Positions 1-45,137 of a stretch of DNA of 45,137 nt are shown here, piece by piece. The position numbers were made by a program, and so were the translations under genes. Each line of letters starts with the position of its first letter. Positions within the stretch are counted from its first letter, which is position 1. The notes beneath the pieces are model-generated. The model was not told the origin of the DNA and did no database searches. It saw only the letters and a list, made by a program, of their open reading frames with translations. The stretch comes from Escherichia phage vB_Eco_Sem3, in sequence record PV775410.1. One strand, 5' to 3'.

Positions 1-114
1 ACCTGGTTCTTTAATTGCGCTTCGAAAGTCGAGTTTACATTACGGCCTAGATGGTGCTGATCACAGGTCCTTCGGACGTAAATCTTCAAATGGCACGGCT
101 CCTAGCCAGCACCA

Positions 115-415
115 ATAGCCCACGCCCTCCCACCCTGTCAAACGCTCAGGAATGGCCCTGAATAGCCTCAGGAATGCACTAAGCGGCTTCACTAAGGCAA
201 TCACCTTGTCCACCACTAAGCCATCCCTAGGCCGTCCTAGGCGCTCTCCAGCGTTCCACCTTGCTAGTACATGAGCAAAGACTAGGCTGTACCAGCTAAC
301 TAGTACGGCCTGCCCTTGTGTACTACTAAGCTAGTACAAGGAGTACATCAGCCCTGCCCCGTCGAAGACGGATTTCCTCAGGCCACCCTATGGGGGCAAC
401 CCGGCGAGGGCGAGG
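115..415. repeat. Direct terminal repeat, copy A (301 bp, identical to 44829-45129)
   Basis: Read directly: agcccacgccctcccaccctg...ccggcgagggcgagg is identical at both ends of the window; contains four ACTAAG motifs. 113 bp of unique sequence lies outside it (1-114). Confidence 0.9.
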
Positions 416-468
416 GCGAGAGAGCTGACACACGCCTACATCAAAATTTTGACTTTGTTACCTGAATG

Positions 469-843
469 TTACAGGTCTACTGGAAGCCATACCTTCTTCT
501 GCCCTTGGGTTACACTAAGAGAAGACCTATCATAGTCACGTGAATACTTGAGATTGTACTCTTCAGTACACCACTCTAAGTTGTCTACATGATTATGTGC
601 CTTGTCTTCATCCTTGTGGTTCACTAAGGGAAGATTATGAGGATTAGGCAAATGACACAGTGCAACCAAGCGATGCACACGGAATGTCTTCTTGCCTTCC
701 TCGTTACTAAGAACTACGTTCAAATACCCACTCTTTGACTTGCCCGGCTTCAGTATCTTGTGATTACCAATGAGCGATTTGACACGTCCATGAGTAGACA
801 CTTGATACCGTGGGTAGCCGGGAACAGTTACCCACGTTTCCAT
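469..843 (-). CDS. HNH homing endonuclease (124 aa)
   Basis: HNH motif ...LVNHKDEDKAHNHVDNLEW... and N-terminal YPRYQVSTHGRVKS (NUMOD-like); RBS AAGGAG upstream of ATG. Confidence 0.8.
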   Translation of the reverse strand: METWVTVPGYPRYQVSTHGRVKSLIGNHKILKPGKSKSGYLNVVLSNEEGKKTFRVHRLVALCHLPNPHNLPLVNHKDEDKAHNHVDNLEWCTEEYNLKYSRDYDRSSLSVTQGQKKVWLPVDL

Positions 844-853
844 ATCAATCTCC

Positions 854-997
854 TTAAGATGCAGAAGGTTTCTTCATGGCACGACGTTGTACATCCTTGG
901 CAATGGCATAAGCTTGCTTAGGGTCACGTCCTGATTGAATAAGCTCTTCTGTGTTCTGGCGTACAGCACTTTGCTTAACTGATTTGATTAATGGCAT
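854..997 (-). CDS. Hypothetical small basic protein (47 aa, MPLIKSVKQSAVRQNTEELIQ...)
   Basis: Hand-called ORF below the track size cutoff; RBS AGGAAG upstream; sits between tailspike 2 and the HNH gene. Confidence 0.35.
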   Translation of the reverse strand: MPLIKSVKQSAVRQNTEELIQSGRDPKQAYAIAKDVQRRAMKKPSAS

Positions 998-1008
998 TCA
1001 ACTTCCTA

Positions 1009-2721
1009 CTACTTTGCAACCCAACCTTGAGCAGATGTACCAGATTCTTTAACGTACAATGTACTACCACCAGAACCATTGATATCAGTTGCTAAAGAGC
1101 CTACAGGTGCACCTACGCCTAAAGTTGTAGGGTTGCCATTTAGTCCATAAACAATCACCGTACTAGAACCAACTCCTTGGTTATTCTGAGGCGCCTGTGT
1201 GCCATAGCAATCATTGCCAATGAGTTTAATATTGGAACAAGAAGAAGTAACACGAATACCAAGGCTTGGCTTGTTAGGGCTTTCTCCGTCTACTCCAATA
1301 TTACCTTCTACTAGGATGTTGTTAGCCCCTGTGTCTATACTAATGAAGTGCCTACCTGCTTCAGCTGTAGATACTTCCTTCATATTATTGGCTTTAATCA
1401 CTAGACCGCTAGCCTTGCAGTTTACATGAATACCATATTGCCCTAATTTAGAGAAGATATTACGACTAAGTATACCTCCTCCTGATAAACCAGTACCAAT
1501 GAATGTAGTAGCATCAGACTCACCTAACCAAATCCCACTACCTCTACCGTTTTCCCAAGTATTACCTTCGATGTGGTATTTTGTCCCAAAGCGTAAACCG
1601 ATTAACCCTAAGCCACCAGAGCCTGTATTACCTTTTACAATTAAATTCTTACACCACCTTGCATCTACACCATAGGATACATCCTCTGTGAGGATCATAG
1701 TATTATTAGAAATTTCAATATGGTCATGCCAAATGTCACTAATATCAGTAAAAGGCCAAGATGGTGCAGCAATTAGAACTGGTGTCCTTACGCCATCAAA
1801 AGTGCAATCTACAATACTACCTTGTCGAGTACCCTGCGGTTTAGTCTGAGATGAGACAGGTGTAACATGGACACCTCTTGCATTAGAGTTCCTAAATGTG
1901 CAACCACGCACTGTCCAGTTTTTCCAGTTAAATACACGGACACCTGCAAAGAGAGCACCATCTGTAGTGCAATTCAAGATACGGATATTGTTGTCCTGTA
2001 CACCGTAAGCTGAGGCGTGATTTCCAATCAGTGCACCATAACCTCCAAACCCTGATTCTGTGTTTGGACCAGCATAGCAATTCTCCACCAGCATACCACT
2101 TGACTGTACATAGTGACCAACTGTAATAAGACCTGGGTCTAACTGTATAGCCTCTGAGAAGTTACGACTGCCTGTATTCTTAAAACCTAGGAATTTGCAA
2201 TCACGAATAACTACGTTGTTCCAATCTGCTAAATCTATGGCGTGGTAGTCCACTACATTGTTAACTGTTATGCCTTCAAACTTCAAATCATTATTACTAG
2301 TAGATGCAAATACTACAAAAGGTGTATCTCCCTTAGTGTGACCATTGCCTTCATAGATACCTCCACTGACTGTTACATTACTAGCTTGCCCTTGTGATAA
2401 TCTGAATAACGTATCTCCTGTTTCGTAGTCACGTACAAATGTTACACCTTTAGCAACCTTGAAGTGTGTATTAGCAAATATCTCAACAGTACCACTGAGT
2501 TTGTATTTTCCAGCTTTAGTGACTAATACAGTGCCACCGCCTAACACTCTGACTGCATTGAACGCAGCTTGAAGTGCTTGCCTGTTGTCATTGGAAGATG
2601 GAGTAACTCCAAAATCCGCAACATCTATTGTATCCGATAGTTTATCAGATAGCAGGCGCTCAATAGTACCTGTTAGTTTACTCTTGTACTTCACCAAGTA
2701 AGCACTTAATCTTTGAAGCAT
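1009..2721 (-). CDS. Tailspike protein 2, putative capsule/polysaccharide depolymerase (right-handed beta-helix)
   Basis: 570 aa; repetitive Gly/Asn/Thr/Val-rich beta-helix-like sequence (…NNVVDYHAIDLADWNNVVIRDCKF…); short N-terminal anchor region; RBS GAGGAGG; position matches the second tailspike of SP6/K1-5-type phages. Confidence 0.7.
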   Translation of the reverse strand: MLQRLSAYLVKYKSKLTGTIERLLSDKLSDTIDVADFGVTPSSNDNRQALQAAFNAVRVLGGGTVLVTKAGKYKLSGTVEIFANTHFKVAKGVTFVRDYETGDTLFRLSQGQASNVTVSGGIYEGNGHTKGDTPFVVFASTSNNDLKFEGITVNNVVDYHAIDLADWNNVVIRDCKFLGFKNTGSRNFSEAIQLDPGLITVGHYVQSSGMLVENCYAGPNTESGFGGYGALIGNHASAYGVQDNNIRILNCTTDGALFAGVRVFNWKNWTVRGCTFRNSNARGVHVTPVSSQTKPQGTRQGSIVDCTFDGVRTPVLIAAPSWPFTDISDIWHDHIEISNNTMILTEDVSYGVDARWCKNLIVKGNTGSGGLGLIGLRFGTKYHIEGNTWENGRGSGIWLGESDATTFIGTGLSGGGILSRNIFSKLGQYGIHVNCKASGLVIKANNMKEVSTAEAGRHFISIDTGANNILVEGNIGVDGESPNKPSLGIRVTSSCSNIKLIGNDCYGTQAPQNNQGVGSSTVIVYGLNGNPTTLGVGAPVGSLATDINGSGGSTLYVKESGTSAQGWVAK

Positions 2722-2806
2722 GTAACCTCCTCTTCTGAAAGGCTACCACCATGATAACCTTTAAGAAAAGTTGCGTGAAAAGCAGTGCTTACGCACTGCC
2801 TGTCTC

Positions 2807-4705
2807 TCACTTAGGCAGGGAAGCTAGTGCTTCCTGCATACGCTTGATAGTCCTACGCATCAACGCAGCCTCTAATATCAGTACTTCCTCGTAACGAATA
2901 CCGTAGCGGGAACCTGCTGGTGTAATCAGTTTACGAGAGCCATTGGCATCTTCCTCGTATACATCATCCCAACTGTCGAAGCACAAGAAGCCATAGCGGT
3001 GTGCATCTATGCCGTGACGTTCGAAAGCCTCCTTAGCTCGCTGAGCGATGATACCGAAGTGCCATCTAGCTGAGTCTGCACCCTTCTCCTCAACACGATC
3101 CAAATACTGAAACTGCACAAAGTCAACTTCAGACCAAGCATCCAGTAAGGCATCTGATATAGTAAGAGGTTCTGTTTTACACCGAGCATCTGAGGTGACA
3201 GTGAATGCTGCTTGAGTAAAACCGCCAGACCATGCCCGACTGGCGGAACCTAATGCATATGTACCAGTACTATCTGGGGTCATTGCATCAGCACCTAACT
3301 GCAAAAAGCCTGTGCTACTGGTAGAAAGACGCACGTTACCGTTGGTGAGGGACACTGTCCGAGAAGTACCATCAGAAGTAAATAGGCGAACTTGAGAAGA
3401 AGTGCCCCCACCTACAGCTAATGACACAGCACCATCTCCAAGCATTCTGTACTTATCAGCAGAAGTAAGAACACCTGAAGGGAGTGACATGGACTTAATC
3501 CGCCATTCGAACCTACCTGACATACTACCTATGTACTGCCCTAAGGCAGGTGCGTGCACTACGTTACTATTATTAGTGCCGTCAATAGTAGCTGCACCGT
3601 CAATAGTACTAGCAGAACTGAGAATGTCGTTTCTCCTGCCAGGGTGCTTTACCTCTACGAAGTTACGGGTAGAGCCGGATTCGAAAGTAATAACACCTGT
3701 AGCACTGTAGCTAGGAAATACAGACGCATAGTTGTTATTAGCTGTACCTATAAAGCGTGCAATTGTAGCAGTCTGCCCTTGTCCTAAAGAGTTAGTACCA
3801 TCACATCCTGACATAAGCACATTATTTATGACGTTATCAGATCCCTCTACGGTAACACCATGAGCCTGCCTAGCATCAGAAGTTGAGTAATCTACGAGCA
3901 CGTCTGATATTAAGTTCGTACTTCCTTTGCCTGCAACAACCGCTGCATACTTAGGGTTATTAGCCATCACCCCACTGATAAGGTTATTAGAAGGAGCTAT
4001 TGGCCCTTCAGTGCCGTTGTAAGTTACATGCTGGCAATCTGCCCCTATAACATTACTGACTATGTTGTAACTGGCTGTACCTTTCAACTCTACTGCTCCG
4101 AACTGAGGGTAGTTCTTAGCAATGACGTTATCTATGAGGGAGTTAACTGAGGAGTCAGCAAGTACGCATCCGGCTGCCTTATTAGTAGCATAGCCTGAAT
4201 AGCTACCTCGAATACCTTTAATCATAAGCCCCTCAGGTGGCGCATCATTAGGGTATGCGATTAAACTGAAACCAGTACCTTTAACGTTTGAGAAGTTAAC
4301 GTCACTTACAGTAACATCACTTCCACCAGCAAGAGATACCTGCTGTCCCTGAGTTGTATCAGTCGCCTTATTACTTTCTACCGTAATATTACTTAAGCGA
4401 CCTGCACGTAGATTGTTAAATACTAAGTAGTTACCTGTACTGGAACGGTGACTTAGCACGCCACTACCCCTACCGTCTAAGTTACAGTAATTACTATTAA
4501 TACCAGAGCTAGAGAATACACCATCTGAGACTGTGACAGCTTTCTGAGAGTTTAATGAAGCAGCTATAACCTCCGTATCATCAGTAGTGGCGTCACCTGC
4601 AGCACCAAACGGCTTTGATGTTAAAACTCTCGCATCAAGGTACTCATACAAAGATTGTCCTTTATGCAAGATTCCTTCAGTATTAGGTTTGGTTAATTTA
4701 GCCAT
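2807..4705 (-). CDS. Tailspike protein 1 with C-terminal intramolecular chaperone (peptidase S74-type autoprocessing) domain
   Basis: Start at MAKLTKP (RBS GGAG; track ORF extends 20 codons further upstream). Beta-helix-like body; C-terminus …SDARCKTEPLTISDALLDAWSEVDFVQFQYLDR…FGIIAQRAKEAFERHGID…GFLCFDSWDD resembles the autocleaving chaperone domain of endosialidase-type tailspikes. Confidence 0.8.
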   Translation of the reverse strand: MAKLTKPNTEGILHKGQSLYEYLDARVLTSKPFGAAGDATTDDTEVIAASLNSQKAVTVSDGVFSSSGINSNYCNLDGRGSGVLSHRSSTGNYLVFNNLRAGRLSNITVESNKATDTTQGQQVSLAGGSDVTVSDVNFSNVKGTGFSLIAYPNDAPPEGLMIKGIRGSYSGYATNKAAGCVLADSSVNSLIDNVIAKNYPQFGAVELKGTASYNIVSNVIGADCQHVTYNGTEGPIAPSNNLISGVMANNPKYAAVVAGKGSTNLISDVLVDYSTSDARQAHGVTVEGSDNVINNVLMSGCDGTNSLGQGQTATIARFIGTANNNYASVFPSYSATGVITFESGSTRNFVEVKHPGRRNDILSSASTIDGAATIDGTNNSNVVHAPALGQYIGSMSGRFEWRIKSMSLPSGVLTSADKYRMLGDGAVSLAVGGGTSSQVRLFTSDGTSRTVSLTNGNVRLSTSSTGFLQLGADAMTPDSTGTYALGSASRAWSGGFTQAAFTVTSDARCKTEPLTISDALLDAWSEVDFVQFQYLDRVEEKGADSARWHFGIIAQRAKEAFERHGIDAHRYGFLCFDSWDDVYEEDANGSRKLITPAGSRYGIRYEEVLILEAALMRRTIKRMQEALASLPK

Positions 4706-4784
4706 GCTATCTCCTATTACTTTCCAACCCTCCCTATGAAGATTGGCTAGTAATAGGCCGCTCAAAAGAACGGCGCTATCTTAT

Positions 4785-4807
4785 CTCTTCTATAGTGTCC
4801 AGTAAAT
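4785..4807 (-). promoter_or_regulatory. Phage RNAP promoter (late class, CCAGT variant) upstream of tailspike 1
   Basis: Minus strand reads ATTTACTGGACACTATAGAAGAG, close to the SP6 promoter ATTTAGGTGACACTATAGAAG. Confidence 0.7.
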
Positions 4808-4836
4808 CGTAAGACACTGATACATAAAGCTATGTA

Positions 4837-5034
4837 TTAATTATATCCGCGTTCCAGCGAAAGAATATACAAACCTAATTTTGTAGCGTCAGGCTTACTA
4901 AAGCAGACCTTATCGTCTACCTCGTAAACTTCCGTCAGCGTCGGCCTCAGAGGTTTCACCATTGCTTTCTCTGGTAACGCCTGCTGACACCCGGAAGTGA
5001 TCAGCGAACCAATCAGAAGGGTTGTCACTAACAT
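4837..5034 (-). CDS. Putative o-spanin-like outer-membrane lipoprotein (65 aa)
   Basis: Internal start MLVTTLLIGSLITSGC gives a signal peptide plus lipobox (TSG-C); mature part is Pro-containing with a second Cys; overlaps the adjacent membrane ORF in another frame, as Rz/Rz1 pairs do. Confidence 0.45.
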   Translation of the reverse strand: MLVTTLLIGSLITSGCQQALPEKAMVKPLRPTLTEVYEVDDKVCFSKPDATKLGLYILSLERGYN

Positions 5035-5131
5035 GATTCGCTTCACTTTGTGCCTCCTTCTCTTCTTGTTTCTTCTTAGCAGAGACAAGCAGGCCAATAA
5101 GACCTGCCAGAACTTCTAGAAACTTATTCAC
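4910..5131 (-). CDS. Membrane protein, i-spanin candidate (73 aa)
   Basis: Hydrophobic segment FLEVLAGLIGLLVSA followed by a charged tail; no ATG anywhere in the ORF (only a GTG start without an RBS), so it may be the frameshifted continuation of the 49-aa ORF at 5124-5273. Confidence 0.3.
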   Translation of the reverse strand: MNKFLEVLAGLIGLLVSAKKKQEEKEAQSEANHVSDNPSDWFADHFRVSAGVTRESNGETSEADADGSLRGRR

Positions 5132-5273
5132 AGGTGATCACTTGGCAGACCACATCTGTCACAGAGGATTCCGTGCCAGAGCCAAGGTCTACACCAAGAC
5201 CTACAGAAACAAGAGCAATTGCCAATGCAACTAGTGCACCTACAACCTTCTTAGATTTGAACAGCTTTTTCAT
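5124..5273 (-). CDS. Small membrane protein (49 aa, MKKLFKSKKVVGALVALAIALVSVGLGVDLGSG...)
   Basis: Hand-called; strong RBS AGGGAGG 5 nt before ATG; basic N-terminus then one hydrophobic helix; lies in the lysis cluster. Confidence 0.45.
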   Translation of the reverse strand: MKKLFKSKKVVGALVALAIALVSVGLGVDLGSGTESSVTDVVCQVITCE

Positions 5274-5381
5274 TGCACCTCCCTTTCCATTGTGCTAATA
5301 AAGTTGAGTAGTTCTGCCAATCTTCATAGTTACCTTCCTCTGAAGCCTTAGCAACCATGCGTTCACACCATGCAACACAAC

Positions 5382-5726
5382 CTACCATCGTGCACACCCG
5401 TCACGTACATCAATATGAGTAAAGGAGTTATACTTACCAATCCCATATTTGCCTTGGTACTTATCAGTAAGATACTTATGTACATCAGAAGGTAAGATGC
5501 CTCGTACCTTAATGTCAGCAGCCTTACCAGTAAGATGCATGGAGTTCTTAGCTCCTCCTACATTAGCATTGTGCTTAGCACAGCGGTGCCCCGAAGTGAT
5601 AACTACAGGAGAACCAAAGTGCTCACGCACATCTGTGACTACCTGTAGTAATTCAGCATCAACAGTGGATGTACCGCACCCACAACGGCAAGCGAACTCA
5701 CGGCGCTTGAAGTATTTGTTAAGCAT
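5382..5726 (-). CDS. Endolysin, L-alanyl-D-glutamate peptidase (peptidase M15 / VanY-like zinc peptidase)
   Basis: Start at MLNKYFKRREF (RBS GGTGGAG; TAATG overlap with the upstream gene stop). Motifs SGHRCAKHN…MHLTGKAADI…FTHIDVRD match the His/Asp/His zinc site of M15 peptidases. Confidence 0.8.
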   Translation of the reverse strand: MLNKYFKRREFACRCGCGTSTVDAELLQVVTDVREHFGSPVVITSGHRCAKHNANVGGAKNSMHLTGKAADIKVRGILPSDVHKYLTDKYQGKYGIGKYNSFTHIDVRDGCARW

Positions 5727-6019
5727 TATTCTCCACCTGCTGGAGTAACGGCTGACGATTCCATACCAGTTACATCCCAAGAGTCTGTTGGTTCACTACC
5801 ACGTGCAACAGCAATATGCATGGTTGTGTCATCTCTCTCAACAGCAACCATTGCACCTTTCTGCTTACCTGACAGGTGTTTGATGTTGATAGGGTGATCT
5901 TTACTCTTAAGGTCTGCTTCTTTAACAACAGGCATCGGGATTGCCGTTGCAATAGTTTGTACTGCTTTTACTCGAAAAGCCTGACCCGTAACAGAACCTG
6001 TAGTACCATATTTAGCCAT
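5726..6019 (-). CDS. Hypothetical protein, 97 aa (paralog of 6038-6316)
   Basis: Strong RBS AAGGAGG; shares PV(V/I)K.E..K…SGKQKGAMV…IA.A..G…W with the neighbouring ORF. Confidence 0.6.
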   Translation of the reverse strand: MAKYGTTGSVTGQAFRVKAVQTIATAIPMPVVKEADLKSKDHPINIKHLSGKQKGAMVAVERDDTTMHIAVARGSEPTDSWDVTGMESSAVTPAGGE

Positions 6020-6037
6020 GTAATCTTCCTCCTTATC

Positions 6038-6316
6038 TTAAACTGGGTTAACAGTTGGTTCCACTGTTACTAACTTCCACTCTGAATCTTCTTTGCCATC
6101 AACCGCGATAGCAATCTTCAATACACCACCTTCCACTTCAAGGCACACCATGGCCCCTTTCTGTTTACCTGATTTGGTGGCATCATTAATAGCATTGCTT
6201 TTCTTACTAGCTTCCTCTTTTTTGATTACCGGAAGCATTAGTTCTTCACTTACAGGTTGTACCTGCTTTCTCTTAGACTTACCTGTTAATGGTTGACTAC
6301 TATAATCATTAGCCAT
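6038..6316 (-). CDS. Hypothetical protein, 92 aa (paralog of 5726-6019)
   Basis: Start at MANDYSSQ (RBS AGGAGAGAGAC); the track ORF has a 22-codon upstream extension without an RBS. Confidence 0.55.
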   Translation of the reverse strand: MANDYSSQPLTGKSKRKQVQPVSEELMLPVIKKEEASKKSNAINDATKSGKQKGAMVCLEVEGGVLKIAIAVDGKEDSEWKLVTVEPTVNPV

Positions 6317-6453
6317 TGTCTCTCTCCTATTATGTAAATATAGTAAGGTAGTAAGGAATAGGGTGTACAGGAGTACACCCATACTAAGGCATACCTATAT
6401 AACCTAGGTTAACCTATATATTACCTATTATTTTCTCTTATTATCTGGGCCTT

Positions 6454-6476
6454 CCTTCTATAGTGTCCAGTAATTA
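6454..6476 (-). promoter_or_regulatory. Phage RNAP promoter (TAATTACTGG variant) overlapping the terminase large subunit stop codon
   Basis: Minus strand reads TAATTACTGGACACTATAGAAGG. Confidence 0.6.
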
Positions 6477-8372
6477 ATAAGTCCTTGAAATCCTTGCAGA
6501 AAGTGTATTTCTGCTTGCCGATTTATTTCGGTAGTTCTGCCCGTAAACTCGCTGCTGCATCGCTACGGAAGTGTTGGTCACTCTTCGCTCAGTACCGTAA
6601 TCCCCATATAGCATTGCCCTGCGTAGATGAGGTGTGTTCATAGCATGGATGTAATCTCGCATCTCCTGCGCTCTGAGGCGATTAATCCGTGTAACCTCGT
6701 CATAGTCTATCTGAGAAGTTAATTGCCGTATAGCGCCATACAGGGCGTCTAGGCGGTCATCGTGCCGGAGGCTGTTCTTCTCAATCGTTATGTTCGACAT
6801 TTGATTGAAAAGACTGTAGGACATGCGTAGTTCAAGCGGATAGTGCTGTACCGACTCAAAGTCTGACTTCACCATCTCTGCATTGAAGATAAGCCTATGT
6901 GCTGCCATGAGCGGCTCCAGCGTCTCAATGATACGCAATTCTTTCTGTCCGGTGGCGTAATCTTCTTCCAGAGTTACAGGCCACTCTCGTTCAAAGTACG
7001 GCTTAATTACCGCCTCAAACGCGCCATGACCAAAGTTCTTCTCAATGAATACCTCTTTAACACCCGCCTGCTTTGCGGCCTGCACAATGCGATTCAGGGA
7101 CGACTCTCGGTATCCGCCAGGTACACCAAAGCACTGATACACATAAATGAATGTGCCGTGCAGGAATACGATGGCTACACCCGTCTCATCTCCGTTCTTA
7201 CCACCACCTGCAGGGTCAATATACATAATCTTGCGGGAGACAGCACCCCATTCGTATGGGCGAGCTACAGGTCTGTACATGAAATCCGTAGGCTTGTTAC
7301 CATACTTAGGTGCATCACCAATTATGTTTATGGAATCATTACTCCACGTAGGCATCACAGGGACTTCCTCTGTACCAAACGAGGTGAAGATTAGATTGTT
7401 CAGGCGTAATGGGTATCTGTCAGCATCCATCATGCGAGTGTTAAGCATGAACTGAAGCTGGAACTTAGCAGCACCCTGAGAGATTTCCTTCTCAATCAGG
7501 ACTTCATCATCATACATTTCAGGGGCACAAGGTGCACCACTATTACCATCCAACCCGTACCCTGAGCGAAGTGCGGGGTTGTCCTTCATATCTTGAACAA
7601 TCATAGGTGCAAGGAAGTCGCCATAACATTGCTCTTGCTCTACTGAAGGGTAACGCGCAGTCCAGATACGAACAGAGTAACCACGAGCAGGTAGGTTGTT
7701 GTAGATAGAGTTTACGTTCTGAGGTGTACCAAGGTAAATGATATCTCCAAACTGGTTGATAGATTCAAACTCCTTAGTCAGTTCCTCAAGCAAGGCACGG
7801 CCCGCTGCCGTACGAGCATTCTGCATCGACTCTACGTCATCCGCTAGAATAATATCAGCACGAGCACCCTGCATACCTGCTTCGATTGAGTAACAGGATA
7901 CAGAAGGAGACTTATCACTACCACGTAGGGTGTAATGAATCTCAAACGCCTTAACGGATGCACGGTCCCCAGCGTAGATATCCGGCAGCATAAACTCAAG
8001 AAAGTCTAAGCCACGGAAGATTTTAACTACCCAACCTGCGATTTCCTCTGCTCGCTTGGCGTTTTGGGACACAACCATGATACGCTTATGCGGTTCATGA
8101 ATAATACGGAAGACCGTATAGATTGCTGATAGTGTTGTCTTAGCGATACCACGAGGCGCTTCGATGAGGCGGTACTTGTGTCCGTAAAATAGGAACTTCA
8201 AGATATCAGCCTGCATACGAATCAGATGAGGGTTGCCTGCAATTAAGTTATGAATAACTGTATCTGCAAAGAGAAGCAAACCTTCCGCTGTGTAAGGAAA
8301 GGTCTGCTGTAACTCCTGTAGCATCTCCCATCTGGCAAGAGCCTCCGCTTGTGATTCTCTTGCCTTAGCCAT
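6474..8372 (-). CDS. terL: Terminase large subunit
   Basis: About 632 aa; ATPase plus nuclease architecture typical of T7 gp19-like terminases; RBS AAGGAGGA; located after the small terminase gene. Confidence 0.85.
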   Translation of the reverse strand: MAKARESQAEALARWEMLQELQQTFPYTAEGLLLFADTVIHNLIAGNPHLIRMQADILKFLFYGHKYRLIEAPRGIAKTTLSAIYTVFRIIHEPHKRIMVVSQNAKRAEEIAGWVVKIFRGLDFLEFMLPDIYAGDRASVKAFEIHYTLRGSDKSPSVSCYSIEAGMQGARADIILADDVESMQNARTAAGRALLEELTKEFESINQFGDIIYLGTPQNVNSIYNNLPARGYSVRIWTARYPSVEQEQCYGDFLAPMIVQDMKDNPALRSGYGLDGNSGAPCAPEMYDDEVLIEKEISQGAAKFQLQFMLNTRMMDADRYPLRLNNLIFTSFGTEEVPVMPTWSNDSINIIGDAPKYGNKPTDFMYRPVARPYEWGAVSRKIMYIDPAGGGKNGDETGVAIVFLHGTFIYVYQCFGVPGGYRESSLNRIVQAAKQAGVKEVFIEKNFGHGAFEAVIKPYFEREWPVTLEEDYATGQKELRIIETLEPLMAAHRLIFNAEMVKSDFESVQHYPLELRMSYSLFNQMSNITIEKNSLRHDDRLDALYGAIRQLTSQIDYDEVTRINRLRAQEMRDYIHAMNTPHLRRAMLYGDYGTERRVTNTSVAMQQRVYGQNYRNKSASRNTLSARISRTY

Positions 8373-8671
8373 CAATCCTCCTTAGTGAATTGAATTATCT
8401 TACCACTGGATGCCTCTCGGATAGCCTTGAGGCGCTTAGATAACTTGGACTCTTCCTGCTGTGCAGCAGGTGTGGCGGTAATGCCGTTATCAAGAACCCA
8501 CTTACACATCGCACCAATATCCTTACCAGACACTAAATGTAATGCTGCATCAGGGTCTTCTTCTATAGTGTCCAGTATTGCCTGTGCTTTCTTATTGAAG
8601 ATTTTGGTAATAGCACCATGCAGAATGCCAACCTCATCCTCTGTAGCTGCATGTTTATTGTGTACGCTCAC
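8372..8671 (-). CDS. terS: Terminase small subunit (99 aa, GTG start)
   Basis: RBS GGAGGGAG 6 nt before GTG, immediately after the holin stop; position equivalent to T7 gene 18. Assigned by position and size, not by motif. Confidence 0.5.
   Translation of the reverse strand: MSVHNKHAATEDEVGILHGAITKIFNKKAQAILDTIEEDPDAALHLVSGKDIGAMCKWVLDNGITATPAAQQEESKLSKRLKAIREASSGKIIQFTKED
8557..8580 (-). promoter_or_regulatory. Promoter-like sequence inside the small terminase gene
   Basis: Minus strand reads CAATACTGGACACTATAGAAGAAG: 17-nt core conserved, upstream AT-rich part divergent. Confidence 0.4.
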
Positions 8672-8849
8672 GCTTCTCCCTCCAAATCTTGAACTTATTA
8701 TAAAACCAGTCCCCAATTTGCAACACGGTATAAATGAATGTTGCTATTAACACCCAATTATCCCAACTGATACCGAGGAAGTACCCACCTGATACGAGTG
8801 CAGGTGGCGCAAGCTTCACACCACTATCTACCAGTTCGGAGTTAATCAT
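8655..8849 (-). CDS. Holin (T7 gp17.5-like)
   Basis: 64 aa; …WDNWVLIATFIYTVLQIGDWFYNKFKIWREKRE resembles the T7 holin segment NEWFYVAAIAYTVVQIGAKVVDKMIDWKK; RBS AAGGAGG; directly precedes terS as in T7. Confidence 0.7.
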   Translation of the reverse strand: MINSELVDSGVKLAPPALVSGGYFLGISWDNWVLIATFIYTVLQIGDWFYNKFKIWREKRERTQ

Positions 8850-8858
8850 CCTACCTCC

Positions 8859-9821
8859 TTATGCTGTGATAATCTTAGCAGTCATCCGGCATTCTGGCAC
8901 TCCCTCTGAGAAAGTAACAATGTCACCGTCTACCTGATAAGCAAGTTTAGGTTGTAATAATCCATCAAGGTAGACCTCAATGTACTTAAATGCAGAGCCA
9001 ATCTGTACTACTTGTTGGCCTTCTGCTAAGTCAAAGTTCAACTCTAACTGAATATTAGGTTCAGATGTAGCCACACGACTACCAATCAGCACATACACCT
9101 CTGTACCCGCCACAAGCGGCTCTGCGAAAGTGATAGTGTTGTTGCTTATAGAGTATGCGCCTACAATTTGGTGCTGCAACACCCCATTAAGGAAAACTAG
9201 TGCATCTTGAAATTCATAAGGTGGTTTTACGGAAATCTCACCACCTTGGGCTATCGTGTACCAAGGAACAGTTCTGTGCGCAATACCAGAAGTCATACCA
9301 GCCTTAAGGCCAGCAATCTCAATGTCCTGTTTGGCGTTCCAATCTGTATGCTTCTTGTCGATGGCATCAAGCTGCCCTTTATTTACTGCATCTCCCGGAT
9401 TTGTGCCATCAGCCAAATCAGTAATCTTATTGCCGCCCCAGCTTACATCCTGTTTAATGAAGTATCCTTCTGGATAAAACCCGTCAAGTAACTCCTGTGT
9501 AATCTCCAGTATATGAATGAAAGAACCATTTAAAGACTTCATATCCAAGGTAACACCACGGTCAAACTCAGCGTATGGATACTCCTTTTGTACTTCCCTT
9601 CTAATACGGAACTTCAAACCTGCAACTGGTGCTACATCAAAAGTAATCTGGTGCGTGCCAGTTAGTTGCCAGCCAGATGTAACCTCAATCCAAGTGTTAC
9701 CTTGAAGAGACTCCACTATCACATCTGAGGCACGAAGATAACCTTTATCCCTACCAGCAAAGCTAAAGGGATAGGTTACTTGCGTACCGTTGGCTATATG
9801 TTCTGTGAAAGTATAACTCAT
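8859..9821 (-). CDS. Tail fiber / tailspike adaptor protein (T7 gp17 N-terminal domain-like)
   Basis: 320 aa; N-terminus MSYTFTEHIANGTQVTYPFSFAGRDKGYLRASDV…; too short to be a receptor-binding fibre, consistent with the adaptor that carries tailspikes in SP6/K1-5-type phages. Confidence 0.7.
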   Translation of the reverse strand: MSYTFTEHIANGTQVTYPFSFAGRDKGYLRASDVIVESLQGNTWIEVTSGWQLTGTHQITFDVAPVAGLKFRIRREVQKEYPYAEFDRGVTLDMKSLNGSFIHILEITQELLDGFYPEGYFIKQDVSWGGNKITDLADGTNPGDAVNKGQLDAIDKKHTDWNAKQDIEIAGLKAGMTSGIAHRTVPWYTIAQGGEISVKPPYEFQDALVFLNGVLQHQIVGAYSISNNTITFAEPLVAGTEVYVLIGSRVATSEPNIQLELNFDLAEGQQVVQIGSAFKYIEVYLDGLLQPKLAYQVDGDIVTFSEGVPECRMTAKIITA

Positions 9822-12121
9822 CAATCCTCCAGTTCATCTAAGCCATAACGCAATGCGTTCTGGATTCCTATTACATTAGCTAGAGGCACTAAGCGTAAAG
9901 CCCTACGTGCCACATCTACACCTTCTGTATCACCCTCTGCGTATTTAGTTATAGAATCTGCTAAACGATATGCATCTTGACCAACACCTACTAGTGGTAT
10001 TTGGTCTATCAAACCCTTAGTCTGAAAGCCAGCCTCATAACGGGATTGTACTAACTCAGAAGGTAGAACACCTAGGCCACCTAAGAAATCTCCACCTAGA
10101 CTAAATACAGCAGTTGTACTCATCATACCCATTGCACCAAAGGCCAACCCTTTAGGCGATAACTTCTCTTCCAAATATTCATCTTGGTCTTCTCGACCAA
10201 TAGAGTTCACATAGGCTTTTGCCGCATACACTATTGAACCCAAAGCAAAACCATAAGCTGTCTTCTTAGCAAGACCAATTTTATCGTGGCGAATCCCTCG
10301 ACCAAATTGCTTCTCACCAGATACAAGAGAGAATGACTTAAGCTGTGCAAATGTCTTACCTAGTGCTTTGTTCATCCAGATACCTTCATCACCAATGAAA
10401 TTACGTTGGATAATTAGACCTGACTTACGACGAATAGCATTAGCTAAAGTTTCACCCATGGCATAAGGCATTGTATCAAAGCCAAGCAAGCCAGAACCTT
10501 TAGAGTTAGCATCATAGTGCTTCTGTAGGTTAGTCATGAACTCCTGAGTAAGACCAAGTTCCTCCAGTTTCTTCTGAGGAATAATCTTCTTGCCTTCAAG
10601 GTGGTCAATGAAAGACAAAGCTATTTGCCTATTGGTCATTCGCTCCAGAGAACCCTGTGCCATGCGGAAGAGGGATAGGTTTGTCTGAGCACGTCGTATA
10701 GAGTTCATGGACTGGTCAAAATGGGCCATCATACCTCGCACTGTGGTTACATCACCAAACTCATCGGGACGCGCACCCTTAGTTGTCAGCCAGTTGTCTT
10801 CACCAATGTAACCTACCATTCGCTCAACCTCAGCTAAATTCTTATCTCGAAAGAAGCCATCGCCATTACGCAACGCCTTAGAGGTGAAGCGGAATTGCTT
10901 ACCTAAAGCCATAGTGGTGGCAGCAATACCAAACTCACCCATGAAGTTAGCAAGTTCACCTAGCTGTGCGAAGCCCATCTGACCTAAGCGAAGTACACCT
11001 GTAATGTCACGCCCACGACGCAGCATTTTAGTAGACAAATCTTGTGGGTTTGAATCGATAGATTTACCCATAATCAAGCGAAGCCCTTCTCGCATCTGAC
11101 GGATTTCTTCATCAATAGCCAGACCAGCTGCTTCATCTTTCTCTTTCAATTTAAGTCGCTTCTTTAACTCTTCAATCTTCTCTTGTGCCTTCTTGTAATC
11201 AGGCTCTGATTGACGGATCTTAGCCGACTCCGCTTCAAATTGTGCGTGTGCTTTTGTATCTTTAGCTGCATTTCGTGCATTTCGCTCTACAAGATCAATT
11301 GCATTAAGTGCAGCCTGATAGGTAGAGAAACCTTGACGAGCCAAGGCAGCACCACCTGCCGCTTCCTTCATGTAGTTATCTGTTAACTCTTCCACGTTAG
11401 TGTTCATAAAGTCACGCATACGAATGCCATTGTACTCTTGAGTAACATCTAAGCCTAAACTCATCTTAGCTCGGTTAGAGATATTATCTCTGGTTTCTTT
11501 ATTATCCAGAGCTTCTACCATCTTTTCAATCTCTTCATCACTAAAGCCTGCTTTGCGCATTAGTGCTTCATATTCTGCTTTGGTTTGACCAGACATAGCC
11601 TTTTCAAAGCTAAGCTGTCCGGTCAGGGTGGCATCAGCAACGCGGTTTACTTGTGCTCGTGCAATATCATCAGCCACTTCCTTTGGAACCTTACGAGAAC
11701 CATTCTGGTATGCACGAGAGAATAACTCAATGATGTCCTCTTTATCGTGCATACTGAATTGACGACGAGCCTTCATACTATCAAAAATATCAGGCATGTA
11801 CTTATCATCTGCTTTAACCTTTTCAAACCCAGATTCACCAGAGCGTTGACGTAATGCTAATGCTTCACGATACATAGCTTGCTGCCCCTCTGCTGCCATA
11901 CGGATAGACTTAGGCGTAGACTCATCCATACCGATGCGTACAGCTTCCCATACCTTCTCATTATATTGCTGCACATAGTGAGAGTTAGTATGACCTGCAA
12001 CCGGGTTGATATTATTCTCTTTGAGCCATAAATCGAACCCATCATTGAAACGATTCATATCAGCAGATTTCAGACGGTTCAAGTTAGTATTCTGCATGAG
12101 ACTAGCAGATGCTTTCTGCAT
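9821..12121 (-). CDS. Internal virion (ejectosome/core) protein, 766 aa
   Basis: Large protein in the T7 gp15/gp16 position; assigned by synteny and size. Confidence 0.6.
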   Translation of the reverse strand: MQKASASLMQNTNLNRLKSADMNRFNDGFDLWLKENNINPVAGHTNSHYVQQYNEKVWEAVRIGMDESTPKSIRMAAEGQQAMYREALALRQRSGESGFEKVKADDKYMPDIFDSMKARRQFSMHDKEDIIELFSRAYQNGSRKVPKEVADDIARAQVNRVADATLTGQLSFEKAMSGQTKAEYEALMRKAGFSDEEIEKMVEALDNKETRDNISNRAKMSLGLDVTQEYNGIRMRDFMNTNVEELTDNYMKEAAGGAALARQGFSTYQAALNAIDLVERNARNAAKDTKAHAQFEAESAKIRQSEPDYKKAQEKIEELKKRLKLKEKDEAAGLAIDEEIRQMREGLRLIMGKSIDSNPQDLSTKMLRRGRDITGVLRLGQMGFAQLGELANFMGEFGIAATTMALGKQFRFTSKALRNGDGFFRDKNLAEVERMVGYIGEDNWLTTKGARPDEFGDVTTVRGMMAHFDQSMNSIRRAQTNLSLFRMAQGSLERMTNRQIALSFIDHLEGKKIIPQKKLEELGLTQEFMTNLQKHYDANSKGSGLLGFDTMPYAMGETLANAIRRKSGLIIQRNFIGDEGIWMNKALGKTFAQLKSFSLVSGEKQFGRGIRHDKIGLAKKTAYGFALGSIVYAAKAYVNSIGREDQDEYLEEKLSPKGLAFGAMGMMSTTAVFSLGGDFLGGLGVLPSELVQSRYEAGFQTKGLIDQIPLVGVGQDAYRLADSITKYAEGDTEGVDVARRALRLVPLANVIGIQNALRYGLDELED

Positions 12122-12123
12122 AC

Positions 12124-13128
12124 CTAAGCCTTGGGGGACTCAAACAGGCGAGCACCAAGGCCGCGTACACTTGCATCCTGAGAGGAATGTACGACAGTAC
12201 CAAGGGCAGACAGAGTTCCGGCCCAGCGGCGAGGGGCCATATCAATTGCATTACCTTCCCGCTGTAGGGTTTTCAGCAAATCTTCACCTTTGCTAGAGAT
12301 ATCAAATGCACCCTCAGTGAGTACCTCTTCACCCTTAACACGCATCGCACCGATACTATCATCAGCAACAGCACGCACATAGCGGTCCCCTGCGTCTGCA
12401 CTGCGCACAATACTCGCAGCCCTGTCATCTCCTTGCTCACTGAGCTTAGTGGCCCTACCACGCGCTACAGCTCCAATAACGCCACCCATAGCCATACCGG
12501 AGCCTAGTGCTACCATAATGTCATCTAAATCACGAGTCATGTCACCTTGGACCAATATGGATTCAATAGCGGCATTACTTACGCCAGCGGCGATAGCGCC
12601 ACGCACAGCACGGCCTACGAGTCCAACTTTAGCGGCACCACCGGTTGGAATAGAGGCAACCCATCCCACAGGGTCAAGCACAGCAGCGCCAATCGTCGCC
12701 ACAGAGCCAACCCAGCCAGCCTGAGCAATGCGCTTATTGCGCTCAAGGTCTTCATCAGCATTCTGAATACGGAAGTTCAATTCATCCTCAGAACGAACAC
12801 CCTCAGTGATTGTCTGCATCATATCTGTACCATATTTGAAACGTAGTGCTTCACGTTGCTCAGGTTGTATCTCGAAGTCTGGTTGAGGTGTGAAATCAGC
12901 AGTGGCACGGTCATACCACCGCTTGCCTCCAAATGCCAACCACTCATTCTGGAAGGCAGCACCTACAGCACCTAAGATATCAGCATCAGCTTTAGCTTCA
13001 AGAACTTGCTCTTGTAACTCATTACGCTGGCGTATCGTAGGAGCCGATACCGGAGCCGCCTCAATAGAAAACGGCTCAGGAGTAGACTGGACATATCCAG
13101 CCCAATTAGTCTTAATGTCTTGTTCCAT
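12124..13128 (-). CDS. Internal virion protein, 334 aa (Ala/Gly-rich hydrophobic core)
   Basis: RBS GGAGGAA; may be the N-terminal part of a split gp16-like protein together with 9821-12121. Confidence 0.5.
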   Translation of the reverse strand: MEQDIKTNWAGYVQSTPEPFSIEAAPVSAPTIRQRNELQEQVLEAKADADILGAVGAAFQNEWLAFGGKRWYDRATADFTPQPDFEIQPEQREALRFKYGTDMMQTITEGVRSEDELNFRIQNADEDLERNKRIAQAGWVGSVATIGAAVLDPVGWVASIPTGGAAKVGLVGRAVRGAIAAGVSNAAIESILVQGDMTRDLDDIMVALGSGMAMGGVIGAVARGRATKLSEQGDDRAASIVRSADAGDRYVRAVADDSIGAMRVKGEEVLTEGAFDISSKGEDLLKTLQREGNAIDMAPRRWAGTLSALGTVVHSSQDASVRGLGARLFESPKA

Positions 13129-13159
13129 AATTCCTCCATAGTGCCTATCATAAAGACCT

Positions 13160-13175
13160 GTCTCACATGTGAGAC
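13160..13175. repeat. Perfect 16-bp palindrome GTCTCACATGTGAGAC (intergenic hairpin element, copy 1)
   Basis: Read directly; flanked by CCT/AGG extensions; followed on the transcribed strand by TCTTTAT. Confidence 0.8.
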
Positions 13176-13192
13176 AAGCCTTGAGTTAGATA

Positions 13193-16141
13193 CTACAACT
13201 TAAATTTACCTACCTTAGAACCTTTAGCTAGCTTGGTAGGTGCAGCCTCATAAACTTGATACCAACCATTCGCGCCAATACGTTTATGAGTCCATGCCGA
13301 GACAGAGCCTGCTGGCATAGGTCCACCAAACCTAACCCACATGGAGCCATCTTCACGAGTCTCCACTTCGGTAATCTTAGGCACACCACCAGCAGATGCC
13401 ATATTGTATGCCTCAGCGCGTCGCTTCAGTAGACCAGGGATACGCTTACCTTCACTTGATGCAGTGCCCAGCATTTCGATAAAGCCTTCCGTAAGCTTAC
13501 CAGCTTTGAATGCAGCAAGAGCACGCGGTGAGTTCTGGATTCCACCTTTACCTAAATTGTAGGTTAAATCCATCAAGCCACGTTGCTGTGCAGGATGCAT
13601 CTGGTCAAACGGAATCTTCCAGTCACGAGTAGGAGGCACATGCTTCTTGGCATCTTGCTCCATAAGAGCGCGAGCCTTGCTCTCTGTAAGCTGAGACATA
13701 GACCCTCGATAGGGAACTAGTTCATCACCAATCTTAATATACCCGTTTCGCTTCTCTTCTTCCGTTAAGAAATGACCGTAACCGATAGACTCACCGCGAG
13801 CGTCTTTATATGGAGTAAAGGTTCCAGTTGCTCTATTAAAGCCAACTTTGTCTTTATTCTCATCCATAGCTAGCTTGTCATAGAATTGTTGCATATTACC
13901 TCGATAGTTAATCTCGAAGTTAGAAGGCAGATTCTCACCAGAAGCAAAAGCTGAAGACATGAGGAAGTTAGCTAGTCCAAATTTACCAATATCTTTGGCA
14001 GTTGGTTTAGCTGGCATAGGCTCTTGTACACCAATATCTGTACGATACGGGTGAACATACTCGCCTTTATCTCGTTCCTCTACTTTCTTCTGATAGGCAG
14101 AATCTAGTAGTGAAGTAGTATCTAAAGAGGTTACAGGGATTACTCCAGAAAGAGGGCGACCTGCTGCACCAGCACGAATCACAAAAGTTCCTTTCTGTTC
14201 ATTGTAATCAATGTATATATCATCTTTAGTTTCCCACTCTTGAAGCTCCTTCTTCAATTCTGGCATCTGTGTTTCTACATACCTACCAAGCGCCAGAGGT
14301 ACATCGGTAGGGTTTACGCCTTTCCCAACTGACATAAGCATATCAGATGCAGAAGTGTAATCACCTTTAATGAAATAGCCACCGGAAGTCTTTGCATCCT
14401 CTGTTTGAGTGTAGCGTTTATTGCCCCAAGTAATTAAAGCCTTCTTGATAGAATCCATGTTACGCATACCACTAGACCACAACATATTGGCCTTAGCTCG
14501 TAACTCTTCTTCCGCAATAGCTTTACCTAAGTCTGACACTTCGGTTTTACCATCAAACCAGCCAGCACCAGATACCTCATCCAGTGCATCTCCAATAGCT
14601 GAGTTGAACTTCTTGGTTTCCTTCTCAGTACGAGAGAATTTCTGCTGTGCTTCACGCGCAAACCTTGCAGCCTGCAAGGGTGTCTCTCCCATTTGTAGTG
14701 CAGTGTTGTAGTTATCCATGTAGCCATTCACCGTGTCACCAAAGACACCTCGGCTCTCTTCTGGTAACTGTTCCCACAACTGGCGAATAGTCATCAACTC
14801 CTGTGGTTCGCCCTTGGCAAAGTGCTCAGGCGATAGCATAGATTCCATGGCTTTGATACGAGACTCAAAGGTATCATCCACTAAGCCTTTGGAGTTCATG
14901 AATTGCAGGCGCTGCACTTCCACTGCACCACGAATAGCTTCAGCCTCTTGACTGTAAGGGTCCAAGCCACGTTGTTTGATTTGCTGGTCTGCATAAAGTT
15001 GGCTATCCTGTTTGATAACATCAATGTAAGCCTTCTTCTCTTTATCAGTCTTACCTTGGAAGCCAGTAAGGCGGTCGGAGTAAAGCTCACGTCGCATATC
15101 CTGCATTGCACCTAGCTCTGCATTCTGCTTAGCCCGTTGGCGCATCAGTGCCTCTAGCTCTGGATTAGAGAAGACAGAGTTACCTGTCAGATTATTAATG
15201 TGCTGTGCTCGTTCCAACAATTCTTCATCAGTTAAATCACCTGCAAGGTAGGATTCTTTAACTTCGAAAGACATACGAGTTACATCAGCTACATTATTCC
15301 TAGCCCAAACTGCATTACCACTAGTGATGGCTGTGATAAGCTGTGGATTCTTAGCATAAACAGAAACACCCTTATCGTCCTTCACATACTTCAGGGCTTC
15401 AGCCATGCTAACATCACCGCCTTGTGCAAGTGAAATTGCTCGCTGGACTAACTTCTTGTGCATCTGTTCAGGTAGTAACCCTTGAGTAAGACCTTCGCGG
15501 ATTCGTTCCTGTAAAGCATAGCCAGAGGCTTCAGGGTCAATATTAGAATCCCAAGTAGAAGCCACTCGCCCGTCAAAGGTATCCTCACGGTCTGCTTGTT
15601 CACGGTCAAGTTTATGCTGGGTTCGTGTAGCCCAAATCTGAGGCTGCTGTTCTTGGAAGACATTAGTGACCATACGCATAGTATCTTTGTCACCTTGCAA
15701 CTCAGGGTATTGCTGGAACAGCTTATTCTGCATCTCATTACGAGAGTCAACCATAAGTTGTGTCCACTCGTCATCCGTTCCTTGGAAACGAGTAGCCATG
15801 TCTTTCATTCGTGCTGCTTCATCATTAGCTAGCAGTTGAGCTTTGACAAGCATGTTAGCACGAGCGCCACCACGAGTTGCATCCTCAGAAGGCATTAATC
15901 CGTTATATGCCCGTTCCATTTGAACAACCTTATCTTCCTCAATCTTTTGATTAAGGATACCAGTGGTTACATCAGCTACACTACTGGCTGCTCGAATAAG
16001 GTCTTCGATAAATCGACTACCGGAGGTAGAAGCTACGCCAGCCTCCACACCTCCAACTCGCTGAGGTGCAAAGGTCATGACATTAGGGGAAGTGGCCTGC
16101 ACTTGTGGCAGACCTTGTACTGCTTGTCGCTCAATTGCCAT
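13193..16141 (-). CDS. Internal virion protein with lysozyme-like peptidoglycan hydrolase domain, 982 aa
   Basis: C-terminal region (…GYGHFLTEEEKRNGYIKIGDEL…LTESKARALMEQD…GLMDLTYNLGKGG…) looks like a phage lysozyme fold; TAATG overlap with the upstream gene. Confidence 0.6.
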   Translation of the reverse strand: MAIERQAVQGLPQVQATSPNVMTFAPQRVGGVEAGVASTSGSRFIEDLIRAASSVADVTTGILNQKIEEDKVVQMERAYNGLMPSEDATRGGARANMLVKAQLLANDEAARMKDMATRFQGTDDEWTQLMVDSRNEMQNKLFQQYPELQGDKDTMRMVTNVFQEQQPQIWATRTQHKLDREQADREDTFDGRVASTWDSNIDPEASGYALQERIREGLTQGLLPEQMHKKLVQRAISLAQGGDVSMAEALKYVKDDKGVSVYAKNPQLITAITSGNAVWARNNVADVTRMSFEVKESYLAGDLTDEELLERAQHINNLTGNSVFSNPELEALMRQRAKQNAELGAMQDMRRELYSDRLTGFQGKTDKEKKAYIDVIKQDSQLYADQQIKQRGLDPYSQEAEAIRGAVEVQRLQFMNSKGLVDDTFESRIKAMESMLSPEHFAKGEPQELMTIRQLWEQLPEESRGVFGDTVNGYMDNYNTALQMGETPLQAARFAREAQQKFSRTEKETKKFNSAIGDALDEVSGAGWFDGKTEVSDLGKAIAEEELRAKANMLWSSGMRNMDSIKKALITWGNKRYTQTEDAKTSGGYFIKGDYTSASDMLMSVGKGVNPTDVPLALGRYVETQMPELKKELQEWETKDDIYIDYNEQKGTFVIRAGAAGRPLSGVIPVTSLDTTSLLDSAYQKKVEERDKGEYVHPYRTDIGVQEPMPAKPTAKDIGKFGLANFLMSSAFASGENLPSNFEINYRGNMQQFYDKLAMDENKDKVGFNRATGTFTPYKDARGESIGYGHFLTEEEKRNGYIKIGDELVPYRGSMSQLTESKARALMEQDAKKHVPPTRDWKIPFDQMHPAQQRGLMDLTYNLGKGGIQNSPRALAAFKAGKLTEGFIEMLGTASSEGKRIPGLLKRRAEAYNMASAGGVPKITEVETREDGSMWVRFGGPMPAGSVSAWTHKRIGANGWYQVYEAAPTKLAKGSKVGKFKL

Positions 16142-16861
16142 TAAATACCTCTTGTTCCAGATGAATATGTACGAGAATCAGTTAAAGCTTTACCTAAAGC
16201 CATGCCGGACTTACTACCTGTTACATAGGCAGATGCCAGACTCGGTATACCTTGCACCAAGGTGCTCACGGCAGAAGGCTTCTTAAACTCACGCATCTGC
16301 ATCTGTCCACCTCGCTGGATAGATTTAAGCTGATTGGTGAAGTTAATCTTCTGATTCTCATAGTTATCAATAATTGTACTCTGGTTCCTCCCGCCCTCTG
16401 CTGCTAAGTCATTCAGCATAGAAGATACAGAGTTACCACCAGTACCAGTAGCACCTGCTAGTAATGCAACCTGTGCTCGCTGCTGTAGTAGTGAAGCCTG
16501 ATTGCTTATTGCATCTGCATGATATTGTTTAGCAGCAGAACGCTCTGCATCTGCTACTGTTTTGTATGCTTCTTGTGTAGCAATAAGTTGCTGCCGCCAC
16601 TGTTCTTCTTGTGCTTTCTTCATTGCCTTGGCTTCATCACTTCCACCAAAGAGATCACCAATCAAGCCTAAACCTTGAAGGCCAGCACCAAGAAGCCCAG
16701 CATTAGAGAAGCCAGCAGTAGAGCCGCTTAGGAAGCCACCTAGAGAACCTAGCAAGCCTCCGCCACCTGCGGCAGCACCTCCAGCAGCGGCTGCTGCAGC
16801 TGCCTGTAAACATACTACCAATAGAAGACATACCAGCCATAACGGCAGAACCTATAGCCAT
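16141..16861 (-). CDS. Internal virion protein A-like (Gly/Ala-rich), with an apparent frame discontinuity near the 5' end
   Basis: Strong RBS AAAAGGAGGG plus ATG at 16861 (TAATG-coupled to tail tubular B) opens a frame that turns Cys/Arg/Trp-rich after about 20 codons; the long Gly/Ala-rich ORF (16141-16821) is in the +1 frame and has only a TTG start with no RBS. Confidence 0.5.
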
Positions 16862-19263
16862 TAGACCCTCCTTTTGGTTGGATTGTAGCTCCCTTCCCAC
16901 TCAATATCACGAAGCTGGAATGTGTGGGGTGACTCTACAATAATACGATAAACAACATCCGTGCTCTTAGCTCTCAGTGGAAATCTGAAGACACCTTCTC
17001 TCGGTTCAACATAGCCTACTGTATTATTGAGAGCACCACCTATACGGTTTGACGCTAATACTCTACGTACTTTACCACTCTTCACATTCTTAACTTCTAC
17101 GGAGAAATCGGGGTACATGTCAAGATTAAGGTGAACCAATCCTACAACTGGTACATCAATATAGGATACACGGTCTTGATTGTCTCTGATAACCACAGGT
17201 GTAGGTTCAAACTCTTGAGGGTAAATCTGACCAACAATAACCTTCGCTTTTACATGACTGTCATCATACATATCAAAGGTTGTAGACAAAGTATTGTCAC
17301 TAGGGTTGTACTTGAATAAGAAAGAGCCACCAATATATGAATCCCAACCCTCGATTAAGATGCAATCTAAAAGTTCTGGGTTAGTAGGAGTCCAAGGAAG
17401 CGGTTCAGACACCCATTCATCTTCTGCTTTAAAATACTTGAAGACTAACTCTGCTTGCCTATCCATTCTGATGCGGTCATTCAAACCGTAGGTTAGTGCA
17501 TCACCCATGTCCATCTTCTCCAGATATACGCCATCTCCTCGCTCAAGGAGCAGGTAAAGTAATTCACCAGAATAAAACATACCTCGCACCTTTGTACCTA
17601 TAGGCCACTTCCATACATGCCATGCCGATTGTACACGGTCTGTTCCTTGCCATAACCAATCGTAGCAGTAGATTATGTTACGATACTTATCGGTAGTGAC
17701 AAGTAACCTGTTGACATTGGTGCTTGCTGCCATGTTGGTAATGTTACCTTCGATGAGTTTATTCACATGACTTGTGATTGCTTGTGCCTTCTTAGTGTCA
17801 CTATAAGAGTCTGTATAGAACTCTCGTACACCAGAGTAAGAACCATCATTAGTGGCAAACATTACCGATTCACCAGTTACTACTGGCTTCACTTTATTGT
17901 TCACTTCAAATGTTGTAACAGGCTTAAGAAGTGCATTTGACTTCTCTAAAGGCTTATCGCCTGGCAGTATGAATTGTGACTTATCAGAGAACAACACGGT
18001 AGCGCCATCTAAGGTCACTGCATGTTTTAGCTGGTAGACTTCACTAGCATCTGAGAAAATATCAAATGGGTCAGTTGCCAATGCAGAGATAACCGTATAA
18101 CGAAAGAAATCGAAGAAGTATGATGTACGAGAAGCAATAACCGCTTCACCTGCTGTAAAGCATAGGCGGTTCTGCACCATGAACATTCCACCTATTGTCT
18201 GGGGTACCTCCTCATCAATAAAAGAGGGCATAGGGTTAGTCAAGTCATCCCCTACTTTACGATCTTCCCAATCACCTTGTCTTATCTTGAATTGAGCTAT
18301 GCCGTTGATGATATCTGTACGTTCAATAATGTAAGGCATTGTGCCTTTATCAAACCCAAGTAATACATCAGCAGCTATTGTTTCTTTCCAAGACACAAGG
18401 TTTCCCTCTTTAGGCTCAGCTTGCAGCCAGTAACGAGACTCAGGTTTGCTGCCAGTAGGCCACACTTGTACTTTATAACCAGCAGGCGCACGAGAAGGGA
18501 GTAGGTCAGTAGAGCTAACTTTATTCTTGATAGCCACTAAGTCCTTACCTTTTGCACCATCGGTGGTTGTTATTGTAAAGCTAGCACCATCCCGTCTCTC
18601 GATAAATATACTAGTACCGTCTCTTTGTATTTCATAGTCACTCACACCGCTCCATTGCTGCAACTTAGAGTACAATTCAGAAGTGATACGTTCAGTTCGA
18701 ATTTGTTCAACATGGTCTGCACTTCCACCATCCGGTGTTTTAAAACTAGCAGCGTTGGTCCCATTAATTACAATGGAATAAGATGTACCATATTGACCAT
18801 ACGCACAAAACACAATGGCTTTGTTTCCAACTTTAGGTGACTTCCTGTTACTAGCTTTAACTACCTTCCTACGATTAAGCATGAAAGTAACATCAGCTAT
18901 CGTCATGAATTGTACATCTTCCCTTGGATTAACAACCTCAGAGAGGTAGGTCATAGGTGCATCTTGTGAAGTAACATTACATTTGCGCCCATACTTATCA
19001 AATATCTCAGGAACTTGTCCTTTCTTCAACGTGAAGAAATACTCTTCATCACCATCACCTCTGCGATAATGATGAATAGCCATGTCATCAGTCCCCGCAT
19101 CAAGTATCTTTGCAATATGAGTTGTACCCATGCGTGATTGAGTACCATTCACTACATCAGGTATCATATTAACCATAGCTGTGCACTGACCATCCAAGCG
19201 TACCGCTGGCGGCTGCTGGCTAATCCCTTGGATTTGTCTACCTAATGAACCTTGTACTTCCAT
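16861..19263 (-). CDS. Tail tubular protein B
   Basis: About 800 aa, T7 gp12-sized; start at MEVQGSLG with RBS GGGAGGA and a 1-nt overlap with the tail tubular A stop. Confidence 0.85.
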   Translation of the reverse strand: MEVQGSLGRQIQGISQQPPAVRLDGQCTAMVNMIPDVVNGTQSRMGTTHIAKILDAGTDDMAIHHYRRGDGDEEYFFTLKKGQVPEIFDKYGRKCNVTSQDAPMTYLSEVVNPREDVQFMTIADVTFMLNRRKVVKASNRKSPKVGNKAIVFCAYGQYGTSYSIVINGTNAASFKTPDGGSADHVEQIRTERITSELYSKLQQWSGVSDYEIQRDGTSIFIERRDGASFTITTTDGAKGKDLVAIKNKVSSTDLLPSRAPAGYKVQVWPTGSKPESRYWLQAEPKEGNLVSWKETIAADVLLGFDKGTMPYIIERTDIINGIAQFKIRQGDWEDRKVGDDLTNPMPSFIDEEVPQTIGGMFMVQNRLCFTAGEAVIASRTSYFFDFFRYTVISALATDPFDIFSDASEVYQLKHAVTLDGATVLFSDKSQFILPGDKPLEKSNALLKPVTTFEVNNKVKPVVTGESVMFATNDGSYSGVREFYTDSYSDTKKAQAITSHVNKLIEGNITNMAASTNVNRLLVTTDKYRNIIYCYDWLWQGTDRVQSAWHVWKWPIGTKVRGMFYSGELLYLLLERGDGVYLEKMDMGDALTYGLNDRIRMDRQAELVFKYFKAEDEWVSEPLPWTPTNPELLDCILIEGWDSYIGGSFLFKYNPSDNTLSTTFDMYDDSHVKAKVIVGQIYPQEFEPTPVVIRDNQDRVSYIDVPVVGLVHLNLDMYPDFSVEVKNVKSGKVRRVLASNRIGGALNNTVGYVEPREGVFRFPLRAKSTDVVYRIIVESPHTFQLRDIEWEGSYNPTKRRV

Positions 19264-20000
19264 TAACGATCCTCCCACGGACGGAGCGCCCAACTCTCAT
19301 AAGGTGAATGAGAGTAAGCAGGTACATTCTGAGAGCCACCAGCCATGATACCAAACTGACGCTGAGTGGGGTTATGTACCAGCATGTTTAATCTCTTCTG
19401 TGACATTTGCTCAGATTGTACATCCATAAGAAGCTGAGTGGCTATCTGCTGCGCAGTGGCTAGCTTAGTCTGATCTGCATCCTTAGACACAATAAACTCT
19501 ACAGCAGCTTGATAGGCAATAGCCTGCATTACACTTGTAGGTAAATGCTCGTAGGGTAGTAAGGTGAGTAAGGTAAGACGAATCATACCATTAGCATTAA
19601 CATGCTTACGCATATCAAAGGTGTGACTCCAAGTAGAGTAGAGCTTACCTGCACGCATAGTCATAGGCACTTTCTTCTCACCCAATGCGTAGCACTGCAA
19701 TACAGCTAGGCAGTTATTAGGCAAGTTAATCTCACCGTTCGTATCTGGTGCAAGCTGCCAGTTAGGTTCACGATTGAACCACCAGCCACCGCCTTTGTTA
19801 TACTGGAAGCGCTGGGATACAATATCAATCATCTTACTTGCATCTTCAGCATCAAGGTCGCCTGAGTCGAGAGAATCCACACCCTCACGACCAATGGCTC
19901 GCATACAAAGGTTAACAGCCTCCAGCTTACTATCAATCACTTGAAAGGCTACATCTGAGACAGTATAGCCAGTGTAACTTTGTTGTTTAATAACAGGCAT
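19263..20000 (-). CDS. Tail tubular protein A
   Basis: About 245 aa; start at MPVIKQQ (RBS AGGAGGA); directly follows the capsid gene and terminator as T7 gp11 does. Confidence 0.8.
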   Translation of the reverse strand: MPVIKQQSYTGYTVSDVAFQVIDSKLEAVNLCMRAIGREGVDSLDSGDLDAEDASKMIDIVSQRFQYNKGGGWWFNREPNWQLAPDTNGEINLPNNCLAVLQCYALGEKKVPMTMRAGKLYSTWSHTFDMRKHVNANGMIRLTLLTLLPYEHLPTSVMQAIAYQAAVEFIVSKDADQTKLATAQQIATQLLMDVQSEQMSQKRLNMLVHNPTQRQFGIMAGGSQNVPAYSHSPYESWALRPWEDR

Positions 20001-20011
20001 GAATCCTCCTA

Positions 20012-20047
20012 ACAAAAAGAACCCTACCTACGCAAGGTAGATAGGGC
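20012..20047 (-). terminator. Hairpin plus U-tract terminator after the major capsid gene (T-phi-like)
   Basis: Minus strand reads GCCCTATCTACC-TTGC-GTAGGTAGGG followed by TTCTTTTTG. Confidence 0.65.
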
Positions 20048-20054
20048 ATAGGTA

Positions 20055-21260
20055 TTACTCAGCAGGTTTCATTGCAGTCGGCTTAATGTCATTAGCCATG
20101 ACAGCACGAACAGCAGCAACTAAGTCTTCAGCAGACAGACTAGCAGCAGCGGCAGCACCTGCCGGAGCAGCATTCTTGACGTATACAGCTTTGCGCTGTG
20201 CACGGTTAAGAACTTGAGTGTGCTGTGCTCCACCAGTACCCTCAGCATCACCAGTAGATGAGTTACGCTTAGTTGTCACAACAGACACTGCTTCCCAACG
20301 ATCAGGGATTGCACCTTCAGACATAAAGGTGTCAATGTAATAGGTCTTCTCTTTCTTCTCATAGAAGATATCACCTGTTACATCAATTGAACGACCAACA
20401 AGAAGAGCGTCAGCTGTGAACAGTACAGCGATAGCGCCATTCATTTCTGCAGTCGGGTCATAACGATAACCGTTGTCTTCATTTGACAGCAGGTGATGTT
20501 TCTGATCAGCAGAGAATTTAGGGAAGCGGTTAGACGGGATAACAGGGCAGTTGTAAGAAGACAGAACAAAACCCTGAATGGTTGCACCAGACTGGCTAAT
20601 GGTGTAGCTCTTGTCAACGATACGGTCTGCATCACGCAGTACGTTGAAGTAGCGCCATGGCATCAGAATAGCTACATCAGAGATATCAACTTCCTGCTCA
20701 AGCTGCTGCTCCAGAGCAAACTCTACAGCCGCCATTACATACTGCGGGTTGACCATCGCTTCTCCTTCATTGACCTCTACGTTGACAGAGAAGCCATGGC
20801 CTTTCACACGAGGGTTTTTGCGCTTAGCCTGAGTGTTGGCAATACCGCCCAGCAGCATCTGCTGAATCAGCATTTCATCTTCCATCTTCTTCAGCTGCTT
20901 CGCTTGGTTAGTAGCCAGCTTCGGCTTCAGGCTATCAATGTCACCCTGTACGTCGTGCAGGTGAGCAACAGTGTTACGAGCAATAACAGTGGCATCAATT
21001 ACCAGCTGGTTTTTATCTGCCTGAGTAGAGGTTGCAGCCGGAGATTGGCCCGGTGCCAGAACCTGCAACTCTGTTTCACCCAAATATTTGTTGCTTACAG
21101 TGTTAGTACCAGTAACAGTCTGAACATCAAAGTAGGACATGATGTTCTCACCTTTCAGGTACTGCTCATTTACCTTGCCATTGAATTTCTCAATGAGAAG
21201 GCTGTCTACCTCGCCGGAAGCAGAGACTGCAACGTTGGTCAGGTTATTCGGGGTGCTCAT
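20055..21260 (-). CDS. Major capsid protein
   Basis: 401 aa; strong RBS AAGGAGG; preceded by the strongest-looking phage promoter and followed by a terminator; T7 gp10-like size and position. Confidence 0.9.
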   Translation of the reverse strand: MSTPNNLTNVAVSASGEVDSLLIEKFNGKVNEQYLKGENIMSYFDVQTVTGTNTVSNKYLGETELQVLAPGQSPAATSTQADKNQLVIDATVIARNTVAHLHDVQGDIDSLKPKLATNQAKQLKKMEDEMLIQQMLLGGIANTQAKRKNPRVKGHGFSVNVEVNEGEAMVNPQYVMAAVEFALEQQLEQEVDISDVAILMPWRYFNVLRDADRIVDKSYTISQSGATIQGFVLSSYNCPVIPSNRFPKFSADQKHHLLSNEDNGYRYDPTAEMNGAIAVLFTADALLVGRSIDVTGDIFYEKKEKTYYIDTFMSEGAIPDRWEAVSVVTTKRNSSTGDAEGTGGAQHTQVLNRAQRKAVYVKNAAPAGAAAAASLSAEDLVAAVRAVMANDIKPTAMKPAE

Positions 21261-21307
21261 TAATAAACCTCCTTATAAATCAAATTGATAATTTAGGGAG
21301 ACATTTC

Positions 21308-21331
21308 TCCCTTCTATAGTGTCCAGTAAAT
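21308..21331 (-). promoter_or_regulatory. Phage RNAP promoter upstream of the major capsid gene
   Basis: Minus strand reads ATTTACTGGACACTATAGAAGGGAGA. Confidence 0.75.
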
Positions 21332-21336
21332 ACTGA

Positions 21337-22257
21337 TTACAGACCGCGAGCCATACCAGCACGACGGCGAGCATCCAGTTTAGCCTGATACTCAGCAGCA
21401 GCTTTCTTGTCTGTACCGAAGCGAGAGCTAAGAGTCATCATCTCACGCAGGTACTGCTCACGAGAGAGTGGGCCATTATCTTCAGATGCAGCAGCAGGTG
21501 CAGAGGGTTCAATCAGGTTTGGTTTGTCATCACCCTGTGCAGACTTACGGCGGCTCTCCAGTTCACGCACAGCGTACTGCTGGAGGTACTGGTTGCCAGA
21601 CTCCATCACCGCATTGAATGCCGTGAGTTCGTCATCGGATAGCGTTTCAAGCGCCCACGCCTCAAGACGTGACCACCCTTCTTCACCACCAACTTCCTTA
21701 GAGATATCAGAGAAGCGCTGAGTGTTAGCTGCTTCCCGCTCTTTAGCTGCGTTGGCTTCTTTCAGGAAGAAGGCTTCATTTTGAGCCTTAAGACCTGACA
21801 GGTAAGCATCTACCGCAAACTTGCCAAAAGCATCATACAATTTCTGCTTGGTTGCATCTGACAGTTCAAACTTGCCACCTTTGGAATAGAGTTCCTTGGC
21901 AACCTGCTTGGCATCAATGCCTTTCTCTTTAAGGCTGTCAGTTACATCCTGTGGGATGTCTATTGTTACTTCATGTTCTCCGAAGAAGTATTGCACTTCC
22001 TCAGTGTCGGTCGCGGTATCATCTGGCTTAGATTCACCATTCTCTCCGCCATTGTCTCCTTTTTCTGAAGGCTGTCCAGAAGCTTCTCCTCCGGTGTCTT
22101 CAGTAGGTTGTGCACCAGCATTGTCATCTTGTACAGCAGTGCCAGCGTCAGCAGGAGCATCAGTAGTAGCAGCATCAGTTGTTACCTCCTTGGTTTCTAC
22201 CGGACCCTCTTCAGCAGTAGGGTGAGTGGTTGACGGTTCAGTAAATGAGAAAGACAT
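21337..22257 (-). CDS. Scaffolding protein
   Basis: 306 aa, acidic with a low-complexity N-terminus and helical C-terminus; between portal and capsid genes; TAATG overlap with portal. Confidence 0.75.
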   Translation of the reverse strand: MSFSFTEPSTTHPTAEEGPVETKEVTTDAATTDAPADAGTAVQDDNAGAQPTEDTGGEASGQPSEKGDNGGENGESKPDDTATDTEEVQYFFGEHEVTIDIPQDVTDSLKEKGIDAKQVAKELYSKGGKFELSDATKQKLYDAFGKFAVDAYLSGLKAQNEAFFLKEANAAKEREAANTQRFSDISKEVGGEEGWSRLEAWALETLSDDELTAFNAVMESGNQYLQQYAVRELESRRKSAQGDDKPNLIEPSAPAAASEDNGPLSREQYLREMMTLSSRFGTDKKAAAEYQAKLDARRRAGMARGL

Positions 22258-23807
22258 TACGCCTCCTTAAGTTCTTGTTGAATTACACCCGGCACGGCCT
22301 TAGCCACACCTTCTTCAAGCATCTGTGCTTGCTGTGCTTGCATCTGTGCTTCCTGTTCTTGTGCTATCTCTTCAGCCGATTTAAGGAACGGCAGTTCAGC
22401 AGAGATTTGACCACGCACCCAATCCATATAGTCAGGCCATTTCACAGCAGCTAGGACAGGCTCAGGCCATTGTAATGGCAGTGACATATACTGAGCAAAG
22501 TTAGCCAGTTTATCCAACTCAGCCATGCGTCCTAAAGCTTCAATACCTGTGATTATCACAGGGTCCACTAGGTCACTAGTGAAGGACTCACCTGCCTCCA
22601 GCAGACCCCACATCGCTACTGGCGATTGCATAGTAGTAGCAAAGAGGGAGTATACACCACCCATGTTCTGCTCAATCTCTAACGCATCTCGCTGGATTTC
22701 TACAGCAGTAACACGTTCGGCGTCACGGCGTGTCATTGTCTCCATCATGAAGACAACACCGATACGGCGAGTGTATACCTCTAGAACCGCGCTAATAGGT
22801 GTGAGGTCTGCATACTTACCTAACTGTACAATATGGATGTCTTCTTCTACACCAGTGACAACCTCACCAGTGCCAGAGTTAACAAAGTGGTCAACATCAG
22901 TTTGAGCACCCGGACGAATCAGGTACTTGATATCTGCCATCAGCGCAGCACCACGGGCAACCGCTTCAGATAAGAATTGGATAACGAATAAATCACCGGA
23001 GTAATCCTCTGCAAGAGGGCGACCCCAATCCTCACCATAGCTTCGCTTCCAAGTTAATGGGATGAAAGGTAGCTTTTCTGATTTGATTTTACTCACCTTA
23101 CCCACAGGGATATCATCAGCAGATTGCTTGAGTTCCCAAAATCCATCACCAAGATACTTAGCATGTGTGTACAGCTTAACGCTGTCATCTTCTTTGCACT
23201 TCTTACCTTTCAGGCCAACCTCTACTACAGCACGTGTAGCTGGGTCAAAGGTACGTAAGGCTTTCTCTTGTAGCAAGATAATGTCTAGCAGGTCGCCATT
23301 GGTATCACGGTTAACTACGTAGTGATGCATTGGGATAGCACTGATTGCACCTTTGCTCGGCTTGTATAGCAGACAGCTGCCAGCAACAATAAGATGCTTA
23401 AATGCTTCTACTACAGCAGGCCGGAATTGACGTTGCTCTAACTCTTTCATTGCCCGTGTTTCCACTTGAGCGAAGATAGTAGCTAACTCTGTCTTCTTCA
23501 GGCCACGCTGATTAAGAACCTTCTCACCTTGTGCAGTTAAGTCTACACGGAAGAAGGAACGCTGTGCAGGGAATAGCACTTGCGCTAGCTTGTTGGCTAG
23601 ATGGTTAGTTGCCTGAGCACCCACACCTTGCCATCCATTCTGCGAAGTCTCATTATCACCTTTGTCATTCATCAGATAGGGCAAGGTTAATTTGGAGTAA
23701 TGCTTCGCCCTATCAAGGAAAGAGCTACGTTTAGTGGAGAATTTCTCCCATAGCTTAGGTATCTTAGACCGCTTACCTCCATACTCCAAATCTGTGCTCT
23801 GTTTCAT
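22257..23807 (-). CDS. Portal (head-tail connector) protein
   Basis: 516 aa, T7 gp8-sized; RBS GAAGGTG; assigned by size and synteny. Confidence 0.85.
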   Translation of the reverse strand: MKQSTDLEYGGKRSKIPKLWEKFSTKRSSFLDRAKHYSKLTLPYLMNDKGDNETSQNGWQGVGAQATNHLANKLAQVLFPAQRSFFRVDLTAQGEKVLNQRGLKKTELATIFAQVETRAMKELEQRQFRPAVVEAFKHLIVAGSCLLYKPSKGAISAIPMHHYVVNRDTNGDLLDIILLQEKALRTFDPATRAVVEVGLKGKKCKEDDSVKLYTHAKYLGDGFWELKQSADDIPVGKVSKIKSEKLPFIPLTWKRSYGEDWGRPLAEDYSGDLFVIQFLSEAVARGAALMADIKYLIRPGAQTDVDHFVNSGTGEVVTGVEEDIHIVQLGKYADLTPISAVLEVYTRRIGVVFMMETMTRRDAERVTAVEIQRDALEIEQNMGGVYSLFATTMQSPVAMWGLLEAGESFTSDLVDPVIITGIEALGRMAELDKLANFAQYMSLPLQWPEPVLAAVKWPDYMDWVRGQISAELPFLKSAEEIAQEQEAQMQAQQAQMLEEGVAKAVPGVIQQELKEA

Positions 23808-23808
23808 A

Positions 23809-24018
23809 TTACACCTTCAAGCTAGAAGCTACCGGACGGACAAGGCCACGCTTGCCTTTTGCAGATGCAGTAGCATCATCATCTCCTGCACCAATCTGAA
23901 TATCTTCAGCTTCAGTCTCTGGCTTACGCTCAAGCTGCTGTGCTGGCACTTTCGCTTCAATACGTGGTGCATCTTGAGCAAGACCGATAGCCTTAAATGC
24001 TTTCTTTACAACACCCAT
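23809..24018 (-). CDS. Hypothetical small protein, 69 aa (possibly a gp6.7-like virion protein)
   Basis: RBS AAGGAG; small charged protein immediately upstream of portal. Confidence 0.45.
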   Translation of the reverse strand: MGVVKKAFKAIGLAQDAPRIEAKVPAQQLERKPETEAEDIQIGAGDDDATASAKGKRGLVRPVASSLKV

Positions 24019-24027
24019 GTTATCTCC

Positions 24028-24489
24028 TTAGAACTTCAGGTTATACACAGTGCCAAACGGTTCAAAGCCAAGTCGCTTATACATACGTCCGACACGTTCT
24101 TCATTGATACCAGAGGCGATAGATAGACGGACCTCAGAGCATTCATTCTCATTGGCCCATTGCTTTAGGGCTTTGATGAGACGCATACCAAGAAGTGTTC
24201 CTCGCCTCTCTGGTATAATATAAAAGAGAATGTCAGAGGCAACTCTTACAGGCGTCCAAGGAGCCAACTCGTGATAGCCAGCCCACAGGAACCCTACAAT
24301 CTGCCCTTCATCTACAGCAACCCATAGGAATAAATCTTCTCTACTAAGAGATGCACAAAGGTTATGTGCACTTTGTTCTGCATTCCATGAGGCTGAGTGG
24401 TGGGCTACAACCTTGACTTCCTCTTCCACATATTTATTCCCAAGGTTTATAATCTCAGGAATATCTAGGAAGGAAGCTGGACGTATCAT
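24028..24489 (-). CDS. GNAT-family N-acetyltransferase
   Basis: Start at MIRPASFLDIPEI (ATGA-coupled to the upstream ORF); acetyl-CoA binding motif …FYIIPERRGTLLGMRLIKAL…. Confidence 0.75.
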   Translation of the reverse strand: MIRPASFLDIPEIINLGNKYVEEEVKVVAHHSASWNAEQSAHNLCASLSREDLFLWVAVDEGQIVGFLWAGYHELAPWTPVRVASDILFYIIPERRGTLLGMRLIKALKQWANENECSEVRLSIASGINEERVGRMYKRLGFEPFGTVYNLKF

Positions 24490-24656
24490 TGGACCACCAG
24501 TTGTGCTCTGACACAATCCATGATGTAACGCTTAACTTCATCAACGATTAACTCTTCATGAGTCTTAGTCACCTTAGGAGAAGAAGGCTTGAGAATCATC
24601 TCAAGCATCTCCATTCCTTCAAATGAAATCGTCGGTTTCTTCTTCGTCTGTACCAT
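24486..24656 (-). CDS. Hypothetical protein, about 56 aa
   Basis: Stop overlaps the GNAT start (ATGA), suggesting translational coupling; no clear RBS. Confidence 0.35.
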   Translation of the reverse strand: MVQTKKKPTISFEGMEMLEMILKPSSPKVTKTHEELIVDEVKRYIMDCVRAQLVVQ

Positions 24657-24816
24657 ATAATTCGTCAACCTTCTCTTGGATAGCTTCTACAGAAAGACCA
24701 AGTTCTTCTGCATCAGCCAGTAAAGTATATGGCACTTCCATGCCACAGGATAGAGTTTCGAAGATGGCCTCTGCTACCTCAACAGCACGAGTTGCCTTCA
24801 TAGAATCAAAAGACAT
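24619..24816 (-). CDS. Hypothetical acidic protein, 65 aa (MSFDSMKATRAVEVAEAIFE…DEEETDDFI)
   Basis: RBS AAGGAGG; the track ORF carries a 20-codon N-terminal extension. Confidence 0.5.
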   Translation of the reverse strand: MSFDSMKATRAVEVAEAIFETLSCGMEVPYTLLADAEELGLSVEAIQEKVDELYGTDEEETDDFI

Positions 24817-24933
24817 AATTAACCTCCTTTTAGTTGTGAATATAAGGAGTCTAATTCTTCTGACTGATAGCCCCACATGTAATAGTATTGCTCAATGGCT
24901 TCTATTAACAATTCAAGCTGTTTTTCGTTCAAA

Positions 24934-25881
24934 TCAATAAACATCAGGAACCTCCTTATCGTGGCGTAATTCAGAAACCTTGGGAAGTCTCAGGACTCCC
25001 TTGCTAGATTCCTGCAACGCCTTGACAGCGAAGATCTTCCCAATGACGTTCAGTTCGCCACCGTGCTTAATATCGTGATACATTTGGGCTGCATCCTCAT
25101 GTGACCAGCCACGACCCAGCATAGCCTTAACAGACTTGCCTCCTTTCCATTTGAAAATGAGGTTAGCTACTTTACCTTTATACTTACCTTTTCCTTCCTC
25201 CCACCCAATACAGGTTAGGTCGTAAGACACCATACGAACGATCTTCGTTTGACGATAGCCCTTGTGCCCACTTTCATACTCCACGTCAAGTTTAAACACA
25301 GCACCCTCTCGGCCTGCATCTATTTGCTCTTGCGCAAACGCTTCAACTTCTCGCTCATTATGGCAAGGAGTAATAGGAAGGATAGCGTTGTACCCGCTAA
25401 GATGAGTGCCGATGCGACGATGTAAAGCATCGTAACGTTTGAGATAAGAAACATCAGTGAATCCATCATGGAATGCCTTAATGGTTAACATATCAAAGAA
25501 GTCGATATACAGGTTGTCTTTAATCTGCTGGCCTATAAAGTCAAGTGGCTCTGTACGATTAGGGTTTACCACTCCTGACAGAGCTTCAAGATAAACATCA
25601 ACAGCCATAGATTGCAACTCACCAAGATACAACCCGACAGGAAATACACTAAATGTCTTTTCCAAGGCTTCAACATTTGCGAGTTTCTTACCAGTACGAC
25701 CAAAGATGGCAACAGCACCATCATTGCGCACCACAACAGCACTGAATATTCCATCTCGTTTCACCTGTGCATAACATGGAAAAGTAAGTTTCTTCTCAGG
25801 AACTTCACCGCGATGCTTCACCAGCATGAATGGATGATTGCGGTGGTCTTCTGGAAGACCTAGGAATTGGAAGATGTTCAT
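24934..25881 (-). CDS. ATP-dependent DNA ligase
   Basis: 315 aa; adenylation motif …AQVKRDGIFS… (KxDG) and downstream EGAVFK motif; RBS AAGGAGG. Confidence 0.85.
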   Translation of the reverse strand: MNIFQFLGLPEDHRNHPFMLVKHRGEVPEKKLTFPCYAQVKRDGIFSAVVVRNDGAVAIFGRTGKKLANVEALEKTFSVFPVGLYLGELQSMAVDVYLEALSGVVNPNRTEPLDFIGQQIKDNLYIDFFDMLTIKAFHDGFTDVSYLKRYDALHRRIGTHLSGYNAILPITPCHNEREVEAFAQEQIDAGREGAVFKLDVEYESGHKGYRQTKIVRMVSYDLTCIGWEEGKGKYKGKVANLIFKWKGGKSVKAMLGRGWSHEDAAQMYHDIKHGGELNVIGKIFAVKALQESSKGVLRLPKVSELRHDKEVPDVY

Positions 25882-26051
25882 TTCACCTCCTTCATCACAC
25901 CTTTGACTATTGCCTCTTTAAAGTGTGCTAAGTTAGAACCATATGCACTTAGGTGCCACATTGCACCTTCATCATCAGAGGTCAATACAAAACCGCGAGA
26001 GCTTACTTTATATAAGTTACCGAAGTACCCTCTATACAGTTTACCTTCCAT
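25878..26051 (-). CDS. Hypothetical protein, about 57 aa
   Basis: Start at MEGKLYRGY with RBS GAGGA; the track ORF starts upstream at TTG. Confidence 0.4.
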   Translation of the reverse strand: MEGKLYRGYFGNLYKVSSRGFVLTSDDEGAMWHLSAYGSNLAHFKEAIVKGVMKEVK

Positions 26052-26052
26052 A

Positions 26053-26556
26053 TTAAATATCCTCATCAATACATTCGTGACGATGCTTCTGGAATAACTC
26101 TTTATAATAGTCTGCCTTCTTCAAGTCTTCTTCAGTATTGAACTTCTTACCTGCACGCAGGCGATACTTAAGGGCATTACCCATGCAGTACCCAGCGAAT
26201 TGCTTTTCAGTCATACTGCGGGCAATGATAGTGATTGCCTCTACACCATCAAAGAACTCGTAGTGCTTAGGCTGAGTTACCATATTGTTGTCTAACTTAT
26301 CAGATGCAAGTTTGAATTTTTTGGAATCCCAACCTGTACCCCTCACCTCACGAAAGCACAAGTTAATGCCATCAATATCATCTATGGTTACAGGGCTATC
26401 AGGGTCAATACCAGCTTCTTTGCAGAATTGATTCCAAGGAATAGAATCTTTTTCATTACGAAATACCTTGTCTCCAACTTTAAAAGATGTTTTCTCTTGA
26501 CCACAAGTACAGTAATCATAACGCTTATGACACTTCTTACATTCATAGTGTGACAT
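26053..26556 (-). CDS. Zinc-finger plus DUF3310-like domain protein
   Basis: Start at MSHYECKKCHKRYDYCTCGQ (RBS GGAGGA); C-terminal …QPKHYEFFDGVEAITII…NALKYRLRAGKK…EDLKKADYYKEL matches my recollection of the DUF3310 pattern. Confidence 0.55.
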   Translation of the reverse strand: MSHYECKKCHKRYDYCTCGQEKTSFKVGDKVFRNEKDSIPWNQFCKEAGIDPDSPVTIDDIDGINLCFREVRGTGWDSKKFKLASDKLDNNMVTQPKHYEFFDGVEAITIIARSMTEKQFAGYCMGNALKYRLRAGKKFNTEEDLKKADYYKELFQKHRHECIDEDI

Positions 26557-26642
26557 ATTGAATCCTCCATTCACTATACAATCAAGGGCTAGTGCAATAT
26601 CATTTGGATACGCCATCCGATAAAGTCTTACCTAGCCCTTTG

Positions 26643-26662
26643 TTCTATAGTGTCAACTAAAT
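26643..26662 (-). promoter_or_regulatory. Variant phage promoter-like sequence (GTCAACT core)
   Basis: Minus strand reads ATTTAGTTGACACTATAGAA; intergenic. Confidence 0.4.
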
Positions 26663-27688
26663 CTTGCCAATCCAACGGTTGTCGCTATTGGTTTGCATCG
26701 GGACAATATGAGGTACACCCTCCAGAATAACCACACAACCTAATGCTGGCTTGTATTTAGACTCACGCCCATAGGCAAATGCACGGGATGACTCATCAAT
26801 TAAGCAGCCACCTTGCACAGCCCAATACTGTTCATGTGTATTACGTGCGTACTCCACAGACATCTTACCGTGCAAGTGACCACACACAAGGTTCATACGC
26901 TCATGCGCTGCATCTGCTAGGACAGAGCCAGCAGGTTGATGCTTGAATGCCACCTGTTCGCCATTCGGCAACTCAAGAACATGTGTATGCTGCCAATCCC
27001 ACTGGTCGCCACCTCCATTTGGGAAGAAGACTTCACGGTAGGTGCGAAGATATTGCACTGGAATACCCTTGGCGCTTGCCTTACGGAAGTGCATAGAGCC
27101 GTGATTAGAATGACACAGGCGCATCACAGGGAACATCTTGTGCAACTTGTGCATGAAGACACGAGCCTTCTCTAGCTCCATGCCAGCACTATCCAGATTC
27201 GGGTCAGAGTCATGGAAGGAGAGGGCGTGTTTATCTGCCTCATCTCCTAAGTGAACCACTGTATCTGGACGGTAACGTGCCGCGACTGCTGCAAGGAACT
27301 CTAAGGTATCTGGATGCTCATAAGGTGCATGAGTATCAGGGATTACCAATACACTTCGATGAGGCGAGTCAGGCAATGGTACAATAGCCAAATCCTCGTA
27401 GCGGTCAGGAGTCCTGAGCTTACGCTCTTCTTTGATACGCTTATCTTCTTGCAGAAGGGTCTGGTAATAATCACCATTCTTCTTGGTCTTCTTGAATTGA
27501 CCATGCCAGTATCGAGCCAACTGGCGGGTAATCTTCTTACCCACAGGGTGACACGATAATACACGTGCCATCTCATTGTAATTAACATTACCTTTCTCGT
27601 CGGTAGCTTGCTCGATTGCATCAAGTACCTCGGAGTCTTTGTACAAGCTGCGAAGCTTACCCAACTTTAACCTCCTTCTTTCTTGCAT
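26657..27688 (-). CDS. Calcineurin-like metallophosphoesterase
   Basis: Motifs …VLVIPDTHAPYEH…, …HLGDEADKH…, …GHLHG… typical of binuclear metallophosphatases; start uncertain (track ORF extends to 27796 and overlaps the endonuclease gene). Confidence 0.7.
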   Translation of the reverse strand: MQERRRLKLGKLRSLYKDSEVLDAIEQATDEKGNVNYNEMARVLSCHPVGKKITRQLARYWHGQFKKTKKNGDYYQTLLQEDKRIKEERKLRTPDRYEDLAIVPLPDSPHRSVLVIPDTHAPYEHPDTLEFLAAVAARYRPDTVVHLGDEADKHALSFHDSDPNLDSAGMELEKARVFMHKLHKMFPVMRLCHSNHGSMHFRKASAKGIPVQYLRTYREVFFPNGGGDQWDWQHTHVLELPNGEQVAFKHQPAGSVLADAAHERMNLVCGHLHGKMSVEYARNTHEQYWAVQGGCLIDESSRAFAYGRESKYKPALGCVVILEGVPHIVPMQTNSDNRWIGKI

Positions 27689-28067
27689 AAGCAAGGCGTG
27701 CCTTACGGTTCTTAGCCTCGCGCTTCTCTGCCTCCGTTTGATGTTTGTGATATAACTTATCTGTCTGAGGCGTACTATGTAACTTCCAGTATTCATATAG
27801 TCGCTCTAACCATTGAAGCTGGAAGTAACGGTTGTTACCAGCCTTACCGTAACCAGAGATAACACCCTTAATCTTTCCTTCTGCACCATTGCAGCCTCGG
27901 CATACAACAGCACGGCAGAATCCTGTCTCATGGTCATGGTCAAGTACACGGTTTATAGGAGTAACAGCCTTGAGACTGCCGCCACATAGTGGGCACTTCC
28001 ACCCTTGCTTCTCTAGCAATTCCCTCTTATAAGCTGCTACCTCCGATGATTTTAATTTGCTAACCAT
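27657..28067 (-). CDS. Endonuclease VII-like junction-resolving nuclease
   Basis: 136 aa; …WKCPLCGG…LDHDHETGFCRAVVCRGCN… matches the Cys4 plus H-N-H pattern of T4 endo VII-type enzymes. Confidence 0.7.
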   Translation of the reverse strand: MVSKLKSSEVAAYKRELLEKQGWKCPLCGGSLKAVTPINRVLDHDHETGFCRAVVCRGCNGAEGKIKGVISGYGKAGNNRYFQLQWLERLYEYWKLHSTPQTDKLYHKHQTEAEKREAKNRKARLAYARKKEVKVG

Positions 28068-29080
28068 TCTGCATCATCTCCCCACAAGATTGGGTTCTTA
28101 TCGGCTCGCCATATATCACCTTTGAATCTTGCCATGTGAGCTAGGCGACCACATTCGAGCATCAGGTCAAAAGCCTTGCCGATACGATAACCACCTCGGT
28201 AATTCTTAATCTTAACTTGTCCATGTCCGAACTTAGCCTTGTAAGCACCAAGCACTGCCATGTACAACTCTTTCTCTGTCTTACAATCTTTGAGAAGATC
28301 ATAGGCGTATTTAGCACCACGTCCAGGTATGCCAGCATAGTTATCAATATCATCACCGATAATCATCTGTGCATAATGAAACATGAGGCCAGCACCTTTA
28401 AGGTCTTTAACCTGACCATTAGCCTTACGGCGTAACTCAAGCCAACCCATAGGCTCTACCCATTTCTTCTCTTGACCCGGCTGAAGATGCCAACCGGGAA
28501 CAATCATCAAATCCTTATCTAAGGAAACGATGCAAGTATCAGAGAATGCTTTATGCTCTGGACTACCGATAGGGAACTCGTTACCTGTATCTTGCTGGAA
28601 GCGGCGGTGACTGTCCCATTGTGCAATGCTCATGAGGTCATCAGCCTCTTCTCCATCTGCCAATATTGCACCATGAACCTCTAAGAGATGCTCTCGCAAT
28701 TCATAGAAGAACGGAGGCTTCTCGGTCTTACGTTGACCCTTATAAGGTTTGGTGAAGGCTAGGCGAACTCGGAAGTTAGCTTCTGATTTCGTCATGAATA
28801 ACTTAGCAGCATCACACTCTGCTGCATACACCCAAGAGTTAAGCAAGGAGTTCACACGGTCACACGCTTGCTTACACTCAGGGGTATCTTTGATTGATGG
28901 GACTTGTCCTGACTTAACACGAGTTGTAGCTCGTACATAAGTCATGTCACTGATTGTATACCCGACGATGTAAGGTAACATATCAGCATCTATTAAAGCG
29001 ATTCGATTACCTTCAGTCGGCCACAGCAACAGGTTATTGTCTTCCGATACTGTAGCTCCGAAGTCGAAGTTTGGTCGCAT
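28052..29080 (-). CDS. 5'-3' exonuclease (T7 gp6-like, FEN family)
   Basis: Start at MRPNFDFG (RBS GAAGGAG); motifs …IALIDADMLPY… and …ADGEEADD… typical of the 5'-3' exonuclease metal-binding sites. Confidence 0.8.
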   Translation of the reverse strand: MRPNFDFGATVSEDNNLLLWPTEGNRIALIDADMLPYIVGYTISDMTYVRATTRVKSGQVPSIKDTPECKQACDRVNSLLNSWVYAAECDAAKLFMTKSEANFRVRLAFTKPYKGQRKTEKPPFFYELREHLLEVHGAILADGEEADDLMSIAQWDSHRRFQQDTGNEFPIGSPEHKAFSDTCIVSLDKDLMIVPGWHLQPGQEKKWVEPMGWLELRRKANGQVKDLKGAGLMFHYAQMIIGDDIDNYAGIPGRGAKYAYDLLKDCKTEKELYMAVLGAYKAKFGHGQVKIKNYRGGYRIGKAFDLMLECGRLAHMARFKGDIWRADKNPILWGDDAEWLAN

Positions 29081-29283
29081 GTAGGCCACTCCTTCAGCAC
29101 ATGTTCACGCAGCCACTCTTTCGCCCAATTAGCAGGGTGTATCTTATCTCGGTGACATACATACTCTGGTATTAAGTGGTTATGCAGATAAATCTCTTCA
29201 CCTAAGAGAATAGTGATAAGATAACCAAGATGTATGGATGAGAAGCTCACGTGAATCAGGAAACGTTCTTCAATAGTCGGCAT
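28993..29283 (-). CDS. Hypothetical protein, 96 aa
   Basis: RBS GGAGAA upstream of ATG; 3' part overlaps the exonuclease start by about 90 nt, so the true extent is uncertain. Confidence 0.3.
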   Translation of the reverse strand: MPTIEERFLIHVSFSSIHLGYLITILLGEEIYLHNHLIPEYVCHRDKIHPANWAKEWLREHVLKEWPTCDQTSTSELQYRKTITCCCGRLKVIESL

Positions 29284-29305
29284 AATTCATTCTCCAATAA
29301 CTATT

Positions 29306-29341
29306 ACGCAAAAGACCCTGCCTACACTAAGGCAGACAGGG
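29306..29341 (-). terminator. Hairpin plus U-tract terminator-like element
   Basis: Minus strand reads CCCTGTCTGCC-TTAGTGTA-GGCAGGG followed by TCTTTTGCG; downstream of the 123-aa gene. Confidence 0.5.
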
Positions 29342-29400
29342 CATTAGATGAGGTGAGCGTGATAGTCAACCAGGACTAACAGAGGCAACACCTGCTATTA

Positions 29401-29772
29401 TCAAAATTCTTCCTCTTCGCTTACCGGAGTTTCCGGTGCAGCTACTTCTTCTGCTGGAGCTTCAGCTTCTTCAGCAGCCTTAACTTCTTTCACTGGTTTA
29501 CCAGCAGCAACCCAATCCAGATATTCAGCTACGATATTAGCCTTACCAATCTGAGCTTTGTCAGCCTGCTCAGGGAAGCAAGCACGAGCGAACTCCAGAC
29601 CAGCAGCGAAGTTACCCATGCTGTCAATCTTAGCCTGAGCTTCTTCACGAGTATCATAAGCCTTAGTACCAGCTACCAGTTGATCAGCTTCATCGACGAT
29701 AATGAAAGACTCAACGGATACCAGAGCAGCACCTTTAACAACACGGTTTACGATAGTTTCAATCTTGAACAT
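29401..29772 (-). CDS. Acidic-tail protein, 123 aa (C-terminus …PVSEEEEF)
   Basis: An acidic C-terminal tail ending in Phe is the hallmark of T7 gp2.5 and gp4 DNA-polymerase-binding tails; this could be the SSB or another replisome partner. Confidence 0.55.
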   Translation of the reverse strand: MFKIETIVNRVVKGAALVSVESFIIVDEADQLVAGTKAYDTREEAQAKIDSMGNFAAGLEFARACFPEQADKAQIGKANIVAEYLDWVAAGKPVKEVKAAEEAEAPAEEVAAPETPVSEEEEF

Positions 29773-29822
29773 ATTAAATTCTCCTTTGTTAGTTGTGGCA
29801 TTATCGCCGATTAAAATTCTTC

Positions 29823-29844
29823 TCTTCTATAGTGTCCAGTAAAT
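29823..29844 (-). promoter_or_regulatory. Phage RNAP promoter
   Basis: Minus strand reads ATTTACTGGACACTATAGAAGA. Confidence 0.7.
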
Positions 29845-29858
29845 ACCGGACACCGATT

Positions 29859-29875
29859 TGTCTCACACGTGAGAC
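29859..29875. repeat. Palindromic hairpin element GTCTCACACGTGAGAC (copy 2, CACGTG-centre variant)
   Basis: Read directly; sits between a gene stop and the promoter at 29823-29844. Confidence 0.75.
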
Positions 29876-29876
29876 T

Positions 29877-30095
29877 TTATAAAACTGTGTTCACCTGAGC
29901 AATGTCATGCGCCGGAAGCGATACGCCGTGGCGTTTCCCCGTAGCTGGGTCGCTGTAGTTCACCACGTGCTGTCCGTCGCGCCAGATGTAGTGCAGGTCA
30001 GCATAAATCTCCCCTTCGGAGAAAGAGTGGAAAGTGCTACCTCCGAGCGTTGTGATACCTTTCTTGCAGTGCAGGGTTACGATTTGTACTTTCAT
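29877..30095 (-). CDS. Hypothetical protein, 72 aa
   Basis: Track ORF; tightly packed between neighbours. Confidence 0.45.
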   Translation of the reverse strand: MKVQIVTLHCKKGITTLGGSTFHSFSEGEIYADLHYIWRDGQHVVNYSDPATGKRHGVSLPAHDIAQVNTVL

Positions 30096-30104
30096 CCTTT
30101 CTCC

Positions 30105-30911
30105 TTAATATTCCGCGTCCTCATCCATCTCCGGTGCAGGAGTATCTTCTGCTTCAGGTACTTCCTGTGGAACAGACTCACCAGTATCCAGAGATTTACG
30201 ATTATCTGGAGTAGCATCCTCGTCATCTTTCTTCTTGGCTTTCTTCCACTCTGGGTCTTCTTCACGAGCAGCTTTAATGATTGCTTCTACGTGAGAACCA
30301 GCAACAGACAGGTTCTTACCACGAGGTGTTTCATTAAGGAAGTATTGACGCACCAAGTTAGCTGGGATGTCATCAAGGATTTCTTTGGTCAGCTTGTCGA
30401 AGGTGATATGACCTGTCATAGACAGACCTTCCTCTTCTACCTGAGCCAGTACAAGCTTCTTCAACTTATCAGGCATACCGCCAAAGCCTTTCCAGTTAAC
30501 ATACTTGAAAGTACCATCATCATTCTTGTCGCCAGAGCCAACCATAGTTGCAGTCAGGCATTCACCGATGAAGTCATCGAAACCACCAAGCAGCTCTTTA
30601 GGGTCAACTGCATTCAGGAACTTAGTCAAGGTTGCCTTGTCACCAGACTTCAGAGGCACAGCCATCCACTGTTCCATGCGAGAATCATCTTCATTCTTGT
30701 CGTCGTCACCCATCAGGATAATCTTAACAAGAACAAAGTTTGCTGGCTTCTTAACCTCAGTGGTATTACCTTTCTTAAAAATATCTTGGAAGGAACCAAC
30801 ATGAATGATGCCAGAGATTACTGCTTCATGATCACCAACTTCAGGGTTCTTAAATACTTTACCTTCAGCCTTAGTAACCTGAGCACCAAAATCAAAATCA
30901 CCACGTGCCAT
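30105..30911 (-). CDS. Putative ssDNA-binding protein (gp2.5-like architecture) with acidic C-terminal tail …EMDEDAEY
   Basis: 268 aa; long acidic C-terminal tail ending in an aromatic residue; position in the replication module. Assignment is tentative. Confidence 0.4.
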   Translation of the reverse strand: MARGDFDFGAQVTKAEGKVFKNPEVGDHEAVISGIIHVGSFQDIFKKGNTTEVKKPANFVLVKIILMGDDDKNEDDSRMEQWMAVPLKSGDKATLTKFLNAVDPKELLGGFDDFIGECLTATMVGSGDKNDDGTFKYVNWKGFGGMPDKLKKLVLAQVEEEGLSMTGHITFDKLTKEILDDIPANLVRQYFLNETPRGKNLSVAGSHVEAIIKAAREEDPEWKKAKKKDDEDATPDNRKSLDTGESVPQEVPEAEDTPAPEMDEDAEY

Positions 30912-31063
30912 TTATTTAGTCTCCTATTGTCAGTTAGCTTTGTACTGAGCACAAGCATGTACTCACTAGAAAGCCCGATACTATATCGGGTTGTGCAAGA
31001 TGCACAATGGTTCAACATCAACATCAACACTTTACAATCATAGGCCGAACTAAGCCGACCTAT

Positions 31064-31086
31064 TGTTCTATAGTGTCCAGTAATTA
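31064..31086 (-). promoter_or_regulatory. Phage RNAP promoter (TAATTACTGG variant) overlapping a stop codon
   Basis: Minus strand reads TAATTACTGGACACTATAGAACA. Confidence 0.55.
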
Positions 31087-31461
31087 TTTGGTCAGATTGT
31101 CTAGCTCAATTTCCAGCATAACAATCTCTTTCTTCAGACTGTCAGATGCGGCTTGATGTACAAGGGCGATGGATGCCTTGTTCTCTTCAAATTCAGCTTT
31201 CAGACTGTCGCGCTCTTGCTGGTGACGTGCCAGCATCTCTTCAACCTCTTTGACTTGGCGTGCATTAAGGTCATCACGAGATGCATAGTAGCGGTTATGG
31301 CAGTCAATCATTTTAGAACTACGATGTTCTTCAACTTTAACTTGCTCTGCCTGTACTGCCTCGATGCGAGACTCAATAGCTTTGATAGCCTTGGACTTGA
31401 ACTTATTAGCCAGACCACGAAAGTATTGAGCTACAAATACCAGAGTAGTTACCATAGACAT
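31084..31461 (-). CDS. Membrane-anchored coiled-coil protein, 125 aa
   Basis: N-terminal hydrophobic segment MSMVTTLVFVAQYF, then a charged heptad-like helical region. Confidence 0.55.
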   Translation of the reverse strand: MSMVTTLVFVAQYFRGLANKFKSKAIKAIESRIEAVQAEQVKVEEHRSSKMIDCHNRYYASRDDLNARQVKEVEEMLARHQQERDSLKAEFEENKASIALVHQAASDSLKKEIVMLEIELDNLTK

Positions 31462-31525
31462 GTTTATATCTCCTATATTTACTTAATTACCTATACTACC
31501 TTATAAACCTAGATTGTCTAGGCTT

Positions 31526-31547
31526 TCCTTCTATAGTGTCCAGTAAA
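31526..31547 (-). promoter_or_regulatory. Phage RNAP promoter
   Basis: Minus strand reads ATTTACTGGACACTATAGAAGGAA. Confidence 0.7.
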
Positions 31548-31830
31548 TCATGTTAGACAAAATAAGTAGGGATAAGTTATCCATAAAGGCCACTCGTAAG
31601 TGACCTTGAGTATAACTCAGTCGTAGTTACCATCACAATCCGGGTCAATGCCAGAGAAGGCCCAGAGTACTACCATAAATAATATGATACCAAGAATAAT
31701 AAAAGCAGTTTGCATTAGTCGTAACCCTCTTCTTCATCAGGTATATCTAGTCTCATACTCCCATAACAAGCAAGCATAAGGAGTGTAAGAAAGAGAGTGA
31801 AGAATAGGCAAATAATGTCAAGCCTATCCA

Positions 31831-34380
31831 TCAGTGTGTTTCCTTCCAGCTTGCGCCAATCTTATATTCTCCTGCCATCGGGCAACGCATCTTCAGATAC
31901 TGCCCTGCCCAAGTCATGGCGTCGGCAATGATATGACCTGCACGGTGATAGCGGCGCTGGCAATGCAATACACCAGCATCAGCATCAACGCTAACGAGGT
32001 TTGCAGCAGACCACATACGTCCTTCAGAATCCACATGAATACGTTTCTCCTCTGCATCGAAAACTGCTTTCACAGCAGCCTTCTCTGTTTCGAACCCATC
32101 TAAGGTGAAAGGTAGGTCGTAGTTAAGATACAAGACCTCCTCTTCAGGAACTTCCATCTGGATTTCATCATGCACGTTAGCCACACCACAAGGATTTCCC
32201 ATAGCATCCAAAGCTACACCTTCCTTGCGCATTACTGCAAATGCCTTGACTAATGCATATTTCATACACAAAGAGCCAGTCATCTGGAGTAATACGTTAA
32301 GCATCGTGTGCTCTTTAAGTTCACCACCAGACATGCGGATGCGACCCCAATGCCCATCAGGTGCTTGCAGGTAGCCAAACTTGTTACCTTGTGCGATAAC
32401 ATTCTCACGAAGACGTGCAAGAGACGGTAGTTCAATCTCGAATCTTGCCACAACTTCCTTCATTTCTTCCTCAGTAACACCGCAGACTGCTGCAAGGTTG
32501 GCTATACCAGAACCATAGAGGAAGGCGTATATAAACGTCTTCGCCATATCACGCTTAGGAAGACCAGCCTTCATCTGGTTATGCGTATGAATATCACCGT
32601 GCAGTACAATCTCTTGGTACTCAGGGTCATTCATGAAGTGAGACAGGACACGCAGTTCAAGACCTGCACCGTCACAACCAAGAATTAGCTTGCCTTTCCC
32701 TGCTATGAATAAATCACGTAAAGGATACAAGCCACGGGCAGGAATATTAACCACGTTACGATGACGCATACGGAACGTAGAAGTGCCAATACTAATAGCA
32801 ACAGCTGGAACACGCCACTCTCCGTCATCTTTGTCAGACGTAGGCCAACATCCGTACCTCTCGTAGTATTGCTGCGCATTGATTCCTAGCTCCTTGTTGA
32901 ATGCTACAGGTACAAGGCCGCGACACTTTCGTACACCAGCCTGCGAGGGCCACGTTCCCTTCTCGTTGAAGGCTTCAACGTCACCACGGTTGAGTATCTG
33001 ACCACGACGGGATACGAGTATGTACCATGCAGCGATACCCAAGCACCAATCAGGGACTGTTTTACCTTCACGTGCGGCTCTTTCTTGCCATAAAGTGAGA
33101 GACTTTTCATTTATCTTACCACTCCAAGGTTTTGGTAACACTCCGTGCTCATCGAGATGAGCTTGCTCGGTATCGTTAAATTCAACACCTTTCCATCCAT
33201 ACTCATAGAGCACTTGCTTAACTGTATCCCTGTTACCCAAGGGAATCTCTTCGAAAGTAACAGGCGAGTAAGCGCCAATCCACTTGATGCTTGGCGTGTC
33301 ATTACGGTTTCCTCTAAGGTGAGGAAAGTCTTTCTTGACACTAGCCGACCAATCACCAGACTTAGTAGTGACACTCCATACTGTCTTGCGATCTCCTCGT
33401 CTCTCGGCATGAAGAAAGTGTGAGGGGTCAAGGACAGTAGGTATATTGTTGCTAGCTCCATACTCATTTGCGCGTTGGCATACTTCATTCTTTTCTTCCG
33501 GTTTAAAAGGTTTAGACTTGATACGCATAGGCATGTGAGGGCGGAACGCTGCGACTGTCTCATCAATCTTAGCGTCCAATTCTTCGCATCGGGCCAAAGC
33601 CTTGTCTATGTCCAGACGGAACCCGCGCTCGGCCTGACGGCTCATCTCCAGCGCCACAATGGACTCCATGTGGAAGGCTGTCTCAATGCCTAGGCCCGTG
33701 CGTTTATTCACGCCACGGCGTTTGTGCTCCATCCATTCCCCGTTAAAGAGCCAGAGGAACAAGTCACGACCAATCGCCACGTCCTCACGTACACGGTGAA
33801 CCATGTGGTCAGTTAGTTTAGACCAGTCCTCGTTCTCCGGTTTATAGCGACCTATACGGATGCCGTGCGCCTCAATTGAGTGAGGGGCGACGTTACCCAT
33901 ACCTTTGGCATATGCTTGCGGAGGAAGGCGTCTATCGGGGTTTAACAGGCGACTCATCACCAGCGTATCGACCACCTTAATGGGACACAAGTCTGCCCTT
34001 AAGCTGCCTTTGCCACGACGCTGGGTATAATTATACCCTTTCCAGATATCTGGAAATGCTTTCTCTAAAGCTAAACCATCATAGCCTAAGAAGTTTTGAG
34101 AAACGATAGCATCCGCATGATATAGGAAATTAACACCATCTTCCAGAGTACCATCTTGATGTCCTTCCCATTCAACTAAATGCTCTCTTGCAGAAGGATC
34201 TCTATTCTCAAATGAGTTAAAGAAAAGAAACTCTTCGGTAGTTAGTAGATCTACGCAGCAGATAATATGGACATCGTGATTACCTTTACCATAACGTATA
34301 GCGTCTAACAAACCTTTCGCTTCCAAATCCATAACTAGGATTCTGCCTTTAGCGGCCTCTTTCCAATTAATACCTTTCAT
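31831..34380 (-). CDS. DNA polymerase (family A, with 3'-5' exonuclease domain)
   Basis: 849 aa; N-terminal exonuclease-like region (…VMDLEAKGL…) and C-terminal polymerase motifs (…LHGDIHTHNQ…, …KTFIYAFLYGSG…, …VANVHDEIQMEV…); T7-like position. Confidence 0.9.
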   Translation of the reverse strand: MKGINWKEAAKGRILVMDLEAKGLLDAIRYGKGNHDVHIICCVDLLTTEEFLFFNSFENRDPSAREHLVEWEGHQDGTLEDGVNFLYHADAIVSQNFLGYDGLALEKAFPDIWKGYNYTQRRGKGSLRADLCPIKVVDTLVMSRLLNPDRRLPPQAYAKGMGNVAPHSIEAHGIRIGRYKPENEDWSKLTDHMVHRVREDVAIGRDLFLWLFNGEWMEHKRRGVNKRTGLGIETAFHMESIVALEMSRQAERGFRLDIDKALARCEELDAKIDETVAAFRPHMPMRIKSKPFKPEEKNEVCQRANEYGASNNIPTVLDPSHFLHAERRGDRKTVWSVTTKSGDWSASVKKDFPHLRGNRNDTPSIKWIGAYSPVTFEEIPLGNRDTVKQVLYEYGWKGVEFNDTEQAHLDEHGVLPKPWSGKINEKSLTLWQERAAREGKTVPDWCLGIAAWYILVSRRGQILNRGDVEAFNEKGTWPSQAGVRKCRGLVPVAFNKELGINAQQYYERYGCWPTSDKDDGEWRVPAVAISIGTSTFRMRHRNVVNIPARGLYPLRDLFIAGKGKLILGCDGAGLELRVLSHFMNDPEYQEIVLHGDIHTHNQMKAGLPKRDMAKTFIYAFLYGSGIANLAAVCGVTEEEMKEVVARFEIELPSLARLRENVIAQGNKFGYLQAPDGHWGRIRMSGGELKEHTMLNVLLQMTGSLCMKYALVKAFAVMRKEGVALDAMGNPCGVANVHDEIQMEVPEEEVLYLNYDLPFTLDGFETEKAAVKAVFDAEEKRIHVDSEGRMWSAANLVSVDADAGVLHCQRRYHRAGHIIADAMTWAGQYLKMRCPMAGEYKIGASWKETH

Positions 34381-34852
34381 ATCTAGACCAACCTTTGTGA
34401 GATTTGAAATTCCGCCAACCTTTATACACCTTACTCATAGAATTAAGGTTGAGGTTGTTTTCTTTGCAGAATTTAGACAAGTTAAATACTTCTACTCGTT
34501 CTCCTTCTGGATTACAGAATATGTAGGATTTAGCACAAGCAGCTTCGTGTCTCTCTTTAGAATGCGCAGTGTTACCTAACCTATCAGTCCATTCTAAATT
34601 ATCTTCATGACAGTTAGCTCTGTCATAATCTTTATGGTTGACTTCTGGTAAATTAAGAGGGTTCGGTATGAAATTCTCTGCCACCAAGCGGTGCAATTTC
34701 CTATGCTTTCCTGCAATATTCATTATCCGATAACCATCTTTGTCAAGATAACCTACAAGGAATCTGTTTGTTATCGTGCTAAAGATACGACCATCGGAAT
34801 AGAGGATGTAGTTAGTAAAAATCCTCGTACATTTGATCTGTTTCGAACTCAT
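34367..34852 (-). CDS. HNH homing endonuclease (161 aa) abutting the DNA polymerase start
   Basis: Start at MSSKQIK (RBS AGGAGGGAGG); …LPEVNHKDYDRANCHEDNLEW… HNH motif; 3' end overlaps the DNAP start by 14 nt. Confidence 0.75.
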   Translation of the reverse strand: MSSKQIKCTRIFTNYILYSDGRIFSTITNRFLVGYLDKDGYRIMNIAGKHRKLHRLVAENFIPNPLNLPEVNHKDYDRANCHEDNLEWTDRLGNTAHSKERHEAACAKSYIFCNPEGERVEVFNLSKFCKENNLNLNSMSKVYKGWRNFKSHKGWSRYERY

Positions 34853-34953
34853 CCTCCCTCCTTTCTGGTTTAGGTTGCATTGAATCTTGGAAATCCCAAT
34901 CAGAATCATAATCACGTGGCATAATGCACCTCCAATCAACATGATAAAAGGCT

Positions 34954-34969
34954 GTCTCACACGTGAGAC
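34954..34969. repeat. Palindromic hairpin element GTCTCACACGTGAGAC (copy 3)
   Basis: Read directly; followed on the transcribed strand by CCTTTTAT. Confidence 0.75.
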
Positions 34970-34979
34970 AACCCTTGAC

Positions 34980-35156
34980 TTATCGACTGCGAATCTTACG
35001 TTTCACTTCACTTTCCTTGATAACCTGTTCACGAGTGAGACTATTCTTCTTGGCCTCAGCCATAGTTAACTGTGCGAACAGAAAGGCTTGGTTAGTAATC
35101 TTGGCTTGCAGGTCTTCATGACCATCGAACATTTTAAGACTATGTTTATTCTGCAT
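34980..35156 (-). CDS. Hypothetical protein, 58 aa (MQNKHSLKMFDGHEDLQAKITNQ…)
   Basis: Hand-called ORF below the track cutoff; overlaps the upstream gene stop. Confidence 0.35.
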   Translation of the reverse strand: MQNKHSLKMFDGHEDLQAKITNQAFLFAQLTMAEAKKNSLTREQVIKESEVKRKIRSR

Positions 35157-35364
35157 ATTTCACCATGAAACTGCCAATGACTTTAAAATCCTCACGGAAT
35201 TGCCTTTCAGTCCAATGACCAAAAAGTTCCAGTTGGAAACTTGCACTACTACTAGCACCTATTAATGCCAATCTTTTTGAAGTACGATAAGGCTTAACGC
35301 CATTTGGTGCTACAACTGCATAGCATTTATGAGGTCCACGCATATAAATTAATACCTTAGTCAT
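35146..35364 (-). CDS. Hypothetical protein, 72 aa
   Basis: Track ORF in the gap between the primase/helicase and DNAP blocks. Confidence 0.45.
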   Translation of the reverse strand: MTKVLIYMRGPHKCYAVVAPNGVKPYRTSKRLALIGASSSASFQLELFGHWTERQFREDFKVIGSFMVKYAE

Positions 35365-35374
35365 GATTAACTCC

Positions 35375-36064
35375 TTAGATATTCACGTATGTTTCTTCAG
35401 TAACAATAGGGAGGTACAGTAACTCTTCATCATTCAAGATGTGAAGACCTTTCAACCCTTGCTTACGAATAATACCTTCTATAGTGTCGGCAAAATGCTT
35501 ATTAATTACACGTCGTTGCGTACCGTGTTCTGTGATTGCATGGTCAACATCCATGATTCGTACAGGTACATTTGGATGCATCATGGCTTCGCCAATCTTT
35601 ACCATAGCTTGTCCTGTGGATTTACCAAGAGCACGAGTGTTAAACTGCGTAACACCTAGTGCAGTGCCACATTGCTTAATCATTTCACTTTGAGTCTTAC
35701 CAGTGATTACATTGCGACGCTCTTTCTTGAGTGTGGTTTTCTTTTCTGCCATGTACTCTGCTAGTGTTTGAGGACCAGCACCATAATAAAGAGGGTATAA
35801 TAGCATTTTATGCAGCTGGCGGGCACACTTATCGCAAATCTCATCGTGTACGCACTTACATTGATTGCTTACCTCTCCAATCTTCTCAAGGTAGTTATGT
35901 GCTGATTCCTTTTGATAAGCCTGTCTAATACCATTACTGTACTCTACATAGTAGCTGTTTTCACTTACATTAGTCACAGTACCACGGCAACGATATCTAC
36001 GTGAGGTTACATTGATGTTACGAACATAATCACCTACATTCAATACTAATTTATACATAATCAA
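35375..36064 (-). CDS. Hypothetical protein, 229 aa, with Cys cluster (C-x-C-x5-C-x2-C)
   Basis: …NQCKCVHDEICDKCARQ… suggests a zinc-binding site; no recognisable catalytic motif. Confidence 0.55.
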   Translation of the reverse strand: MIMYKLVLNVGDYVRNINVTSRRYRCRGTVTNVSENSYYVEYSNGIRQAYQKESAHNYLEKIGEVSNQCKCVHDEICDKCARQLHKMLLYPLYYGAGPQTLAEYMAEKKTTLKKERRNVITGKTQSEMIKQCGTALGVTQFNTRALGKSTGQAMVKIGEAMMHPNVPVRIMDVDHAITEHGTQRRVINKHFADTIEGIIRKQGLKGLHILNDEELLYLPIVTEETYVNI

Positions 36065-36097
36065 TCTCCAGTTATTTAATGTACTTAATAAGAGCCT

Positions 36098-36113
36098 GTC
36101 TCACATGTGAGAC
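36098..36113. repeat. Perfect palindrome GTCTCACATGTGAGAC (copy 4) with CCT/AGG extension
   Basis: Read directly; followed on the transcribed strand by GGCTCTTATT. Confidence 0.8.
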
Positions 36114-36130
36114 AAGCCCTGATAAATACA

Positions 36131-36292
36131 CTAGATAAGGCGTGTTACAATAAAGAACATTGACATCATAAAACCAGATGCAACGATAAGTTTCACTGCT
36201 TTCTTGAAGCCATATCGTGCAGCATAATCTGCGATCACAAGCATGAATAGGATCTCAATACCGATATTCAATACTGGTTTAATAATTTCCAT
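36131..36292 (-). CDS. Small hydrophobic protein, 53 aa (MEIIKPVLNIGIEILFMLVIADYAARYGF…)
   Basis: Hand-called; ATG overlaps the primase/helicase stop (TAATG). Confidence 0.4.
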   Translation of the reverse strand: MEIIKPVLNIGIEILFMLVIADYAARYGFKKAVKLIVASGFMMSMFFIVTRLI

Positions 36293-38280
36293 TAAAACTC
36301 CTGTTCATCGTCAAAAGTTGTCTCTTCTATAGTGTCCGGTAAATCCGGCACTTCTTGTTGCCTTGCTTCACCTGTATCAAATGACTTAGTACGGGCTTGT
36401 GGTTCCATTAAACGTCCGGTTTGAATGTCACCCTTAAGCATGACCTTGGTTCCAGTGTAGATACCTTGGTCGCGGTCTTTGACACATGAGATGTACGTGG
36501 TAGTCCGTTCATCAAGCGTTTCAGCTCTTGTATTACGCTCAATCCCCAAGGCGTAAGATGCCCAGAATCCGATAGCGCCTGAACCTCGGAAGTCAGAAAG
36601 GATAACCTCGCCACCTTCTTCGTGTTGGGTACGGTTTGCCGGAGGACGTGTAAGGTGTGATACAAGGAATATAGTAACCGGGTGTCGGTCTTTGATAGTA
36701 CCAATCCGCTTGACGCATTCATCAAGTGCACCAACCTTCCCACCAAAAGCACGCTCATCTAATTTAATCCCCGTTAAGTTATCAATGATGATATTAGAAA
36801 TGCCCATAGCCTCAAACTCTAGGCAAGTTTGCTCTACCTTTTCCATCGAATAGTCACCCTCTAGGTCAGCTACAAACAGCTTACCTGTATCAGCTACATA
36901 ATCAATGGCGGCGTTAGCCTCTTCCTCGGTGTAGTCGAACACCTCACGGTATCCATCTTCTTTCGGGTCGTTGGTTGGCGGTAACTCAATACGCTTATCA
37001 ATCCACTTGCCGATAAAAGCACGGGACACCTTGACCATCGGGTCTTCTGTAGAAATGATGCCTACAGATTCACCGTGTTCTTCAATGAGGTGCTTAACTA
37101 CTTCACGAAGGAACTCAGTCTTACCCACACCAGAGCCTGCGCCTACAATGATAAGTTGGTTCTTACGAATACCTAGCGTTACCTTGTTCAGCTTAGGCCA
37201 AGGCCATGATAGTCCTTGCTCTGGACGTGCAGCCTTGAGCTTATCCCTTTGAGATGCGATAGATTTAATCTGGCTACCAAAGACTTCATCAGATGACTTG
37301 GCATTAAACCATGCATCTACAAACTCTTTAGCCTTGCCAGCCATCAATGCCTTGTTAGCATCTTTGCAACCAGATGGATATTCGAGGATGTAGGATTTGC
37401 CAGGAAACAGGCGAGCAGCTTGTTGGTTCTGCTTCTGCCCCACCTCGTCGCCATCAAAGCCCCATATAATCTTCTTGAATTGGGCTATGTGCTCACGGTT
37501 TTGCACTATCTCTTCAAGGCAAGACTCACCTTTATTGACAGACCATACATGGTATGGCTGACCTTCCCACTTAGTACCTTTGGCAGAATCAAGGAGCATC
37601 TGCTGCGCTGCTAGTGCATCAAGTTCACCGCCTACAATAAGCAAGCAATCCTTTCGTCTCCCCTTGTCTAACACGTGAGACAAAGTATTCATACCGAAAA
37701 GATCTTGCATGCCAAAGAGTTTACCTAAATGACCAAACTTAAAATCTTTAGGTAATGTGCGACACTTAGCTCCTACTAGCTCACCTTTCTCGAAGCGTGG
37801 ATAGTAATGCCGCGAGACTCTACCCTCTTCATCGTGTCCGACACGTACATCATACAATGCGCAAATGTCGCCGCGAATGTGTCTGGAAACAAGGTTCTTA
37901 CGCTTAAGCGTGAGGAACCATTCAACATCAAGTTTCCACTCTGCTTCTTGGTCTGCCCTTTCTTGCTCATTCATGACCTCCCAACGGTCTTTCATACGCA
38001 TACCACCAAGAGCGATGGCGCGTAGCTTAGGGTCGCTTATCTTCCCTTCCTTCTCCATCTCTTTGAATTGAGAAGGTGTGTATTTGATATTGCCAGTAAT
38101 AGGCAACTCGGTTATCTCGATGCCTCCCTCTGGCTTATGATAGTAGGGTCTACCATTATCATGAAAGTGACCACGGTTACAATAGCCAGCACCATCATCA
38201 AATATCATGAGATGATTGCCGGATTTATCGTGCCCATTCTTCTGGCAGGCAGGGCACGGGATGTTATTAATAATAGCCAT
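36292..38280 (-). CDS. Bifunctional DNA primase/helicase (T7 gp4-like)
   Basis: N-terminal zinc ribbon (…CPACQKNGHDKSGNHLMIFDDGAGYCNRGHF…), Walker A …VGAGSGVGKTEF…, acidic C-terminus ending …DDEQEF. Confidence 0.9.
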   Translation of the reverse strand: MAIINNIPCPACQKNGHDKSGNHLMIFDDGAGYCNRGHFHDNGRPYYHKPEGGIEITELPITGNIKYTPSQFKEMEKEGKISDPKLRAIALGGMRMKDRWEVMNEQERADQEAEWKLDVEWFLTLKRKNLVSRHIRGDICALYDVRVGHDEEGRVSRHYYPRFEKGELVGAKCRTLPKDFKFGHLGKLFGMQDLFGMNTLSHVLDKGRRKDCLLIVGGELDALAAQQMLLDSAKGTKWEGQPYHVWSVNKGESCLEEIVQNREHIAQFKKIIWGFDGDEVGQKQNQQAARLFPGKSYILEYPSGCKDANKALMAGKAKEFVDAWFNAKSSDEVFGSQIKSIASQRDKLKAARPEQGLSWPWPKLNKVTLGIRKNQLIIVGAGSGVGKTEFLREVVKHLIEEHGESVGIISTEDPMVKVSRAFIGKWIDKRIELPPTNDPKEDGYREVFDYTEEEANAAIDYVADTGKLFVADLEGDYSMEKVEQTCLEFEAMGISNIIIDNLTGIKLDERAFGGKVGALDECVKRIGTIKDRHPVTIFLVSHLTRPPANRTQHEEGGEVILSDFRGSGAIGFWASYALGIERNTRAETLDERTTTYISCVKDRDQGIYTGTKVMLKGDIQTGRLMEPQARTKSFDTGEARQQEVPDLPDTIEETTFDDEQEF
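36321..36344 (-). promoter_or_regulatory. Phage RNAP promoter, CCGGT class
   Basis: Minus strand reads ATTTACCGGACACTATAGAAGAGA; embedded in the 3' end of the primase/helicase gene. Confidence 0.65.
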
Positions 38281-38498
38281 TAGTTCACCTTAATAATTCT
38301 AGGTTGGTAAGAGTCAGCTTTTCTACGATTAGAGATAAACTTCTTTGCATCCCTTTCGGTGCAGAAGATAGCCTCTGTATCAGTATAGCCAATAGGCATC
38401 ATACAAGTGACCCATATTAAGCCTAATACTTTACGTTGCACTATGTAGAACTCTTGCCCGTGACTATTTAAACAGGTCTTGATTCTATATTTAGCCAT
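38280..38498 (-). CDS. Hypothetical protein, 72 aa
   Basis: RBS GGGAG; occupies the T7 gene 1.2 position but shows no similarity I can recognise. Confidence 0.5.
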   Translation of the reverse strand: MAKYRIKTCLNSHGQEFYIVQRKVLGLIWVTCMMPIGYTDTEAIFCTERDAKKFISNRRKADSYQPRIIKVN

Positions 38499-38501
38499 AA
38501 C

Positions 38502-38630
38502 TCAGAACTCCCACGCAGCGCGTTTAGATGCACGGTCACGGACAGGTTTATTCAGCTTCTTGCCTTTCTTCTGCCCTTCTTCCATGTCAAAACGGTTAGC
38601 TTTACGGGTCATCTTCTCAAAGTTACGCAT
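38502..38630 (-). CDS. T7 gp1.1-like small basic protein (42 aa)
   Basis: MRNFEKMTRKANRFDMEEGQKKGKKLNKPVRDRASKRAAWEF closely parallels T7 gp1.1 (MRNFEKMTKRSNRNARDFEATKGRKLNKTKRDRSHKRSWEGQ, from memory). Confidence 0.7.
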   Translation of the reverse strand: MRNFEKMTRKANRFDMEEGQKKGKKLNKPVRDRASKRAAWEF

Positions 38631-38656
38631 GGTTAAATCTCCAAAGTAAGTTAGTC

Positions 38657-38677
38657 TTATCTATACTGTCCGGTAAA
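38657..38677 (-). promoter_or_regulatory. Phage RNAP promoter variant (TATACTGTC core, CCGGT class)
   Basis: Minus strand reads ATTTACCGGACAGTATAGATAAG; immediately 3' of a palindrome on the transcribed strand. Confidence 0.5.
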
Positions 38678-38683
38678 TACGAA

Positions 38684-38699
38684 GTCTCACATGTGAGAC
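38684..38699. repeat. Perfect palindrome GTCTCACATGTGAGAC (copy 5)
   Basis: Read directly; 6 nt from the promoter at 38657-38677. Confidence 0.8.
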
Positions 38700-38841
38700 A
38701 ACCTAGATCTGCCCTTCCTCTAAGTAGTAATAAGAGGAAGGAAGGAGGTAATAGGTATTCCTAGATAACCTATATAGCCTTTAATACCTATTACTTCCTT
38801 TTATATCCTTTATCTTCCCTTTTCTTTCCTGTCTCCGACGG

Positions 38842-38864
38842 CTATCCTATAGTGTCCGGTAAAT
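38842..38864 (-). promoter_or_regulatory. Phage RNAP promoter, CCGGT class (first promoter after the RNAP gene)
   Basis: Minus strand reads ATTTACCGGACACTATAGGATAG. Confidence 0.65.
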
Positions 38865-38866
38865 AA

Positions 38867-38882
38867 GTCTCACATGTGAGAC
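38867..38882. repeat. Perfect palindrome GTCTCACATGTGAGAC (copy 6)
   Basis: Read directly; 2 nt from the promoter at 38842-38864. Confidence 0.8.
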
Positions 38883-38914
38883 ACTTTATGTTAATGAAAT
38901 GTTACCGGTAGTAG

Positions 38915-38947
38915 GTAAAAGAAAAGGCCACTCCCGAAGGAATGGCC
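38915..38947 (-). terminator. Intrinsic terminator downstream of the RNAP gene (early terminator)
   Basis: Minus strand reads GGCCATTCCTTCGGGAGTGGCC followed by TTTTCTTTTAC. Confidence 0.7.
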
Positions 38948-38955
38948 TATTAATA

Positions 38956-41583
38956 TTATGCGAAGCAATAGTCAGATACTAAGATTTCGTTAAGGTCAAA
39001 TTCTCCTTGCTCTGGCACTTGGATTCCGGTGTCTACTAACCAGCGTTCTTCATGCTCATCTAACAGGCTTTGCAGGGCATTACGACCTTGATACATCTTC
39101 ACCATTTCTGCCCTTAAGCTATCCCGCAGGTCTGCTGTACGGCCTGCATGAGTACCAAAGGAATCATGGATGACTGCAATAGAGGTAATACCTTTATCCA
39201 CTAAAGCACACACCGTTAGAATCAGGTGGCTAGCATCATGACCATGCACGAAGTTAGGAGCAGCCGCACCCATCATGGCTGTTTCATCCACTACATCAGT
39301 CTCAATCTGTAGACTCATCTTGATTTCACCCATCAAGCAAGTGGATACGCGTAGCATGTCGGTAGCCATTATCTTTTGTTGCAAGATGAAACCAGTAGGT
39401 AAGGTGTACTCTAGCCCTTCGTTTCTTTTAGCTGCGAAGCGTGCAAGCTGGCGAATCATTTTCATCGCCACTATAGGAGCTTTAACAACCTCAGAGATAG
39501 AAGGCCAGATTAAAGCTGTCATATAGTTATAAGCTGCGCTAGGTGTCAGGCTGTCCTTACGGTCATTATCAAAAGGGTGTACAGGATTGGCGGTACGCCC
39601 TTCCGCAATAGCTCGTTGGGCCTCTTTTTCTTCCAAATCAACGATATAATCAATCACTGATTCACGGCAGGTTAGACGTGTGCTGCCATAAGGTAGTGTC
39701 ATTACGGGCTTTTTGGTCAATCCGCGAGTGATTCCTATCATATCCCACGCATTAGCCATGCTACGCAGTTCTGCACCTGTAAGTGTGACGCTCCCAGATG
39801 TGAAAGTCACTGCATCGTCTGCATTCATGTAGGCGTAATTCTTCTGGATAACAACCTGCGCAACCGCGCCATAAATATCTTGAGGGAAGTCAGAAGGCTT
39901 AAGGTTTACTGCTTTCGCACCTACTTCATCGCGTAACATCGCGCTATAGTGCTGGATACCAGAGCAACTACCGTCTTGATGGACGGGTAGATGCGTCATG
40001 AATTGGTCTTGCGTGCCTTCATCCAGTGCATCCAGATAACGCGCATATTCAAAGCACCATGCAAGGAAGCCGTAAGGGGAATCAGCATTTACCCATTGAG
40101 TGAAGGTCAGCGGATCGGCTGCAATGTCGCGGCACATGTCTTGAAATTCGCCATCCAGCACGTTAGAGGTGCGCACGTCAAAAGTTTTCTTATCCCAACC
40201 CCAGTTATTCGCCCCGTTCACCAAAAACCACTTAAGCGCCTCAGCGCTATCAAGACGCTGCCCTTCGGTAAAACGGAGCAATGCCTTGCCTAAGTCGTTT
40301 GATTGCGGCGAGAGCGTGCTAGATTGCGCATAAACGCGTGAACGGCTATCCAGTGCATATACAAAATAAATCGCGTCAAACTGGCTGTATTTACGGGCCT
40401 GTCCTACCATGCGGACGGTCGCCGCCGACTTGCTGCCGCGCTTAGTCTCAGCGGTATACAGCTTAGTACATTCACCCTTCCAGTTGATGAAGGCCTGCCA
40501 TTGCTCCGGTGTTAGCATCTCTTTCAATTCACGGCCTCGCAGGTGCTGGAACTCTAACGGCACTGGATTAGCTGGCTTGTTCTCACGGTCGATGAGTGGT
40601 TTAAAGGAAGGCACACCATAACCAAGGTCGAGACGGATAACGTCCTCTACTACCTGCAAAACCTCTTTATTAACCTGCCACTTAGTCGCCTGCAAAGCGT
40701 TAACAGCCTTGTAAACCGCTGGCATTTGCTTTTTGGTCAGCTTGCGGACGTGCTCGCGGTTTCCTTTAACCAGACGAATACGACTCGCCACCTTCTCGGT
40801 ATGGAAGCCACCATTAAACGGAGAAACCCACGGACGAGGAGGAATAACGCAAGGCGCATAGGCTGGACTCAGCTGAGCTACGTGCTCTTTAAATGCAGTT
40901 ATCCATTCACCCACATGTTCGCTAGTCTGTAAGTAGTAAACGCCATGCTTGCCACCATTAGTGCGCAAGGTGCGAAGAAAGACAGGCTGACCATTGAAGA
41001 ATACACTATTTTCCAGTATTTCTAGCAAGGTCATACCTATTTGTAGCAAGGTATCTTTAGGCCACGCCTCCCAGCGAGAGAAATCAGCGTCACGGTCAGC
41101 CACTGACTTCTCAGCCACGACCGCTACGTTGTGCGCATGGCGATATGATTTAGTCTTACTTGCCTTAAGTGACTTCTTAACTTTCTCAAAGTATTTGGCG
41201 GCGTGACCTTCCAGCTTGCTAAAACGTACTTGGTCCTCAATGCGGTCAGCTACATTCATGGCTATAGCCTGCAAGGTTACATCCGTGTTCAGCATATCCA
41301 TAACGATTTTCATCGTGATATATGCTGCCACTTCGTTTTCTACGCAGTTAATGAAAGCTAATGCACGCGGTGCACGGCCTCTTTTACCTTCATACTCTTC
41401 CTTGTATGCCTGAATACCTTCAGCCATTGGCGCGATTAACTCGGACAATAAGCGGCGATTCCAGGCCGTGTCTGATTCATTACCGGATGCAATCTGGCGT
41501 TGTTGGTCCGCTTCAAAGCGACGGATACCGCCGTTAAACATTTCTTCTTCAAGTTGAAGTTGAATAGCGTGTAGGTCTTGCAT
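38956..41583 (-). CDS. Single-subunit DNA-dependent RNA polymerase, SP6-type
   Basis: 875 aa; N-terminus [31 protein letters not shown]… and catalytic motifs (…[15 protein letters not shown]…, …VHDSFGTHA…) match SP6 RNAP as I recall it; RBS AGGAG. Confidence 0.95.
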
Positions 41584-41646
41584 CTTGTTTACTCCTAGTG
41601 AAAGAAACCTTAATAGGTGACACCTAAGAAGATGCCACCGATAAGG

Positions 41647-42570
41647 TTACTTAGTTAATTCTTCTACTGCCTCAGAGATTAAGGGCCATGCTTCATGGCC
41701 TTCGCCGTATCCTAGCTTAACCAGTTCGCGGCGTGCCTTGTTAACTGCTGTTTTCTTCGTTGCCTCCTCAGCGCTTAAACCTAAGCGAGCATAGAAGCAG
41801 GAAGATTTGAATTGCGGCAGCATAGGCGCGGCTGCTTTCTTGCTTTCGCGTGCGCTGCTTAAGGAGGCAATGCGGTCATTAGCTGCCTGTAATTGCTCGG
41901 TCAGTGCTTTAATTTGTGCCAGAAGGCCAGCAATAGCGGCACTCTCGGTGTTAGCCGTGTTATCCAGTGGCGCGGCCTTAGGCGCTTCCGGCTTGCTTTC
42001 ATCTTCCCACGGTGCGGATTCGTCGTTACCCGACTCACTTGCTGGCGGCACACTTTGTAATTCCTCTTTCGCCTTCTCTAAGATGAAATCCTCAAAGGTT
42101 GCATGTCCTTGCATAGTTTCTGCGGCCTCAGTCGCATTCTCCTGCGGTTTTACCGCCTCAGACTTAGATTGTACCGTCTCGGCCTTTGTCTCTTTCTTAG
42201 GATCAATCAGGGCGTTTACGGCGTTAGTGTCCAGCTTGCCCTCTGCGGCGAGTTCTGCGGCCTTCTCCATGATCATATTTTCATCAGCGAAAGGAACAAG
42301 CGCCAGCATTACACGCATAGCCACACCTTTAAAGCGTTCGTCTCCTTCAAAGACACGGGCTACACTCATCAGCTTGTAGCATTGTGCTTTCTTGATGCCG
42401 AACTCTGATTCTACATAAGCTAAAAAGTCTTTTTGACCTTCGAAATCACCGCGTAATTCATTCAGACAAGCGCCAACTTTGATGTAAGAAGTGCCGATAT
42501 TGTCTAAGTGCTGCTTGATTTCAGCGGTTGCAGCTTCACGAACAGACAGAAGGATGTTTTCAGTAGTCAT
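41647..42570 (-). CDS. Early protein of unknown function, 307 aa
   Basis: Start at MTTENIL (RBS AAGGTGA); N-terminal globular region, long acidic Ala/Pro/Glu-rich linker, small C-terminal domain; occupies the T7 gene 0.7 position but has no kinase motifs. Confidence 0.6.
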   Translation of the reverse strand: MTTENILLSVREAATAEIKQHLDNIGTSYIKVGACLNELRGDFEGQKDFLAYVESEFGIKKAQCYKLMSVARVFEGDERFKGVAMRVMLALVPFADENMIMEKAAELAAEGKLDTNAVNALIDPKKETKAETVQSKSEAVKPQENATEAAETMQGHATFEDFILEKAKEELQSVPPASESGNDESAPWEDESKPEAPKAAPLDNTANTESAAIAGLLAQIKALTEQLQAANDRIASLSSARESKKAAAPMLPQFKSSCFYARLGLSAEEATKKTAVNKARRELVKLGYGEGHEAWPLISEAVEELTK

Positions 42571-42631
42571 ATTAATCACCTTATAGTGTAAGTAAATATC
42601 ACATAGCCCACATAGGCAGGCTATAGGCTAG

Positions 42632-42859
42632 TTACTTGATGTAATGCCACGTTTCTATAAATGCATCTTTGCTAATGGCGCATTCCGTGCCGTTAGGTGC
42701 AATGTATTCTACAAGCCCACCTCTTACACAAAGGTAATTACCGCCTTCCTTTCTTAGTTTGCGTTTAGCTTTATCAAATAAGAACTCACGGTAAAGATGA
42801 TAGGAGCACCAGCTTAAGCCAATAAGAGCAAATGCCATAATGATGCTATCTAAATCCAT
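42632..42859 (-). CDS. Early small membrane protein, 75 aa
   Basis: RBS AGGAG; N-terminal TM helix IIMAFALIGLSWCSY, then a basic soluble domain. Confidence 0.55.
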   Translation of the reverse strand: MDLDSIIMAFALIGLSWCSYHLYREFLFDKAKRKLRKEGGNYLCVRGGLVEYIAPNGTECAISKDAFIETWHYIK

Positions 42860-42922
42860 AGTCTTAACTCCTAGTAAGTGAAAGTTTAATCAGGCGCTAC
42901 CGTAGCAACGCCTTGTTAAGCC

Positions 42923-42945
42923 TTCTCTTATAGTGTCAGCTAAAT
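42923..42945 (-). promoter_or_regulatory. Degenerate phage promoter-like sequence (GTCAGCT variant)
   Basis: Minus strand reads ATTTAGCTGACACTATAAGAGAA; lies upstream of the RNAP gene, where a phage promoter would not be expected to act early. Confidence 0.3.
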
Positions 42946-43051
42946 AGTTTGTATGTAGTACCTAGCACTTCCTCACGAATCTGAGCGAATCGTAGGGAAC
43001 ACTTCAGGGTTACACCGTCTGAAAAGATGAAGTTGTATAGCTTTTCCATTC

Positions 43052-43408
43052 TTATTCCTCTTCTTCTTTTTCTAAATATTCGGCAGAGTTGACGTATTCA
43101 ACAATCATATACTGAACACGTTCCCATAGATCAATTGTGAGTTGCTCATAGATACGGGCTTGCAATACTACGGTTACATCCTTAGTGTCTGGCATCAGGC
43201 CGGAGTCTTCGAAGAAATGATCAATTCCTTCACTCGCCATCACGGAGAAGATGTCAGCATAATAGATTGGTACAGCACTATCCGCCGCATCATGGATTGC
43301 ATCATGTGCGTTATCAATACAATCAATAGCATCATTCCAGATACGTTCAACTAATGCAGCATGAGCAGTGTTGTAAACCTGAGAGTAAGTCATATTAGAC
43401 ATAGCCAT
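43052..43408 (-). CDS. ocr: Ocr-like DNA mimic, anti-restriction protein (T7 gp0.3 homolog)
   Basis: Start at MAMSNMTY (RBS GAGGA); …[43 protein letters not shown]…[15 protein letters not shown]… is near-identical in blocks to T7 Ocr as I recall it; acidic C-terminus. Confidence 0.85.
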
Positions 43409-43759
43409 GTTGTTAATCCTCATTTAGTTAGTTAGGTTACATTATAGGAGACTCAAGAGAATCCCCTAGGTTTAACCTATCCAGACTAAGAAGCTTCTAT
43501 CCAAATTGTTAAAGAGCGTGGCTTGTGCCTTGATAGGCTGACTAGTGCCAGCCTTTACTTTAAATCAGTGAGAAACAGCCATACCACTCTTTGAAGCTAG
43601 ATTGGTTTTCCAGTGGTAATATTTCAAGTTTACCATTGACCATACGTTCTACACAAATTAAACCTTTCATGATAATTACCTTAGTTAGTTAGCCTATCAA
43701 GACACAAACCGTATTGTTAAAGAGCGGGATGTTTAAAGACGTCGCCGTCTTGATGCTTA

Positions 43760-43788
43760 ATGTAACCTTGTATGCCGTGGCTGTCAAT
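43760..43788 (-). promoter_or_regulatory. Putative host sigma70 early promoter P2 (TTGACA-N17-TACATT)
   Basis: Minus strand reads TTGACAgccacggcatacaaggtTACATT; followed by a hairpin (AAGACGGCGACGTCTT) and the conserved GCTCTTTAACAAT box. Confidence 0.5.
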
Positions 43789-43795
43789 AGTTAAT

Positions 43796-44005
43796 TTAAA
43801 CTTTATTGCTATTTACTTCTTCCCACTCCAAGGAGTGTTGATTCAGGCTGTTAATCACTCGTTTGTGAGATAACTTGCTTTCAAACTGAAGATAAAACAT
43901 CTCAGTACCATCGTTGAGGTTGTACGTCTGACATTCTGCCTTGTACAAATCGCAGATAGCTTTAGCCGATTTATTGCAATCCGTGTAAATCTCATGTTTA
44001 AACAT
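43796..44005 (-). CDS. Early hypothetical protein, 69 aa
   Basis: RBS AAGGAG; ATG overlaps the stop of the upstream ORF. Confidence 0.55.
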   Translation of the reverse strand: MFKHEIYTDCNKSAKAICDLYKAECQTYNLNDGTEMFYLQFESKLSHKRVINSLNQHSLEWEEVNSNKV

Positions 44006-44174
44006 TGGTTAGCTCCTTCATCAGGTCACGTTTCTGGTTAACTGTATCGGTCCAACCTTCGTTCAGAAAGCGGTGATACAAGGCTAACTCGTCATCTGTA
44101 AGCAATTCGTTGTTACGAATCATGTAGCATAGCAGAGTAAAGATAGCGGACAGTTCACGGTTAGTTAGAGTCAT
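43998..44174 (-). CDS. Early hypothetical protein, 58 aa (MTLTNRELSAIFTLLCYMIRNNELLTDDELALYHRFLNEGW…)
   Basis: Hand-called; RBS GGAGG; ATGA overlap with the upstream ORF. Confidence 0.5.
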   Translation of the reverse strand: MTLTNRELSAIFTLLCYMIRNNELLTDDELALYHRFLNEGWTDTVNQKRDLMKELTNV

Positions 44175-44270
44175 GATAAAGCCTCCACAAACTCAGCATA
44201 AGACAAAGGCTCTTCTCCTCTCACTAATGCGTTATAGTAATAGGCTTTATACAGTTTTTCGTAATTCATA
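44172..44270 (-). CDS. Early hypothetical peptide, 32 aa (MNYEKLYKAYYYNALVRGEEPLSYAEFVEALS)
   Basis: Hand-called; RBS GAGGAA; first ORF downstream of promoter P1. Confidence 0.35.
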
Positions 44271-44390
44271 GCTAATTCCTCATTCAATAAGTAATTAACC
44301 ACGGCATACATAGGTTACACTAAGCAAATTGTTAAAGAGCAAGGTAACTTAGTTACCTACCGTTTGGCTATGTTGCCTCCCGATGACTGT

Positions 44391-44419
44391 AATGTACTAC
44401 CAGCTATTACCTATGTCAA
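44391..44419 (-). promoter_or_regulatory. Putative host sigma70 early promoter P1 (TTGACA-N17-TACATT)
   Basis: Minus strand reads TTGACAtaggtaatagctggtagTACATT; followed by a perfect palindrome GGTAACTAAGTTACC and the GCTCTTTAACAAT box. Confidence 0.5.
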
Positions 44420-44486
44420 CACTAAATTTCACTAAGATAGATTATTTATGTGATACATGTCACAACTACTAAGGTAAACCTAGGTT

Positions 44487-44502
44487 GTCTAACATGTGAG
44501 AC
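44487..44502. repeat. Imperfect copy of the intergenic palindrome (GTCTAACATGTGAGAC, copy 7)
   Basis: Read directly; one mismatch to the perfect palindrome; lies between the ACTAAG repeat array and promoter P1. Confidence 0.6.
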
Positions 44503-44647
44503 TAAGGAAGAGCAACAGATACAGAGCTAGGATAGGCTAGGTTGGCTAGGTTTCTGGTGTTCCTCCTACTGCATCTTATTACTATTCTCTTCTTTAGCGG
44601 TCTACCGACCGCGACCTAATGGCATCTTACATGCTTGCATGTGCAAT

Positions 44648-44787
44648 CACTAAGAGAAGACACTAAGACTTACTAAGGTACACTACTAAGCTATTACTAA
44701 GATAAGCACTAAGGCTTTAACTAGGGTAGTCCACTAAGGTTAACCTAAGCTATCCATCAAGTAATAGCATAAGGTAGTAACTAAGGT
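44648..44787. repeat. Array of short ACTAAG(G) repeats next to the terminal repeat
   Basis: At least eight copies of (C/T)ACTAAG(G) at irregular 10-25 bp spacing; four more inside the terminal repeat itself. Confidence 0.6.
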
Positions 44788-45137
44788 ACACGTCAGGCTT
44801 GTGAGTGGAGCGCTAGCGAAACGAACAGATAGCCCACGCCCTCCCACCCTGTCAAACGCTCAGGAATGGCCCTGAATAGCCTCAGGAATGCACTAAGCGG
44901 CTTCACTAAGGCAATCACCTTGTCCACCACTAAGCCATCCCTAGGCCGTCCTAGGCGCTCTCCAGCGTTCCACCTTGCTAGTACATGAGCAAAGACTAGG
45001 CTGTACCAGCTAACTAGTACGGCCTGCCCTTGTGTACTACTAAGCTAGTACAAGGAGTACATCAGCCCTGCCCCGTCGAAGACGGATTTCCTCAGGCCAC
45101 CCTATGGGGGCAACCCGGCGAGGGCGAGGAAGCAGAG

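Follow-up and report, generated by a model that had tools for sequence, protein, structure and literature searches.

The RNase III processing sites of phage T7 were reportedly mapped by Dunn and Studier in 1983, and bacterial REP elements, which form RNA hairpins at cistron ends, are also bound as DNA by proteins. One of the T7 sites, R1.1, has been studied in work that gives the minimum stem for E. coli RNase III as 11 bp (PMC1540722). In the T7-like vibriophage VIB04, dispersed and mutually similar palindromes trigger the Lamassu DdmABC defence, a role shown with plasmid-borne copies (PMC11707656). Here we analyze a 16-nt palindrome that recurs in a 45,137-nt stretch of DNA (the window) from Escherichia phage vB_Eco_Sem3 (PV775410.1), a K1E/SP6-like phage (Vectrevirus) with all of its genes on the minus strand. 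Like REP elements, the 16-mer is a short, repeated and mostly intergenic palindrome; REP elements, however, are longer, imperfect and chromosomal, whereas the exact 16-mer is no more frequent in bacterial genomes than chance predicts, and a search of E. coli, Salmonella, Klebsiella and Erwinia returned none. VIB04 and the SP6-like phages each have a family of near-identical palindromes spread across an autographivirus genome, of which some members, but not all, resemble T7 RNase III sites; VIB04 differs in host and phage lineage, and the likeness drawn here is one of description.

The window was searched with GTCTCACATGTGAGAC, allowing up to three mismatches. This returned eight matches, none with more than two mismatches, against 0.19 expected, and none of 100 shuffles reached eight; GTCTCACRYGTGAGAC matched six times against 0.00 expected. 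Four copies are perfect (13160, 36098, 38684 and 38867), two have an AC/GT centre (29860 and 34954), and those at 44487 and 37666 carry one and two mismatches, respectively. A preliminary description of this DNA had judged the repetition to be beyond chance, as these counts bear out. All seven sites it listed were recovered, with one start corrected from 29859 to 29860, but it had missed the eighth copy, at 37666. The seven are intergenic by the window's own ORFs; the claim that the palindrome is confined to intergenic DNA was nevertheless wrong, with 37666-37681 lying inside the primase/helicase ORF and relatives holding further intragenic copies, in RNAP and ligase genes besides primase.

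Comparison with 11 Molineuxvirinae genomes, using the strict consensus GTC-Y-M-AC-RY-GT-K-R-GAC, revealed five to nine copies in each of the 11, against about 0.005 expected, and the syntenic conservation that the preliminary description had proposed to look for was found. The left-end copy lies 480-860 nt from the genome end in 10 of the 11 under this consensus (the copy in Nifs112 has two mismatches), and a phage promoter core follows within 45 nt downstream of 26 of 85 copies, where about 2% would be expected; this holds also across genera whose promoter sequences differ. In Eracentumvirus, the RNase III-type scaffold upstream of the DNA polymerase block ('pol' in Table 1) has another apex, and five to seven copies without a scaffold are kept. 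The 16-mer is a real, conserved and separable palindromic module of intergenic control regions in SP6/K1E-like phages (Molineuxvirinae), separable because that scaffold carries a different apex, because the 16-mer stands alone elsewhere, and because the window also contains an RNase III hairpin without it.

Table 1. Palindrome copies and associated elements in the window. All lie on the minus strand. R1 and R2 are the covariance models described in the text; a caret marks the predicted RNase III cut.
Feature	Position	Strand	Basis	Fold (kcal/mol; z)	R1 sense vs antisense (bits)	Predicted RNase III cut
16-mer core, perfect; apex of full hairpin 'IVP', between two large internal-virion-protein genes	13160..13175	-	pattern search, fold			
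Full T7-type RNase III hairpin 'IVP'; lower stem including upstream stop codon, internal loop ACUC/UAUGA, 13-bp upper stem, core as cap	13134..13199	-	fold, models R1 and R2 (R2 30.2 bits, E 2.6e-5), T7 motif register	-23.8; -2.76	71.2 vs 29.4	between 13150 and 13149 (..UCUUUAU^GAU..)
16-mer core, GT centre on sense strand; apex of full hairpin 'pol', upstream of small ORF/HNH/DNA polymerase block	34954..34969	-	pattern search, fold			
Full RNase III-type hairpin 'pol'	34928..34993	-	fold, model R1	-27.8; -4.49	71.8 vs 23.5	between 34944 and 34943 (..CCUUUUAU^CAU..)
16-mer core, perfect; apex of full hairpin 'prim', after primase/helicase and gene 9.5	36098..36113	-	pattern search, fold			
Full RNase III-type hairpin 'prim'	36072..36137	-	fold, model R1	-31.5; -5.86	81.6 vs 43.3	between 36088 and 36087 (..CUCUUAU^UAA..)
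Cap-only copy 'rnap1', after host-type terminator behind RNAP gene; upstream of promoter P1 (38847-38864)	38867..38882	-	syntenic in all genera examined			
Cap-only copy 'rnap2'; upstream of promoter P2 (38661-38678)	38684..38699	-	syntenic in Vectrevirus, SP6, UAB78, KpnP_VR702			
Cap-only copy 'g18', begins 1 nt past gene 17 stop codon; upstream of promoter 29827-29844	29860..29875	-	pattern search, fold			
Second hairpin at g18 site, GGUGUCCGGU-AUUU-ACUGGACACU; upstream segment pairs with promoter ~-12 to -4	29831..29854	-	fold	-22.2; -4.04 (two-hairpin fold)		
Cap-only copy at genome left end, sense GTCTCACATGTTAGAC, C.U at pair 5; upstream of early promoter region	44487..44502	-	pattern search			
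Core copy within primase/helicase gene (ORF 36292-38280, -), sense GTCTCACGTGTTAGAC	37666..37681	-	pattern search, ORFs			
Related element without 16-mer: canonical T7-like RNase III hairpin, apex AAGGUCACU-UACG-AGUGGCCUU	31563..31627	-	R2 41.7 bits, E 1e-8; fold			between 31583 and 31582
Half core GTCTAACATG directly fused to promoter 31531-31548	31549..31558	-	pattern search			

Three of the copies (13160, 34954 and 36098) cap long sense-strand hairpins that are very probably T7-type RNase III processing sites; their homology and structure are observed, and cleavage is what these would imply. The three sites are paralogous and mutually alignable, and their folds are stable (z -2.8 to -5.9). 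Across 24 such sites from eight genomes, pairing holds in 96.3% of cells and drops to 35-44% if the partner is slid, changes on both sides occur at 12 of 22 pairs, and the covariation score is 0.496 against at most 0.12 for slid partners. Many pairs are G.U, on the sense strand only, and at the same loci the sense strand exceeds the antisense strand by 28-48 bits (71-82 vs 23-43 bits) under R1, a covariance model built only from the 16-mer-capped hairpins. In T7, R1 has exactly five matches (E 5.5e-6 to 3.8e-3), every one of them on the plus strand and just upstream of gene 18.5, 0.3, 0.5, 1.1 or 4.7; following T7 naming convention, we take these to be the RNase III sites R0.3, R0.5, R1.1, R4.7 and R18.5. 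The reciprocal model R2, built from T7 sites, finds T7 R6.5, a site absent from its training set, together with window positions 13132-13202 and 31563-31627 and the IVP sites of SP6, PP1 and BigMira. It gives no direct match to the 'pol' and 'prim' sites, which are too diverged, so that their link to T7 runs only through R1.

The five T7 sites and the full sites of the window share the same architecture of lower stem, asymmetric internal loop and upper stem, as well as the flank motif ACUCAAGG..CCUUUAU^GA(U), and six T7 cleavage coordinates, which we take to be those of Dunn and Studier (1983), all fall at one position in the motif ACUCAAGG..CCUUUAU^GAU. Both kinds of site are found where one cistron gives way to the next on same-strand polycistronic transcripts, and often a phage promoter is close by. 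They differ in the upper stem, which has 13 bp in the full sites and about 9-10 bp in T7, and in the apex: the top 7 bp of the full sites are the 16-nt palindrome, nearly fixed in sequence and also free-standing elsewhere in the genome, whereas T7 apexes vary and none was found outside the RNase III sites, local-model matches in T7 being the five full sites only. The window hairpins at 13134-13199, 34928-34993 and 36072-36137 each combine a lower stem with an internal loop, and no fewer than 11 bp separate the predicted cut site from the loop. The palindrome forms the apical 7 bp of the hairpin. In the mechanism that these features suggest, host RNase III would make a single cut (..CUUUAU^GA..), placed on the 3' side of the internal loop, splitting upstream from downstream cistrons; the hairpin would then remain on the upstream mRNA, capping and protecting its 3' end, and the new 5' end would lie just ahead of the next ribosome-binding site. 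Stabilisation of mRNA 3' ends, another function offered in the preliminary description, is thus at the three full sites a likely consequence of single-cut processing, by analogy with T7 and with R1.1 (PMC1540722). A literature search found no transcriptome paper for this phage group.

The remaining five copies consist of the cap only. Three of them precede phage promoters by 2-15 nt, another is found at the left end, and the fifth is inside the primase gene. Their stems of 6-7 bp fall below 11 bp and are too short for RNase III sites, so that the RNase III function offered in the preliminary description applies to three of the eight copies, where the palindrome caps a T7-family hairpin, and not to these five. 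The adjacency to promoters noted there for three copies was correct: on the transcribed minus strand, 38867, 38684 and 29860 end 2, 5 and 15 nt, respectively, upstream of promoters with the consensus ATTTACYGGACAsTATAG. Tentatively, the cap-only copies are best explained as being read by sequence, most likely as duplex-DNA half-sites, a reading that we infer, hold to be somewhat less likely than not, and place only slightly ahead of that as RNA hairpins. It corresponds to the operator for a dimeric DNA-binding protein raised in the preliminary description. A putative dimeric factor would bind the two half-sites GTC-Y-M-AC just upstream of promoters and of the origin-like region, and the RNase III hairpins would merely host the palindrome in a sequence-tolerant apex, much as T7 R6.5 hosts promoter phi6.5. 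The R2 match at R6.5 (18495-18583) spans that promoter, at 18545, and there too an RNase III hairpin encloses a DNA-level element, a promoter in T7 R6.5 where the full sites have the palindrome. The g18 site bears a similar likeness to T7 R13, in which an upstream segment also pairs with the promoter, and the g18 pairing survives in SP6, KpnP_VR702, PP1 and BigMira, whose promoter sequences differ, by way of compensatory changes; in contrast to R6.5 and R13, the g18 helix is only 10 bp, short for RNase III. Taken as a whole, the account in which three copies cap RNase III sites and five are read on DNA comes close to an even chance without quite reaching it.

An alternative proposal, which we regard as rather unlikely, is that all copies act only as sense-strand RNA hairpins, with the full sites serving as RNase III sites and nothing being read on DNA. 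Cap-only stem-loops could then mark or protect transcript ends near promoters, or bind an RNA-binding protein. The core is demonstrably within RNA structure at three sites, SP6-type cores show a sense-strand U.G wobble in six of nine SP6 copies and in all full-site copies found, and T7 RNase III sites likewise cluster beside promoters. Cap-only copies, however, fold no better than shuffles (z -0.17, +0.30 and +0.71), and syntenic cap-only copies retain C.U and A.G at pair 5 as well as C.A at pair 4, combinations that never occur in full-site copies. Several genera have mixed half-sites (TCAC/TAAC, CAAC/TAAC) at cap-only copies, and the core centre is always R-Y. Cap-only copies thus show the dyad symmetry with independently varying half-sites of an operator, with the spacing in BigMira, where five of six copies have a 17-bp version of the core, counting against this; such a core is awkward for a rigid dimer, while its extra centre base would be harmless in an RNA loop.

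Coding copies bear on the same choice. The copy at 37666 is read as xG-TCT-CAC-GTG-TTA-GAC (S-H-V-L-D), and its position in the primase gene is also occupied in SP6, UAB78, KpnP_VR702, PP1 and ZK1. In the two genera that prefer TCAC, the left half of the coding copy has changed from AAC (Asn) to CAC (His), a switch that breaks RNA pairing, since the right half is held at TTAGAC by the need to avoid a TGA stop; a mismatch thus takes the place of an available perfect pair, against a role as RNA alone. Left-end copies, moreover, lie upstream of the first early promoters, where we would expect sense transcription only across concatemer junctions. In favor of RNA, the 3' flank of cap-only copies is asymmetric, with A at +1 in 33 of 37 against T at -1 in 24 of 37; the A is conserved on the sense side only, which hints at strand-specific reading. 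The gap to the promoter also varies, from 0-1 nt in Eracentumvirus to the 15 nt seen in the window and 0-15 nt overall, and the fixed position relative to the promoter that an operator would have is not seen. K1-5, moreover, mixes three half-site types in a single genome, which also speaks against the DNA-level reading.

The preliminary description had also raised pause or termination hairpins for the phage RNA polymerase, which now appear highly unlikely. In their favor, the hairpins form on the transcribed strand, U-rich sequence follows some of them, some directly precede promoters, and 11 nt upstream of the left-end copy stands the heptamer ATCTGTT, presumably the class II pause signal of T7. 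The T-rich tracts reported 3' of some copies are real, but they are no free U-run: at the full sites this sequence is base-paired, as the 3' arm and internal loop of the longer hairpin (..CCUUUAUGA..). Cap-only copies are not terminators; no common U-run stands behind them, the 3' sequences being UUAUUUACC, UUCGUAUUU or AAAUCGGUG. None of the 16-mer copies has the stable GC-rich hairpin followed by an unpaired U-run of a class I terminator for a T7-like RNA polymerase. The window does have a terminator-like element of this kind at 20013-20047, behind the capsid gene, but it is another hairpin, rich in GC and followed by U5. Copies within primase, RNAP and ligase genes, furthermore, would truncate essential transcripts.

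Cap-only copies might instead be functionless, as remnants or by-products of an ancestral cassette of RNase III hairpin plus promoter, homogenised through recombination between copies (concerted evolution). The paralogy of the three full sites would fit such an origin, as would the near uniformity of core type within each genome; the half core fused to a promoter (31531-31558) and the 'core - half promoter - core' arrangement of phiEa100 resemble products of decay or rearrangement. We nonetheless consider this improbable: cap-only copies are syntenic across genera with only 60-75% identity in their most conserved proteins, despite diverged intergenic surroundings, intragenic copies keep the GTG and GAC codons in all lineages having the site, and Eracentumvirus retains its cap-only copies even though at least its 'pol' scaffold is without the 16-mer.

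Less probable still, at the level of the terminators, is that the palindromes are DNA cruciform or hairpin sites for recombination or repair by a phage junction-resolving endonuclease, or secondary replication starts. A 7-bp arm with a 2-nt centre makes a poor cruciform, and homology breakpoints against five relatives are not enriched at cores (four of 109 within 60 nt against 2.3 expected, a weak test). The foreign-type core at the K1-5 'pol' site would suit recombination, and copies are found to either side of the origin-like region that follows the RNAP gene, as well as near genome ends; for T3 and T7, retained pseudo-palindromes have been proposed to aid recombination (PMC3276506).

Returning to a DNA-level reading of the cap-only copies, we sought candidates for the binding protein. 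Pfam and PHROGs assigned nothing DNA-binding among the conserved unknown proteins, PDB sequence searches with three conserved proteins found no relatives, the AlphaFold2 model of an early 310-aa protein was unusable (pLDDT 48.8), and no protein had the Vectrevirus-plus-Eracentumvirus pattern matching the TCAC half-site preference; that no such protein emerged from Pfam, PHROGs or phyletic pattern favors the RNA-only alternative. It is with low probability that we put forward a phage-encoded, sequence-specific factor, co-evolving with its site, that would bind the GTC-Y-M-AC palindrome at about eight fixed places in SP6-like phages. To our knowledge, the T7 paradigm includes no site-specific DNA-binding regulator besides RNA polymerase, and a dedicated factor, if real, would constitute a regulatory or insulating layer new to it. 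Besides the tips of RNase III hairpins and sites within the primase, RNAP and ligase genes, these places would comprise the genome end and the DNA just ahead of the origin-like region and of the first middle promoters.

Every long open reading frame (ORF) lies on the minus strand and GC skew is negative along the full length of the window, so the transcribed sense corresponds to the window's reverse complement. The window shares about 92-97% identity with K1E, K1-5 and other Vectrevirus genomes (Molineuxvirinae, SP6-like phages) and is 100% identical to the Klebsiella phage vB_Ka_Sem4 across 12 kb. The major capsid, portal, tail tubular B and internal virion proteins, which are single ORFs in the window, are fragmented in the near-identical phage PV775411.1, whose CDS coordinates are offset by +2 at 28-40 kb and equal the window position minus 2 below about 28 kb, suggesting small indels or sequencing errors in either record.

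Thirteen SP6-type promoters, all on the minus strand, were identified with the pattern ATTTACYGGACACTATAG (up to four mismatches). For the 16-bp palindrome, the pattern GTCTCACATGTGAGAC (up to three mismatches) yielded eight occurrences against 0.19 expected, and the stricter GTCTCACRYGTGAGAC six against 0.00 expected. Six of the seven copies listed in the preliminary description were recovered at the positions reported there, and the seventh was moved from 29859 to 29860. The eighth copy, with two mismatches, falls within the primase/helicase ORF, and the earlier view that the element is confined to intergenic DNA must be abandoned; its reported proximity to promoters is borne out for three copies, at the distances tabulated.

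We compared the palindrome across ten relatives from six or more genera, oriented in gene sense (11 genomes with the window). The degenerate core GTC[CT][AC]AC-N2-3-GT[GT][AG]GAC is matched five to nine times in each genome examined, against about 0.005 expected. The search for syntenic copies in relatives, proposed in the preliminary description, located them across the genomes compared: at the left end, 480-860 nt from the end; directly 3′ of the RNAP gene (one or two copies); within the primase gene; 3′ of primase (prim); 5′ of the DNA polymerase gene (pol); 5′ of gene 18 (g18); and between the genes for the two large internal virion proteins (IVP), with lineage-restricted copies within the RNAP gene or the ligase/kinase region. 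Core type is near-uniform inside each genome and differs from group to group, being GTCTCAC/GTGAGAC in Vectrevirus and Eracentumvirus, GTCCAAC/GTTGGAC in KpnP_VR702, PP1, BigMira and ZK1, and GTCTAAC/GTTGGAC in SP6 and UAB78. The 16-mer is clearly a real and functional element, old within the subfamily, throughout whose history it is retained as a module at promoters and the genome end, and within essential genes too. That its free-standing (cap-only) copies are non-functional relics made uniform by recombination is quite improbable.

In 596 Gb of bacterial genomes the exact 16-mer has 75 matches, at or under chance, and none lies in E. coli, Salmonella, Klebsiella or Erwinia, on which grounds a host operator was rejected. 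An identical 16-mer forms the core of repeated palindromes in a high-GC actinobacterial-type viral contig (964-3019) and in two uncultured-bacterium assemblies (JAHISE01, PLZG01000018); these appear to be unrelated, independent palindrome families that match by coincidence.

Three copies (class A: IVP, pol and prim) sit at the apex of 66-nt sense-strand hairpins. In each, the lower stem takes in the upstream stop codon and is separated by an asymmetric internal loop from a 13-bp upper stem topped by the 16-mer, with folding energies of -23.8 to -31.5 kcal/mol and z-scores of -2.8 to -5.9. These sites can be aligned with one another and with their orthologues. Across the 24 aligned sequences, 96.3% of alignment cells are paired, and sliding the 3′ partner lowers this to 35-44%; two-sided changes affect 12 of the 22 pairs (covariation score 0.496 versus at most 0.12). 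G.U pairs are common on the sense strand, and the loci score 71-82 bits in sense against 23-43 bits in antisense.

A covariance model trained on the 24 Molineuxvirinae sites only (R1) produced five matches in T7 and none elsewhere (E 5.5e-6 to 3.8e-3), each directly 5′ of a gene. We identify these matches as RNase III sites because the adjoining downstream genes give those T7 sites their names; R0.3 has independently been placed between promoter A3 and gene 0.3 (PMC3276506). Conversely, a model trained on the five matched T7 sites (R2) recovers T7 R6.5, absent from its training set, and detects two loci in the window as well as the IVP sites of SP6, PP1 and BigMira. Ten T7 cleavage coordinates attributed to Dunn and Studier (1983), supported by their internal consistency, were used to fold T7. 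R0.3, R0.5, R1.1, R4.7, R6.5 and R18.5 share the flanks (A)CUCAAGG...CCUUUAU/GAU, and the assumed cut lands at the identical motif position in all six; the IVP site of the window reads aACUCAAGGcuu-16-mer-aggUCUUUAUGAUa. The comparison shows an RNase III hairpin family common to SP6-like phages and T7.

Coordinates of the palindrome copies and associated features (window unless stated; cuts are predictions)
Feature	Coordinates	Strand	Remarks
16-mer, IVP (class A)	13160	sense	hairpin 13134-13199; cut between 13150 and 13149
16-mer, pol (class A)	34954	sense	hairpin 34928-34993; cut between 34944 and 34943
16-mer, prim (class A)	36098	sense	hairpin 36072-36137; cut between 36088 and 36087
16-mer, g18 (cap-only)	29860		ends 15 nt 5′ of promoter
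16-mer (cap-only)	38684		ends 5 nt 5′ of promoter
16-mer (cap-only)	38867		ends 2 nt 5′ of promoter
16-mer, left end (cap-only)	44487
16-mer, primase/helicase (cap-only)	37666
g18 second hairpin	29831-29854	minus	10 bp
R2 match at IVP	13132-13202
R2 match, hairpin lacking 16-mer	31563-31627	minus	41.7 bits, E 1e-8; cut between 31583 and 31582
SP6 orthologue of that hairpin	12218-12278 (SP6)
Half palindrome with adjoining promoter	31531-31558	minus	GTCTAACATG
Phage promoters P1, P2	38847-38864, 38661-38678	minus
P1-P2 spacer	38700-38846	minus	about 150 nt, non-coding
Terminator-like element	20013-20047	minus	3′ of major capsid gene
Host-type intrinsic terminator	38917-38948	minus	directly 3′ of RNAP gene
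Heptamer ATCTGTT	44514-44520	minus	11 nt upstream of left-end palindrome
268-aa protein	30105-30911	minus
123-aa protein	29401-29772	minus
R1 match, T7	849-906 (T7)	plus	5′ of gene 0.3
R1 match, T7	1424-1484 (T7)	plus	5′ of gene 0.5
R1 match, T7	5844-5903 (T7)	plus	5′ of gene 1.1
R1 match, T7	13850-13908 (T7)	plus	5′ of gene 4.7
R1 match, T7	36813-36872 (T7)	plus	5′ of gene 18.5
R2 match, T7 R6.5	18495-18583 (T7)		covers promoter phi6.5 (18545)

Three of the eight copies are thus very probably T7-type RNase III sites with predicted cleavage, and the RNase III processing option of the preliminary description holds for these three by T7-family assignment. Judged by homology, the cuts should fall at the tabulated positions; such substrates are described as being cut once, in the internal loop, with a protective 3′ hairpin remaining on the upstream RNA (PMC1540722). 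An Rfam scan of the window at gathering thresholds gave no match, and public SP6 records annotate no RNase III site at the corresponding positions. Our literature search returned nothing relevant on the 16-mer or on palindromes, RNase III sites or transcriptomes of SP6, K1-5 or K1E; the 2004 genome papers (Dobbins 2004; Scholl 2004), which lay outside its reach, may list putative sites and may already note the RNase III part of this analysis. SP6/K1E-type phages are the source of a standard in vitro transcription enzyme and are employed therapeutically against K1 E. coli, Salmonella and Klebsiella, and their transcript processing has so far been deduced solely by analogy with T7. Three predicted RNase III sites are now mapped with cut positions, or four counting the hairpin that lacks the 16-mer.

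The 3′ arms of the class A hairpins (e.g. 13134-13150) loosely resemble the phage's own promoter core (..AUGACAUUA.. in the SP6 group versus GUGACACUAUAG), and those of T7 R0.3 and R0.5 the T7 promoter core (..UCACU.. versus CUCACUAUAG), which hints at derivation of RNase III sites from a promoter and its inverted copy. The arms do not follow promoter changes in BigMira and PP1, and the likeness may therefore be ancestral or due to chance.

The 16-mer module and the RNase III scaffold can be separated. In the window, the second R2 match is a T7-like RNase III hairpin of canonical form, whose short apex is also T7-like and lacks the 16-mer (GAGUUAUACUCAAGGUCACU-UACG-AGUGGCCUUUAUGGAUAACUU). At the Eracentumvirus pol site the scaffold is kept with a different apex, and the 16-mer of this genus is solely free-standing. 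T7 R6.5, with its promoter, likewise illustrates that an RNase III apex can carry a DNA-level element. The half palindrome of the window runs straight into a consensus phage promoter at the promoter's 5′ side.

Cap-only copies have stems of 6-7 bp, below the minimum of 11 bp from cut site to loop for E. coli RNase III (PMC1540722), so that RNase III cannot explain the free-standing module. They fold no better than shuffles (z -0.17, +0.30, +0.71) except at g18, where an upstream segment pairs with gene-18 promoter positions about -12 to -4 in a second hairpin (z -4.04) reminiscent of T7 R13, the upstream arm covarying with the differing promoter sequences of SP6, KpnP_VR702, PP1 and BigMira. 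Over the 11 genomes, a promoter core lies within 45 nt downstream of 26 of 85 palindrome cores, against about 2% expected, and the association is present in Eracentumvirus despite its quite different promoter. The termination or pausing suggested earlier is very improbable, as cap-only copies share no U-run on their 3′ side; the terminator-like element of the capsid gene (a Tphi-like GC hairpin with U5) and the host-type terminator are both unrelated to the palindrome in sequence. A recombination or replication site is also most improbable; homology breakpoints fall within 60 nt of a core in 4 of 109 cases versus 2.3 expected, and a recombination hot-spot was rejected for this lack of enrichment. 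Inconsistent flanks, together with the specificity of SP6 primase, which we take to recognise GCA, led us to drop a T7 primase GTC site.

Combinations that would not pair in RNA are retained in cap-only copies. C.A at pair 4 is seen at the left end of SP6 and UAB78, in the ZK1 group 3′ of the RNAP gene and at each end of the genome, and in the copy inside PP1 RNAP; C.U at pair 5 is seen at the left end and in primase of Vectrevirus and in RNAP and ligase of Eracentumvirus; and A.G is seen at the left end of Eracentumvirus. Pairs in class A copies are solely Watson-Crick or U.G. Coding copies all share the frame xG-TCY-MAC-GTG-TTR-GAC (Ser-Asn/His-Val-Leu-Asp), in which a perfect TCAC palindrome would introduce TGA as a stop codon, and the right half accordingly remains TTAGAC. 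Their left half switches from AAC (Asn) to CAC (His) in exactly the two TCAC-preferring genera, although GTCTAAC..GTTAGAC would pair perfectly; AAC is what genomes with CAAC/TAAC cores have, as does Vectrevirus RNAP, which retains no core. The palindrome centre is invariably purine-pyrimidine. Mismatches, codon switch and centre are evidence for a sequence (half-site) reading of cap-only copies, and we tentatively consider the module a putative duplex-DNA site for a dimeric factor, at somewhat less than an even chance. Against this stand the 17-bp version in five of six BigMira copies, the varying core-promoter distance, the conservation of the +1 A mainly on the sense side and the searches for a binder, all negative or unusable; a purely RNA-hairpin role is only slightly less probable.

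Those searches comprised scans of ten conserved proteins with Pfam and PHROGs, PDB sequence searches with a homologue search, and a screen of every sense ORF for its phyletic distribution over ten genomes, none of which gave a candidate binder; an AlphaFold2 model of the early 310-aa protein (pLDDT 48.8) was unusable. None of the E. coli operators considered (CRP, matS, SlmA site, GalR, PurR, DeoR, Ter) is known to fit the half-site order or spacing. The subfamily-conserved 268-aa and 123-aa proteins carry acidic tails whose last residue is aromatic (..DEDAEY, ..EEEEF), resembling the C-termini of T7 gp2.5 and gp4, which contact DNA polymerase. This suggests that both may be replication proteins, the former perhaps a single-strand DNA-binding protein.

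The free-standing, genus-tuned 16-mer is new and not accounted for by the T7 paradigm. As a protein-binding site it would reveal a new regulator; as an RNA or single-stranded DNA hairpin it would be a candidate trigger of palindrome-sensing defences such as Lamassu (PMC11707656), and either answer matters for engineering SP6/K1E-type genomes.

A small hairpin (CCGUCGGAGACAGG) forms the 5′ start of the P1-P2 spacer, which also holds a long inverted repeat, purine-rich/pyrimidine-rich and with TAGGT-like repeats. All ten relatives have a comparable non-coding spacer where T7 has its primary replication origin (phi1.1A/B); the spacer might serve as an origin or yield a non-coding RNA. Near the left-end palindrome, the heptamer ATCTGTT, matching the class II pause/termination signal at the T7 concatemer junction, is replaced by ATCTATT in K1E, K1-5 and SP6, within a well-conserved stretch.

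Follow-up and report, generated by a model that had tools for sequence, protein, structure and literature searches.

Does the frame discontinuity that follows the tail tubular protein B gene of Escherichia phage vB_Eco_Sem3 belong to the phage or to its sequence record? The stretch of DNA analysed here (45,137 nucleotides, PV775410.1; referred to below as the window) represents the complete genome of a K1-5/K1E-like Vectrevirus (Molineuxvirinae), written in the reverse orientation relative to K1-5. All genes around the break are on the minus strand. A preliminary description had noted that a frame opened by a ribosome-binding site and an ATG degenerates into an odd peptide, with the body of the protein continuing in the +1 frame, and had left the choice between an assembly indel and programmed recoding.

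The gene upstream of the break, encoding tail tubular protein B (K1-5 gp33 ortholog, 800 aa; 16861..19263, minus strand), is recovered with K1-5 gp33 as a single tblastn HSP (19263..16864, 99.4% identity). Its stop codon TAA (16863-16861) shares a base with the ATG at 16861-16859, forming a TAATG overlap, and a Shine-Dalgarno sequence read as AAGGAGG (16867..16873, minus strand) is located 5 nt upstream of this ATG. Alignment of the window with vB_Eco_Sem1, vB_Ka_Sem4 (hereafter Sem1 and Sem4), K1-5 and K1E showed that the AAGGAGG element is invariant. Translated from ATG 16861, the frame yields MAIGSAVMAGMSSIGSMFTGS followed by CSSRCWRCCRRWRRLARFSRWLPKRLYCWLL, up to a stop at 16703; the mechanical open reading frame containing it spans 16703-16900. 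The first 21 codons (16799..16861, minus strand) are authentic and specify residues 1-21 of the Sem1 protein. The 31 codons that follow the junction in the same frame include 6 for Cys and 4 for Trp, with 5 AGG and 2 CGG codons among them. This out-of-frame tail (CSSRCWRCC...CWLL, then stop; 16703..16798, minus strand) is a by-product of the deletion described below and no gene.

The body of the protein, corresponding to residues 22-240 of the intact product, is encoded at 16141..16798 (minus strand) in the +1 frame, its first codon being truncated to T. It reads AAAAAGGAAAGGGGLLGS..., is Gly/Ala-rich, and ends with a TAA (16143-16141) that overlaps the ATG of the next gene. The only start codon in frame with the body is a TTG at 16821, which is not preceded by a Shine-Dalgarno sequence. 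Both frames are open together over 16851-16706, and translation of the sequence as written would give a product of 52 aa if begun at the ATG and one of 226 aa if begun at the TTG. The anatomy given in the preliminary description is thus borne out by the sequence as regards the ribosome-binding site, the ATG coupled to the tail tubular B stop, and the body that lacks both; its Cys/Arg/Trp-rich peptide is there as well, with the refinement that 21 authentic residues come first and nonsense follows up to 16703. The break itself separates 16799 from 16798, close to the lower end of 16800-16870, the interval that had been proposed for inspection. It is no chance pattern: in a tblastn search, residues 23-240 of K1-5 gp34 match 16797-16144 with 97.7% identity, and the other frame carries, at 16861-16799, an exact coding sequence for residues 1-21 of the Sem1 protein.

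Judged by its homologies, the broken gene is that of a putative T7 gp14-like ejection protein, the ortholog of K1-5/K1E gp34. The protein obtained after restoring the reading frame matches Pfam family PF24072 (T7_gp14) over residues 59-232 with a score of 114.2 bits (E = 9e-33; the curated cut-off is 27 bits), and the matching region is encoded wholly by the body segment, downstream of the break. A second profile match is to PHROG 805, "internal virion protein" (E = 1.8e-52), and a hydrophobic Gly/Ala/Leu-rich N-terminal third is visible. In T7 nomenclature, gp14 is "internal virion protein B" and not A; the name "internal virion protein A" used in the preliminary description accordingly gives way to that of a gp14-like ejection protein. 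Gene order points the same way: on the minus strand, gp33 (tail tubular B) is followed by the gp14-like gene, which heads the ejection-protein operon, and then by a 982-aa gp35 ortholog and a gp36 ortholog, a layout that is described in a review of podophage ejection proteins, where K1E gp34 (240 aa), gp35 (982 aa) and gp36 (1102 aa) are listed as the gp14-, gp15- and gp16-like factors (PMC8954989). According to the same source, T7 gp14, gp15 and gp16 are essential, the DNA ejectosome of T7 has an outer-membrane pore built from gp14, and the gp14-like protein shows the highest conservation among the ejection proteins (PMC8954989).

The region 16100-17100 was compared with related phages by megablast. 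The search retrieved 65 phage records, all of them Vectrevirus (K1-5/K1E group, Molineuxvirinae), the best matches being Sem1, vB_Eco_Sem2 (hereafter Sem2) and Sem4 with 99.5-99.8% identity. In all records among the matches listed, the aligned stretch was at least two bases longer than the query. The difference was traced to a GG dinucleotide on the coding strand (CC on the plus strand; junction 16798..16799, minus strand) that is present in 65/65 Vectrevirus relatives and missing in the window: a 123-nt query across the junction corresponds to 125 nt in those relatives that align over its full length. In the alignment, the relatives read ...ACA GGC AGC GGT GCA GCA GCC... and the window reads ...ACA GGC AGC TGC AGC AGC C...; the intact allele across the junction is GGCAGCGGTGCAGC.

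When the GG was restored in silico, a 240-aa protein (roughly 24 kDa) was obtained that is identical to the Sem1 product as well as to the Sem2 and DIJ06P1 proteins; its first Lys or Arg is K79. The single polypeptide of ~180-240 aa expected for a gp14-like protein, which the sequence as written does not provide, is thereby recovered at 240 aa. In Sem1, K1-5 and K1E, the gene is annotated as a single 723-nt ORF (240 aa) starting at the same TAATG, and in SP6, Klebsiella IME184, Proteus PM116 and Pectobacterium PP1 a single ORF likewise follows tail tubular B directly, with the N-terminal MxI conserved out to these four phages. Comparison with orthologs had been proposed in the preliminary description, which allowed for the possibility that they start at the internal TTG in the same arrangement; the orthologs inspected are instead single ORFs that begin at the same TAATG-coupled ATG. 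The deleted allele had no matches in IMG/VR, in JGI metagenomes or among one-per-species GTDB genomes. A control search with the intact allele, run in two of these three collections, retrieved 1 contig in IMG/VR and 3 in the JGI metagenomes. Neither the 52-aa nor the 226-aa mechanical product is on record in an index of 153 billion genes.

We searched the window by tblastn with the whole K1-5 proteome, and two genes were found to be split, gp34 and gp36. The gene between them, encoding the gp15-like ejection protein (K1-5 gp35 ortholog, 982 aa; 13193..16141, minus strand), is intact and is covered by one HSP with 98.8% identity. The gp16-like gene (K1-5/K1E gp36 ortholog; 9821..13128, minus strand) is frame-broken both by tblastn, in which gp36 splits into frames -3 and -2 at about 12130-12136, and by alignment, which shows that one base is missing in a run of five G residues at 12133-12137 (plus strand; five C on the coding strand). 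As a result, the gene is divided into a 334-aa ORF and a downstream ORF. With a query across the G run, the window, Sem1 and Sem2 match 121:121, and 122 bases are found in Sem4 and in the non-Sem relatives that, among the matches listed, align over the whole query. Addition of one G at 12133-12137 yields an ORF of 1102 aa, as long as K1E gp36. Two of the three essential ejection genes are therefore broken in one genome, for which sequencing is a far easier explanation than biology.

The siblings Sem1 (PV717788), Sem2 (PV775413) and Sem4 (PV775411) were compared with the window genome-wide. Although the four genomes are near-identical, their attributions differ in host (E. coli or Klebsiella aerogenes) and in site (Istanbul or Adana). 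Identity with the window over the whole genome is 99.98% for Sem1 and 99.94% for both Sem2 and Sem4, the last of which has the same orientation as the window and almost matching coordinates. Among the four assemblies, 51 sites vary, of which about 40 are indels of 1-2 bases. The majority of these indels occur in one assembly only, and others are seen repeatedly at hot spots (11626/11628, 21927 and 38920). In the Sem1 annotation, the RNA polymerase and primase/helicase genes are fragmented by indels, and in those of Sem2 and Sem4 the same has happened to gp12, capsid, scaffold and portal. Two-base indels such as the one at the junction are found elsewhere in the set: CT and AA in Sem2 (21927 and 23932), and GG in Sem4 (window position 17556). 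All three siblings carry the intact GG, and each has its own set of indels at other places; Sem4 breaks the same gp14-like gene elsewhere, through one additional C at window position 16299. Of the four assemblies, the window is the cleanest, with the fewest indels, and the GG deletion at 16799|16798 is its only private indel relative to Sem1, Sem2 and Sem4. We consider the overall indel pattern to be a signature of consensus errors, because such lesions are incompatible with a viable phage and true divergence consists predominantly of substitutions. The Sem set gives the impression of a single phage that was sequenced repeatedly on an error-prone platform. A literature search on the Sem phages for the sequencing platform retrieved no papers.

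From these data, we infer that the two-base deletion is most likely a consensus or assembly error, with a probability of roughly 0.8. The GG would have been lost during base-calling, assembly or polishing and would be no property of the phage; its absence after codon 21 sends the ATG frame into nonsense and places the body in the +1 frame. The actual phage most probably encodes an ordinary 240-aa protein in one frame, with no recoding. The frame discontinuity as a biological feature is thus most likely not real. Of the two explanations offered in the preliminary description, the indel is upheld by the GG that is missing relative to 65 relatives and gives 240 aa when restored, and recoding finds no backing in a break that is private and has no shift motif.

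The alternative that survives best, which we regard as unlikely, is a genuine two-base deletion in the sequenced stock, for example in a defective sub-population that came to dominate the consensus, or as a tolerated lesion. In the latter case, translation could begin at the weak TTG at 16821 or at an internal ATG, corresponding to Met81 in the intact protein, and give a shortened product. The position of the Pfam T7_gp14 match, wholly downstream of the break, speaks for this reading, although a start at Met81 would cut the first 22 residues of the match. The otherwise low number of indels in the window favours a genuine mutation, and so does the site: instead of a long homopolymer, it is a GC-rich and quasi-palindromic stretch of GCN triplets, of the kind prone to real slippage or template switching; when quasi-palindrome-templated deletion was examined as a mechanism, the sequence context was found to be suggestive. 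However, the lesion would affect a protein that is essential in T7 and the most conserved of its class (PMC8954989), with an N-terminal MxI conserved across genera, and TTG 16821 has no Shine-Dalgarno sequence in front of it. Moreover, Sem1, Sem2 and Sem4, near-identical as they are, carry the intact allele, as do all other relatives, and a second essential gene, the gp16-like one, is broken in the same sequence. That a phage able to form plaques should bear two lesions of this kind is implausible, because T7 gp14, gp15 and gp16 are essential.

A more demanding version, very improbable in our view, is that the GG deletion is genuine in a plaque-forming phage that makes sufficient functional gp14-like pore protein through unprogrammed +1 slippage at the rare AGG or CGG codons placed in the zero frame by the deletion, or through re-initiation, giving a protein without its conserved N-terminus. 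If this were true, the phage could do without about 21 N-terminal residues, or without the gp14-like protein in normal amounts.

Programmed +1 ribosomal frameshifting, which would fuse the ATG frame to the Gly/Ala-rich body and give the full-length protein from the sequence as written, is the least probable of the readings considered, and we reject it. The overlap of the open frames over 16851-16706 would allow a shift there to yield a fusion, and rare AGG and CGG codons do occur in the zero frame past the junction; "hungry" codons of this kind can favour +1 slippage at a low level in E. coli. Yet the break is seen in 0/65 relatives, all of which have the GG, and the ORF is contiguous in those inspected, whereas a programmed signal would be expected to be conserved; the junction (ACA GGC AGC UGC AGC) contains neither a prfB-type nor any other shift-prone motif. 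No in-frame stop was found at the junction and no Shine-Dalgarno stimulator 3-10 nt upstream of it, and the RNA of 16830-16700 folds no more stably than shuffled sequence (z = -0.08). The downstream sequence, furthermore, is identical in siblings that need no shift. The proposal that TTG 16821 is the ancestral start was also rejected, as the orthologs inspected, out to the SP6, Klebsiella, Proteus and Pectobacterium phages, start with the conserved MxI directly after tail tubular B.

Several other features of the window were recorded. A perfect 301-bp direct terminal repeat is present at 115-415 and 44829-45129, as expected for a T7/SP6-like linear genome. Outside the repeat, there are 114 bases on the left (1-114) and 8 bases on the right (45130-45137). 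These stubs do not match the terminal stub of Sem4, which is itself unrelated, and bases 1-114 gave no match in the collections of E. coli genomes and of phages; both stubs may be chimeric or non-phage sequence from the assembly ends. The first tailspike (2810-4705) shares 99% identity with K1-5 gp46. The second tailspike (about 1009-2721, minus strand) matches K1-5 gp47, an endosialidase, with 33-35% identity over short stretches only, a divergence that suggests a swapped receptor-binding module. Two ORFs for HNH homing endonucleases are annotated in Sem4 and would correspond to about 469-843 and about 34371-34856 of the window (minus strand); one of them lies immediately upstream of the DNA polymerase gene and overlaps its start. 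In K1-5, the corresponding place is taken by no more than a short ORF.

An error at the junction matters mainly for curation. The gene itself is ordinary and well known and carries a private two-base deletion; the sequence as written gives a truncated or mis-started gp14-like gene, and at 12133-12137 a further break divides the gp16-like gene. The two breaks need to be corrected or flagged before annotation is transferred from this record, before frameshifting is claimed, and before the sequence enters phage-therapy documentation. More generally, when only one of several near-identical assemblies has a frame break, that break should count as an error until the reads show otherwise.

Among known recoding systems, the +1 frameshift of prfB (RF2) shares with the junction its geometry only, namely a zero-frame start and a body in the +1 frame. 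Unlike prfB, the junction has no site resembling CUU UGA C, no internal Shine-Dalgarno sequence, and no conservation of the break. The programmed -1 frameshift of T7 gene 10A/10B is a known recoding event in T7-like phages and, as here, concerns a structural gene of a T7-like podophage; it differs in that it affects the capsid gene, operates in the -1 direction, is conserved in relatives, and yields a minor extended product with no rescue of a whole protein. The closest counterparts are K1-5 gp34, K1E gp34 and SP6 gp35, which occupy the same genome position directly after tail tubular B, are coupled to it through TAATG, and are likewise followed by genes for a 982-aa gp15-like protein and a gp16-like protein of roughly 1100 aa. 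From these genes, the one in the window differs only by the GG missing after codon 21, which splits its frame.

Follow-up and report, generated by a model that had tools for sequence, protein, structure and literature searches.

The window, the whole 45,137-nucleotide stretch of Escherichia phage vB_Eco_Sem3 DNA analysed here (PV775410.1), belongs to a Vectrevirus (K1E/K1-5/SP6 group). The gene of interest, which encodes a protein with a GNAT acetyltransferase fold, stands at the boundary between the replication and virion genes, where the virion block begins. It and its neighbours are, by descending coordinate:

24934..25881, minus strand: ATP-dependent DNA ligase, the last recognisable DNA-metabolism gene upstream (ORF; annotation of relatives)
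24819..24944, minus strand: 41-aa ORF with a strong Shine-Dalgarno, overlapping the ligase stop (ORF; annotated in PV775411)
24619..24816, minus strand: gp25 homologue (K1E gp25), acidic, 65 aa (phrog_5860, E=4e-39)
24486..24656, minus strand: gp26 homologue (K1E gp26), 56 aa (ORF; the protein reads MVQTKKKPTISF...VVQ*)
24486..24489, minus strand: ATGA overlap of the gp26 TGA stop and the GNAT ATG start (direct sequence reading)
24028..24489, minus strand: gene for a 153-aa GNAT acetyltransferase, orthologous to K1E/K1-5 gp27 and to the SP6 acetyltransferase (ORF list)
23809..24018, minus strand: gp28, 69 aa, homologue of T7 gp7.3, a small tail/ejected virion protein (phrog_9033, E=3.6e-13; phrog_1320, E=8.7e-12)
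22257..23807, minus strand: portal (head-tail connector), homologue of T7 gp8 (ORF; annotation in K1E and relatives)

Both the GNAT ORF and the gp26 ORF are real genes. The GNAT protein begins with MIRPASFLD and contains the internal motif FYIIPERRGTLLGMRLIKALKQW, the one cited in the initial annotation of this locus. A weak Shine-Dalgarno-like GGTGG lies 5' of the ATGA overlap. The gp25 ORF shares 38 nt with the start of gp26 and has a strong Shine-Dalgarno of its own (AAAGGAGGT), and the 41-aa ORF upstream of it gave zero family matches in Pfam and PHROG. On the other side, gp28 begins 9 nt after the GNAT and is followed by the portal gene; T7 gp7.3 itself matches phrog_1320 (E=9.7e-30). The pair had been described as lying inside the replication module, a placement that has to be corrected, as the gp7.3-like gene and the portal come next.

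Gene order from the ligase through gp25, gp26, the GNAT, gp28 and the portal to the scaffold was kept in 29 of 29 SP6-like IMG/VR loci, as far as the contigs extend. Conservation of gp25 was seen in these loci, and gp26 was found in all 28 that have DNA upstream of the GNAT; the contig of the 29th (L017) begins only 28 nt upstream of it. The same order is preserved in K1E, Era103, AS51, uligo and CPP1m. More widely, a slot composed of a small ORF, the GNAT, a small virion protein and the portal recurs in Molineuxvirinae, Colwellvirinae, Krylovirinae and Ghunavirus, with equivalent GNAT slots in LUZ19, phiB1_1, MR8, Axy23 and LIMEzero. In the Ghunavirus phages KNP and Henninger the GNAT sits between the gp6.7-like and gp7.3 genes. 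The slot corresponds to the position of T7 gene 7 and of LUZ19 gp28 (Rac). Virions of phiPsa17 contain gp6.7 and gp7.3, and the gene-7-slot protein is absent from them (PMC4517105). The earlier statement that the gene falls outside the canonical T7 gene set is right in part: T7 itself has no recognisable GNAT, but in the SP6/K1E group the gene belongs to the core set and stands where T7 has gene 7, a place that a GNAT also fills in Ghunavirus and in phiKMV-like phages.

A search with the SP6-type promoter consensus returned 8 matches in the window, compared to 0 expected by chance. The transcription signals that frame the GNAT gene are:

26642..26662, minus strand: phage RNA-polymerase promoter, the nearest upstream of the GNAT, with 2 mismatches (SP6-type consensus)
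21311..21331, minus strand: next phage promoter downstream, before the major capsid gene, which closes the GNAT-portal-scaffold unit (SP6-type consensus)
20021..20047, minus strand: strong intrinsic terminator downstream of the capsid gene, in a position like that of T7 T-phi (11-bp stem and T-run)

A promoter directly before gp25, as in T7 (phi6.5), was also sought, and none was present within 3 mismatches of the SP6-type consensus. On this map the phage RNA polymerase transcribes the GNAT gene as part of a single unit that also holds the genes for nucleotide kinase, ligase, gp25, gp26, gp28, portal and scaffold.

The GNAT fold proposed in the initial annotation was borne out by Pfam, PHROG, AlphaFold and Foldseek alike, and the profile and model data indicate that it is intact. 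The protein matched PF00583 (Acetyltransf_1; E=1.8e-10, 41.6 bits, cutoff 20.7), PF13508 (38.9 bits, cutoff 27) and PF13673 (26.0 bits, cutoff 23.6), and the "acetyltransferase" profile phrog_1249 covered residues 1-151, that is, the full length (E=1.2e-53). The AlphaFold2 model (pLDDT 90.3, pTM 0.86) has the predicted topology b1-a1-a2-b2-b3-b4-a3-b5-a4-b6, and Foldseek returned 874 PDB matches for it at E<=1e-3, with GNATs throughout among the matches listed (TM 0.7-0.81). The beta4-alpha3 loop reads ...PE-R-R96-G97-T-L-L-G101..., and the C-terminal element is N129-x6-Y136-x4-G-F. Among 72 diverse family members R96 is near-invariant; G97 is invariant in the family and position 101 is G, A or S, but the first Gly of the canonical R/Q-x-x-G-x-G/A loop is Leu99 in the window protein and is variable in the family. 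In motif B, conservation of N129 is at least 90%, either Y or F stands at position 136, and G141-F142 is conserved. The loop and the N...Y...GF element appear typical of GNATs that use acetyl-CoA. Comparison with SP6-group relatives gave dN/dS values of 0.05-0.22 (GNAT) and 0.09-0.48 (gp26), and the GNAT gene is under strong purifying selection. Structure prediction, which had been proposed as one way to name the closest GNAT subfamily, gave the fold but, with its mixed Foldseek matches, no single subfamily. Assignment to one specific subfamily was dropped, the searches having returned polyamine, phosphinothricin, aminoglycoside and N-terminal acetyltransferases side by side.

The partner gene gp26 matched phrog_6507 (E=2e-37). 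Its single-sequence AF2 model (pLDDT 84.8) has predicted helices at residues 12-22 and 33-54 and a basic, extended N-terminus. By eye its sequence had a beta-alpha-alpha look, and gp26 was considered as an RHH antitoxin; this candidate was rejected, as searches for gp26 in Pfam, NCBIfam, PADLOC and the PDB, and for its fold in Foldseek, were all blank. In particular, gp26 and 13 homologues showed no RHH or DUF1778 in Pfam at E<=1, and the PDB profile search returned no RHH chains for gp26 at E<=10. Nor was gp26 retained as a homologue of T7 gp6.7: it has no PF17570 match, the sequences are unlike, and the slot alone corresponds. The upstream small ORF is consistently present, with clear homology limited to the SP6 group and weak similarity beyond, as in the weak colinear similarity of gp26-like and LUZ19 gp27-like proteins (E=2e-3). 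The annotations of K1E and Pseudomonas phage uligo show the 4-nt overlap of gp26 and the GNAT as well, and Vibrio phage AS51 has it too. Overlapping gene junctions number more than 20 in this genome, however, and elsewhere the GNAT overlaps whichever gene lies upstream, be it tail tubular B (L038, L065) or a gp6.7-like gene; in several relatives it overlaps the downstream virion gene as well. The overlap would therefore represent ordinary operon packing with translational coupling, rather than a toxin-antitoxin-like pair, and the two-component unit that had been read from the ATGA junction is not upheld as stated.

Orthologues of the gene are well represented in public records. The DNA of the GNAT gene is 94-100% identical in 86 phage records, and K1E gp27, K1-5 gp27 and the SP6 acetyltransferase (Molineuxvirinae) have 76-98% protein identity to the window protein, with equal length and identical neighbours. 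The alpha1-alpha2 region of K1-5 gp27 has an in-frame duplication/insertion of 22 aa; nothing material otherwise separates the three proteins from the window GNAT. Within the SP6/K1E group the gene is part of the conserved, syntenic core, and it is already known as such. Its discovery value is low, because it has for years been annotated as an acetyltransferase in GenBank/RefSeq for the K1E, K1-5 and SP6 relatives, and identical proteins are public. No functional study of K1E gp27, K1-5 gp27 or the SP6 protein was found in the literature searched. The initial annotation had named, as one outcome adverse to its proposal, a common conserved core gene with a known housekeeping role. Given the conserved, syntenic status of the GNAT and the gene-7-slot GNATs of Ghunavirus and phiKMV-like phages, the gene is indeed a common conserved core gene, but a known housekeeping role was not found for it.

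We consider it somewhat probable (roughly 55%) that gp27 is the SP6/K1E copy of a GNAT that T7-supergroup podoviruses keep within the virion-gene block. As such, gp27 would act as a protein acetyltransferase that depends on acetyl-CoA, stays out of the virion and is produced from mid-infection onward. Its conserved role would bear on the completion of infectious particles, through acetylating or assisting small ejected or internal virion proteins or assembly partners. For this particle-completion role, taken as a part of the main explanation, we would give a little less than even odds, and in so compact a phage genome the neighbours of a gene are a weak argument for a morphogenetic function.

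The main alternative, an unlikely one in our estimation, is that gp27 has a host-directed activity like that of Rac. Rac (LUZ19 gp28) is a GNAT whose action leads to the alpha subunit of the host RNA polymerase being cut in its linker, an effect that needs the residues of the acetyl-CoA pocket (Ceyssens et al. 2020, PMC7552054), and Rac is toxic if expressed alone (PMC7552054). It is the sole experimentally studied occupant of the slot, and its target is the host, not virions. Rac resembles the window GNAT in its length (~155 aa), in its slot of small ORF, GNAT, small virion protein and portal, and in overlapping its neighbours. The two families aligned in hhalign with a probability of 95.8% (E=8e-9, 122 columns; 94.2% with the narrow alignment), and the only foreign PHROG match of Rac is phrog_1249. 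This homology is at the level of the GNAT superfamily only, as expected between GNAT families: the pairwise comparison was non-significant (BLASTP E=4.9; hmmsearch of the window-family profile against Rac, E=0.21), and the window GNAT, a member of phrog_1249, did not match the Rac family phrog_3986 at E<=0.01. The D-x-H-V-G motif, invariant in the 8 Rac-family sequences that we assembled from GenBank phage loci, is absent from the window GNAT, which aligns ...TPVRVASD... at that place. Rac also follows the phage RNA polymerase gene, whereas the window GNAT follows the ligase, and in SP6-like phages the RNA polymerase is made early, unlike in phiKMV. Host-takeover genes are usually poorly conserved, whereas gp27 is conserved in phages of hosts from Vibrio to Pseudomonas, always beside virion genes. 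The effect of Rac is moreover specific to the genus Phikmvvirus, the GNAT of LKA1 in the equal slot leaving alpha intact (PMC7552054). Rac had no effect on the growth of P. putida. With the LKA1 homologue lacking the Rac effect and P. putida growth unaffected by Rac, the function in the Rac/gene-7 slot is evidently not uniform.

The remaining alternatives are less probable still. The GNAT fold might serve as a non-catalytic scaffold or chaperone for small internal or ejected proteins, as assumed for T7 gp13. We regard this as improbable: the family does have members in the gp13 slot, motif A is imperfect, and T7 gp13, a "probable scaffold protein" in Pfam, reportedly matches acetyltransferases in HHpred; but the R96-G97 loop and N129...Y/F136...GF are kept over very divergent members, which is unexpected if the role is purely structural, and no similarity to the window GNAT was detectable for T7 gp13, which is without those motifs. 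A small-molecule substrate, such as a polyamine, an antibiotic or antimetabolite, or a nucleotide sugar, is a more doubtful proposition. The top PDB sequence match is the polyamine acetyltransferase Dpa (E=5e-5), the Foldseek list includes polyamine, phosphinothricin and aminoglycoside acetyltransferases, and the top NCBIfam match is ArsN1. These matches are at the generic GNAT level, however. When the named resistance and housekeeping GNATs AAC(6'), ArsN1, RimI and MshD were tested by their NCBIfam cutoffs, no characterised subfamily reached its own threshold with the window GNAT, the equivalogs staying far below (ArsN1a 28.3 bits against 170, AAC(6') group E 26.2 against 140, RimI 23.6 against 86.4). 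Protein N-terminal acetyltransferases (Naa60, RimL-like) are listed equally by Foldseek, and the structural-module context gives no support, so that the suggestion of aminoglycoside or other small-molecule modification found no specific backing. Least credible of all is a toxin-antitoxin-like unit, with the GNAT as toxin and gp26 as its small RHH-type antitoxin or regulator. Small GNATs on mobile elements include the type II toxins TacT, AtaT and KacT as well as the anti-CRISPR AcrVA5, and in GNAT toxin-antitoxin systems (TacAT, AtaRT, KacAT) a small upstream partner and a 4-nt overlap are usual. The locus shares the small gene, the GNAT and the overlap with them, gp26 has the predicted basic N-terminus and two helices, four groups have a small ORF before the GNAT (with the weak gp26/LUZ19 gp27 similarity), and Rac is toxic when alone. 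Unlike in those systems, neither the GNAT nor gp26 matches a toxin or defence model (NCBIfam, PADLOC), no DUF1778/RHH partner is present, gene overlaps of this kind are common throughout the genome, and the setting is a late, virion operon of a lytic phage.

A more daring proposal, to which we attach a low probability, is that gp26 (with LUZ19 gp27 and the Colwellvirinae equivalents) and the GNAT form a conserved module of three Autographiviridae subfamilies. The small protein would target or gate the enzyme, the enzyme would acetylate gp7.3-like proteins or IVPs as a maturation step needed for infectivity, and the host effect of Rac would be a lineage offshoot. To our knowledge, enzymatic acetylation as a virion-maturation step has not been described for tailed phages. 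The SP6/K1E gene offers a tractable E. coli/Salmonella system in which virion maturation can be set against host takeover.

The comparison with other podophages extends to the slot of T7 gp13, between tail tubular B and IVP-B. GNATs have been described in this slot in SIO1/cobaviruses and phiRIO-1-like phages, together with HHpred matches of T7 gp13, a reportedly morphogenetic protein, to acetyltransferases (PMC6775973, PMC4819975). We found phrog_1249 members there in L038, L065, L053, L061 and L062, and a GNAT among portal and tail-tube genes in at least six further loci. The gp13-slot GNATs (SIO1/cobaviruses, phiRIO-1-like, ZP6, L038, L065) are ~150 aa long and match phrog_1249 at E=1e-27 to 4e-33, those of L038 and L065 having 29-34% identity to the window protein. 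Like it, they are non-structural, lie inside the virion module and overlap the upstream gene; they differ in position, the window GNAT preceding the gp7.3-like gene and the portal. In the window, the tail tubular B and IVP-B genes (16861..19293 and 16141..16821) are adjacent, with a gap of ~39 nt and no gene between. T7 gp13 (PF11090, phrog_308) was considered as a displaced gp27 homologue and rejected, with no PF11090 match of the window GNAT at E<=0.1, BLASTP E=14, and an hhalign probability of 30% over the N-terminal 18 columns only (2% with -M first); it is kept as a literature-based lead.

T7 gp7 ("host range") lies in the homologous slot (6.5, 6.7, 7, 7.3, 8). It has no Pfam match, and literature on the function of gene 7 yielded nothing beyond gp7.3. 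The scan of T7 gp7 loci gave near-identical phages, and diverse members were added individually. Its alignment with the Rac family is colinear and takes in D-x-H-x-G (E=3e-4 to 1e-3). With the window GNAT no similarity was detectable beyond a link of 20-40% probability, which is at most suggestive of a relationship. Both T7 gp7 and gp13 are without the R-G loop and the N...Y...GF motifs. Very different T7-supergroup podophages retain one GNAT family, always amid virion genes: at the position of gene 7, at that of gp13, or between the portal and tail-tube genes. This raises the question of whether T7 genes 7 and 13, long known by mutant phenotype only, are degenerate members of the GNAT lineage.

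The GNAT gene singled out in the initial annotation is a conserved gene that had already been annotated, and it was read correctly as an acetyltransferase, as profile, structural and selection evidence confirm. The protein passes Pfam Acetyltransf_1 (E=1.8e-10, over the gathering score) and two more GNAT models, and it matches phrog_1249 ('acetyltransferase') at E=1.2e-53. The AlphaFold2 model, with 30 homologues in the alignment, has a pLDDT of 90.3 and the strand and helix order of a GNAT. Foldseek returned 874 PDB matches to this model at E<=1e-3, and those listed are all GNATs (TM 0.7-0.8). Comparison with SP6-group relatives indicates purifying selection on both ORFs, with dN/dS of 0.05-0.22 in GNAT and 0.09-0.48 in the upstream gp26. 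The R96-G97 loop, N129, Y/F136 and G141-F142 are kept across divergent family members, which argues that cofactor binding is retained; the loop of the window protein is without the canonical first glycine.

All genes in this part of the window are on the minus strand. The features are:

26642-26662, minus strand: nearest promoter upstream of GNAT
24934..25881, minus strand: DNA ligase
24819..24944, minus strand: 41-aa ORF with a strong Shine-Dalgarno, GATAAGGAGG
24619..24816, minus strand: gp25
24486..24656, minus strand: gp26, 56 aa
24028..24489, minus strand: GNAT, 153 aa, N-terminus MIRPASFLD, including the motif IIPERRGTLLGMRLIKAL cited in the initial annotation
23809..24018, minus strand: gp28, matching phrog_1320 (T7 gp7.3 family)
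22257..23807, minus strand: portal, with scaffold and capsid next
21311-21331, minus strand: next promoter downstream, ahead of the capsid gene
20021-20047: strong terminator after the capsid gene

Eight sites in the window match the consensus of SP6-type phage promoters with no more than 3 mismatches, all on the minus strand and most of them ATTTACTGGACACTATAGAAG; none is expected by chance. From the promoter and terminator positions, GNAT is co-transcribed with the nucleotide kinase, ligase, portal and scaffold genes. Gene order and the promoter map thus move the gene from "inside the replication module", where it had initially been placed, to the replication/virion boundary. T7 gp7.3, the relative of gp28, is a small tail/ejected virion protein (PMC11784390). 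GNAT is most likely a late-expressed, non-virion, acetyl-CoA-dependent protein acetyltransferase linked with the virion gene block. The 41-aa ORF starts within the ligase gene, sharing 11 nt with its stop end, and only 2 nt separate its own end from the gp25 ATG; it has no family match and is not annotated in K1E, and its region differs in several relatives, where megablast coverage falls to 89-92% in 2 or 3 pieces. An 8-bp GC-containing hairpin within the gp26 coding sequence (24587-24606, minus strand; GCTTGAGATGATTCTCAAGC) was flagged as terminator-like; because its tail is CTTCTTCTCC and not a T-run, a terminator is improbable here.

In this region the window matches Klebsiella phage vB_Ka_Sem4 and Escherichia phage vB_Eco_Sem1 at 100% identity and K1E and K1-5 at 94%, which places it in Vectrevirus (Molineuxvirinae, SP6 branch of the T7 supergroup). 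RefSeq annotates the K1E counterpart, gene 27, as 'acetyltransferase'; the 56-aa ORF corresponds to gene 26, and the identical GNAT protein is already present in NCBI and in many assemblies (146 member sequences). The initial annotation had allowed for a common conserved core gene with a known housekeeping role. The gene is indeed common and conserved, with tblastn finding the protein in 248 records of Escherichia, Klebsiella, Salmonella, Proteus, Erwinia, Vibrio, Pseudomonas syringae, Marinomonas, Ralstonia and Roseobacter phages, and a family-profile search showing the ligase-to-portal order in 29 of 29 SP6-like IMG/VR loci as far as the contig extends; a known housekeeping role did not emerge. 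The order ligase, small ORFs, GNAT, ~60-aa gp7.3-like gene and portal is common to K1E, Era103, Vibrio AS51, Pseudomonas uligo and Marinomonas CPP1m, which are Molineuxvirinae and Colwellvirinae. In AS51, three unannotated ORFs (3051-3224, 3196-3495 and 3956-4132) are gp25-like, gp26-like and gp7.3-like; the gp26-like one, of 99 aa, meets GNAT in an ATGA overlap, and this part of the RefSeq record appears as a 477-bp 'gap'. In K1-5, gene 27 (701-1228) encodes a 175-aa GNAT with a 22-aa in-frame insertion, a duplicated HHSASWNAEQSA flanking a short novel stretch. The insertion is equivalent to window ~24364-24370, in the alpha1-alpha2 region where the pLDDT of the window model is lower; outside it the protein is ~98% identical to that of the window.

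Some observations concern other genes and records. Four genes of window 16861-23807 (portal, major capsid, scaffold and tail tubular B) are each split into 2-3 CDS in the near-identical genome PV775411; the window has each of them as one uninterrupted ORF (516, 401, 306 and 810 aa, respectively). The splits are probably frameshift errors in the record, or the window derives from another isolate. The same record has two HNH homing-endonuclease genes (window ~467-843 and ~34367-34852, both minus strand), one directly adjoining the DNA polymerase gene; such genes are typical mobile insertions, variable among Vectrevirus genomes. The internal virion protein region appears as two neighbouring ORFs, one of 766 aa and one of 334 aa (9821-12121 and 12124-13128, minus strand), with one stop codon between them.

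The ATGA junction, initially taken as the sign of a two-component unit, is real and generic. The gp26 TGA stop and the GNAT ATG share three bases, with a weak GGTGG Shine-Dalgarno-like element just 5'. In the deposited annotation of the near-identical genome, more than 20 of 72 junctions overlap, including two others of 4 nt and nine of 1 nt. In gp13-slot phages the first 1-4 nt of GNAT lie within tail tubular B, in Ghunavirus GNAT overlaps a gp6.7-like gene, and in uligo, CPP1m, LUZ19 and KNP it also overlaps the downstream virion gene. A gp26 homologue is present in all 28 SP6-like IMG/VR loci that extend upstream of GNAT, at identities down to 43%, and the small ORFs that precede GNAT in SP6-like phages, Colwellvirinae and phiKMV-like phages can be aligned with no internal gap, with weak hhalign support (E=2e-3, probability 14%). 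Neither gp26 nor its 14 scanned homologues matched Pfam, NCBIfam, PADLOC or PDB sequences, and the single-sequence AlphaFold model (pLDDT 84.8; an extended basic N-terminus and two helices) had no significant fold match. GNAT itself matched no toxin or defence model in NCBIfam or PADLOC. On these grounds a toxin-antitoxin-like pair was rejected as a working model; that a gp26-type small protein is a conserved partner of GNAT would be the more novel reading, and an improbable one.

Structure prediction, initially proposed as a route to the closest GNAT subfamily, gave the fold but pointed to no particular subfamily or substrate class, and neither did the sequence searches. The PDB profile search yielded generic matches only (Dpa polyamine acetyltransferase, E=5e-5; unnamed GNATs; SSAT2; AAC(6')), Foldseek placed Naa60, Dpa, phosphinothricin/bialaphos acetyltransferases and RimL-like enzymes side by side, and every NCBIfam equivalog fell far under its cutoff.

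The GNAT position recurs elsewhere. By tblastn, Rac, the phiKMV-like GNAT (LUZ19 gp28), has relatives of 30-36% identity in Ghunavirus (gh-1-like Studiervirinae), encoded with a gp6.7-like gene on one side and gp7.3 on the other, at the T7 gene 7 position; window genes 25, 26, 27, 28 and 29 are therefore collinear with T7 6.5, 6.7, 7, 7.3 and 8. In phiPsa17 the ORF in this position is labelled gp7, and the virion proteome contains gp6.7 and gp7.3 and lacks gp7 and gp13 (PMC4517105). T7 gp7 ('host range') has no Pfam match and weakly matches the Rac PHROG (E=0.025); a 7-sequence gp7 alignment is colinear with the Rac family, including D-x-H-x-G (hhalign E=1e-3 to 3e-4, probability 20-40%). The relationship is suggestive, and T7 gp7 (gene 7, 1131-1532 in the T7 sequence compared) may be a degenerate GNAT sharing the Rac-like slot. 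Several marine podophages are reported to have GNATs after tail tubular B and before internal virion protein B (PMC4819975; PMC6775973), where the window has no gene. Remote relatives of the window GNAT occur in IMG/VR at 21-35% identity. In loci L038 and L065 these are phrog_1249 members (E=1e-27 and 4e-33) with tail tubular B (phrog_376) immediately on one side and IVP-B (phrog_418) on the other, L053, L061 and L062 have a GNAT likewise placed, and at least six further loci have it between portal and tail-tube genes or just 5' of the portal gene. One GNAT family thus occupies at least three different slots in the virion modules of podophages. T7 gp13 (IVP-A) is reported to match acetyltransferases by HHpred (Hardies et al., PMC4819975; cobavirus paper PMC6775973); the comparisons made here gave no link between it and the window family (BLASTP E=14, no PF11090 match, hhalign probability 2-30%).

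Because this structural-module context recurs across hosts, we lean towards a role for GNAT in making infectious particles. The main rival would be an effect on the host like that of Rac. The gene for Rac, a predicted GNAT, lies 3' of the phage RNA polymerase gene and overlaps the first of the structural genes. Expressed by itself, Rac causes the linker in the alpha subunit of host RNA polymerase to be cleaved, an effect that is lost upon mutation of acetyl-CoA pocket residues and is not seen with the LKA1 homologue in the Rac position (PMC7552054). P. putida growth is unaffected by Rac. Pairwise and profile-sequence comparisons of the window GNAT with Rac were not significant. The sole non-self PHROG match of Rac is phrog_1249 (E=4.9e-4), and profile-profile comparison of a 72-sequence window-family alignment with an 8-sequence Rac-family alignment gave 95.8% probability (E=8e-9, 122 columns). 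By these comparisons the homology is at the GNAT-superfamily level, and positional orthology rests on synteny. The Rac family has an invariant D-x-H-V-G motif, which the window GNAT lacks, whereas the gene arrangement is the same: LUZ19 has gp27 (83 aa), the gp28 GNAT, gp29 (a virion protein) and the gp30 portal, an arrangement also present in phiB1_1, MR8, Achromobacter Axy23 and Pantoea LIMEzero.

Follow-up and report, generated by a model that had tools for sequence, protein, structure and literature searches.

Among described proteins, the closest counterparts of the two considered here come from mycobacteriophages and from phage T7. [quoted passage not shown] Another metallophosphoesterase of the same group, gp48 of the cluster-A mycobacteriophage A10ZJ24, showed phosphodiesterase activity, degraded DNA in vitro and was indispensable to the replication of the phage DNA in M. 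tuberculosis (PMC12287305). The second protein considered here belongs to the DUF3310 proteins, one of which, the lactococcal phage protein SaV, mediates sensitivity to AbiV, besides being toxic in L. lactis and E. coli (PMC8306868). Cytotoxicity upon overexpression was also described for mycobacteriophage DUF3310 proteins (PMC9339283). The Pfam family of this domain, PF11753, is matched by gp1.7 of T7 itself. T7 gp1.7 is reported (Tran et al., 2008-2012) to be a kinase of dTMP and dGMP that has no P-loop, needs no metal and assembles into a large oligomer.

The window analysed here is a stretch of 45,137 nucleotides from Escherichia phage vB_Eco_Sem3 (PV775410.1). Its positions 25800-28100 are 100% identical to Klebsiella phage vB_Ka_Sem4 and to Escherichia phages vB_Eco_Sem1 and vB_Eco_Sem2, and 99% identical to Vectrevirus VEc3 (Molineuxvirinae, SP6/K1-5 group). 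We class the window as a Vectrevirus (SP6/K1-5-like) coliphage genome. All genes of the region are carried by the minus strand, and the order of transcription is 5'-3' exonuclease, endonuclease VII (endoVII), metallophosphoesterase (MPE), a phage promoter, the DUF3310 gene, a 57-aa ORF and an ATP-dependent DNA ligase. A sequence-only reading had placed the MPE and DUF3310 genes between the ligase and the nuclease genes, and both ORFs were indeed found there. Both are ordinary, known genes that are already annotated in public records: in the identical deposited genomes they bear the labels "phosphoesterase" and "nucleotide kinase". The features of the locus are as follows.

28052-29089, minus strand: 5'-3' exonuclease gene (context)
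27657-28067, minus strand: endonuclease VII gene, directly upstream of the MPE gene and overlapping its start (PF02945, E 1.5e-12; phrog_423, E 2e-47)
27671-27677, minus strand: Shine-Dalgarno sequence AAGGAGG, read from the sequence, 6 nt before TTG 27664
26657-27664, minus strand: MPE gene, 335 aa, with a TTG start (phrog_221, E 2e-105; homologue lengths, start in RefSeq VEc3, Shine-Dalgarno sequence)
27365-27664, minus strand: N-terminal ~100 aa of MPE, helical and basic with an HTH-like pattern (YNEMARVLS...ITRQLARYW), then a K/R-rich linker (AF2 model, charge)
26660-27364, minus strand: calcineurin-like catalytic core of MPE, residues 101-335, with motifs I-V and an extra segment (alignment)
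26643-26662, minus strand: phage RNA polymerase promoter ATTTAGTTGACACTATAGAA, overlapping the MPE stop codon (TAG 26659-26657), with a predicted +1 at G 26645
26053-26556, minus strand: DUF3310 or T7 gp1.7-like gene, 167 aa, starting at ATG 26556 (PF11753, E 9e-25; phrog_1689 'nucleotide kinase', E 2e-44; cluster representative P0121; Shine-Dalgarno sequence)
26503-26541, minus strand: Cys4 knuckle C6-x2-C9-x6-C16-x-C18 (MSHYECKKCHKRYDYCTCG), a putative Zn site
26302-26487, minus strand: small beta-barrel, residues ~24-85 (FKVGDKVFR...), KOW/SH3-like
26062-26280, minus strand: DUF3310 domain, residues 93-165, three helices, 64% identical to the C-terminus of T7 gp1.7
24934-25881, minus strand: ATP-dependent DNA ligase gene (DNA ligase domains)

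The boundaries of both genes had to be revised. The longest MPE ORF comprises 379 aa and extends up to 27796, and ATG 27688, which had been taken as the start, is probably too far upstream. TTG 27664 is the most likely start because it follows AAGGAGG at 6 nt, overlaps the endoVII gene by 8 nt (stop codon TAA 27659-27657), agrees with the length of nearly all full-length homologues (330-340 aa) and has its equivalent in the RefSeq annotation of VEc3. The 8-nt overlap suggests that translation of the two genes may be coupled. Similarly, the longest ORF of the DUF3310 protein begins at 26616, the start formerly assigned, and this is probably again too far upstream. The most likely start is ATG 26556, since the Shine-Dalgarno sequence GGAGGA (26568-26563) lies 6 nt before it, the closest cluster representative, P0121, is 167 aa long and 99% identical, and the RefSeq gene of VEc3 starts at the same place. 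The window contains 10 SP6-type promoter matches, each of them on the minus strand and against a chance expectation of 0; for the one between the two genes, the +1 presumably falls on G 26645, as judged by analogy with the SP6 promoter. Because this promoter separates them, the MPE and DUF3310 genes do not form a tight operon pair.

The DUF3310 protein matches PF11753 with 87 bits against a cut-off of 24, and its earlier description as a cysteine-rich protein with a DUF3310-like C-terminus was borne out, except that the 'zinc ribbon' is a small Cys4 knuckle. This knuckle is conserved in a subset of the homologues only, and the start MSHYxCxxCxxRYD is common to some relatives, including P0232, the gp1.7 homologue of the T7-like Yersinia phage Rambo. 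The FKVGDKV beta-barrel can likewise be present or absent, which makes the N-terminal half modular, and the DUF3310 domain contains 23 invariant columns among 56 sequences. The C-terminal 73 residues are 64% identical to T7 gp1.7 (BLASTP E 1e-30; tblastn E 5e-27). Eight queries (seven proteins and the DUF3310 C-terminal part) were compared with T7, and only the DUF3310 protein gave a significant match. The protein had been regarded as accessory to the T7 replication set; this view has to be abandoned, since its C-terminal domain identifies it as the counterpart of the T7 gene 1.7 nucleotide kinase, which had gone unnoticed in the sequence-only reading, and hence as a member of the T7 gene set. 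The likeness to T7 gp1.7 extends to PF11753, a Cys-rich N-terminus, the lack of a P-loop, a position near the ligase gene and a location behind phage promoters; between the Cys knuckle and the DUF3310 domain, however, a KOW/SH3-like barrel is found here and a second Cys-rich stretch in T7 gp1.7. No Walker A motif or P-loop (GxxxxGK[ST]) occurs in the 167-aa sequence and no P-loop family of Pfam is matched, and the AF2 model gave no informative fold match, known kinases included. Kinase activity of the window's protein is predicted by analogy, and the label traces back to a single characterised protein, T7 gp1.7.

The gene that follows MPE differs among phages. Of 79 loci, 22 have a P-loop dNMP kinase in this slot (phrog_139, best E 3.5e-44), 18 have a DUF3310 protein and 9 a dATP/dGTP-diphosphohydrolase-like protein of PF18909. 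The three never occur there together, so that 49 loci are filled by one of them, and the other 30, KpV71 among them, have none of the three in this place. The replacement of the DUF3310 protein by a dNMP kinase or a PF18909 protein supports a role of the former in the nucleotide pool. No homology between DUF3310 and PF18909 was detectable. The FKVGDKV barrel is common to the PF18909 protein L030 and the window's DUF3310 protein. A conserved pairing of MPE and DUF3310 was considered and rejected: the two adjoin in only 18 of the 79 loci, and in KpV71 their genes lie ~3.7 kb apart. Since the occupant of the slot is replaced from locus to locus, adjacency does not reflect a conserved functional pairing. 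With middling confidence, we take the two to be separate genes of DNA and nucleotide metabolism in the middle (class II-like) region, which do not form a functional pair.

The name 'nucleotide kinase' may have been over-propagated, and the protein could instead be an early protein of the SaV type that interferes with a host process. SaV, a toxic early protein through which AbiV acts, has the same Pfam domain, and its toxicity in L. lactis and E. coli (PMC8306868), the cytotoxicity of the mycobacteriophage proteins (PMC9339283), the shuffled N-terminal modules and the lack of a fold match with known kinases all point in this direction. Toxicity and a part in AbiV sensitivity are the only roles described for these DUF3310 proteins. 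The similarity of SaV to the window's protein is only distant, however, and the experimentally characterised T7 gp1.7 is far closer. In addition, a P-loop dNMP kinase takes the same slot elsewhere, and toxicity and kinase activity can coexist. We consider the SaV-type explanation rather unlikely. As the counterpart of T7 gp1.7, the 167-aa protein, whose gene has a phage promoter to itself, would be a nucleotide kinase without a P-loop and would convert dTMP and dGMP from degraded host DNA to the diphosphates for phage DNA synthesis.

Turning to MPE, a calcineurin-like phosphoesterase with all metal-binding motifs had been recognised from the letters, and the assignment holds. The profile phrog_221 'metallo-phosphoesterase' is matched at E 2.1e-105, with residues 42-378 of the long ORF aligned to positions 13-358 of the profile, which has 367. 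Pfam Metallophos (PF00149) is at its threshold, with 21.6 bits for the 335-aa form and 21.3 for the 379-aa ORF against a gathering cut-off of 21.5, and 29 of 35 family members match it at E up to 1. The five metal motifs are D110-x-H112, G140-D141-E-x-D144, S186-N187-H188, H242 and G262-H263-x-H265; among 35 aligned homologues, which reach down to 48% identity, each is either invariant or conserved to at least 90%, and S186 replaces the G of GNH(D/E) in motif III. After motif II, the same alignment contains an invariant extra segment, H146-x2-S-x-H151-D-S-D-P-x-L-x-S-A-G-x-E-L. The AF2 model (pLDDT 84.5) consists of a helical N-terminal part of ~80 residues, with helices at 10-20, 29-37, 47-57 and 71-80, and a standard core with the four-layer alpha/beta sandwich of the PF00149 superfamily. 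In the family, the N-terminal 100 residues have a median pI of 9.55 and a net charge of +6, compared with a pI of 6.3 for the core, and the domain may bind DNA. A search of Pfam and PHROGs with this domain returned nothing significant, the best match being HTH_Tnp_1 for one member (E 0.068), and PDB sequence searches with MPE and the DUF3310 protein, as single sequences and as profiles, yielded no informative match.

The fold of MPE was closest to the proofreading exonuclease DP1 of PolD (score 13.3), MJ0936 (13.2) and YfcE (13.0), followed by the B-subunit of Pol delta (12.3) and by LpxH, Mre11 and SbcD (11.3 each). Lower scores were obtained for the cNMP phosphodiesterase Rv0805 (9.5), the phosphatase domain of CthPnkp (9.0) and PPP protein phosphatases (at most 9.8). 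A small-molecule substrate would also be compatible with these scores. PolD DP1, Mre11/SbcD and MJ0936/YfcE are only 8-16% identical to MPE, which appears to have neither OB nor capping domains; in VEc3, a close relative, no Rad50/SbcC partner is annotated in the flanking 10 kb. When the MPE family was aligned with Bxb1 gp47 by hhalign, the whole core was covered (191 columns, probability 88%, E 3e-6, ~22% identity), so that MPE appears to be a remote homologue of gp47, and the structural neighbours reported for the latter recur here. Unlike MPE, Bxb1 gp47 and A10ZJ24 gp48 have 255 aa and no N-terminal basic domain, and motif I of gp47 reads DTQ in place of DxH. The RDF role of gp47 needs a serine integrase, which is not to be expected in this lytic phage.

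MPE was detected by tblastn in 660 phage records, mostly Autographiviridae-type podoviruses of Klebsiella, Escherichia, Pectobacterium, Pseudomonas, Aeromonas, Vibrio and Proteus, together with a Pelagibacter podovirus. A full HMMER scan gave 3,088 clusters at 50% identity, 778 of them at E 1e-30 or better. Since the majority of the representatives are stand-alone cores of ~235 aa, the N-terminal module is a subfamily addition. Some other members have HTH N-termini of their own, as in P0307 (HTH_24, 27.4 bits, E 2.4e-6) and, with a weaker match, P0266. The N-termini of P0271 and P0277 look HTH-like by eye only. None of the four aligns to the N-domain of the window's MPE, so these domains are independent modules. 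Inteins are inserted within motif I (P0277, with a LAGLIDADG_3 domain) or motif II (P0241 and P0271). Inteins prefer conserved sites in replication and repair proteins.

The neighbourhood of MPE was compared in 80 IMG/VR loci, of which 75 had enough upstream sequence. In 66 of these 75, the gene immediately upstream of MPE and in the same orientation encodes an endoVII homologue; where MPE is less than 60% identical, the adjacency is kept in 38 of 46 loci. Wherever the exonuclease and the ligase were detected, the former mostly precedes and the latter mostly follows MPE. The counts are inflated by close relatives, since the loci were not dereplicated. In the recorded sequence of phage PP1, residues 1-76 of endoVII appear to be joined to residues 62-335 of MPE, a fusion that may not be real. 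Drulisvirus (KpV71) departs from the usual order: MPE is preceded by the DNA polymerase and by an HNH homing endonuclease, and about 3.5-3.7 kb downstream of it lie endoVII and the DUF3310 gene. The upstream 'endonuclease' of KpV71 was tried as an endoVII orthologue and discarded: it belongs to the HNH_3 homing endonucleases and does not resemble endoVII. No MPE homologue was found in the T7 genome by tblastn or profile search. Of the former description of MPE as accessory to the T7 set, its absence from T7 therefore stands, and the idea of a sporadic accessory gene does not, given its presence in 660 records and the exonuclease-endoVII-MPE order in 66 of 75 loci.

Taken together, synteny, the DP1/Mre11-like fold neighbours, the basic N-domain, the HTH domains of relatives, the inteins and the remote homology to Bxb1 gp47 favour an MPE directed at DNA. 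The 335-aa protein would be an active two-metal phosphodiesterase of the calcineurin fold with DNA as its likeliest substrate, acting as an exo- or endonuclease alongside endoVII and the 5'-3' exonuclease in phage DNA replication or recombination, or in the breakdown of host DNA, and its basic HTH-like N-terminal 100 residues may hold it on nucleic acid. The chances that MPE is a DNA phosphodiesterase of the replication/recombination module and the DUF3310 protein a nucleotide kinase of the T7 gp1.7 type are, in our estimate, about even. Two roles had been suggested for MPE before, the processing of DNA ends and the countering of nucleotide-based host signalling; the former persists insofar as synteny, fold neighbours, basic N-domain and gp47 homology favour DNA processing over signalling, and for the latter nothing was found in support.

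Other substrates have to be weighed. MPE could act on the free nucleotide pool, as a pyrophosphatase, nucleotidase or oligonucleotidase that supplies dNMPs to the adjacent kinase, for which the fold scores would leave room. In 29-30 of the 79 loci, however, none of the three nucleotide genes adjoins MPE, as against endoVII adjacency in 66 of 75, and an N-module of DNA-binding type is unexpected for a small-molecule enzyme; such a role is unlikely. A further idea is that of an end-healing enzyme, a 3'-phosphatase or 2',3'-cyclic phosphodiesterase of the bacterial Pnkp phosphatase domain or lambda phosphatase type that readies DNA or RNA ends for the ligase. The domains of the nearby ligase are those of a DNA ligase, the adjacent 'kinase' is no polynucleotide kinase but is homologous to a kinase of mononucleotides, and the Pnkp-type and PPP-type folds rank below DP1 and Mre11. 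PdeM (TIGR04123), the ligase-associated DNA damage response endonuclease, was also tried and set aside, as it reached 21.9 bits against a cut-off of 150 over only 33 residues around motifs I-II. We rate end healing as quite unlikely.

Degradation of immune nucleotides as a counter-defence would have a precedent in Acb1 and Apyc1, phage-encoded phosphodiesterases that destroy such signals, and MPE is likewise a predicted phosphodiesterase. Its targets would be CBASS cyclic oligonucleotides, Pycsar cCMP/cUMP, Thoeris gcADPR or the cOA of type III CRISPR. Acb1 has a 2H fold and Apyc1 a metallo-beta-lactamase fold, different from that of MPE, and cNMP phosphodiesterases score below DP1, YfcE and Mre11. 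PADLOC returned no defence-system relative of MPE, the basic N-terminal module and the HTH domains on relatives do not suit this explanation, and MPE keeps its place in the nuclease/ligase block across distant subfamilies, unlike sporadic anti-defence genes. Counter-defence is accordingly improbable. A protein Ser/Thr/Tyr phosphatase like lambda phosphatase shares the superfamily, and some database names read 'phosphatase 2a-like', but the PPP signatures GDxVDRG and GNHE are lacking in MPE and this function is hardly credible.

For this window the gain is small, as identical GenBank genomes are annotated alike and the DUF3310 protein is a T7 gp1.7 homologue. More can be said of the MPE family, which is large, syntenic with recombination nucleases and has taken up inteins within its catalytic motifs. 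Published assays of a family member from the T7 supergroup were looked for and not found: the literature on SP6-, K1-5- and phiKMV-like phages and other Autographiviridae offered genome descriptions only. In non-T7 Autographiviridae, MPE is conserved as part of the nuclease block, and it more probably acts on DNA than on signalling molecules. We tentatively propose that it may be an unrecognised third nuclease of SP6-, KP34- and phiKMV-type podoviruses that works with endonuclease VII and is targeted to DNA by variable HTH modules. An end-healing and sealing cassette of MPE, kinase and ligase against host nucleases is less likely than this. If true, the third-nuclease reading would explain what this gene does in the hundreds of therapeutic-candidate phages of Klebsiella, E. 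coli and Pseudomonas that conserve it. Many SP6-/KP34-like phages serve in phage therapy work, and a biochemical assignment of MPE would close one of the gaps in what is mapped of their DNA metabolism.

Ten SP6-type phage promoters were found in the window, all on the minus strand and with 0 expected by chance, and their consensus is ATTTACTGGACACTATAGAA.

SP6-type phage promoters in the window
4788-4807, minus strand, SP6-type promoter
6456-6475, minus strand, SP6-type promoter
21312-21331, minus strand, SP6-type promoter
26643-26662, minus strand, SP6-type promoter before the DUF3310 gene, variant sequence (ATTTAGTTGAC...)
29825-29844, minus strand, SP6-type promoter
31066-31085, minus strand, SP6-type promoter
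31529-31548, minus strand, SP6-type promoter
35477-35496, minus strand, SP6-type promoter
36325-36344, minus strand, SP6-type promoter
42926-42945, minus strand, SP6-type promoter

The slot downstream of the metallophosphoesterase (MPE) gene, which corresponds to 26053-26616 in the window, is filled by alternative occupants of three gene types in the related phage loci (L006-L085): 18 loci have a DUF3310 protein, 22 a P-loop dNMP kinase and 9 a PF18909 dATP/dGTP-diphosphohydrolase-like protein. An FKVGDKV beta-barrel module is common to the PF18909 protein of locus L030 and the DUF3310 protein of the window. Two further genes lie around the ligase.

Genes around the ligase
25878-26051, minus strand, 57-aa ORF flanked by the DUF3310 gene and the ligase, match to phrog_15259 (E 3e-37; unknown function)
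24028-24516, minus strand, GNAT acetyltransferase downstream of the ligase, PF00583 (E 2e-10), phrog_1249

Of the 80 related loci, only 4 had a detectable counterpart of the 57-aa ORF, which is therefore a variable small gene; the relative position of the acetyltransferase is kept in 40 of the 80 MPE-bearing loci, about half, with identity down to 24-37%.

In GenBank PV775411 (vB_Ka_Sem4), which is 100% identical to the window over 25800-28100, the endonuclease VII gene (window 27657-28067) is left without annotation. Inside this ORF, in a different frame, the record lists a 43-aa "hypothetical protein". The phosphoesterase CDS of the same record is stretched to an upstream ATG, giving 379 aa, and its DUF3310 CDS is 20 codons longer than the RefSeq VEc3 call.

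Some close relatives have the MPE annotated as split or N-terminally truncated, the N-domain forming an ORF of its own; the entries concerned are those of Escherichia phage K1E (BFVD A0A2I4Q1Z7, 104 aa, and A0A2I4Q1Y4, 237 aa) and Klebsiella phage IME184 (P0046, 229 aa). A frameshift, an error in sequencing or a genuine variant may lie behind these annotations.

In Pectobacterium phage PP1 (JQ837901 / NC_019542; L034:5779-6825), one 348-aa ORF is an in-frame fusion of residues 1-76 of endonuclease VII with the part of the MPE that follows from about its residue 62. Phage POP72, 99.9% identical to PP1, carries about 364 nt more at the fusion site, and its endonuclease and phosphoesterase genes are separate. 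The PP1 ORF is either an assembly error or a viable natural deletion in which the C-terminal half of endonuclease VII was lost along with the N-domain of the MPE.

The catalytic motifs of three MPE homologues were observed to be the exact insertion points of inteins of about 300 aa, with C...N|C junctions.

Inteins in MPE homologues
P0241, motif II, insertion following GDE
P0271, motif II, insertion following GDE
P0277, motif I, insertion within the motif, LAGLIDADG_3 domain present

The two insertion sites of these inteins in the MPE family are independent.

What the first reader, a model, noticed from the sequence alone, without database searches (positions are those of the whole stretch)
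29401..30911. Two proteins with gp2.5-style acidic C-terminal tails (…EEEEF and …DEDAEY): which is the SSB?
In T7 the SSB (gp2.5) and the helicase (gp4) bind DNA polymerase through acidic tails ending in Phe. Here the helicase ends …DDEQEF, a 123-aa protein ends …SEEEEF and a 268-aa protein ends …DEDAEY. The small protein may be a minimal SSB or a novel replisome or host-target binding partner.
Basis: inference. Interest (0 to 1): 0.4.

Follow-up and report, generated by a model that had tools for sequence, protein, structure and literature searches.

The report
Unannotated phage SSB plus tailed partner
In this K1-5/SP6-like coliphage, the 268-aa "hypothetical" protein is most likely the phage's missing single-stranded-DNA-binding protein, while the 123-aa protein is not an SSB but a small conserved protein of unknown function that carries the same acidic, aromatic-ended docking tail as the SSB candidate and the helicase.

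Summary
The window is a Vectrevirus (K1-5/K1E/SP6-like) genome. Exactly three genes end in an acidic stretch plus a terminal aromatic: primase-helicase (…DDEQEF), the 268-aa K1-5 gp16 homolog (…DEDAEY) and the 123-aa gp18 homolog (…SEEEEF). Shuffles predict 0.03 such tails.

**gp16 is the SSB candidate.**
- The AlphaFold model shows a confident OB-fold, a helical subdomain and a disordered 40-residue acidic tail.
- The tail is conserved down to 30% identity.
- 17 of 74 remote family members end in bacterial-SSB-type tips such as DDDIPF.
- It has no sequence link to T7 gp2.5, Pfam or PDB. There is only a structural link to DUF669-type phage SSBs.
- All 215 GenBank phage homologs are annotated "hypothetical" or "unknown function".

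**gp18 is not an OB-fold.** It has a beta-hairpin plus helical-hairpin domain, a variable Ala/Glu/Pro linker and a conserved tip, and it sits in the same gene slot downstream of gp16. The terminal aromatic type co-varies among the three proteins across phage lineages, which suggests one shared docking site. The DNA polymerase is the likely site, but this is inferred.

In passing: gp16 and the 5'-3' exonuclease share an N-terminal FDFGAxV motif.

The parts
30105..30911 (-). 268-aa protein (K1-5 gp16 / SP6 gene 18 homolog; phrog_862): candidate phage SSB
30474..30854 (-). OB-fold core of gp16 (about residues 20-146): beta1-3, helix, beta4-5
   Evidence: Secondary structure and pLDDT 79-94. OB-fold matches.
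30228..30473 (-). C-terminal helical subdomain of gp16 (about residues 147-228)
   Evidence: Helices 148-161, 176-190 and 207-218, with pLDDT 84-92.
30108..30227 (-). Disordered acidic tail of gp16 (residues 229-268, net charge -14), ending DEDAEY
   Evidence: pLDDT below 50. Charge. The terminal E/D-x-E-[YF] is conserved in 33 of 33 aligned homologs.
30876..30899 (-). N-terminal motif DFDFGAQV of gp16 (residues 5-12), in a disordered extension
   Evidence: pLDDT about 42. F6, G9 and A10 are invariant. The motif occurs only twice in the window.
29877..30095 (-). 72-aa protein (K1-5 gp17 homolog, phrog_5791), function unknown, between the two tailed genes
   Evidence: Proteins of about 90 aa occupy the same slot in distant loci; I did not test whether they are homologs.
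29401..29772 (-). 123-aa protein (K1-5 gp18 / SP6_20 homolog, phrog_4429): non-OB accessory protein with an acidic-aromatic tail
29488..29772 (-). gp18 folded domain (residues 1-95): beta-hairpin 3-26 plus helices 42-65 and 71-89
   Evidence: Mean fraction of sequences with the commonest residue is 0.63.
29404..29487 (-). gp18 variable Ala/Glu/Pro linker (residues 96-117) and conserved tip SEEEEF (118-123)
   Evidence: pLDDT below 50. Linker conservation 0.35 against tip 0.61. 102 of 116 distant homologs end in F or Y.
36292..38280 (-). Primase-helicase (K1-5 gp9 homolog); the last 9 residues TFDDEQEF are at 36295-36321
31831..34380 (-). Family-A DNA polymerase, the inferred acceptor of the three tails
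   Evidence: 35% identity to T7 gp5 over the palm and fingers. The T7 front basic patch is not aligned, but an adjacent conserved basic loop WGRIR is present. The acceptor role is inference only.
28052..29089 (-). 5'-3' exonuclease (K1-5 gp20 homolog); its N-terminus carries the same NFDFGATV motif (residues 7-14, 29048-29071)

Best explanation
The window is the replication module of an SP6/K1-5-like podovirus. It appears to use a T7-style 'acidic tail with terminal aromatic' docking code on three proteins.

(1) The 268-aa protein (gp16) is the phage's single-stranded-DNA-binding protein. Its OB-fold core coats ssDNA. Its 40-residue disordered acidic tail ending in Tyr docks on a replisome partner, as T7 gp2.5's tail docks on T7 DNA polymerase. 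It belongs to a sequence-orphan OB-fold family (phrog_862) that is not the gp2.5 family. By structure it groups with DUF669-type phage SSBs and with PrgE.

(2) The 123-aa protein (gp18) is not an SSB. It is a small alpha/beta domain joined by a flexible Ala/Glu/Pro linker to an EEEEF tip. It most likely acts as an accessory factor that occupies the same docking site as the helicase and SSB tails. Possible roles are adaptor, competitor or regulator at the fork or in the adjacent exonuclease/recombination step.

What is shown: gene existence, fold class, disorder and conservation of the tails, synteny, and tail co-variation. What is inferred: ssDNA binding, the polymerase as the acceptor, and any activity of gp18. 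My confidence differs by claim: about 0.8 that gp16 is the SSB, and about 0.45 that gp18 is a replisome accessory protein using the same docking site.
For: **The tails are not chance.** Three genes carry them against 0.033 expected.

**gp16**
- The AF2 model is confident for residues 20-228, with canonical OB topology followed by a disordered tail.
- The tail is conserved in all 33 aligned homologs down to 33% identity.
- Of 74 full-length family representatives, 49 end in an aromatic residue. Seventeen carry bacterial-SSB-like xPF/xPY tips, including LDDDIPF.
- One DDDIPF member sits in the same gene order: DNAP, small ORF, this protein, small ORF, exonuclease, endonuclease VII.
- No other SSB-like protein was found among the ten other small or unannotated early- and middle-region proteins I scanned.
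- Foldseek against BFVD links the model to DUF669 proteins. A DUF669 protein is an experimentally shown SSB in HK620 (PMC5928155), and DUF669 is linked to the N4 SSB (PMC4889955).

**gp18**
- It is syntenic with gp16 in 37 of 44 loci, including Vibrio, Pseudomonas and Marinomonas phages.
- Its conservation pattern is domain, variable linker, conserved tip.

**Co-variation**
- Terminal aromatic type co-varies across 17 lineages: helicase against gp16, Fisher p = 0.008; helicase against gp18, p = 0.013.
- Klebsiella and Aeromonas phages are Y/Y/Y. Pseudomonas phages place F one or two residues before the end in all three proteins.

**T7 precedent.** The gp2.5 tail docks on the DNAP front basic patch, and the terminal Phe is essential (PMC12339929 and references therein).
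Against: - No biochemical data exist for either protein.
- gp16 has no significant sequence similarity to T7 gp2.5 (hhalign E 0.6), N4 SSB, HK620 SSB, any Pfam family or any PDB chain.
- The best structural match, PrgE, binds dsDNA as well as ssDNA and is not a canonical SSB (PMC11137577).
- The gp16 core is mildly acidic (pI 5.5).
- The T7 front basic patch is not conserved in the SP6-like polymerase, so the acceptor site is unknown.
- The co-variation statistics are not corrected for phylogeny and rest on about three independent changes. The E. coli/Salmonella group itself is mixed (F/Y/F).
- Some positional analogs of gp18 lack the tail (L034, L039).
Confidence: 0.6

Rival explanations
1. 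The 123-aa protein is a minimal SSB. In this reading the 268-aa protein has some other role.
For: It has an SSB-like architecture of folded domain, flexible linker and acidic tip ending in Phe.
Confidence: 0.05
2. The gp18 tail targets a host protein, not the phage replisome. It could mimic the C-terminal tip of host SSB to sequester or recruit SSB-interacting proteins, or act as a decoy against a defence system that senses phage SSB tails.
For: Acidic tips ending in Phe are the universal handle of bacterial SSB. Remote gp16 relatives carry true DDDIPF tips, which shows that this phage group does exploit host SSB partners. gp18 has no recognisable enzymatic or DNA-binding fold.
Against: The gp18 tip (EEEEF) lacks the I-P-F signature. 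Its aromatic type follows that of the phage helicase across hosts, and the helicase tail is expected to bind a phage partner. gp18 sits inside the replication and recombination module next to the exonuclease.
Confidence: 0.2
3. The gp18 tail (and the gp16 tail) binds the ssDNA-binding groove of gp16 itself or the exonuclease, acting as a DNA-mimicking regulator. This would resemble the way gp2.5's own tail competes with ssDNA. In this reading gp18 modulates SSB loading or exonuclease processing and does not bind the polymerase.
For: gp18 is always encoded between the SSB candidate and the exonuclease. In T7, the SSB tail and ssDNA compete for the same surface (my own recollection of the literature, not checked here).
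Against: It does not explain why the helicase tail co-varies with the gp18 tail. No direct evidence.
Confidence: 0.15
4. The 268-aa protein is an OB-fold protein with a different job, such as replication initiator or double-strand binder, and is not the replicative SSB. The NCBIfam label 'NGO0469 family replication initiation protein' and the dsDNA binding of PrgE point this way. The phage would then rely on host SSB.
For: There are weak sub-threshold hits to NF046043: E 0.0015 for gp16 and 6.6e-11 for remote relative P0195. PrgE binds dsDNA and ssDNA equally (PMC11137577).
Against: The 'replication initiation' label for NGO0469 rests on 26-32% similarity over about 100 residues to unrelated proteins and was never tested (PMC1931599). 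SSB-type tails, including DDDIPF, are the family hallmark. No other phage SSB was found in the proteins scanned.
Confidence: 0.1

Closest known systems
T7 gp2.5 (SSB) and gp4 (helicase-primase) C-terminal tails docking on T7 DNA polymerase
   Same: Both systems are Autographiviridae replisomes. Both have a primase-helicase and an OB-fold protein that each end in a disordered acidic tail with a terminal aromatic residue.
   Different: gp16 shows no detectable sequence homology to gp2.5, and gp2.5 is not among the top structural matches. The gene sits after the polymerase, not before the helicase. A third, non-OB protein (gp18) carries the same tail. The T7 front basic patch is not conserved in this polymerase.
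DUF669 / N4-type phage SSBs (HK620 HkaK, N4 gp45)
   Same: Both are highly diverged phage OB-fold proteins of about 190-270 aa, mostly with acidic tails. gp16 matches DUF669-annotated viral models by Foldseek at E 3e-5 to 2e-4. By eye, the N-terminal pattern G-x-F-x-N-x-x-G-x-H is shared with HK620 SSB.
   Different: gp16 has no Pfam PF05037 hit in 73 family members. hhalign against N4 SSB and HK620 SSB is not significant. No Sak4-family hit was seen among the neighbouring proteins I scanned, though not every gene was scanned. N4 SSB itself ends in a basic stretch (…SLFGKK), not an acidic one.
PrgE of Enterococcus plasmid pCF10 (PDB 8S4S)
   Different: Identity is only 14% and rmsd is 5.8 A. 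PrgE is 144 aa, lacks the long acidic tail with a terminal aromatic, and binds dsDNA as well as ssDNA.
Bacterial SSB C-terminal tip (DDDIPF) as a protein-recruitment hub
   Same: Both have a disordered linker plus an acidic tip ending in an aromatic residue. 17 of 74 remote gp16-family members carry xPF/xPY tips, including DDDIPF.
   Different: The window's proteins end in …EDAEY and …EEEEF without the I-P-F signature. There is no homology to PF00436.
UPF0339 / DUF1508 (YegP-like) small domains, the nearest named thing to gp18
   Different: Only 1 of 47 family members matches Pfam DUF1508, at E 0.31. gp18 adds a second long helix, a linker and an acidic tip. The function of DUF1508 is itself unknown.

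Membership tests
T7 gp2.5-like SSB family | Detectable sequence homology to gp2.5 or its Pfam model | tested here: not met
   hhalign of the gp16 profile against T7 gp2.5 gives E 0.6 and probability 0.1%. There is no Pfam hit and no hit to gp2.5 or Enc34 SSB chains in the PDB sequence searches.
T7 gp2.5-like SSB family | OB-fold core | tested here: met
T7 gp2.5-like SSB family | Disordered acidic C-terminal tail ending in an aromatic residue | tested here: met
   Residues 229-268 have pLDDT below 50 and net charge -14, with a terminal Tyr. Conserved in 33 of 33 homologs.
T7 gp2.5-like SSB family | Binds ssDNA and the phage DNA polymerase through the tail | not testable with these tools
   Needs EMSA and pull-down experiments. 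The only support here is indirect, from tail co-variation.
DUF669 / N4-type phage SSB | Match to Pfam PF05037, or significant profile similarity to N4 gp45 or HK620 HkaK | tested here: not met
   DUF669 does not appear among the 25 Pfam families listed for 73 family members at E up to 1 (26 families matched). hhalign gives E 0.18-0.35.
DUF669 / N4-type phage SSB | Structural similarity to DUF669 proteins | tested here: inconclusive
   Foldseek against BFVD hits DUF669-annotated models at E 3.2e-5 and 1.6e-4, with TM scores of only 0.3-0.47. There is also a weak link to the NCBIfam NGO0469 family.
Bacterial SSB (PF00436) | SSB OB-domain homology and a DDDIPF-type tip | tested here: not met
   No Pfam or PDB sequence hit. 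The tip is …DEDAEY. Only remote family members carry DDDIPF.
OB-fold SSB (applied to the 123-aa gp18) | OB-fold or other known ssDNA-binding fold | tested here: not met
UPF0339 / DUF1508 (applied to gp18) | Match to PF07411 | tested here: not met

The most novel reading that the evidence does not exclude
SP6-like replisomes are organised by a small network of short docking peptides. One is a C-terminal acidic-aromatic tail shared by three proteins: the helicase, an orphan-family OB-fold SSB, and gp18, which would be a new class of small replisome adaptor or regulator. The other is an N-terminal FDFGAxV peptide shared by the SSB and the 5'-3' exonuclease. [quoted passage not shown]
Probability: 0.25. 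Interest if true: 0.6.

Novelty: new variant of a known kind. Interest (0 to 1): 0.45.

Why it matters
- **Annotation gap.** SP6/K1-5/K1E-like phages are therapy candidates and the source of SP6 RNA polymerase, yet none of the 215 phage records examined names this gene an SSB. Assigning the 268-aa family (phrog_862) would fill that gap for hundreds of genomes and metagenomic contigs.
- **Independent evolution of the tail code.** The T7 docking tail would have been adopted by an unrelated OB-fold family.
- **Partner switching by tip exchange.** The same family uses T7-type tips in some phages and bacterial DDDIPF tips in others. That makes it a natural system for studying how phage SSBs switch between phage and host partners.
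- **A possible new replisome component.** A third, non-enzymatic tail-bearing protein (gp18) would be a new, testable replisome component or host-interaction factor.
- **Relevance to defence.** Phage SSBs are reported triggers of bacterial defence systems (my own recollection, not checked here), so knowing which gene is the SSB also helps interpret escape mutants.

Tried and rejected
**Sequence searches that found nothing**
- Pfam, NCBIfam and PDB searches with single sequences and with profiles gave no significant hit for gp16 or gp18.
- Profile comparisons of gp16 with T7 gp2.5, N4 SSB and HK620 SSB were all non-significant.

**Leads checked and dropped**
- *Homology of gp18 to shorter positional analogs.* The 78-100-aa tail-bearing proteins occupying the same slot in loci L032-L039 gave hhalign E 0.014 and probability 3% against gp18. 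Only positional analogy is claimed.
- *A second SSB in Pectobacterium phage PP99.* Its annotated 'putative ssDNA binding protein' (orf17) might have revealed a second SSB type in this phage group. It is a YpsA/DprA-like SLOG protein and has no counterpart in the window.
- *The T7 front basic patch as tail acceptor.* I looked for K587-R591 in the window's polymerase. That segment is a gap in the alignment. A neighbouring conserved basic loop (WGRIR) exists but proves nothing.

**Literature**
- Searches for an SSB assignment in SP6/K1-5-like phages found none.
- Of the two original SP6/K1-5 genome papers, Dobbins 2004 could not be retrieved and Scholl 2004 (no PMC id) was not looked up. A prior remark there on these tails cannot be excluded.

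Full report
**Identity of the window.** The 4-kb stretch around the finding is 100% identical to Escherichia phage vB_Eco_Sem1. It is 93-99% identical to K1-5, K1E, LL11 and other Vectrevirus genomes (Autographiviridae, Molineuxvirinae). All genes lie on the minus strand. In K1-5 nomenclature the order is: primase-helicase (gp9), DNA polymerase, several small ORFs, gp16 (268 aa), gp17 (72 aa), gp18 (123 aa), gp19, 5'-3' exonuclease, endonuclease VII, phosphoesterase, kinase, ligase. GenBank and RefSeq call gp16, gp17 and gp18 'hypothetical'.

**Checking the observation.** The ORFs and their C-termini are exactly as described. I defined the tail as a last residue of F/Y/W with at least 4 D/E in the last 8 residues. 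Only three of 254 six-frame ORFs qualify, and only three of 51 coding-strand genes: helicase, gp16 and gp18. Within-protein shuffles give 0.033 per proteome and never three. An 85-aa protein at 24619-24876 ends …DEEETDDFI and is a near miss.

**The 268-aa protein (gp16).**
- *No named family.* It has no Pfam family and falls in PHROG 862, 'unknown function'. It has no relative by sequence in the PDB.
- *Conserved ends.* Thirty-three homologs down to 33% identity keep a C-terminus of acidic residues ending in Y or F, and an N-terminal F-D-F-G-A motif.
- *Structure.* An AlphaFold2 model built on that alignment is confident for residues 20-228, with mean pLDDT 77.7 and pTM 0.72. It shows beta1-beta3, a helix, beta4-beta5, then a helical subdomain. 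Residues 1-18 and 229-268 are disordered.
- *The wider family.* A HMMER profile search of 1.8 billion representatives finds only 85 relatives. None carries a Pfam domain, and their PHROGs are all 'unknown'.
- *Tails across the family.* Of 74 full-length representatives, 49 end in an aromatic residue. Seventeen end in xPF or xPY, including LDDDIPF, LDDEIPF and LDDEVPF, which is the canonical tip of bacterial SSB.
- *Conserved gene order.* One DDDIPF member lies in a contig with the same order: DNAP, small ORF, this protein, small ORF, exonuclease, endonuclease VII.

So an OB-fold family that sits in podovirus replication modules carries either a T7-type or a host-SSB-type recruitment tip. That is what one expects of a replicative SSB. 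None of the ten other unannotated early- and middle-region proteins I scanned looks like an SSB. The 'putative ssDNA binding protein' annotated in the related phage PP99 is a YpsA/DprA-type SLOG protein that is absent here.

**Relation of gp16 to known SSB families.**
- Profile comparisons with T7 gp2.5, N4 SSB and HK620 SSB are not significant.
- Foldseek against BFVD links the model to many uncharacterised phage proteins and to DUF669-annotated proteins, at E 3e-5 to 2e-4.
- NCBIfam gives sub-threshold hits to the 'NGO0469 family': E 0.0015 for gp16 and 6.6e-11 for remote relative P0195. The 'replication initiation' label of that family rests on weak similarity only (PMC1931599).
- DUF669 was predicted to be a diverged OB-fold SSB related to N4 SSB (PMC4889955). 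The HK620 DUF669 protein was shown to be an SSB (PMC5928155).

I therefore file gp16 as working like a T7-style SSB. It is not a member of the gp2.5 family, and membership of the DUF669/N4 group is unproven.

**The 123-aa protein (gp18).**
- *Sequence pattern.* Close homologs are nearly invariant over residues 1-95, variable in an Ala/Glu/Pro-rich linker, and invariant again in the tip (V/L)S(E/A)EEEF.
- *Distant homologs.* A profile of distant syntenic homologs recovered more than 360 proteins from Vibrio, Pseudomonas, Marinomonas, Aeromonas, Erwinia, Proteus and Klebsiella phages. 102 of 116 end in F or Y, and most of the rest have F one or two residues from the end.
- *Conservation by region.* The mean fraction of sequences sharing the commonest residue is 0.63 in the domain, 0.35 in the linker and 0.61 in the tip.
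- *Structure.* The AF2 model has core pLDDT 79-88. It shows a beta-hairpin (residues 3-26), two long helices (42-65 and 71-89) and a disordered tail.
- *Charge.* The core is acidic, with pI 4.9.

gp18 is therefore not a minimal SSB.

**Synteny and co-variation.** A gp18 homolog lies downstream of the gp16 homolog in 37 of 44 loci. In the remaining loci with enough flank, a 78-100-aa protein, mostly also with an acidic tail ending in F, occupies the slot. Its homology to gp18 is not demonstrable.

I compared the last residues of helicase, gp16 and gp18 across 17 lineages:
- Twelve lineages have the same class in all three proteins.
- Klebsiella phages and Aeromonas phage MJG are Y/Y/Y.
- Pseudomonas phages uligo and Njord have the F followed by one or two extra residues in all three proteins.
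- Most other lineages are F/F/F.
- The E. coli/Salmonella group is F/Y/F.

Naive Fisher tests give p = 0.008 for helicase against gp16 and p = 0.013 for helicase against gp18. They are not corrected for phylogeny and rest on few independent changes, so I treat them as suggestive evidence that the three tails see one acceptor site.

In T7 the gp2.5 tail docks on the DNAP front basic patch (PMC12339929); that gp4's tail binds the polymerase likewise is my recollection of the T7 literature, not checked here. That patch is a gap in the alignment with the SP6-like polymerase, and a neighbouring conserved basic loop (WGRIR) exists. The identity of the acceptor therefore remains an inference.

**A second shared peptide.** gp16 (residues 5-12, DFDFGAQV) and the 5'-3' exonuclease (residues 7-14, NFDFGATV) share an N-terminal motif. 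It occurs nowhere else in the six frames of the window, against 0.18 expected. It is conserved and co-varies in both proteins across distant phages: FDYGVDKDEL with FDYGVAPEEL in L037, and FDYGGEVAE with FDYGGEVAD in L040. In the gp16 model it lies in a disordered extension. The best structural match, PrgE, uses its N-terminal tail to contact the neighbouring monomer on ssDNA (PMC11137577). A reasonable but untested idea follows: the motif mediates SSB-SSB cooperativity, and the exonuclease uses the same motif to dock on SSB-coated DNA.

**Verdict.**
The SSB is the 268-aa protein (about 0.8 confidence). It belongs to an unannotated OB-fold family that is distinct from gp2.5.
- The 123-aa protein is not an SSB. 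It is a conserved, tail-bearing accessory protein whose partner is unknown. My best guess, at about 0.45, is that it uses the same docking site as the SSB and helicase tails.
- This is a new variant of a known kind of system and is of moderate interest. The next experiments are simple binding assays and tail-deletion genetics.

Noticed in passing
window 30876-30899 (-) and 29048-29071 (-): The SSB candidate gp16 and the 5'-3' exonuclease share an N-terminal motif, [FY][DNE][FY]G[AGV]x[VI]: DFDFGAQV and NFDFGATV. These are the only two matches in all six frames of the window, against 0.18 expected. The motif is conserved and co-varies in both proteins across distant phages. It may be a shared docking or cooperativity peptide.
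   Followed up: partly
window 24619-24876 (-): An 85-aa protein as listed from the first start codon (annotated as 71 aa in K1-5 and LL11; K1-5 gene 25 homolog, phrog_5860, unknown function) ends …YGTDEEETDDFI. This is a fourth acidic tail, with Phe one residue from the end.
   Followed up: no
P0195, P0237, P0244, P0215, P0241, P0243 and others; locus L048 2815-3774: Remote members of the gp16 family end in bacterial-SSB-type tips (DDDIPF, DDEIPF, DDEVPF, DDDLPF). In L048 such a member sits in the same DNAP to exonuclease to endonuclease VII gene order. This implies tip swapping between phage-type and host-type partners within one family.
   Followed up: partly
window 29877-30095 (-): The 72-aa gp17 lies between the two tailed genes. 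A protein of about 90 aa with a shared C-terminal …NYDYP(I/M)…(R/K)(V/I)… motif occupies the same position in distant Vibrio, Pseudomonas and Aeromonas phages. The window's own gp17 does not obviously carry that motif, and homology was not tested. Function unknown.
   Followed up: no
window 34367-34960 (-): An ORF abuts the 5' end of the DNA polymerase gene (197 aa as listed from the first start codon). It corresponds to the 159-aa gene annotated 'HNH endonuclease' in LL11. K1-5 has only a 50-aa ORF at this position, so this is a variable mobile insertion.
   Followed up: no
window 28993-29283 (-): A 96-aa ORF annotated 'DNA repair protein' in RefSeq (phrog_10319) overlaps the 5' end of the exonuclease gene by about 97 nt in another frame. 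The functional label has no visible support in Pfam.
   Followed up: no
locus L053 4173-4643 (Pectobacterium phage PP99 orf17): The gene annotated 'putative ssDNA binding protein' matches the Pfam YpsA SLOG family (5.4e-14) and DprA (5.5e-6). It is not an OB-fold SSB, so the annotation is probably misleading.
   Followed up: yes
window 31084-31461 (-): A 125-aa coiled-coil protein is labelled 'polysaccharide chain length determinant protein' in RefSeq and PHROGs (phrog_7450). It sits inside the replication module, and only weak coiled-coil-type Pfam hits were seen. The name looks like annotation carry-over.
   Followed up: no

Follow-up and report, generated by a model that had tools for sequence, protein, structure and literature searches.

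Early gene block next to the RNA polymerase gene

The window analysed here (45,137 nucleotides of Escherichia phage vB_Eco_Sem3, PV775410.1) is the entire genome of an SP6/K1E/K1-5-like Vectrevirus, in minus-strand orientation, with 99.9% identity to Vectrevirus records and a gene order that agrees with SP6, K1E and LL11. Positions 41647-44270 are the Vectrevirus early (class I-like) gene block, directly upstream of the RNA polymerase gene (Table 1). Every ORF named by the initial annotation, which had proposed a host-takeover or anti-defence module, is present on the minus strand; its inventory omitted the 37-aa gene. Comparison with related phages indicates that the block holds eight real genes, for proteins of 32, 58, 69, 36, 118 (Ocr), 37, 75 and 307 aa.

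Table 1 Genes and sequence features of the early block, from high to low coordinate.
Feature	Position	Strand	Remarks
Sigma-70-like promoter TTGACA-17-TACATT	44391..44419	(-)	Heads the 32/58/69-aa group; 10/12 consensus positions
17-nt palindrome AGGTAACTAAGTTACCT, then first GCTCTTTAACAAT box	44328..44358	(-)	
32-aa gene	44171..44269	(-)	Accessory, missing from many relatives; phrog_2061 E=8e-14
58-aa gene	43998..44174	(-)	SP6 gp3 / K1E gene 1 homologue; phrog_9275
69-aa gene	43796..44005	(-)	SP6 gp4 homologue; hypervariable alleles, conserved termini
Second sigma-70-like promoter TTGACA-17-TACATT	43759..43787	(-)	Underlies spurious TTG ORF
Second GCTCTTTAACAAT box and 25-nt inverted repeat	43520..43724	(-)	Repeat brackets the 36-aa gene
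36-aa gene	43560..43670	(-)	Cassette-like accessory gene
Third GCTCTTTAACAAT box	43505..43516	(-)	About 95 nt upstream of ocr
ocr (118 aa)	43052..43408	(-)	DNA-mimic anti-restriction protein; PF08684 E=1e-41; phrog_2568
37-aa gene	42936..43049	(-)	K1-5/K1E gene 4; 2 nt past the Ocr stop
First phage-RNA-polymerase promoter ATTTAGCTGACACTATAAGAGAAGG	42919..42945	(-)	Upstream half overlaps the 37-aa gene end
Very stable hairpin	42860..42940	(-)	At 5' end of promoter transcript
75-aa gene	42632..42859	(-)	K1E gp5; N-terminal membrane-anchored protein
Hairpin with T-run	42602-42625	(-)	Within feature 42582..42625
Second promoter-like ACACTATA site	42582-42589	(-)	Register-shifted; 13 nt before gp7 start
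307-aa gene	41647-42570	(-)	SP6 gp7 homologue; last gene before the polymerase gene
307-aa protein, residues 10-125	42196..42543	(-)	Predicted KorB/ParB-type helix-turn-helix domain (remote DUF3102)
307-aa protein, residues 126-208	41947..42195	(-)	Acidic, predicted disordered linker with APW motif
307-aa protein, residues 209-245	41836..41946	(-)	Single long predicted helix, probable dimerising coiled coil
307-aa protein, residues 246-307	41650..41835	(-)	Predicted J-domain fold without HPD and helix IV
RNA polymerase gene	38956-41583	(-)	Next gene after the 307-aa gene

The first three genes are tightly packed. The 32-aa gene, which has an SP6 homologue, starts at an internal ATG of a 46-aa ORF, with GAGGA 8 nt upstream; the first ATG of that ORF has no Shine-Dalgarno sequence. 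The start codon of the 58-aa gene overlaps the 32-aa stop as ATGA, and the 58- and 69-aa genes overlap by 8 nt, an arrangement that bears out the translational coupling proposed earlier for this trio. The ORFs are kept intact from Vectrevirus to SP6, the 36- and 75-aa genes excepted. For genes conserved as far as SP6, pN/pS is 0.18-0.59, a range to be read as rough because pS is near saturation.

We weighed whether several of the small ORFs are chance reading frames within a regulatory leader. The 32-aa TTG ORF of the mechanical list (43689-43787) does fit that description: its stops vary, giving lengths of 7-35 codons, and its conserved portion, with hexamer DNA kept in 16 loci, is a promoter. 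We therefore rejected it as a gene. The 36-aa ORF goes without annotation in many deposited genomes. Its protein recurs unchanged in 34 Vectrevirus records, and a homologue with 75% identity lies upstream of the SAM hydrolase gene in the T3-like Kayfunavirus EV136_1, with a conserved RBS and 11 synonymous versus 10 non-synonymous codon changes. Because of these substitutions, what had been listed as a possible peptide is taken to be a real gene. Set against the chance-frame reading as well are the intact small ORFs with Shine-Dalgarno sequences, the purifying selection on the 32-, 58-, 69- and 37-aa genes (pN/pS 0.28, 0.27, 0.59 and 0.18) and the PHROG family match of each of the 32-, 58-, 69-, 37- and 75-aa genes (a PHROG search with the 36-aa gene gave none). 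We regard that reading as extremely unlikely for the set.

In single-sequence searches of Pfam, PHROGs, PADLOC and NCBIfam with the nine ORFs, Ocr alone received a name, the remaining PHROGs matches of the block being to function-unassigned families. PDB sequence searches with the 307-, 58-, 69-, 75- and 37-aa proteins gave zero matches, Pfam was also empty for the 58-aa protein, and the block genes other than Ocr showed no similarity to characterised anti-defence proteins in Pfam, NCBIfam or PDB. The SP6 and K1E orthologues are deposited as hypothetical proteins, bar ocr and a few evidently spurious labels, and a literature search found no functional study of SP6 gp2-gp7 or K1E genes 1-7.

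Host and phage transcription signals

Sigma-70-like sites in the region are not above chance (7 found, 6.0 expected), so promoter function at 44391..44419 is assigned from position only. The initial annotation had overlooked two other sets of signals, the repeated GCTCTTTAACAAT leader boxes and a phage-polymerase promoter at ~42929. The box is also found in a Kayfunavirus and in T7, where it lies between promoter A3 and gene 0.3; the leader with the third box corresponds to the T7 stretch that precedes gene 0.3. Around the 36-aa gene, the arms of the inverted repeat (43686-43710 and 43520-43544) are 88% complementary, and MFE and centroid folding both recover the long-range stem between them (z=-2.1).

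Thirteen ACACTATA sites occur, every one on the minus strand, where 2 were expected; the phage promoter is among them. It recurs in 19/19 related loci, SP6 among them, at 81-368 nt upstream of gp7; its +1 base here is A in place of the consensus G. Genes from ~42929 onward are probably not purely early, since they lie behind this conserved promoter. The hairpin at the start of its transcript has an MFE of -29.7 kcal/mol (z=-5.4), and 0/200 shuffles were as stable. A second phage promoter at 42582 was considered and set aside: the site does not fit the register of the consensus and only some relatives have it, which makes its function doubtful. An Rfam scan of 41400-45137 revealed no credible RNA family.

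Conserved genes interleaved with variable ones

Ocr is the one protein of the block with an established family. It scores 141.9 bits against PF08684 (cutoff 25), shares 65% identity with T7 gp0.3 (E=1e-50) and is acidic (pI 4.1, 24 D/E); its ATG at 43408 is preceded by a TGAGGA RBS. Directly after it, the 37-aa gene is the most conserved small gene in the block, with 134 phage records. In Proteus phages it is still 83-86% identical, against only ~50% for their gp7. Its position after ocr and a resemblance in S-D-x-V...A-Q-[IL]-[KR]-E had raised the suspicion of T7 gp0.4, the FtsZ inhibitor (PF26807). This assignment was rejected (hhalign probability 1.3%, Pfam empty), the position being all that the two have in common. 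The 58-aa gene is likewise widespread (101 phage records, 62-100% identity).

Other positions change rapidly. Where two phages agree at 88-97% in the flanking 58- and 37-aa genes, the 69-aa gene falls to 27-41% identity and Ocr to 43-51%; a 74-aa allele takes the 69-aa position in some phages, and relatives carry one of two Ocr types. Such hypervariability between conserved flanks has the appearance of an arms-race signature. The 75-aa protein, whose N-terminal hydrophobic segment agrees with its earlier description as membrane-anchored, is restricted to 31 Escherichia/Klebsiella Vectrevirus records. Elsewhere the slot holds unrelated 41-, 51-, 61-, 63- or 65-aa proteins or is empty, and these alternatives also carry a hydrophobic N- or C-terminal segment (the 61-aa one with a lipobox-like LIGC). 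The 75-aa gene thus seems to be one occupant of a replaceable membrane-protein slot. The slots of the 32- and 36-aa genes similarly hold different genes or none in different phages. Sequence comparison shows a conserved backbone of the 58-, 37- and 307-aa genes, interleaved with a fast-evolving or replaceable set that comprises the 32-aa gene, the 69-aa alleles, the 36-aa cassette, the two Ocr types and the membrane-protein slot.

This pattern bears on the idea that the whole set, the 307-aa gene included, is an anti-defence island in which each gene inhibits a particular immune system. Hypervariable and replaceable positions are typical of counter-defence loci, and Ocr itself belongs to the block. 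However, conservation of the 58-, 37- and 307-aa genes extends over different genera, and that of the 307-aa family over different subfamilies as well, which is not the accessory counter-defence pattern, and the libraries searched returned no similarity. We consider an island of this kind quite unlikely. The deeply conserved genes are likely directed at conserved host machinery; counter-defence or exclusion functions are more plausibly sought in the 69-aa alleles, the Ocr types and the membrane-protein slot.

A predicted DNA-binding protein with a degenerate J domain

The 307-aa family comprises 213 phage records, all Autographivirales of ~42-48 kb, and spans several subfamilies and hosts from Vibrio and Pseudomonas to Escherichia; a check of related loci and of three distant records placed it immediately ahead of the polymerase gene. 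Zero homologues were found among 72,556 plasmids. In Vibrio phage phi-A318, a 0.7-like kinase gene adjoins the 307-aa homologue. Given this co-occurrence and the deep conservation, we view the 307-aa gene as a core early gene, and not as a gp0.7 replacement or typical accessory anti-defence gene.

Searched alone, the protein encoded in the window had no match in Pfam, NCBIfam, PADLOC or PDB sequences, and Foldseek with the full-length model returned nothing significant. The earlier statement that only Ocr is recognisable thus holds for single-sequence searches only; family profiles and AlphaFold models, on which our domain calls are based, resolve the 307-aa protein into four predicted parts: a KorB/ParB-type HTH, an acidic linker, a coiled coil and an HPD-less J-like domain.

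The predicted fold of the N-terminal domain is that of a KorB/ParB-type HTH DNA-binding domain. DUF3102 (PF11300), for which just three passing mentions were found in the literature, is matched by 38/120 homologues at E<=0.01 (best 1.5e-7), the members inspected lying below the 24.4-bit cutoff; the window protein has no match at E<=1. The HTH begins at residue 10 with no ParB/Srx (CTP-binding) domain before it and no ParBc Pfam match. An N-domain profile run against PDB sequences gave just repeat artefacts from ETV6 fusions, which we discarded. The linker has a pLDDT of ~50-60 and, as noted earlier, is acidic (19 D/E versus 8 K/R); no kinase family match was found, in line with the reported lack of kinase motifs. 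Average identity is 93% in the J-like domain, 85% in the N-domain and 57% in the linker, within which APW is invariant. This motif contributes to P187-W188-E189 (42004-42012), and P[FW][DE] recurs in 35/120 family linkers against 2.2 expected. Coiled-coil family matches are weak for the AF2 helix at 209-243, through which the protein presumably dimerises.

At the C terminus, the family profile matches PDB J domains (E=5e-6), and the model shows helices I-III with the helix II/III hairpin; helix II keeps its A[YF]R..L pattern. In the profile alignment Y288-G289-E290 (41701-41709) takes the place of HPD, which is replaced in 118/120 family representatives and present in 2/120. One HPD-bearing member exceeds the Pfam DnaJ threshold (43.7 bits); the window's J-like domain has no match to PF00226 at E<=1. 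Helix IV is missing, as the protein stops at residue 307, where helix III (295-306) ends. With HPD lost, the J-like domain may now act outside the Hsp70 system.

How might such a protein act? Rki (ORF057w) of the T4-like phage RB43 is an early J-domain protein that benefits the phage via the host Hsp70 system (PMC3486835), and the 307-aa protein could likewise work through DnaK, its J-like domain docking, sequestering or redirecting the chaperone despite YGE. Examples of such an outcome would be stabilised sigma-32 or a chaperone recruited to phage DNA. HPD replacement and the missing helix IV argue against this, all the more because an H-to-Q change in HPD alone abolishes the functional J domain-DnaK interaction and also abolished Rki-chimera function (PMC3486835). 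On the other side stand the J-domain fold with its signature residues of helices II and III, the rare members that retain HPD or NPD, the standing of the J-like domain as the protein's most conserved part, and the precedent of Rki benefiting by interfering with DnaK (PMC3486835). We judge a DnaK-based mode of action to be unlikely overall, with some points in its favour.

Similar weight falls to a plain transcriptional repressor or switch, an HTH dimer at early or host promoters that stops transcription by the host polymerase. It would be the counterpart of the T7 gp0.7/gp2 shutoff functions, leaving the J-like domain as only a structural or oligomerisation module. The KorB-like repressor fold of the N-domain suggests as much, as does the location of the gene, with the first phage promoter ahead of it and the polymerase gene next in line. 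A 17-nt palindrome sits just downstream of the first early promoter, yet a search for a recurring operator-like palindrome found none. A tblastn search of the window with an approximate T7 gp2 query gave no homologue, a weak negative that is compatible with repression; phi-A318, however, has a 0.7-like kinase alongside its 307-aa homologue, and simple repression leaves unexplained why the J-like domain and APW surpass the HTH in conservation. We think this improbable too.

A bolder possibility is that the SP6-gp7 family forms a new class of early phage proteins, a DNA-tethered dimeric adaptor that captures or blocks an Hsp70 component while its linker mimics the SSB tail. Either DnaK or a host J protein could be that component, the latter much as Tim16 pairs with Tim14. 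The E. coli SSB C-terminal tail reads ...DDDIPF; one family member's linker has ...EDEDDIPFD... and the linker here ...DESAPWED.... We hold this full version to be speculative and quite improbable; if true, chaperone and/or SSB-client proteins would be rewired at a specific DNA site early in infection in many Autographivirales.

Discussion

We propose that the early block combines a conserved backbone with host-directed variable genes, and that the 307-aa protein is a DNA-bound adaptor, an explanation to which we give about an even chance. Host RNA polymerase would transcribe the block from the two TTGACA-17-TACATT promoters, and the early transcript would be punctuated by GCTCTTTAACAAT leader boxes and hairpins like those upstream of T7 gene 0.3. 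The non-consensus promoter at ~42929 would add phage-polymerase transcription of the membrane-protein slot and the 307-aa gene, and presumably of the polymerase gene itself. The variable genes may act against variable host factors, as Ocr demonstrably does in T7; those other than Ocr may target defence systems, and the small membrane proteins may have an envelope role such as superinfection exclusion.

HPD-less J-like domains such as Tim16 serve as binding or regulatory modules. In the proposed dimeric adaptor, the paired HTH domains would settle on a DNA site, and the J-like domain and linker motif would hold a host partner there, with the J-like domain as a binding or regulatory module and not a DnaK ATPase activator. 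On this reading the 307-aa protein would serve takeover or regulation at the early-to-middle switch rather than being an anti-defence accessory. Position, early signals, Ocr and arms-race variability agree with the host-takeover or anti-defence module first proposed; the 307-aa protein departs from that proposal, being neither featureless nor accessory.

SP6/K1E/K1-5-like phages are widely used therapy candidates and the source of SP6 polymerase. They are without a gp0.7 homologue and, as far as an approximate gp2 query can tell, without gp2. A hypothetical protein of >200 genomes now becomes testable for DNA binding, DnaK/DnaJ interaction and the role of APW. Surveys of J domains that require HPD (for example, PMC10410713) would miss the SP6-gp7 family.

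Comparison with known systems

The T7 class I region (genes 0.3-0.7) occupies the same location, between left-end host promoters and the RNA polymerase gene, and also has translationally coupled small genes and small membrane proteins. Homologues of T7 gp0.4, gp0.5, gp0.6 and gp0.7 are absent here; BLASTP of all early ORFs against T7 gp0.3-1.6 gave Ocr as the sole match, and for the 307-aa protein against gp0.7 E was >=9.7. BLASTP and hhalign agree with the earlier judgement that nothing resembles gp0.4, gp0.7 or gp1.2. The block further differs from T7 in the phage promoter upstream of the polymerase gene and in its predicted HTH/J-like protein, which T7 lacks.

Unlike Rki, whose J domain is N-terminal, depends on HPD and comes without a DNA-binding domain, the 307-aa protein carries its J-like domain at the C terminus, with YGE for HPD and without helix IV, and adds a KorB-like HTH. 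The HPD-less J-like proteins, mitochondrial Tim16/Pam16 and HSV-1 ICP22, belong to other lineages with other partners, none with a fused HTH. From KorB, ParB and SopB, to which its likeness is not detectable at sequence level, the 307-aa protein differs in having neither the ParB N-terminal CTP-binding nor the KorB C-terminal dimerisation domain. The closest counterparts are SP6 gp2-gp7 and K1E/K1-5 genes 1-7, direct orthologues in identical order and with nothing different in kind: SP6 gp3, gp4 and gp7 correspond to the 58-, 69- and 307-aa genes (63% identity for gp7), and K1E genes 4 and 5 to the 37- and 75-aa genes.

Position and identity of the early-gene block

The 3.6 kb around the early-gene block share 99.9% identity with Escherichia phage vB_Eco_Sem1 and with Klebsiella phage vB_Ka_Sem4, and 86–97% with many Vectrevirus genomes (K1E, K1-5, LL11, VEc3). 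Since the minus strand carries all genes of the window and the polymerase ORF lies just beyond the block (see table), the block consists of the genes from the genome left end to the polymerase gene, the position proposed in the initial annotation. Ocr is the sole gene named in this region in the paper describing the Sem phages (PMC13005862), and deposited annotations list every other block gene as a hypothetical protein.

Features in and around the early-gene block (nucleotide positions on PV775410.1; aa, residues of the 307-aa protein)
Feature	Position	Strand	Remark
RNA polymerase gene	38956-41583	minus	single-subunit, 875 aa
42-aa ORF	38502-38630	minus	MRNFEKMTRKANRFDMEEGQKKGKKLNKPVRDRASKRAAWEF
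TTGACA-17-TACATT sites	44419; 43787	minus	each heads one of two small-gene groups
32-aa ORF, start	44269		internal ATG
32-aa TTG ORF	43689-43787		rejected as a gene
37-aa gene	42936-43049		2 nt past Ocr stop
13-nt box GCTCTTTAACAAT	44328; 43713; 43505		three copies
25-nt inverted repeat	43520-43544 / 43686-43710		88% complementary
ACACTATA core, conserved	42929	minus	+1 base A, not G
ACACTATA core, second	42582	minus	not conserved
Hairpin	42860-42940	minus	-29.7 kcal/mol, z=-5.4
301-bp direct repeat	115-415; 44829-45129		exact
CTTAGT clusters	44319-45044; 178-711	minus	single orientation
307-aa protein, helical domain	aa 10-125
307-aa protein, disordered region	aa 126-208
307-aa protein, long helix	aa 209-243
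307-aa protein, compact domain	aa 250-307

We presume that the 301-bp repeat near both window ends is the genome's direct terminal repeat; 114 nt of the window lie outside it on one side and 8 nt on the other. The window contains 60 copies of CTTAGT versus 31 expected. Dense clusters of them, partly within the terminal repeat, form short repeat arrays at the right end and in the non-coding left end. These arrays may take part in packaging or in the processing of concatemers, or may bind protein. A few hundred nucleotides downstream of the polymerase gene, the 42-aa ORF is, judged by eye, clearly like T7 gp1.1 (MRNFEKMTKRSNRNARDFEATKGRKLNKTKRDRSHKRSWEGQ), so at least one T7 small early or middle gene is shared outside the block.

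Coding evidence for the small genes

Every ORF listed in the initial annotation was found on checking; the 37-aa gene had been overlooked. We compared 19 related loci from viral contigs and three annotated genomes. The 58-, 69-, 37- and 307-aa genes and ocr stay intact from Vectrevirus to SP6, with pN/pS of 0.27, 0.59, 0.18, 0.24 and 0.37, respectively (rough values, synonymous sites being near saturation). The Ocr homolog is unambiguous (PF08684, E=1e-41; 65% identity to T7 gp0.3), and the 75-aa protein, described as membrane-anchored, does carry an N-terminal hydrophobic segment. Overlaps by ATGA and 8 nt bear out the translational coupling of the 32-, 58- and 69-aa genes. The 32-aa ORF starts within a 46-aa frame, at the sole ATG there with a Shine-Dalgarno sequence. 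In relatives without this gene, the "MYAVVNYLLNEEL" stretch ahead of it runs in frame into the following gene and is therefore conserved leader DNA, not protein. Among relatives, the length of the 32-aa TTG ORF varies between 7 and 35 codons, and the conservation of its first 11 codons is explained by the TTGACA-17-TACATT site that they spell.

Identical copies of the 36-aa ORF are present in 34 Vectrevirus records, and the T3-like Kayfunavirus EV136_1 has a counterpart (75% identity) immediately before its SAM hydrolase gene. The two differ by 11 synonymous and 10 non-synonymous codon changes and share a conserved ribosome-binding site; the 36-aa ORF is therefore a real gene that moved between phage lineages.

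Promoters, leader boxes and hairpins

Because TTGACA-17-TACATT sites are not enriched overall, we only infer that the two heading the small-gene groups are used as promoters. The GCTCTTTAACAAT box also occurs in T7, between promoter A3 and gene 0.3, and in Kayfunavirus EV136_1, and is therefore a conserved leader element of the phage group. Between two of these boxes, the 36-aa gene is flanked on both sides by the arms of the 25-nt inverted repeat, which are predicted to pair in a long-range stem. This arrangement suggests that the gene entered as a cassette, by recombination at the boxes, or that it lies on an mRNA segment cut out by a double-strand-specific RNase.

Phage-promoter cores (ACACTATA) number 13 in the window against 2 expected, all on the minus strand. 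One starts within the last codons of the 37-aa gene and is kept in 19/19 related loci, including SP6, lying 81–368 nt upstream of the 307-aa gene. The very stable hairpin after it lies at the 5' end of the promoter's transcript; Rfam gave a single match to it, a sub-threshold microRNA hit that is surely chance. The second core is off register relative to the consensus.

A conserved backbone with variable slots

Gene order across the group starts with the 32-aa gene, which some phages lack, and a variable gene, then the 58-aa gene and the 69-aa gene or its 74-aa allele. A variable slot follows (a 36-, 54-, 55- or 70-aa gene, or nothing), then Ocr and the 37-aa gene. Next come the phage promoter and a variable slot for membrane proteins; the 307-aa gene and, after it, the polymerase gene complete the order. 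In some phages the 58- and 37-aa genes are 88–97% identical, yet the 69-aa gene reaches only 27–41% and Ocr 43–51%; the termini (MFKHE... and ...EEVITNKL) are all that 69-aa alleles retain. In 31 records the slot before the 307-aa gene is occupied by the 75-aa protein; elsewhere it contains unrelated 41-, 51-, 61-, 63- or 65-aa proteins with one hydrophobic segment each, and in some phages it is empty. At the opposite extreme, the 37-aa gene keeps 83–86% identity even in Proteus phages, where identity of the 307-aa homologue drops to about 50%.

Two slot occupants deserve description. The 61-aa ORF of related loci L009 and L010 (start MKTLIGCFLLASLALA) takes the place of the 75-aa membrane protein and, from its MKTLIGC start and lipobox-like LIGC, looks like a small lipoprotein; such phage proteins often act in superinfection exclusion. 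The 70-aa ORF of the Vectrevirus relatives L011, L012 and L014 (ending ...NVSKATGYRWLKALNDGEL) lies between the 69-aa gene and ocr, where the window carries the 36-aa gene, and resembles a small helix-turn-helix protein.

Together, these patterns support an early takeover block made up of two classes of gene. One class is variable (Ocr, the 69-aa alleles, the cassette genes and the occupants of the membrane slot) and behaves as if in an arms race with variable host factors. The other class (the 58-, 37- and 307-aa genes) is conserved and presumably acts on conserved targets. Set against that conservation, an anti-defence role for the whole set, the 307-aa protein included, has a low probability.

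Architecture of the 307-aa protein

Direct searches with the 307-aa protein gave no match; a family profile and an AlphaFold model resolved its domains. We assembled the family by exhaustive search of cluster representatives (E<=0.001; 130 families, 120 aligned). Among the aligned members, 38 match the Pfam family DUF3102 in the N-terminal part and 12 match Pfam DnaJ at the C-terminus. Searched against the PDB, the family profile hits J domains of known structure, namely 2ys8 (E=5e-6), DNAJA3 and E. coli DnaJ (2e-3). The full-length model, from which the domain limits in the table are taken, has a pLDDT of 82, exceeding 90 in the folded parts.

The most conserved motif of the family, G-[IL]-x-K-[AS]-Q-x-Y-x-L-[MI]-K-V, falls on the expected helix-turn-helix (HTH) helix pair. 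Such a domain could serve a plain repressor or shutoff role, which we consider unlikely; within the Vectrevirus-SP6 group, conservation along the protein is highest in the J-like domain (mean pairwise identity 93%, with 85% in the HTH domain and 57% in the linker). The disordered region is the long acidic linker already noted (19 D/E versus 8 K/R). A-P-W is invariant in it, and P-[F/W]-[D/E] occurs in 35 of 120 family linkers, versus 2.2 expected from shuffled linkers, mostly preceded by acidic residues, as in the EDEDDIPFD of one member. We take this acidic motif to resemble the C-terminal tail of E. coli SSB, as a lead only.

In the family profile alignment, Y288-G289-E290 replaces the His-Pro-Asp (HPD) of J domains, and the protein terminates at helix III. 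Only 2 of 120 representatives have HPD; the others carry NPD, TPE or unrelated residues, in what looks like a decay series, and the Pfam DnaJ threshold is passed by the HPD-bearing member only. A single HPD change abolishes J-domain function with DnaK (PMC3486835), so DnaK activation by the 307-aa J-like domain cannot be assumed. A residual DnaK-directed function, like that of the phage J protein Rki, would fit the profile matches to J domains but has a low probability given the replaced motif. Profile and model show the architecture. The action is inferred, and we favour a dimeric DNA-bound adaptor whose J-like domain and linker motif would hold a host partner, as Tim16 and other HPD-less J-like modules do.

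Distribution of the 307-aa family

By tblastn, the family occurs in 213 phage records, all Autographivirales of about 42–48 kb, with hosts in Escherichia, Klebsiella, Salmonella, Proteus, Erwinia, Pectobacterium, Vibrio, Pseudomonas and other genera; none of 72,556 plasmids carried it. In the related loci and three distant records inspected, the homologue is located close to the left end, with zero to two genes separating it from the polymerase gene. Vibrio phage phi-A318 (L026, 1021-2884) has the homologue gp03, then the kinase gene gp04, then the RNA polymerase gene, so the family is no stand-in for gp0.7. A phage promoter is annotated within gp03.

The deposited records contain irregularities. 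In the Sem4 record (L001, PV775411, 348-1270) the 307-aa gene is split into two CDS of 240 and 49 aa, probably through a sequencing indel or annotation artefact of that record; it is one intact ORF in the window and in phage Sem1. Some homologues bear spurious product names (endolysin, andolysin, late transcription factor VLTF-4), and the Ocr gene of phage KMB14 is labelled protein kinase.

Comparison with known systems

SP6 gp2-gp7 and K1E/K1-5 genes 1-7 are orthologues of the block genes and have been deposited as hypothetical proteins since the mid-2000s; our literature search turned up no functional work on them. One large J-domain protein survey dropped sequences without a full HPD (PMC10410713), so the 307-aa family would have escaped it. 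The block overall is of an ordinary, known type, and what is new is the variant domain architecture of the 307-aa protein. Rki of RB43, the only characterised phage J protein we found, has an N-terminal, HPD-containing J domain and lacks an HTH.
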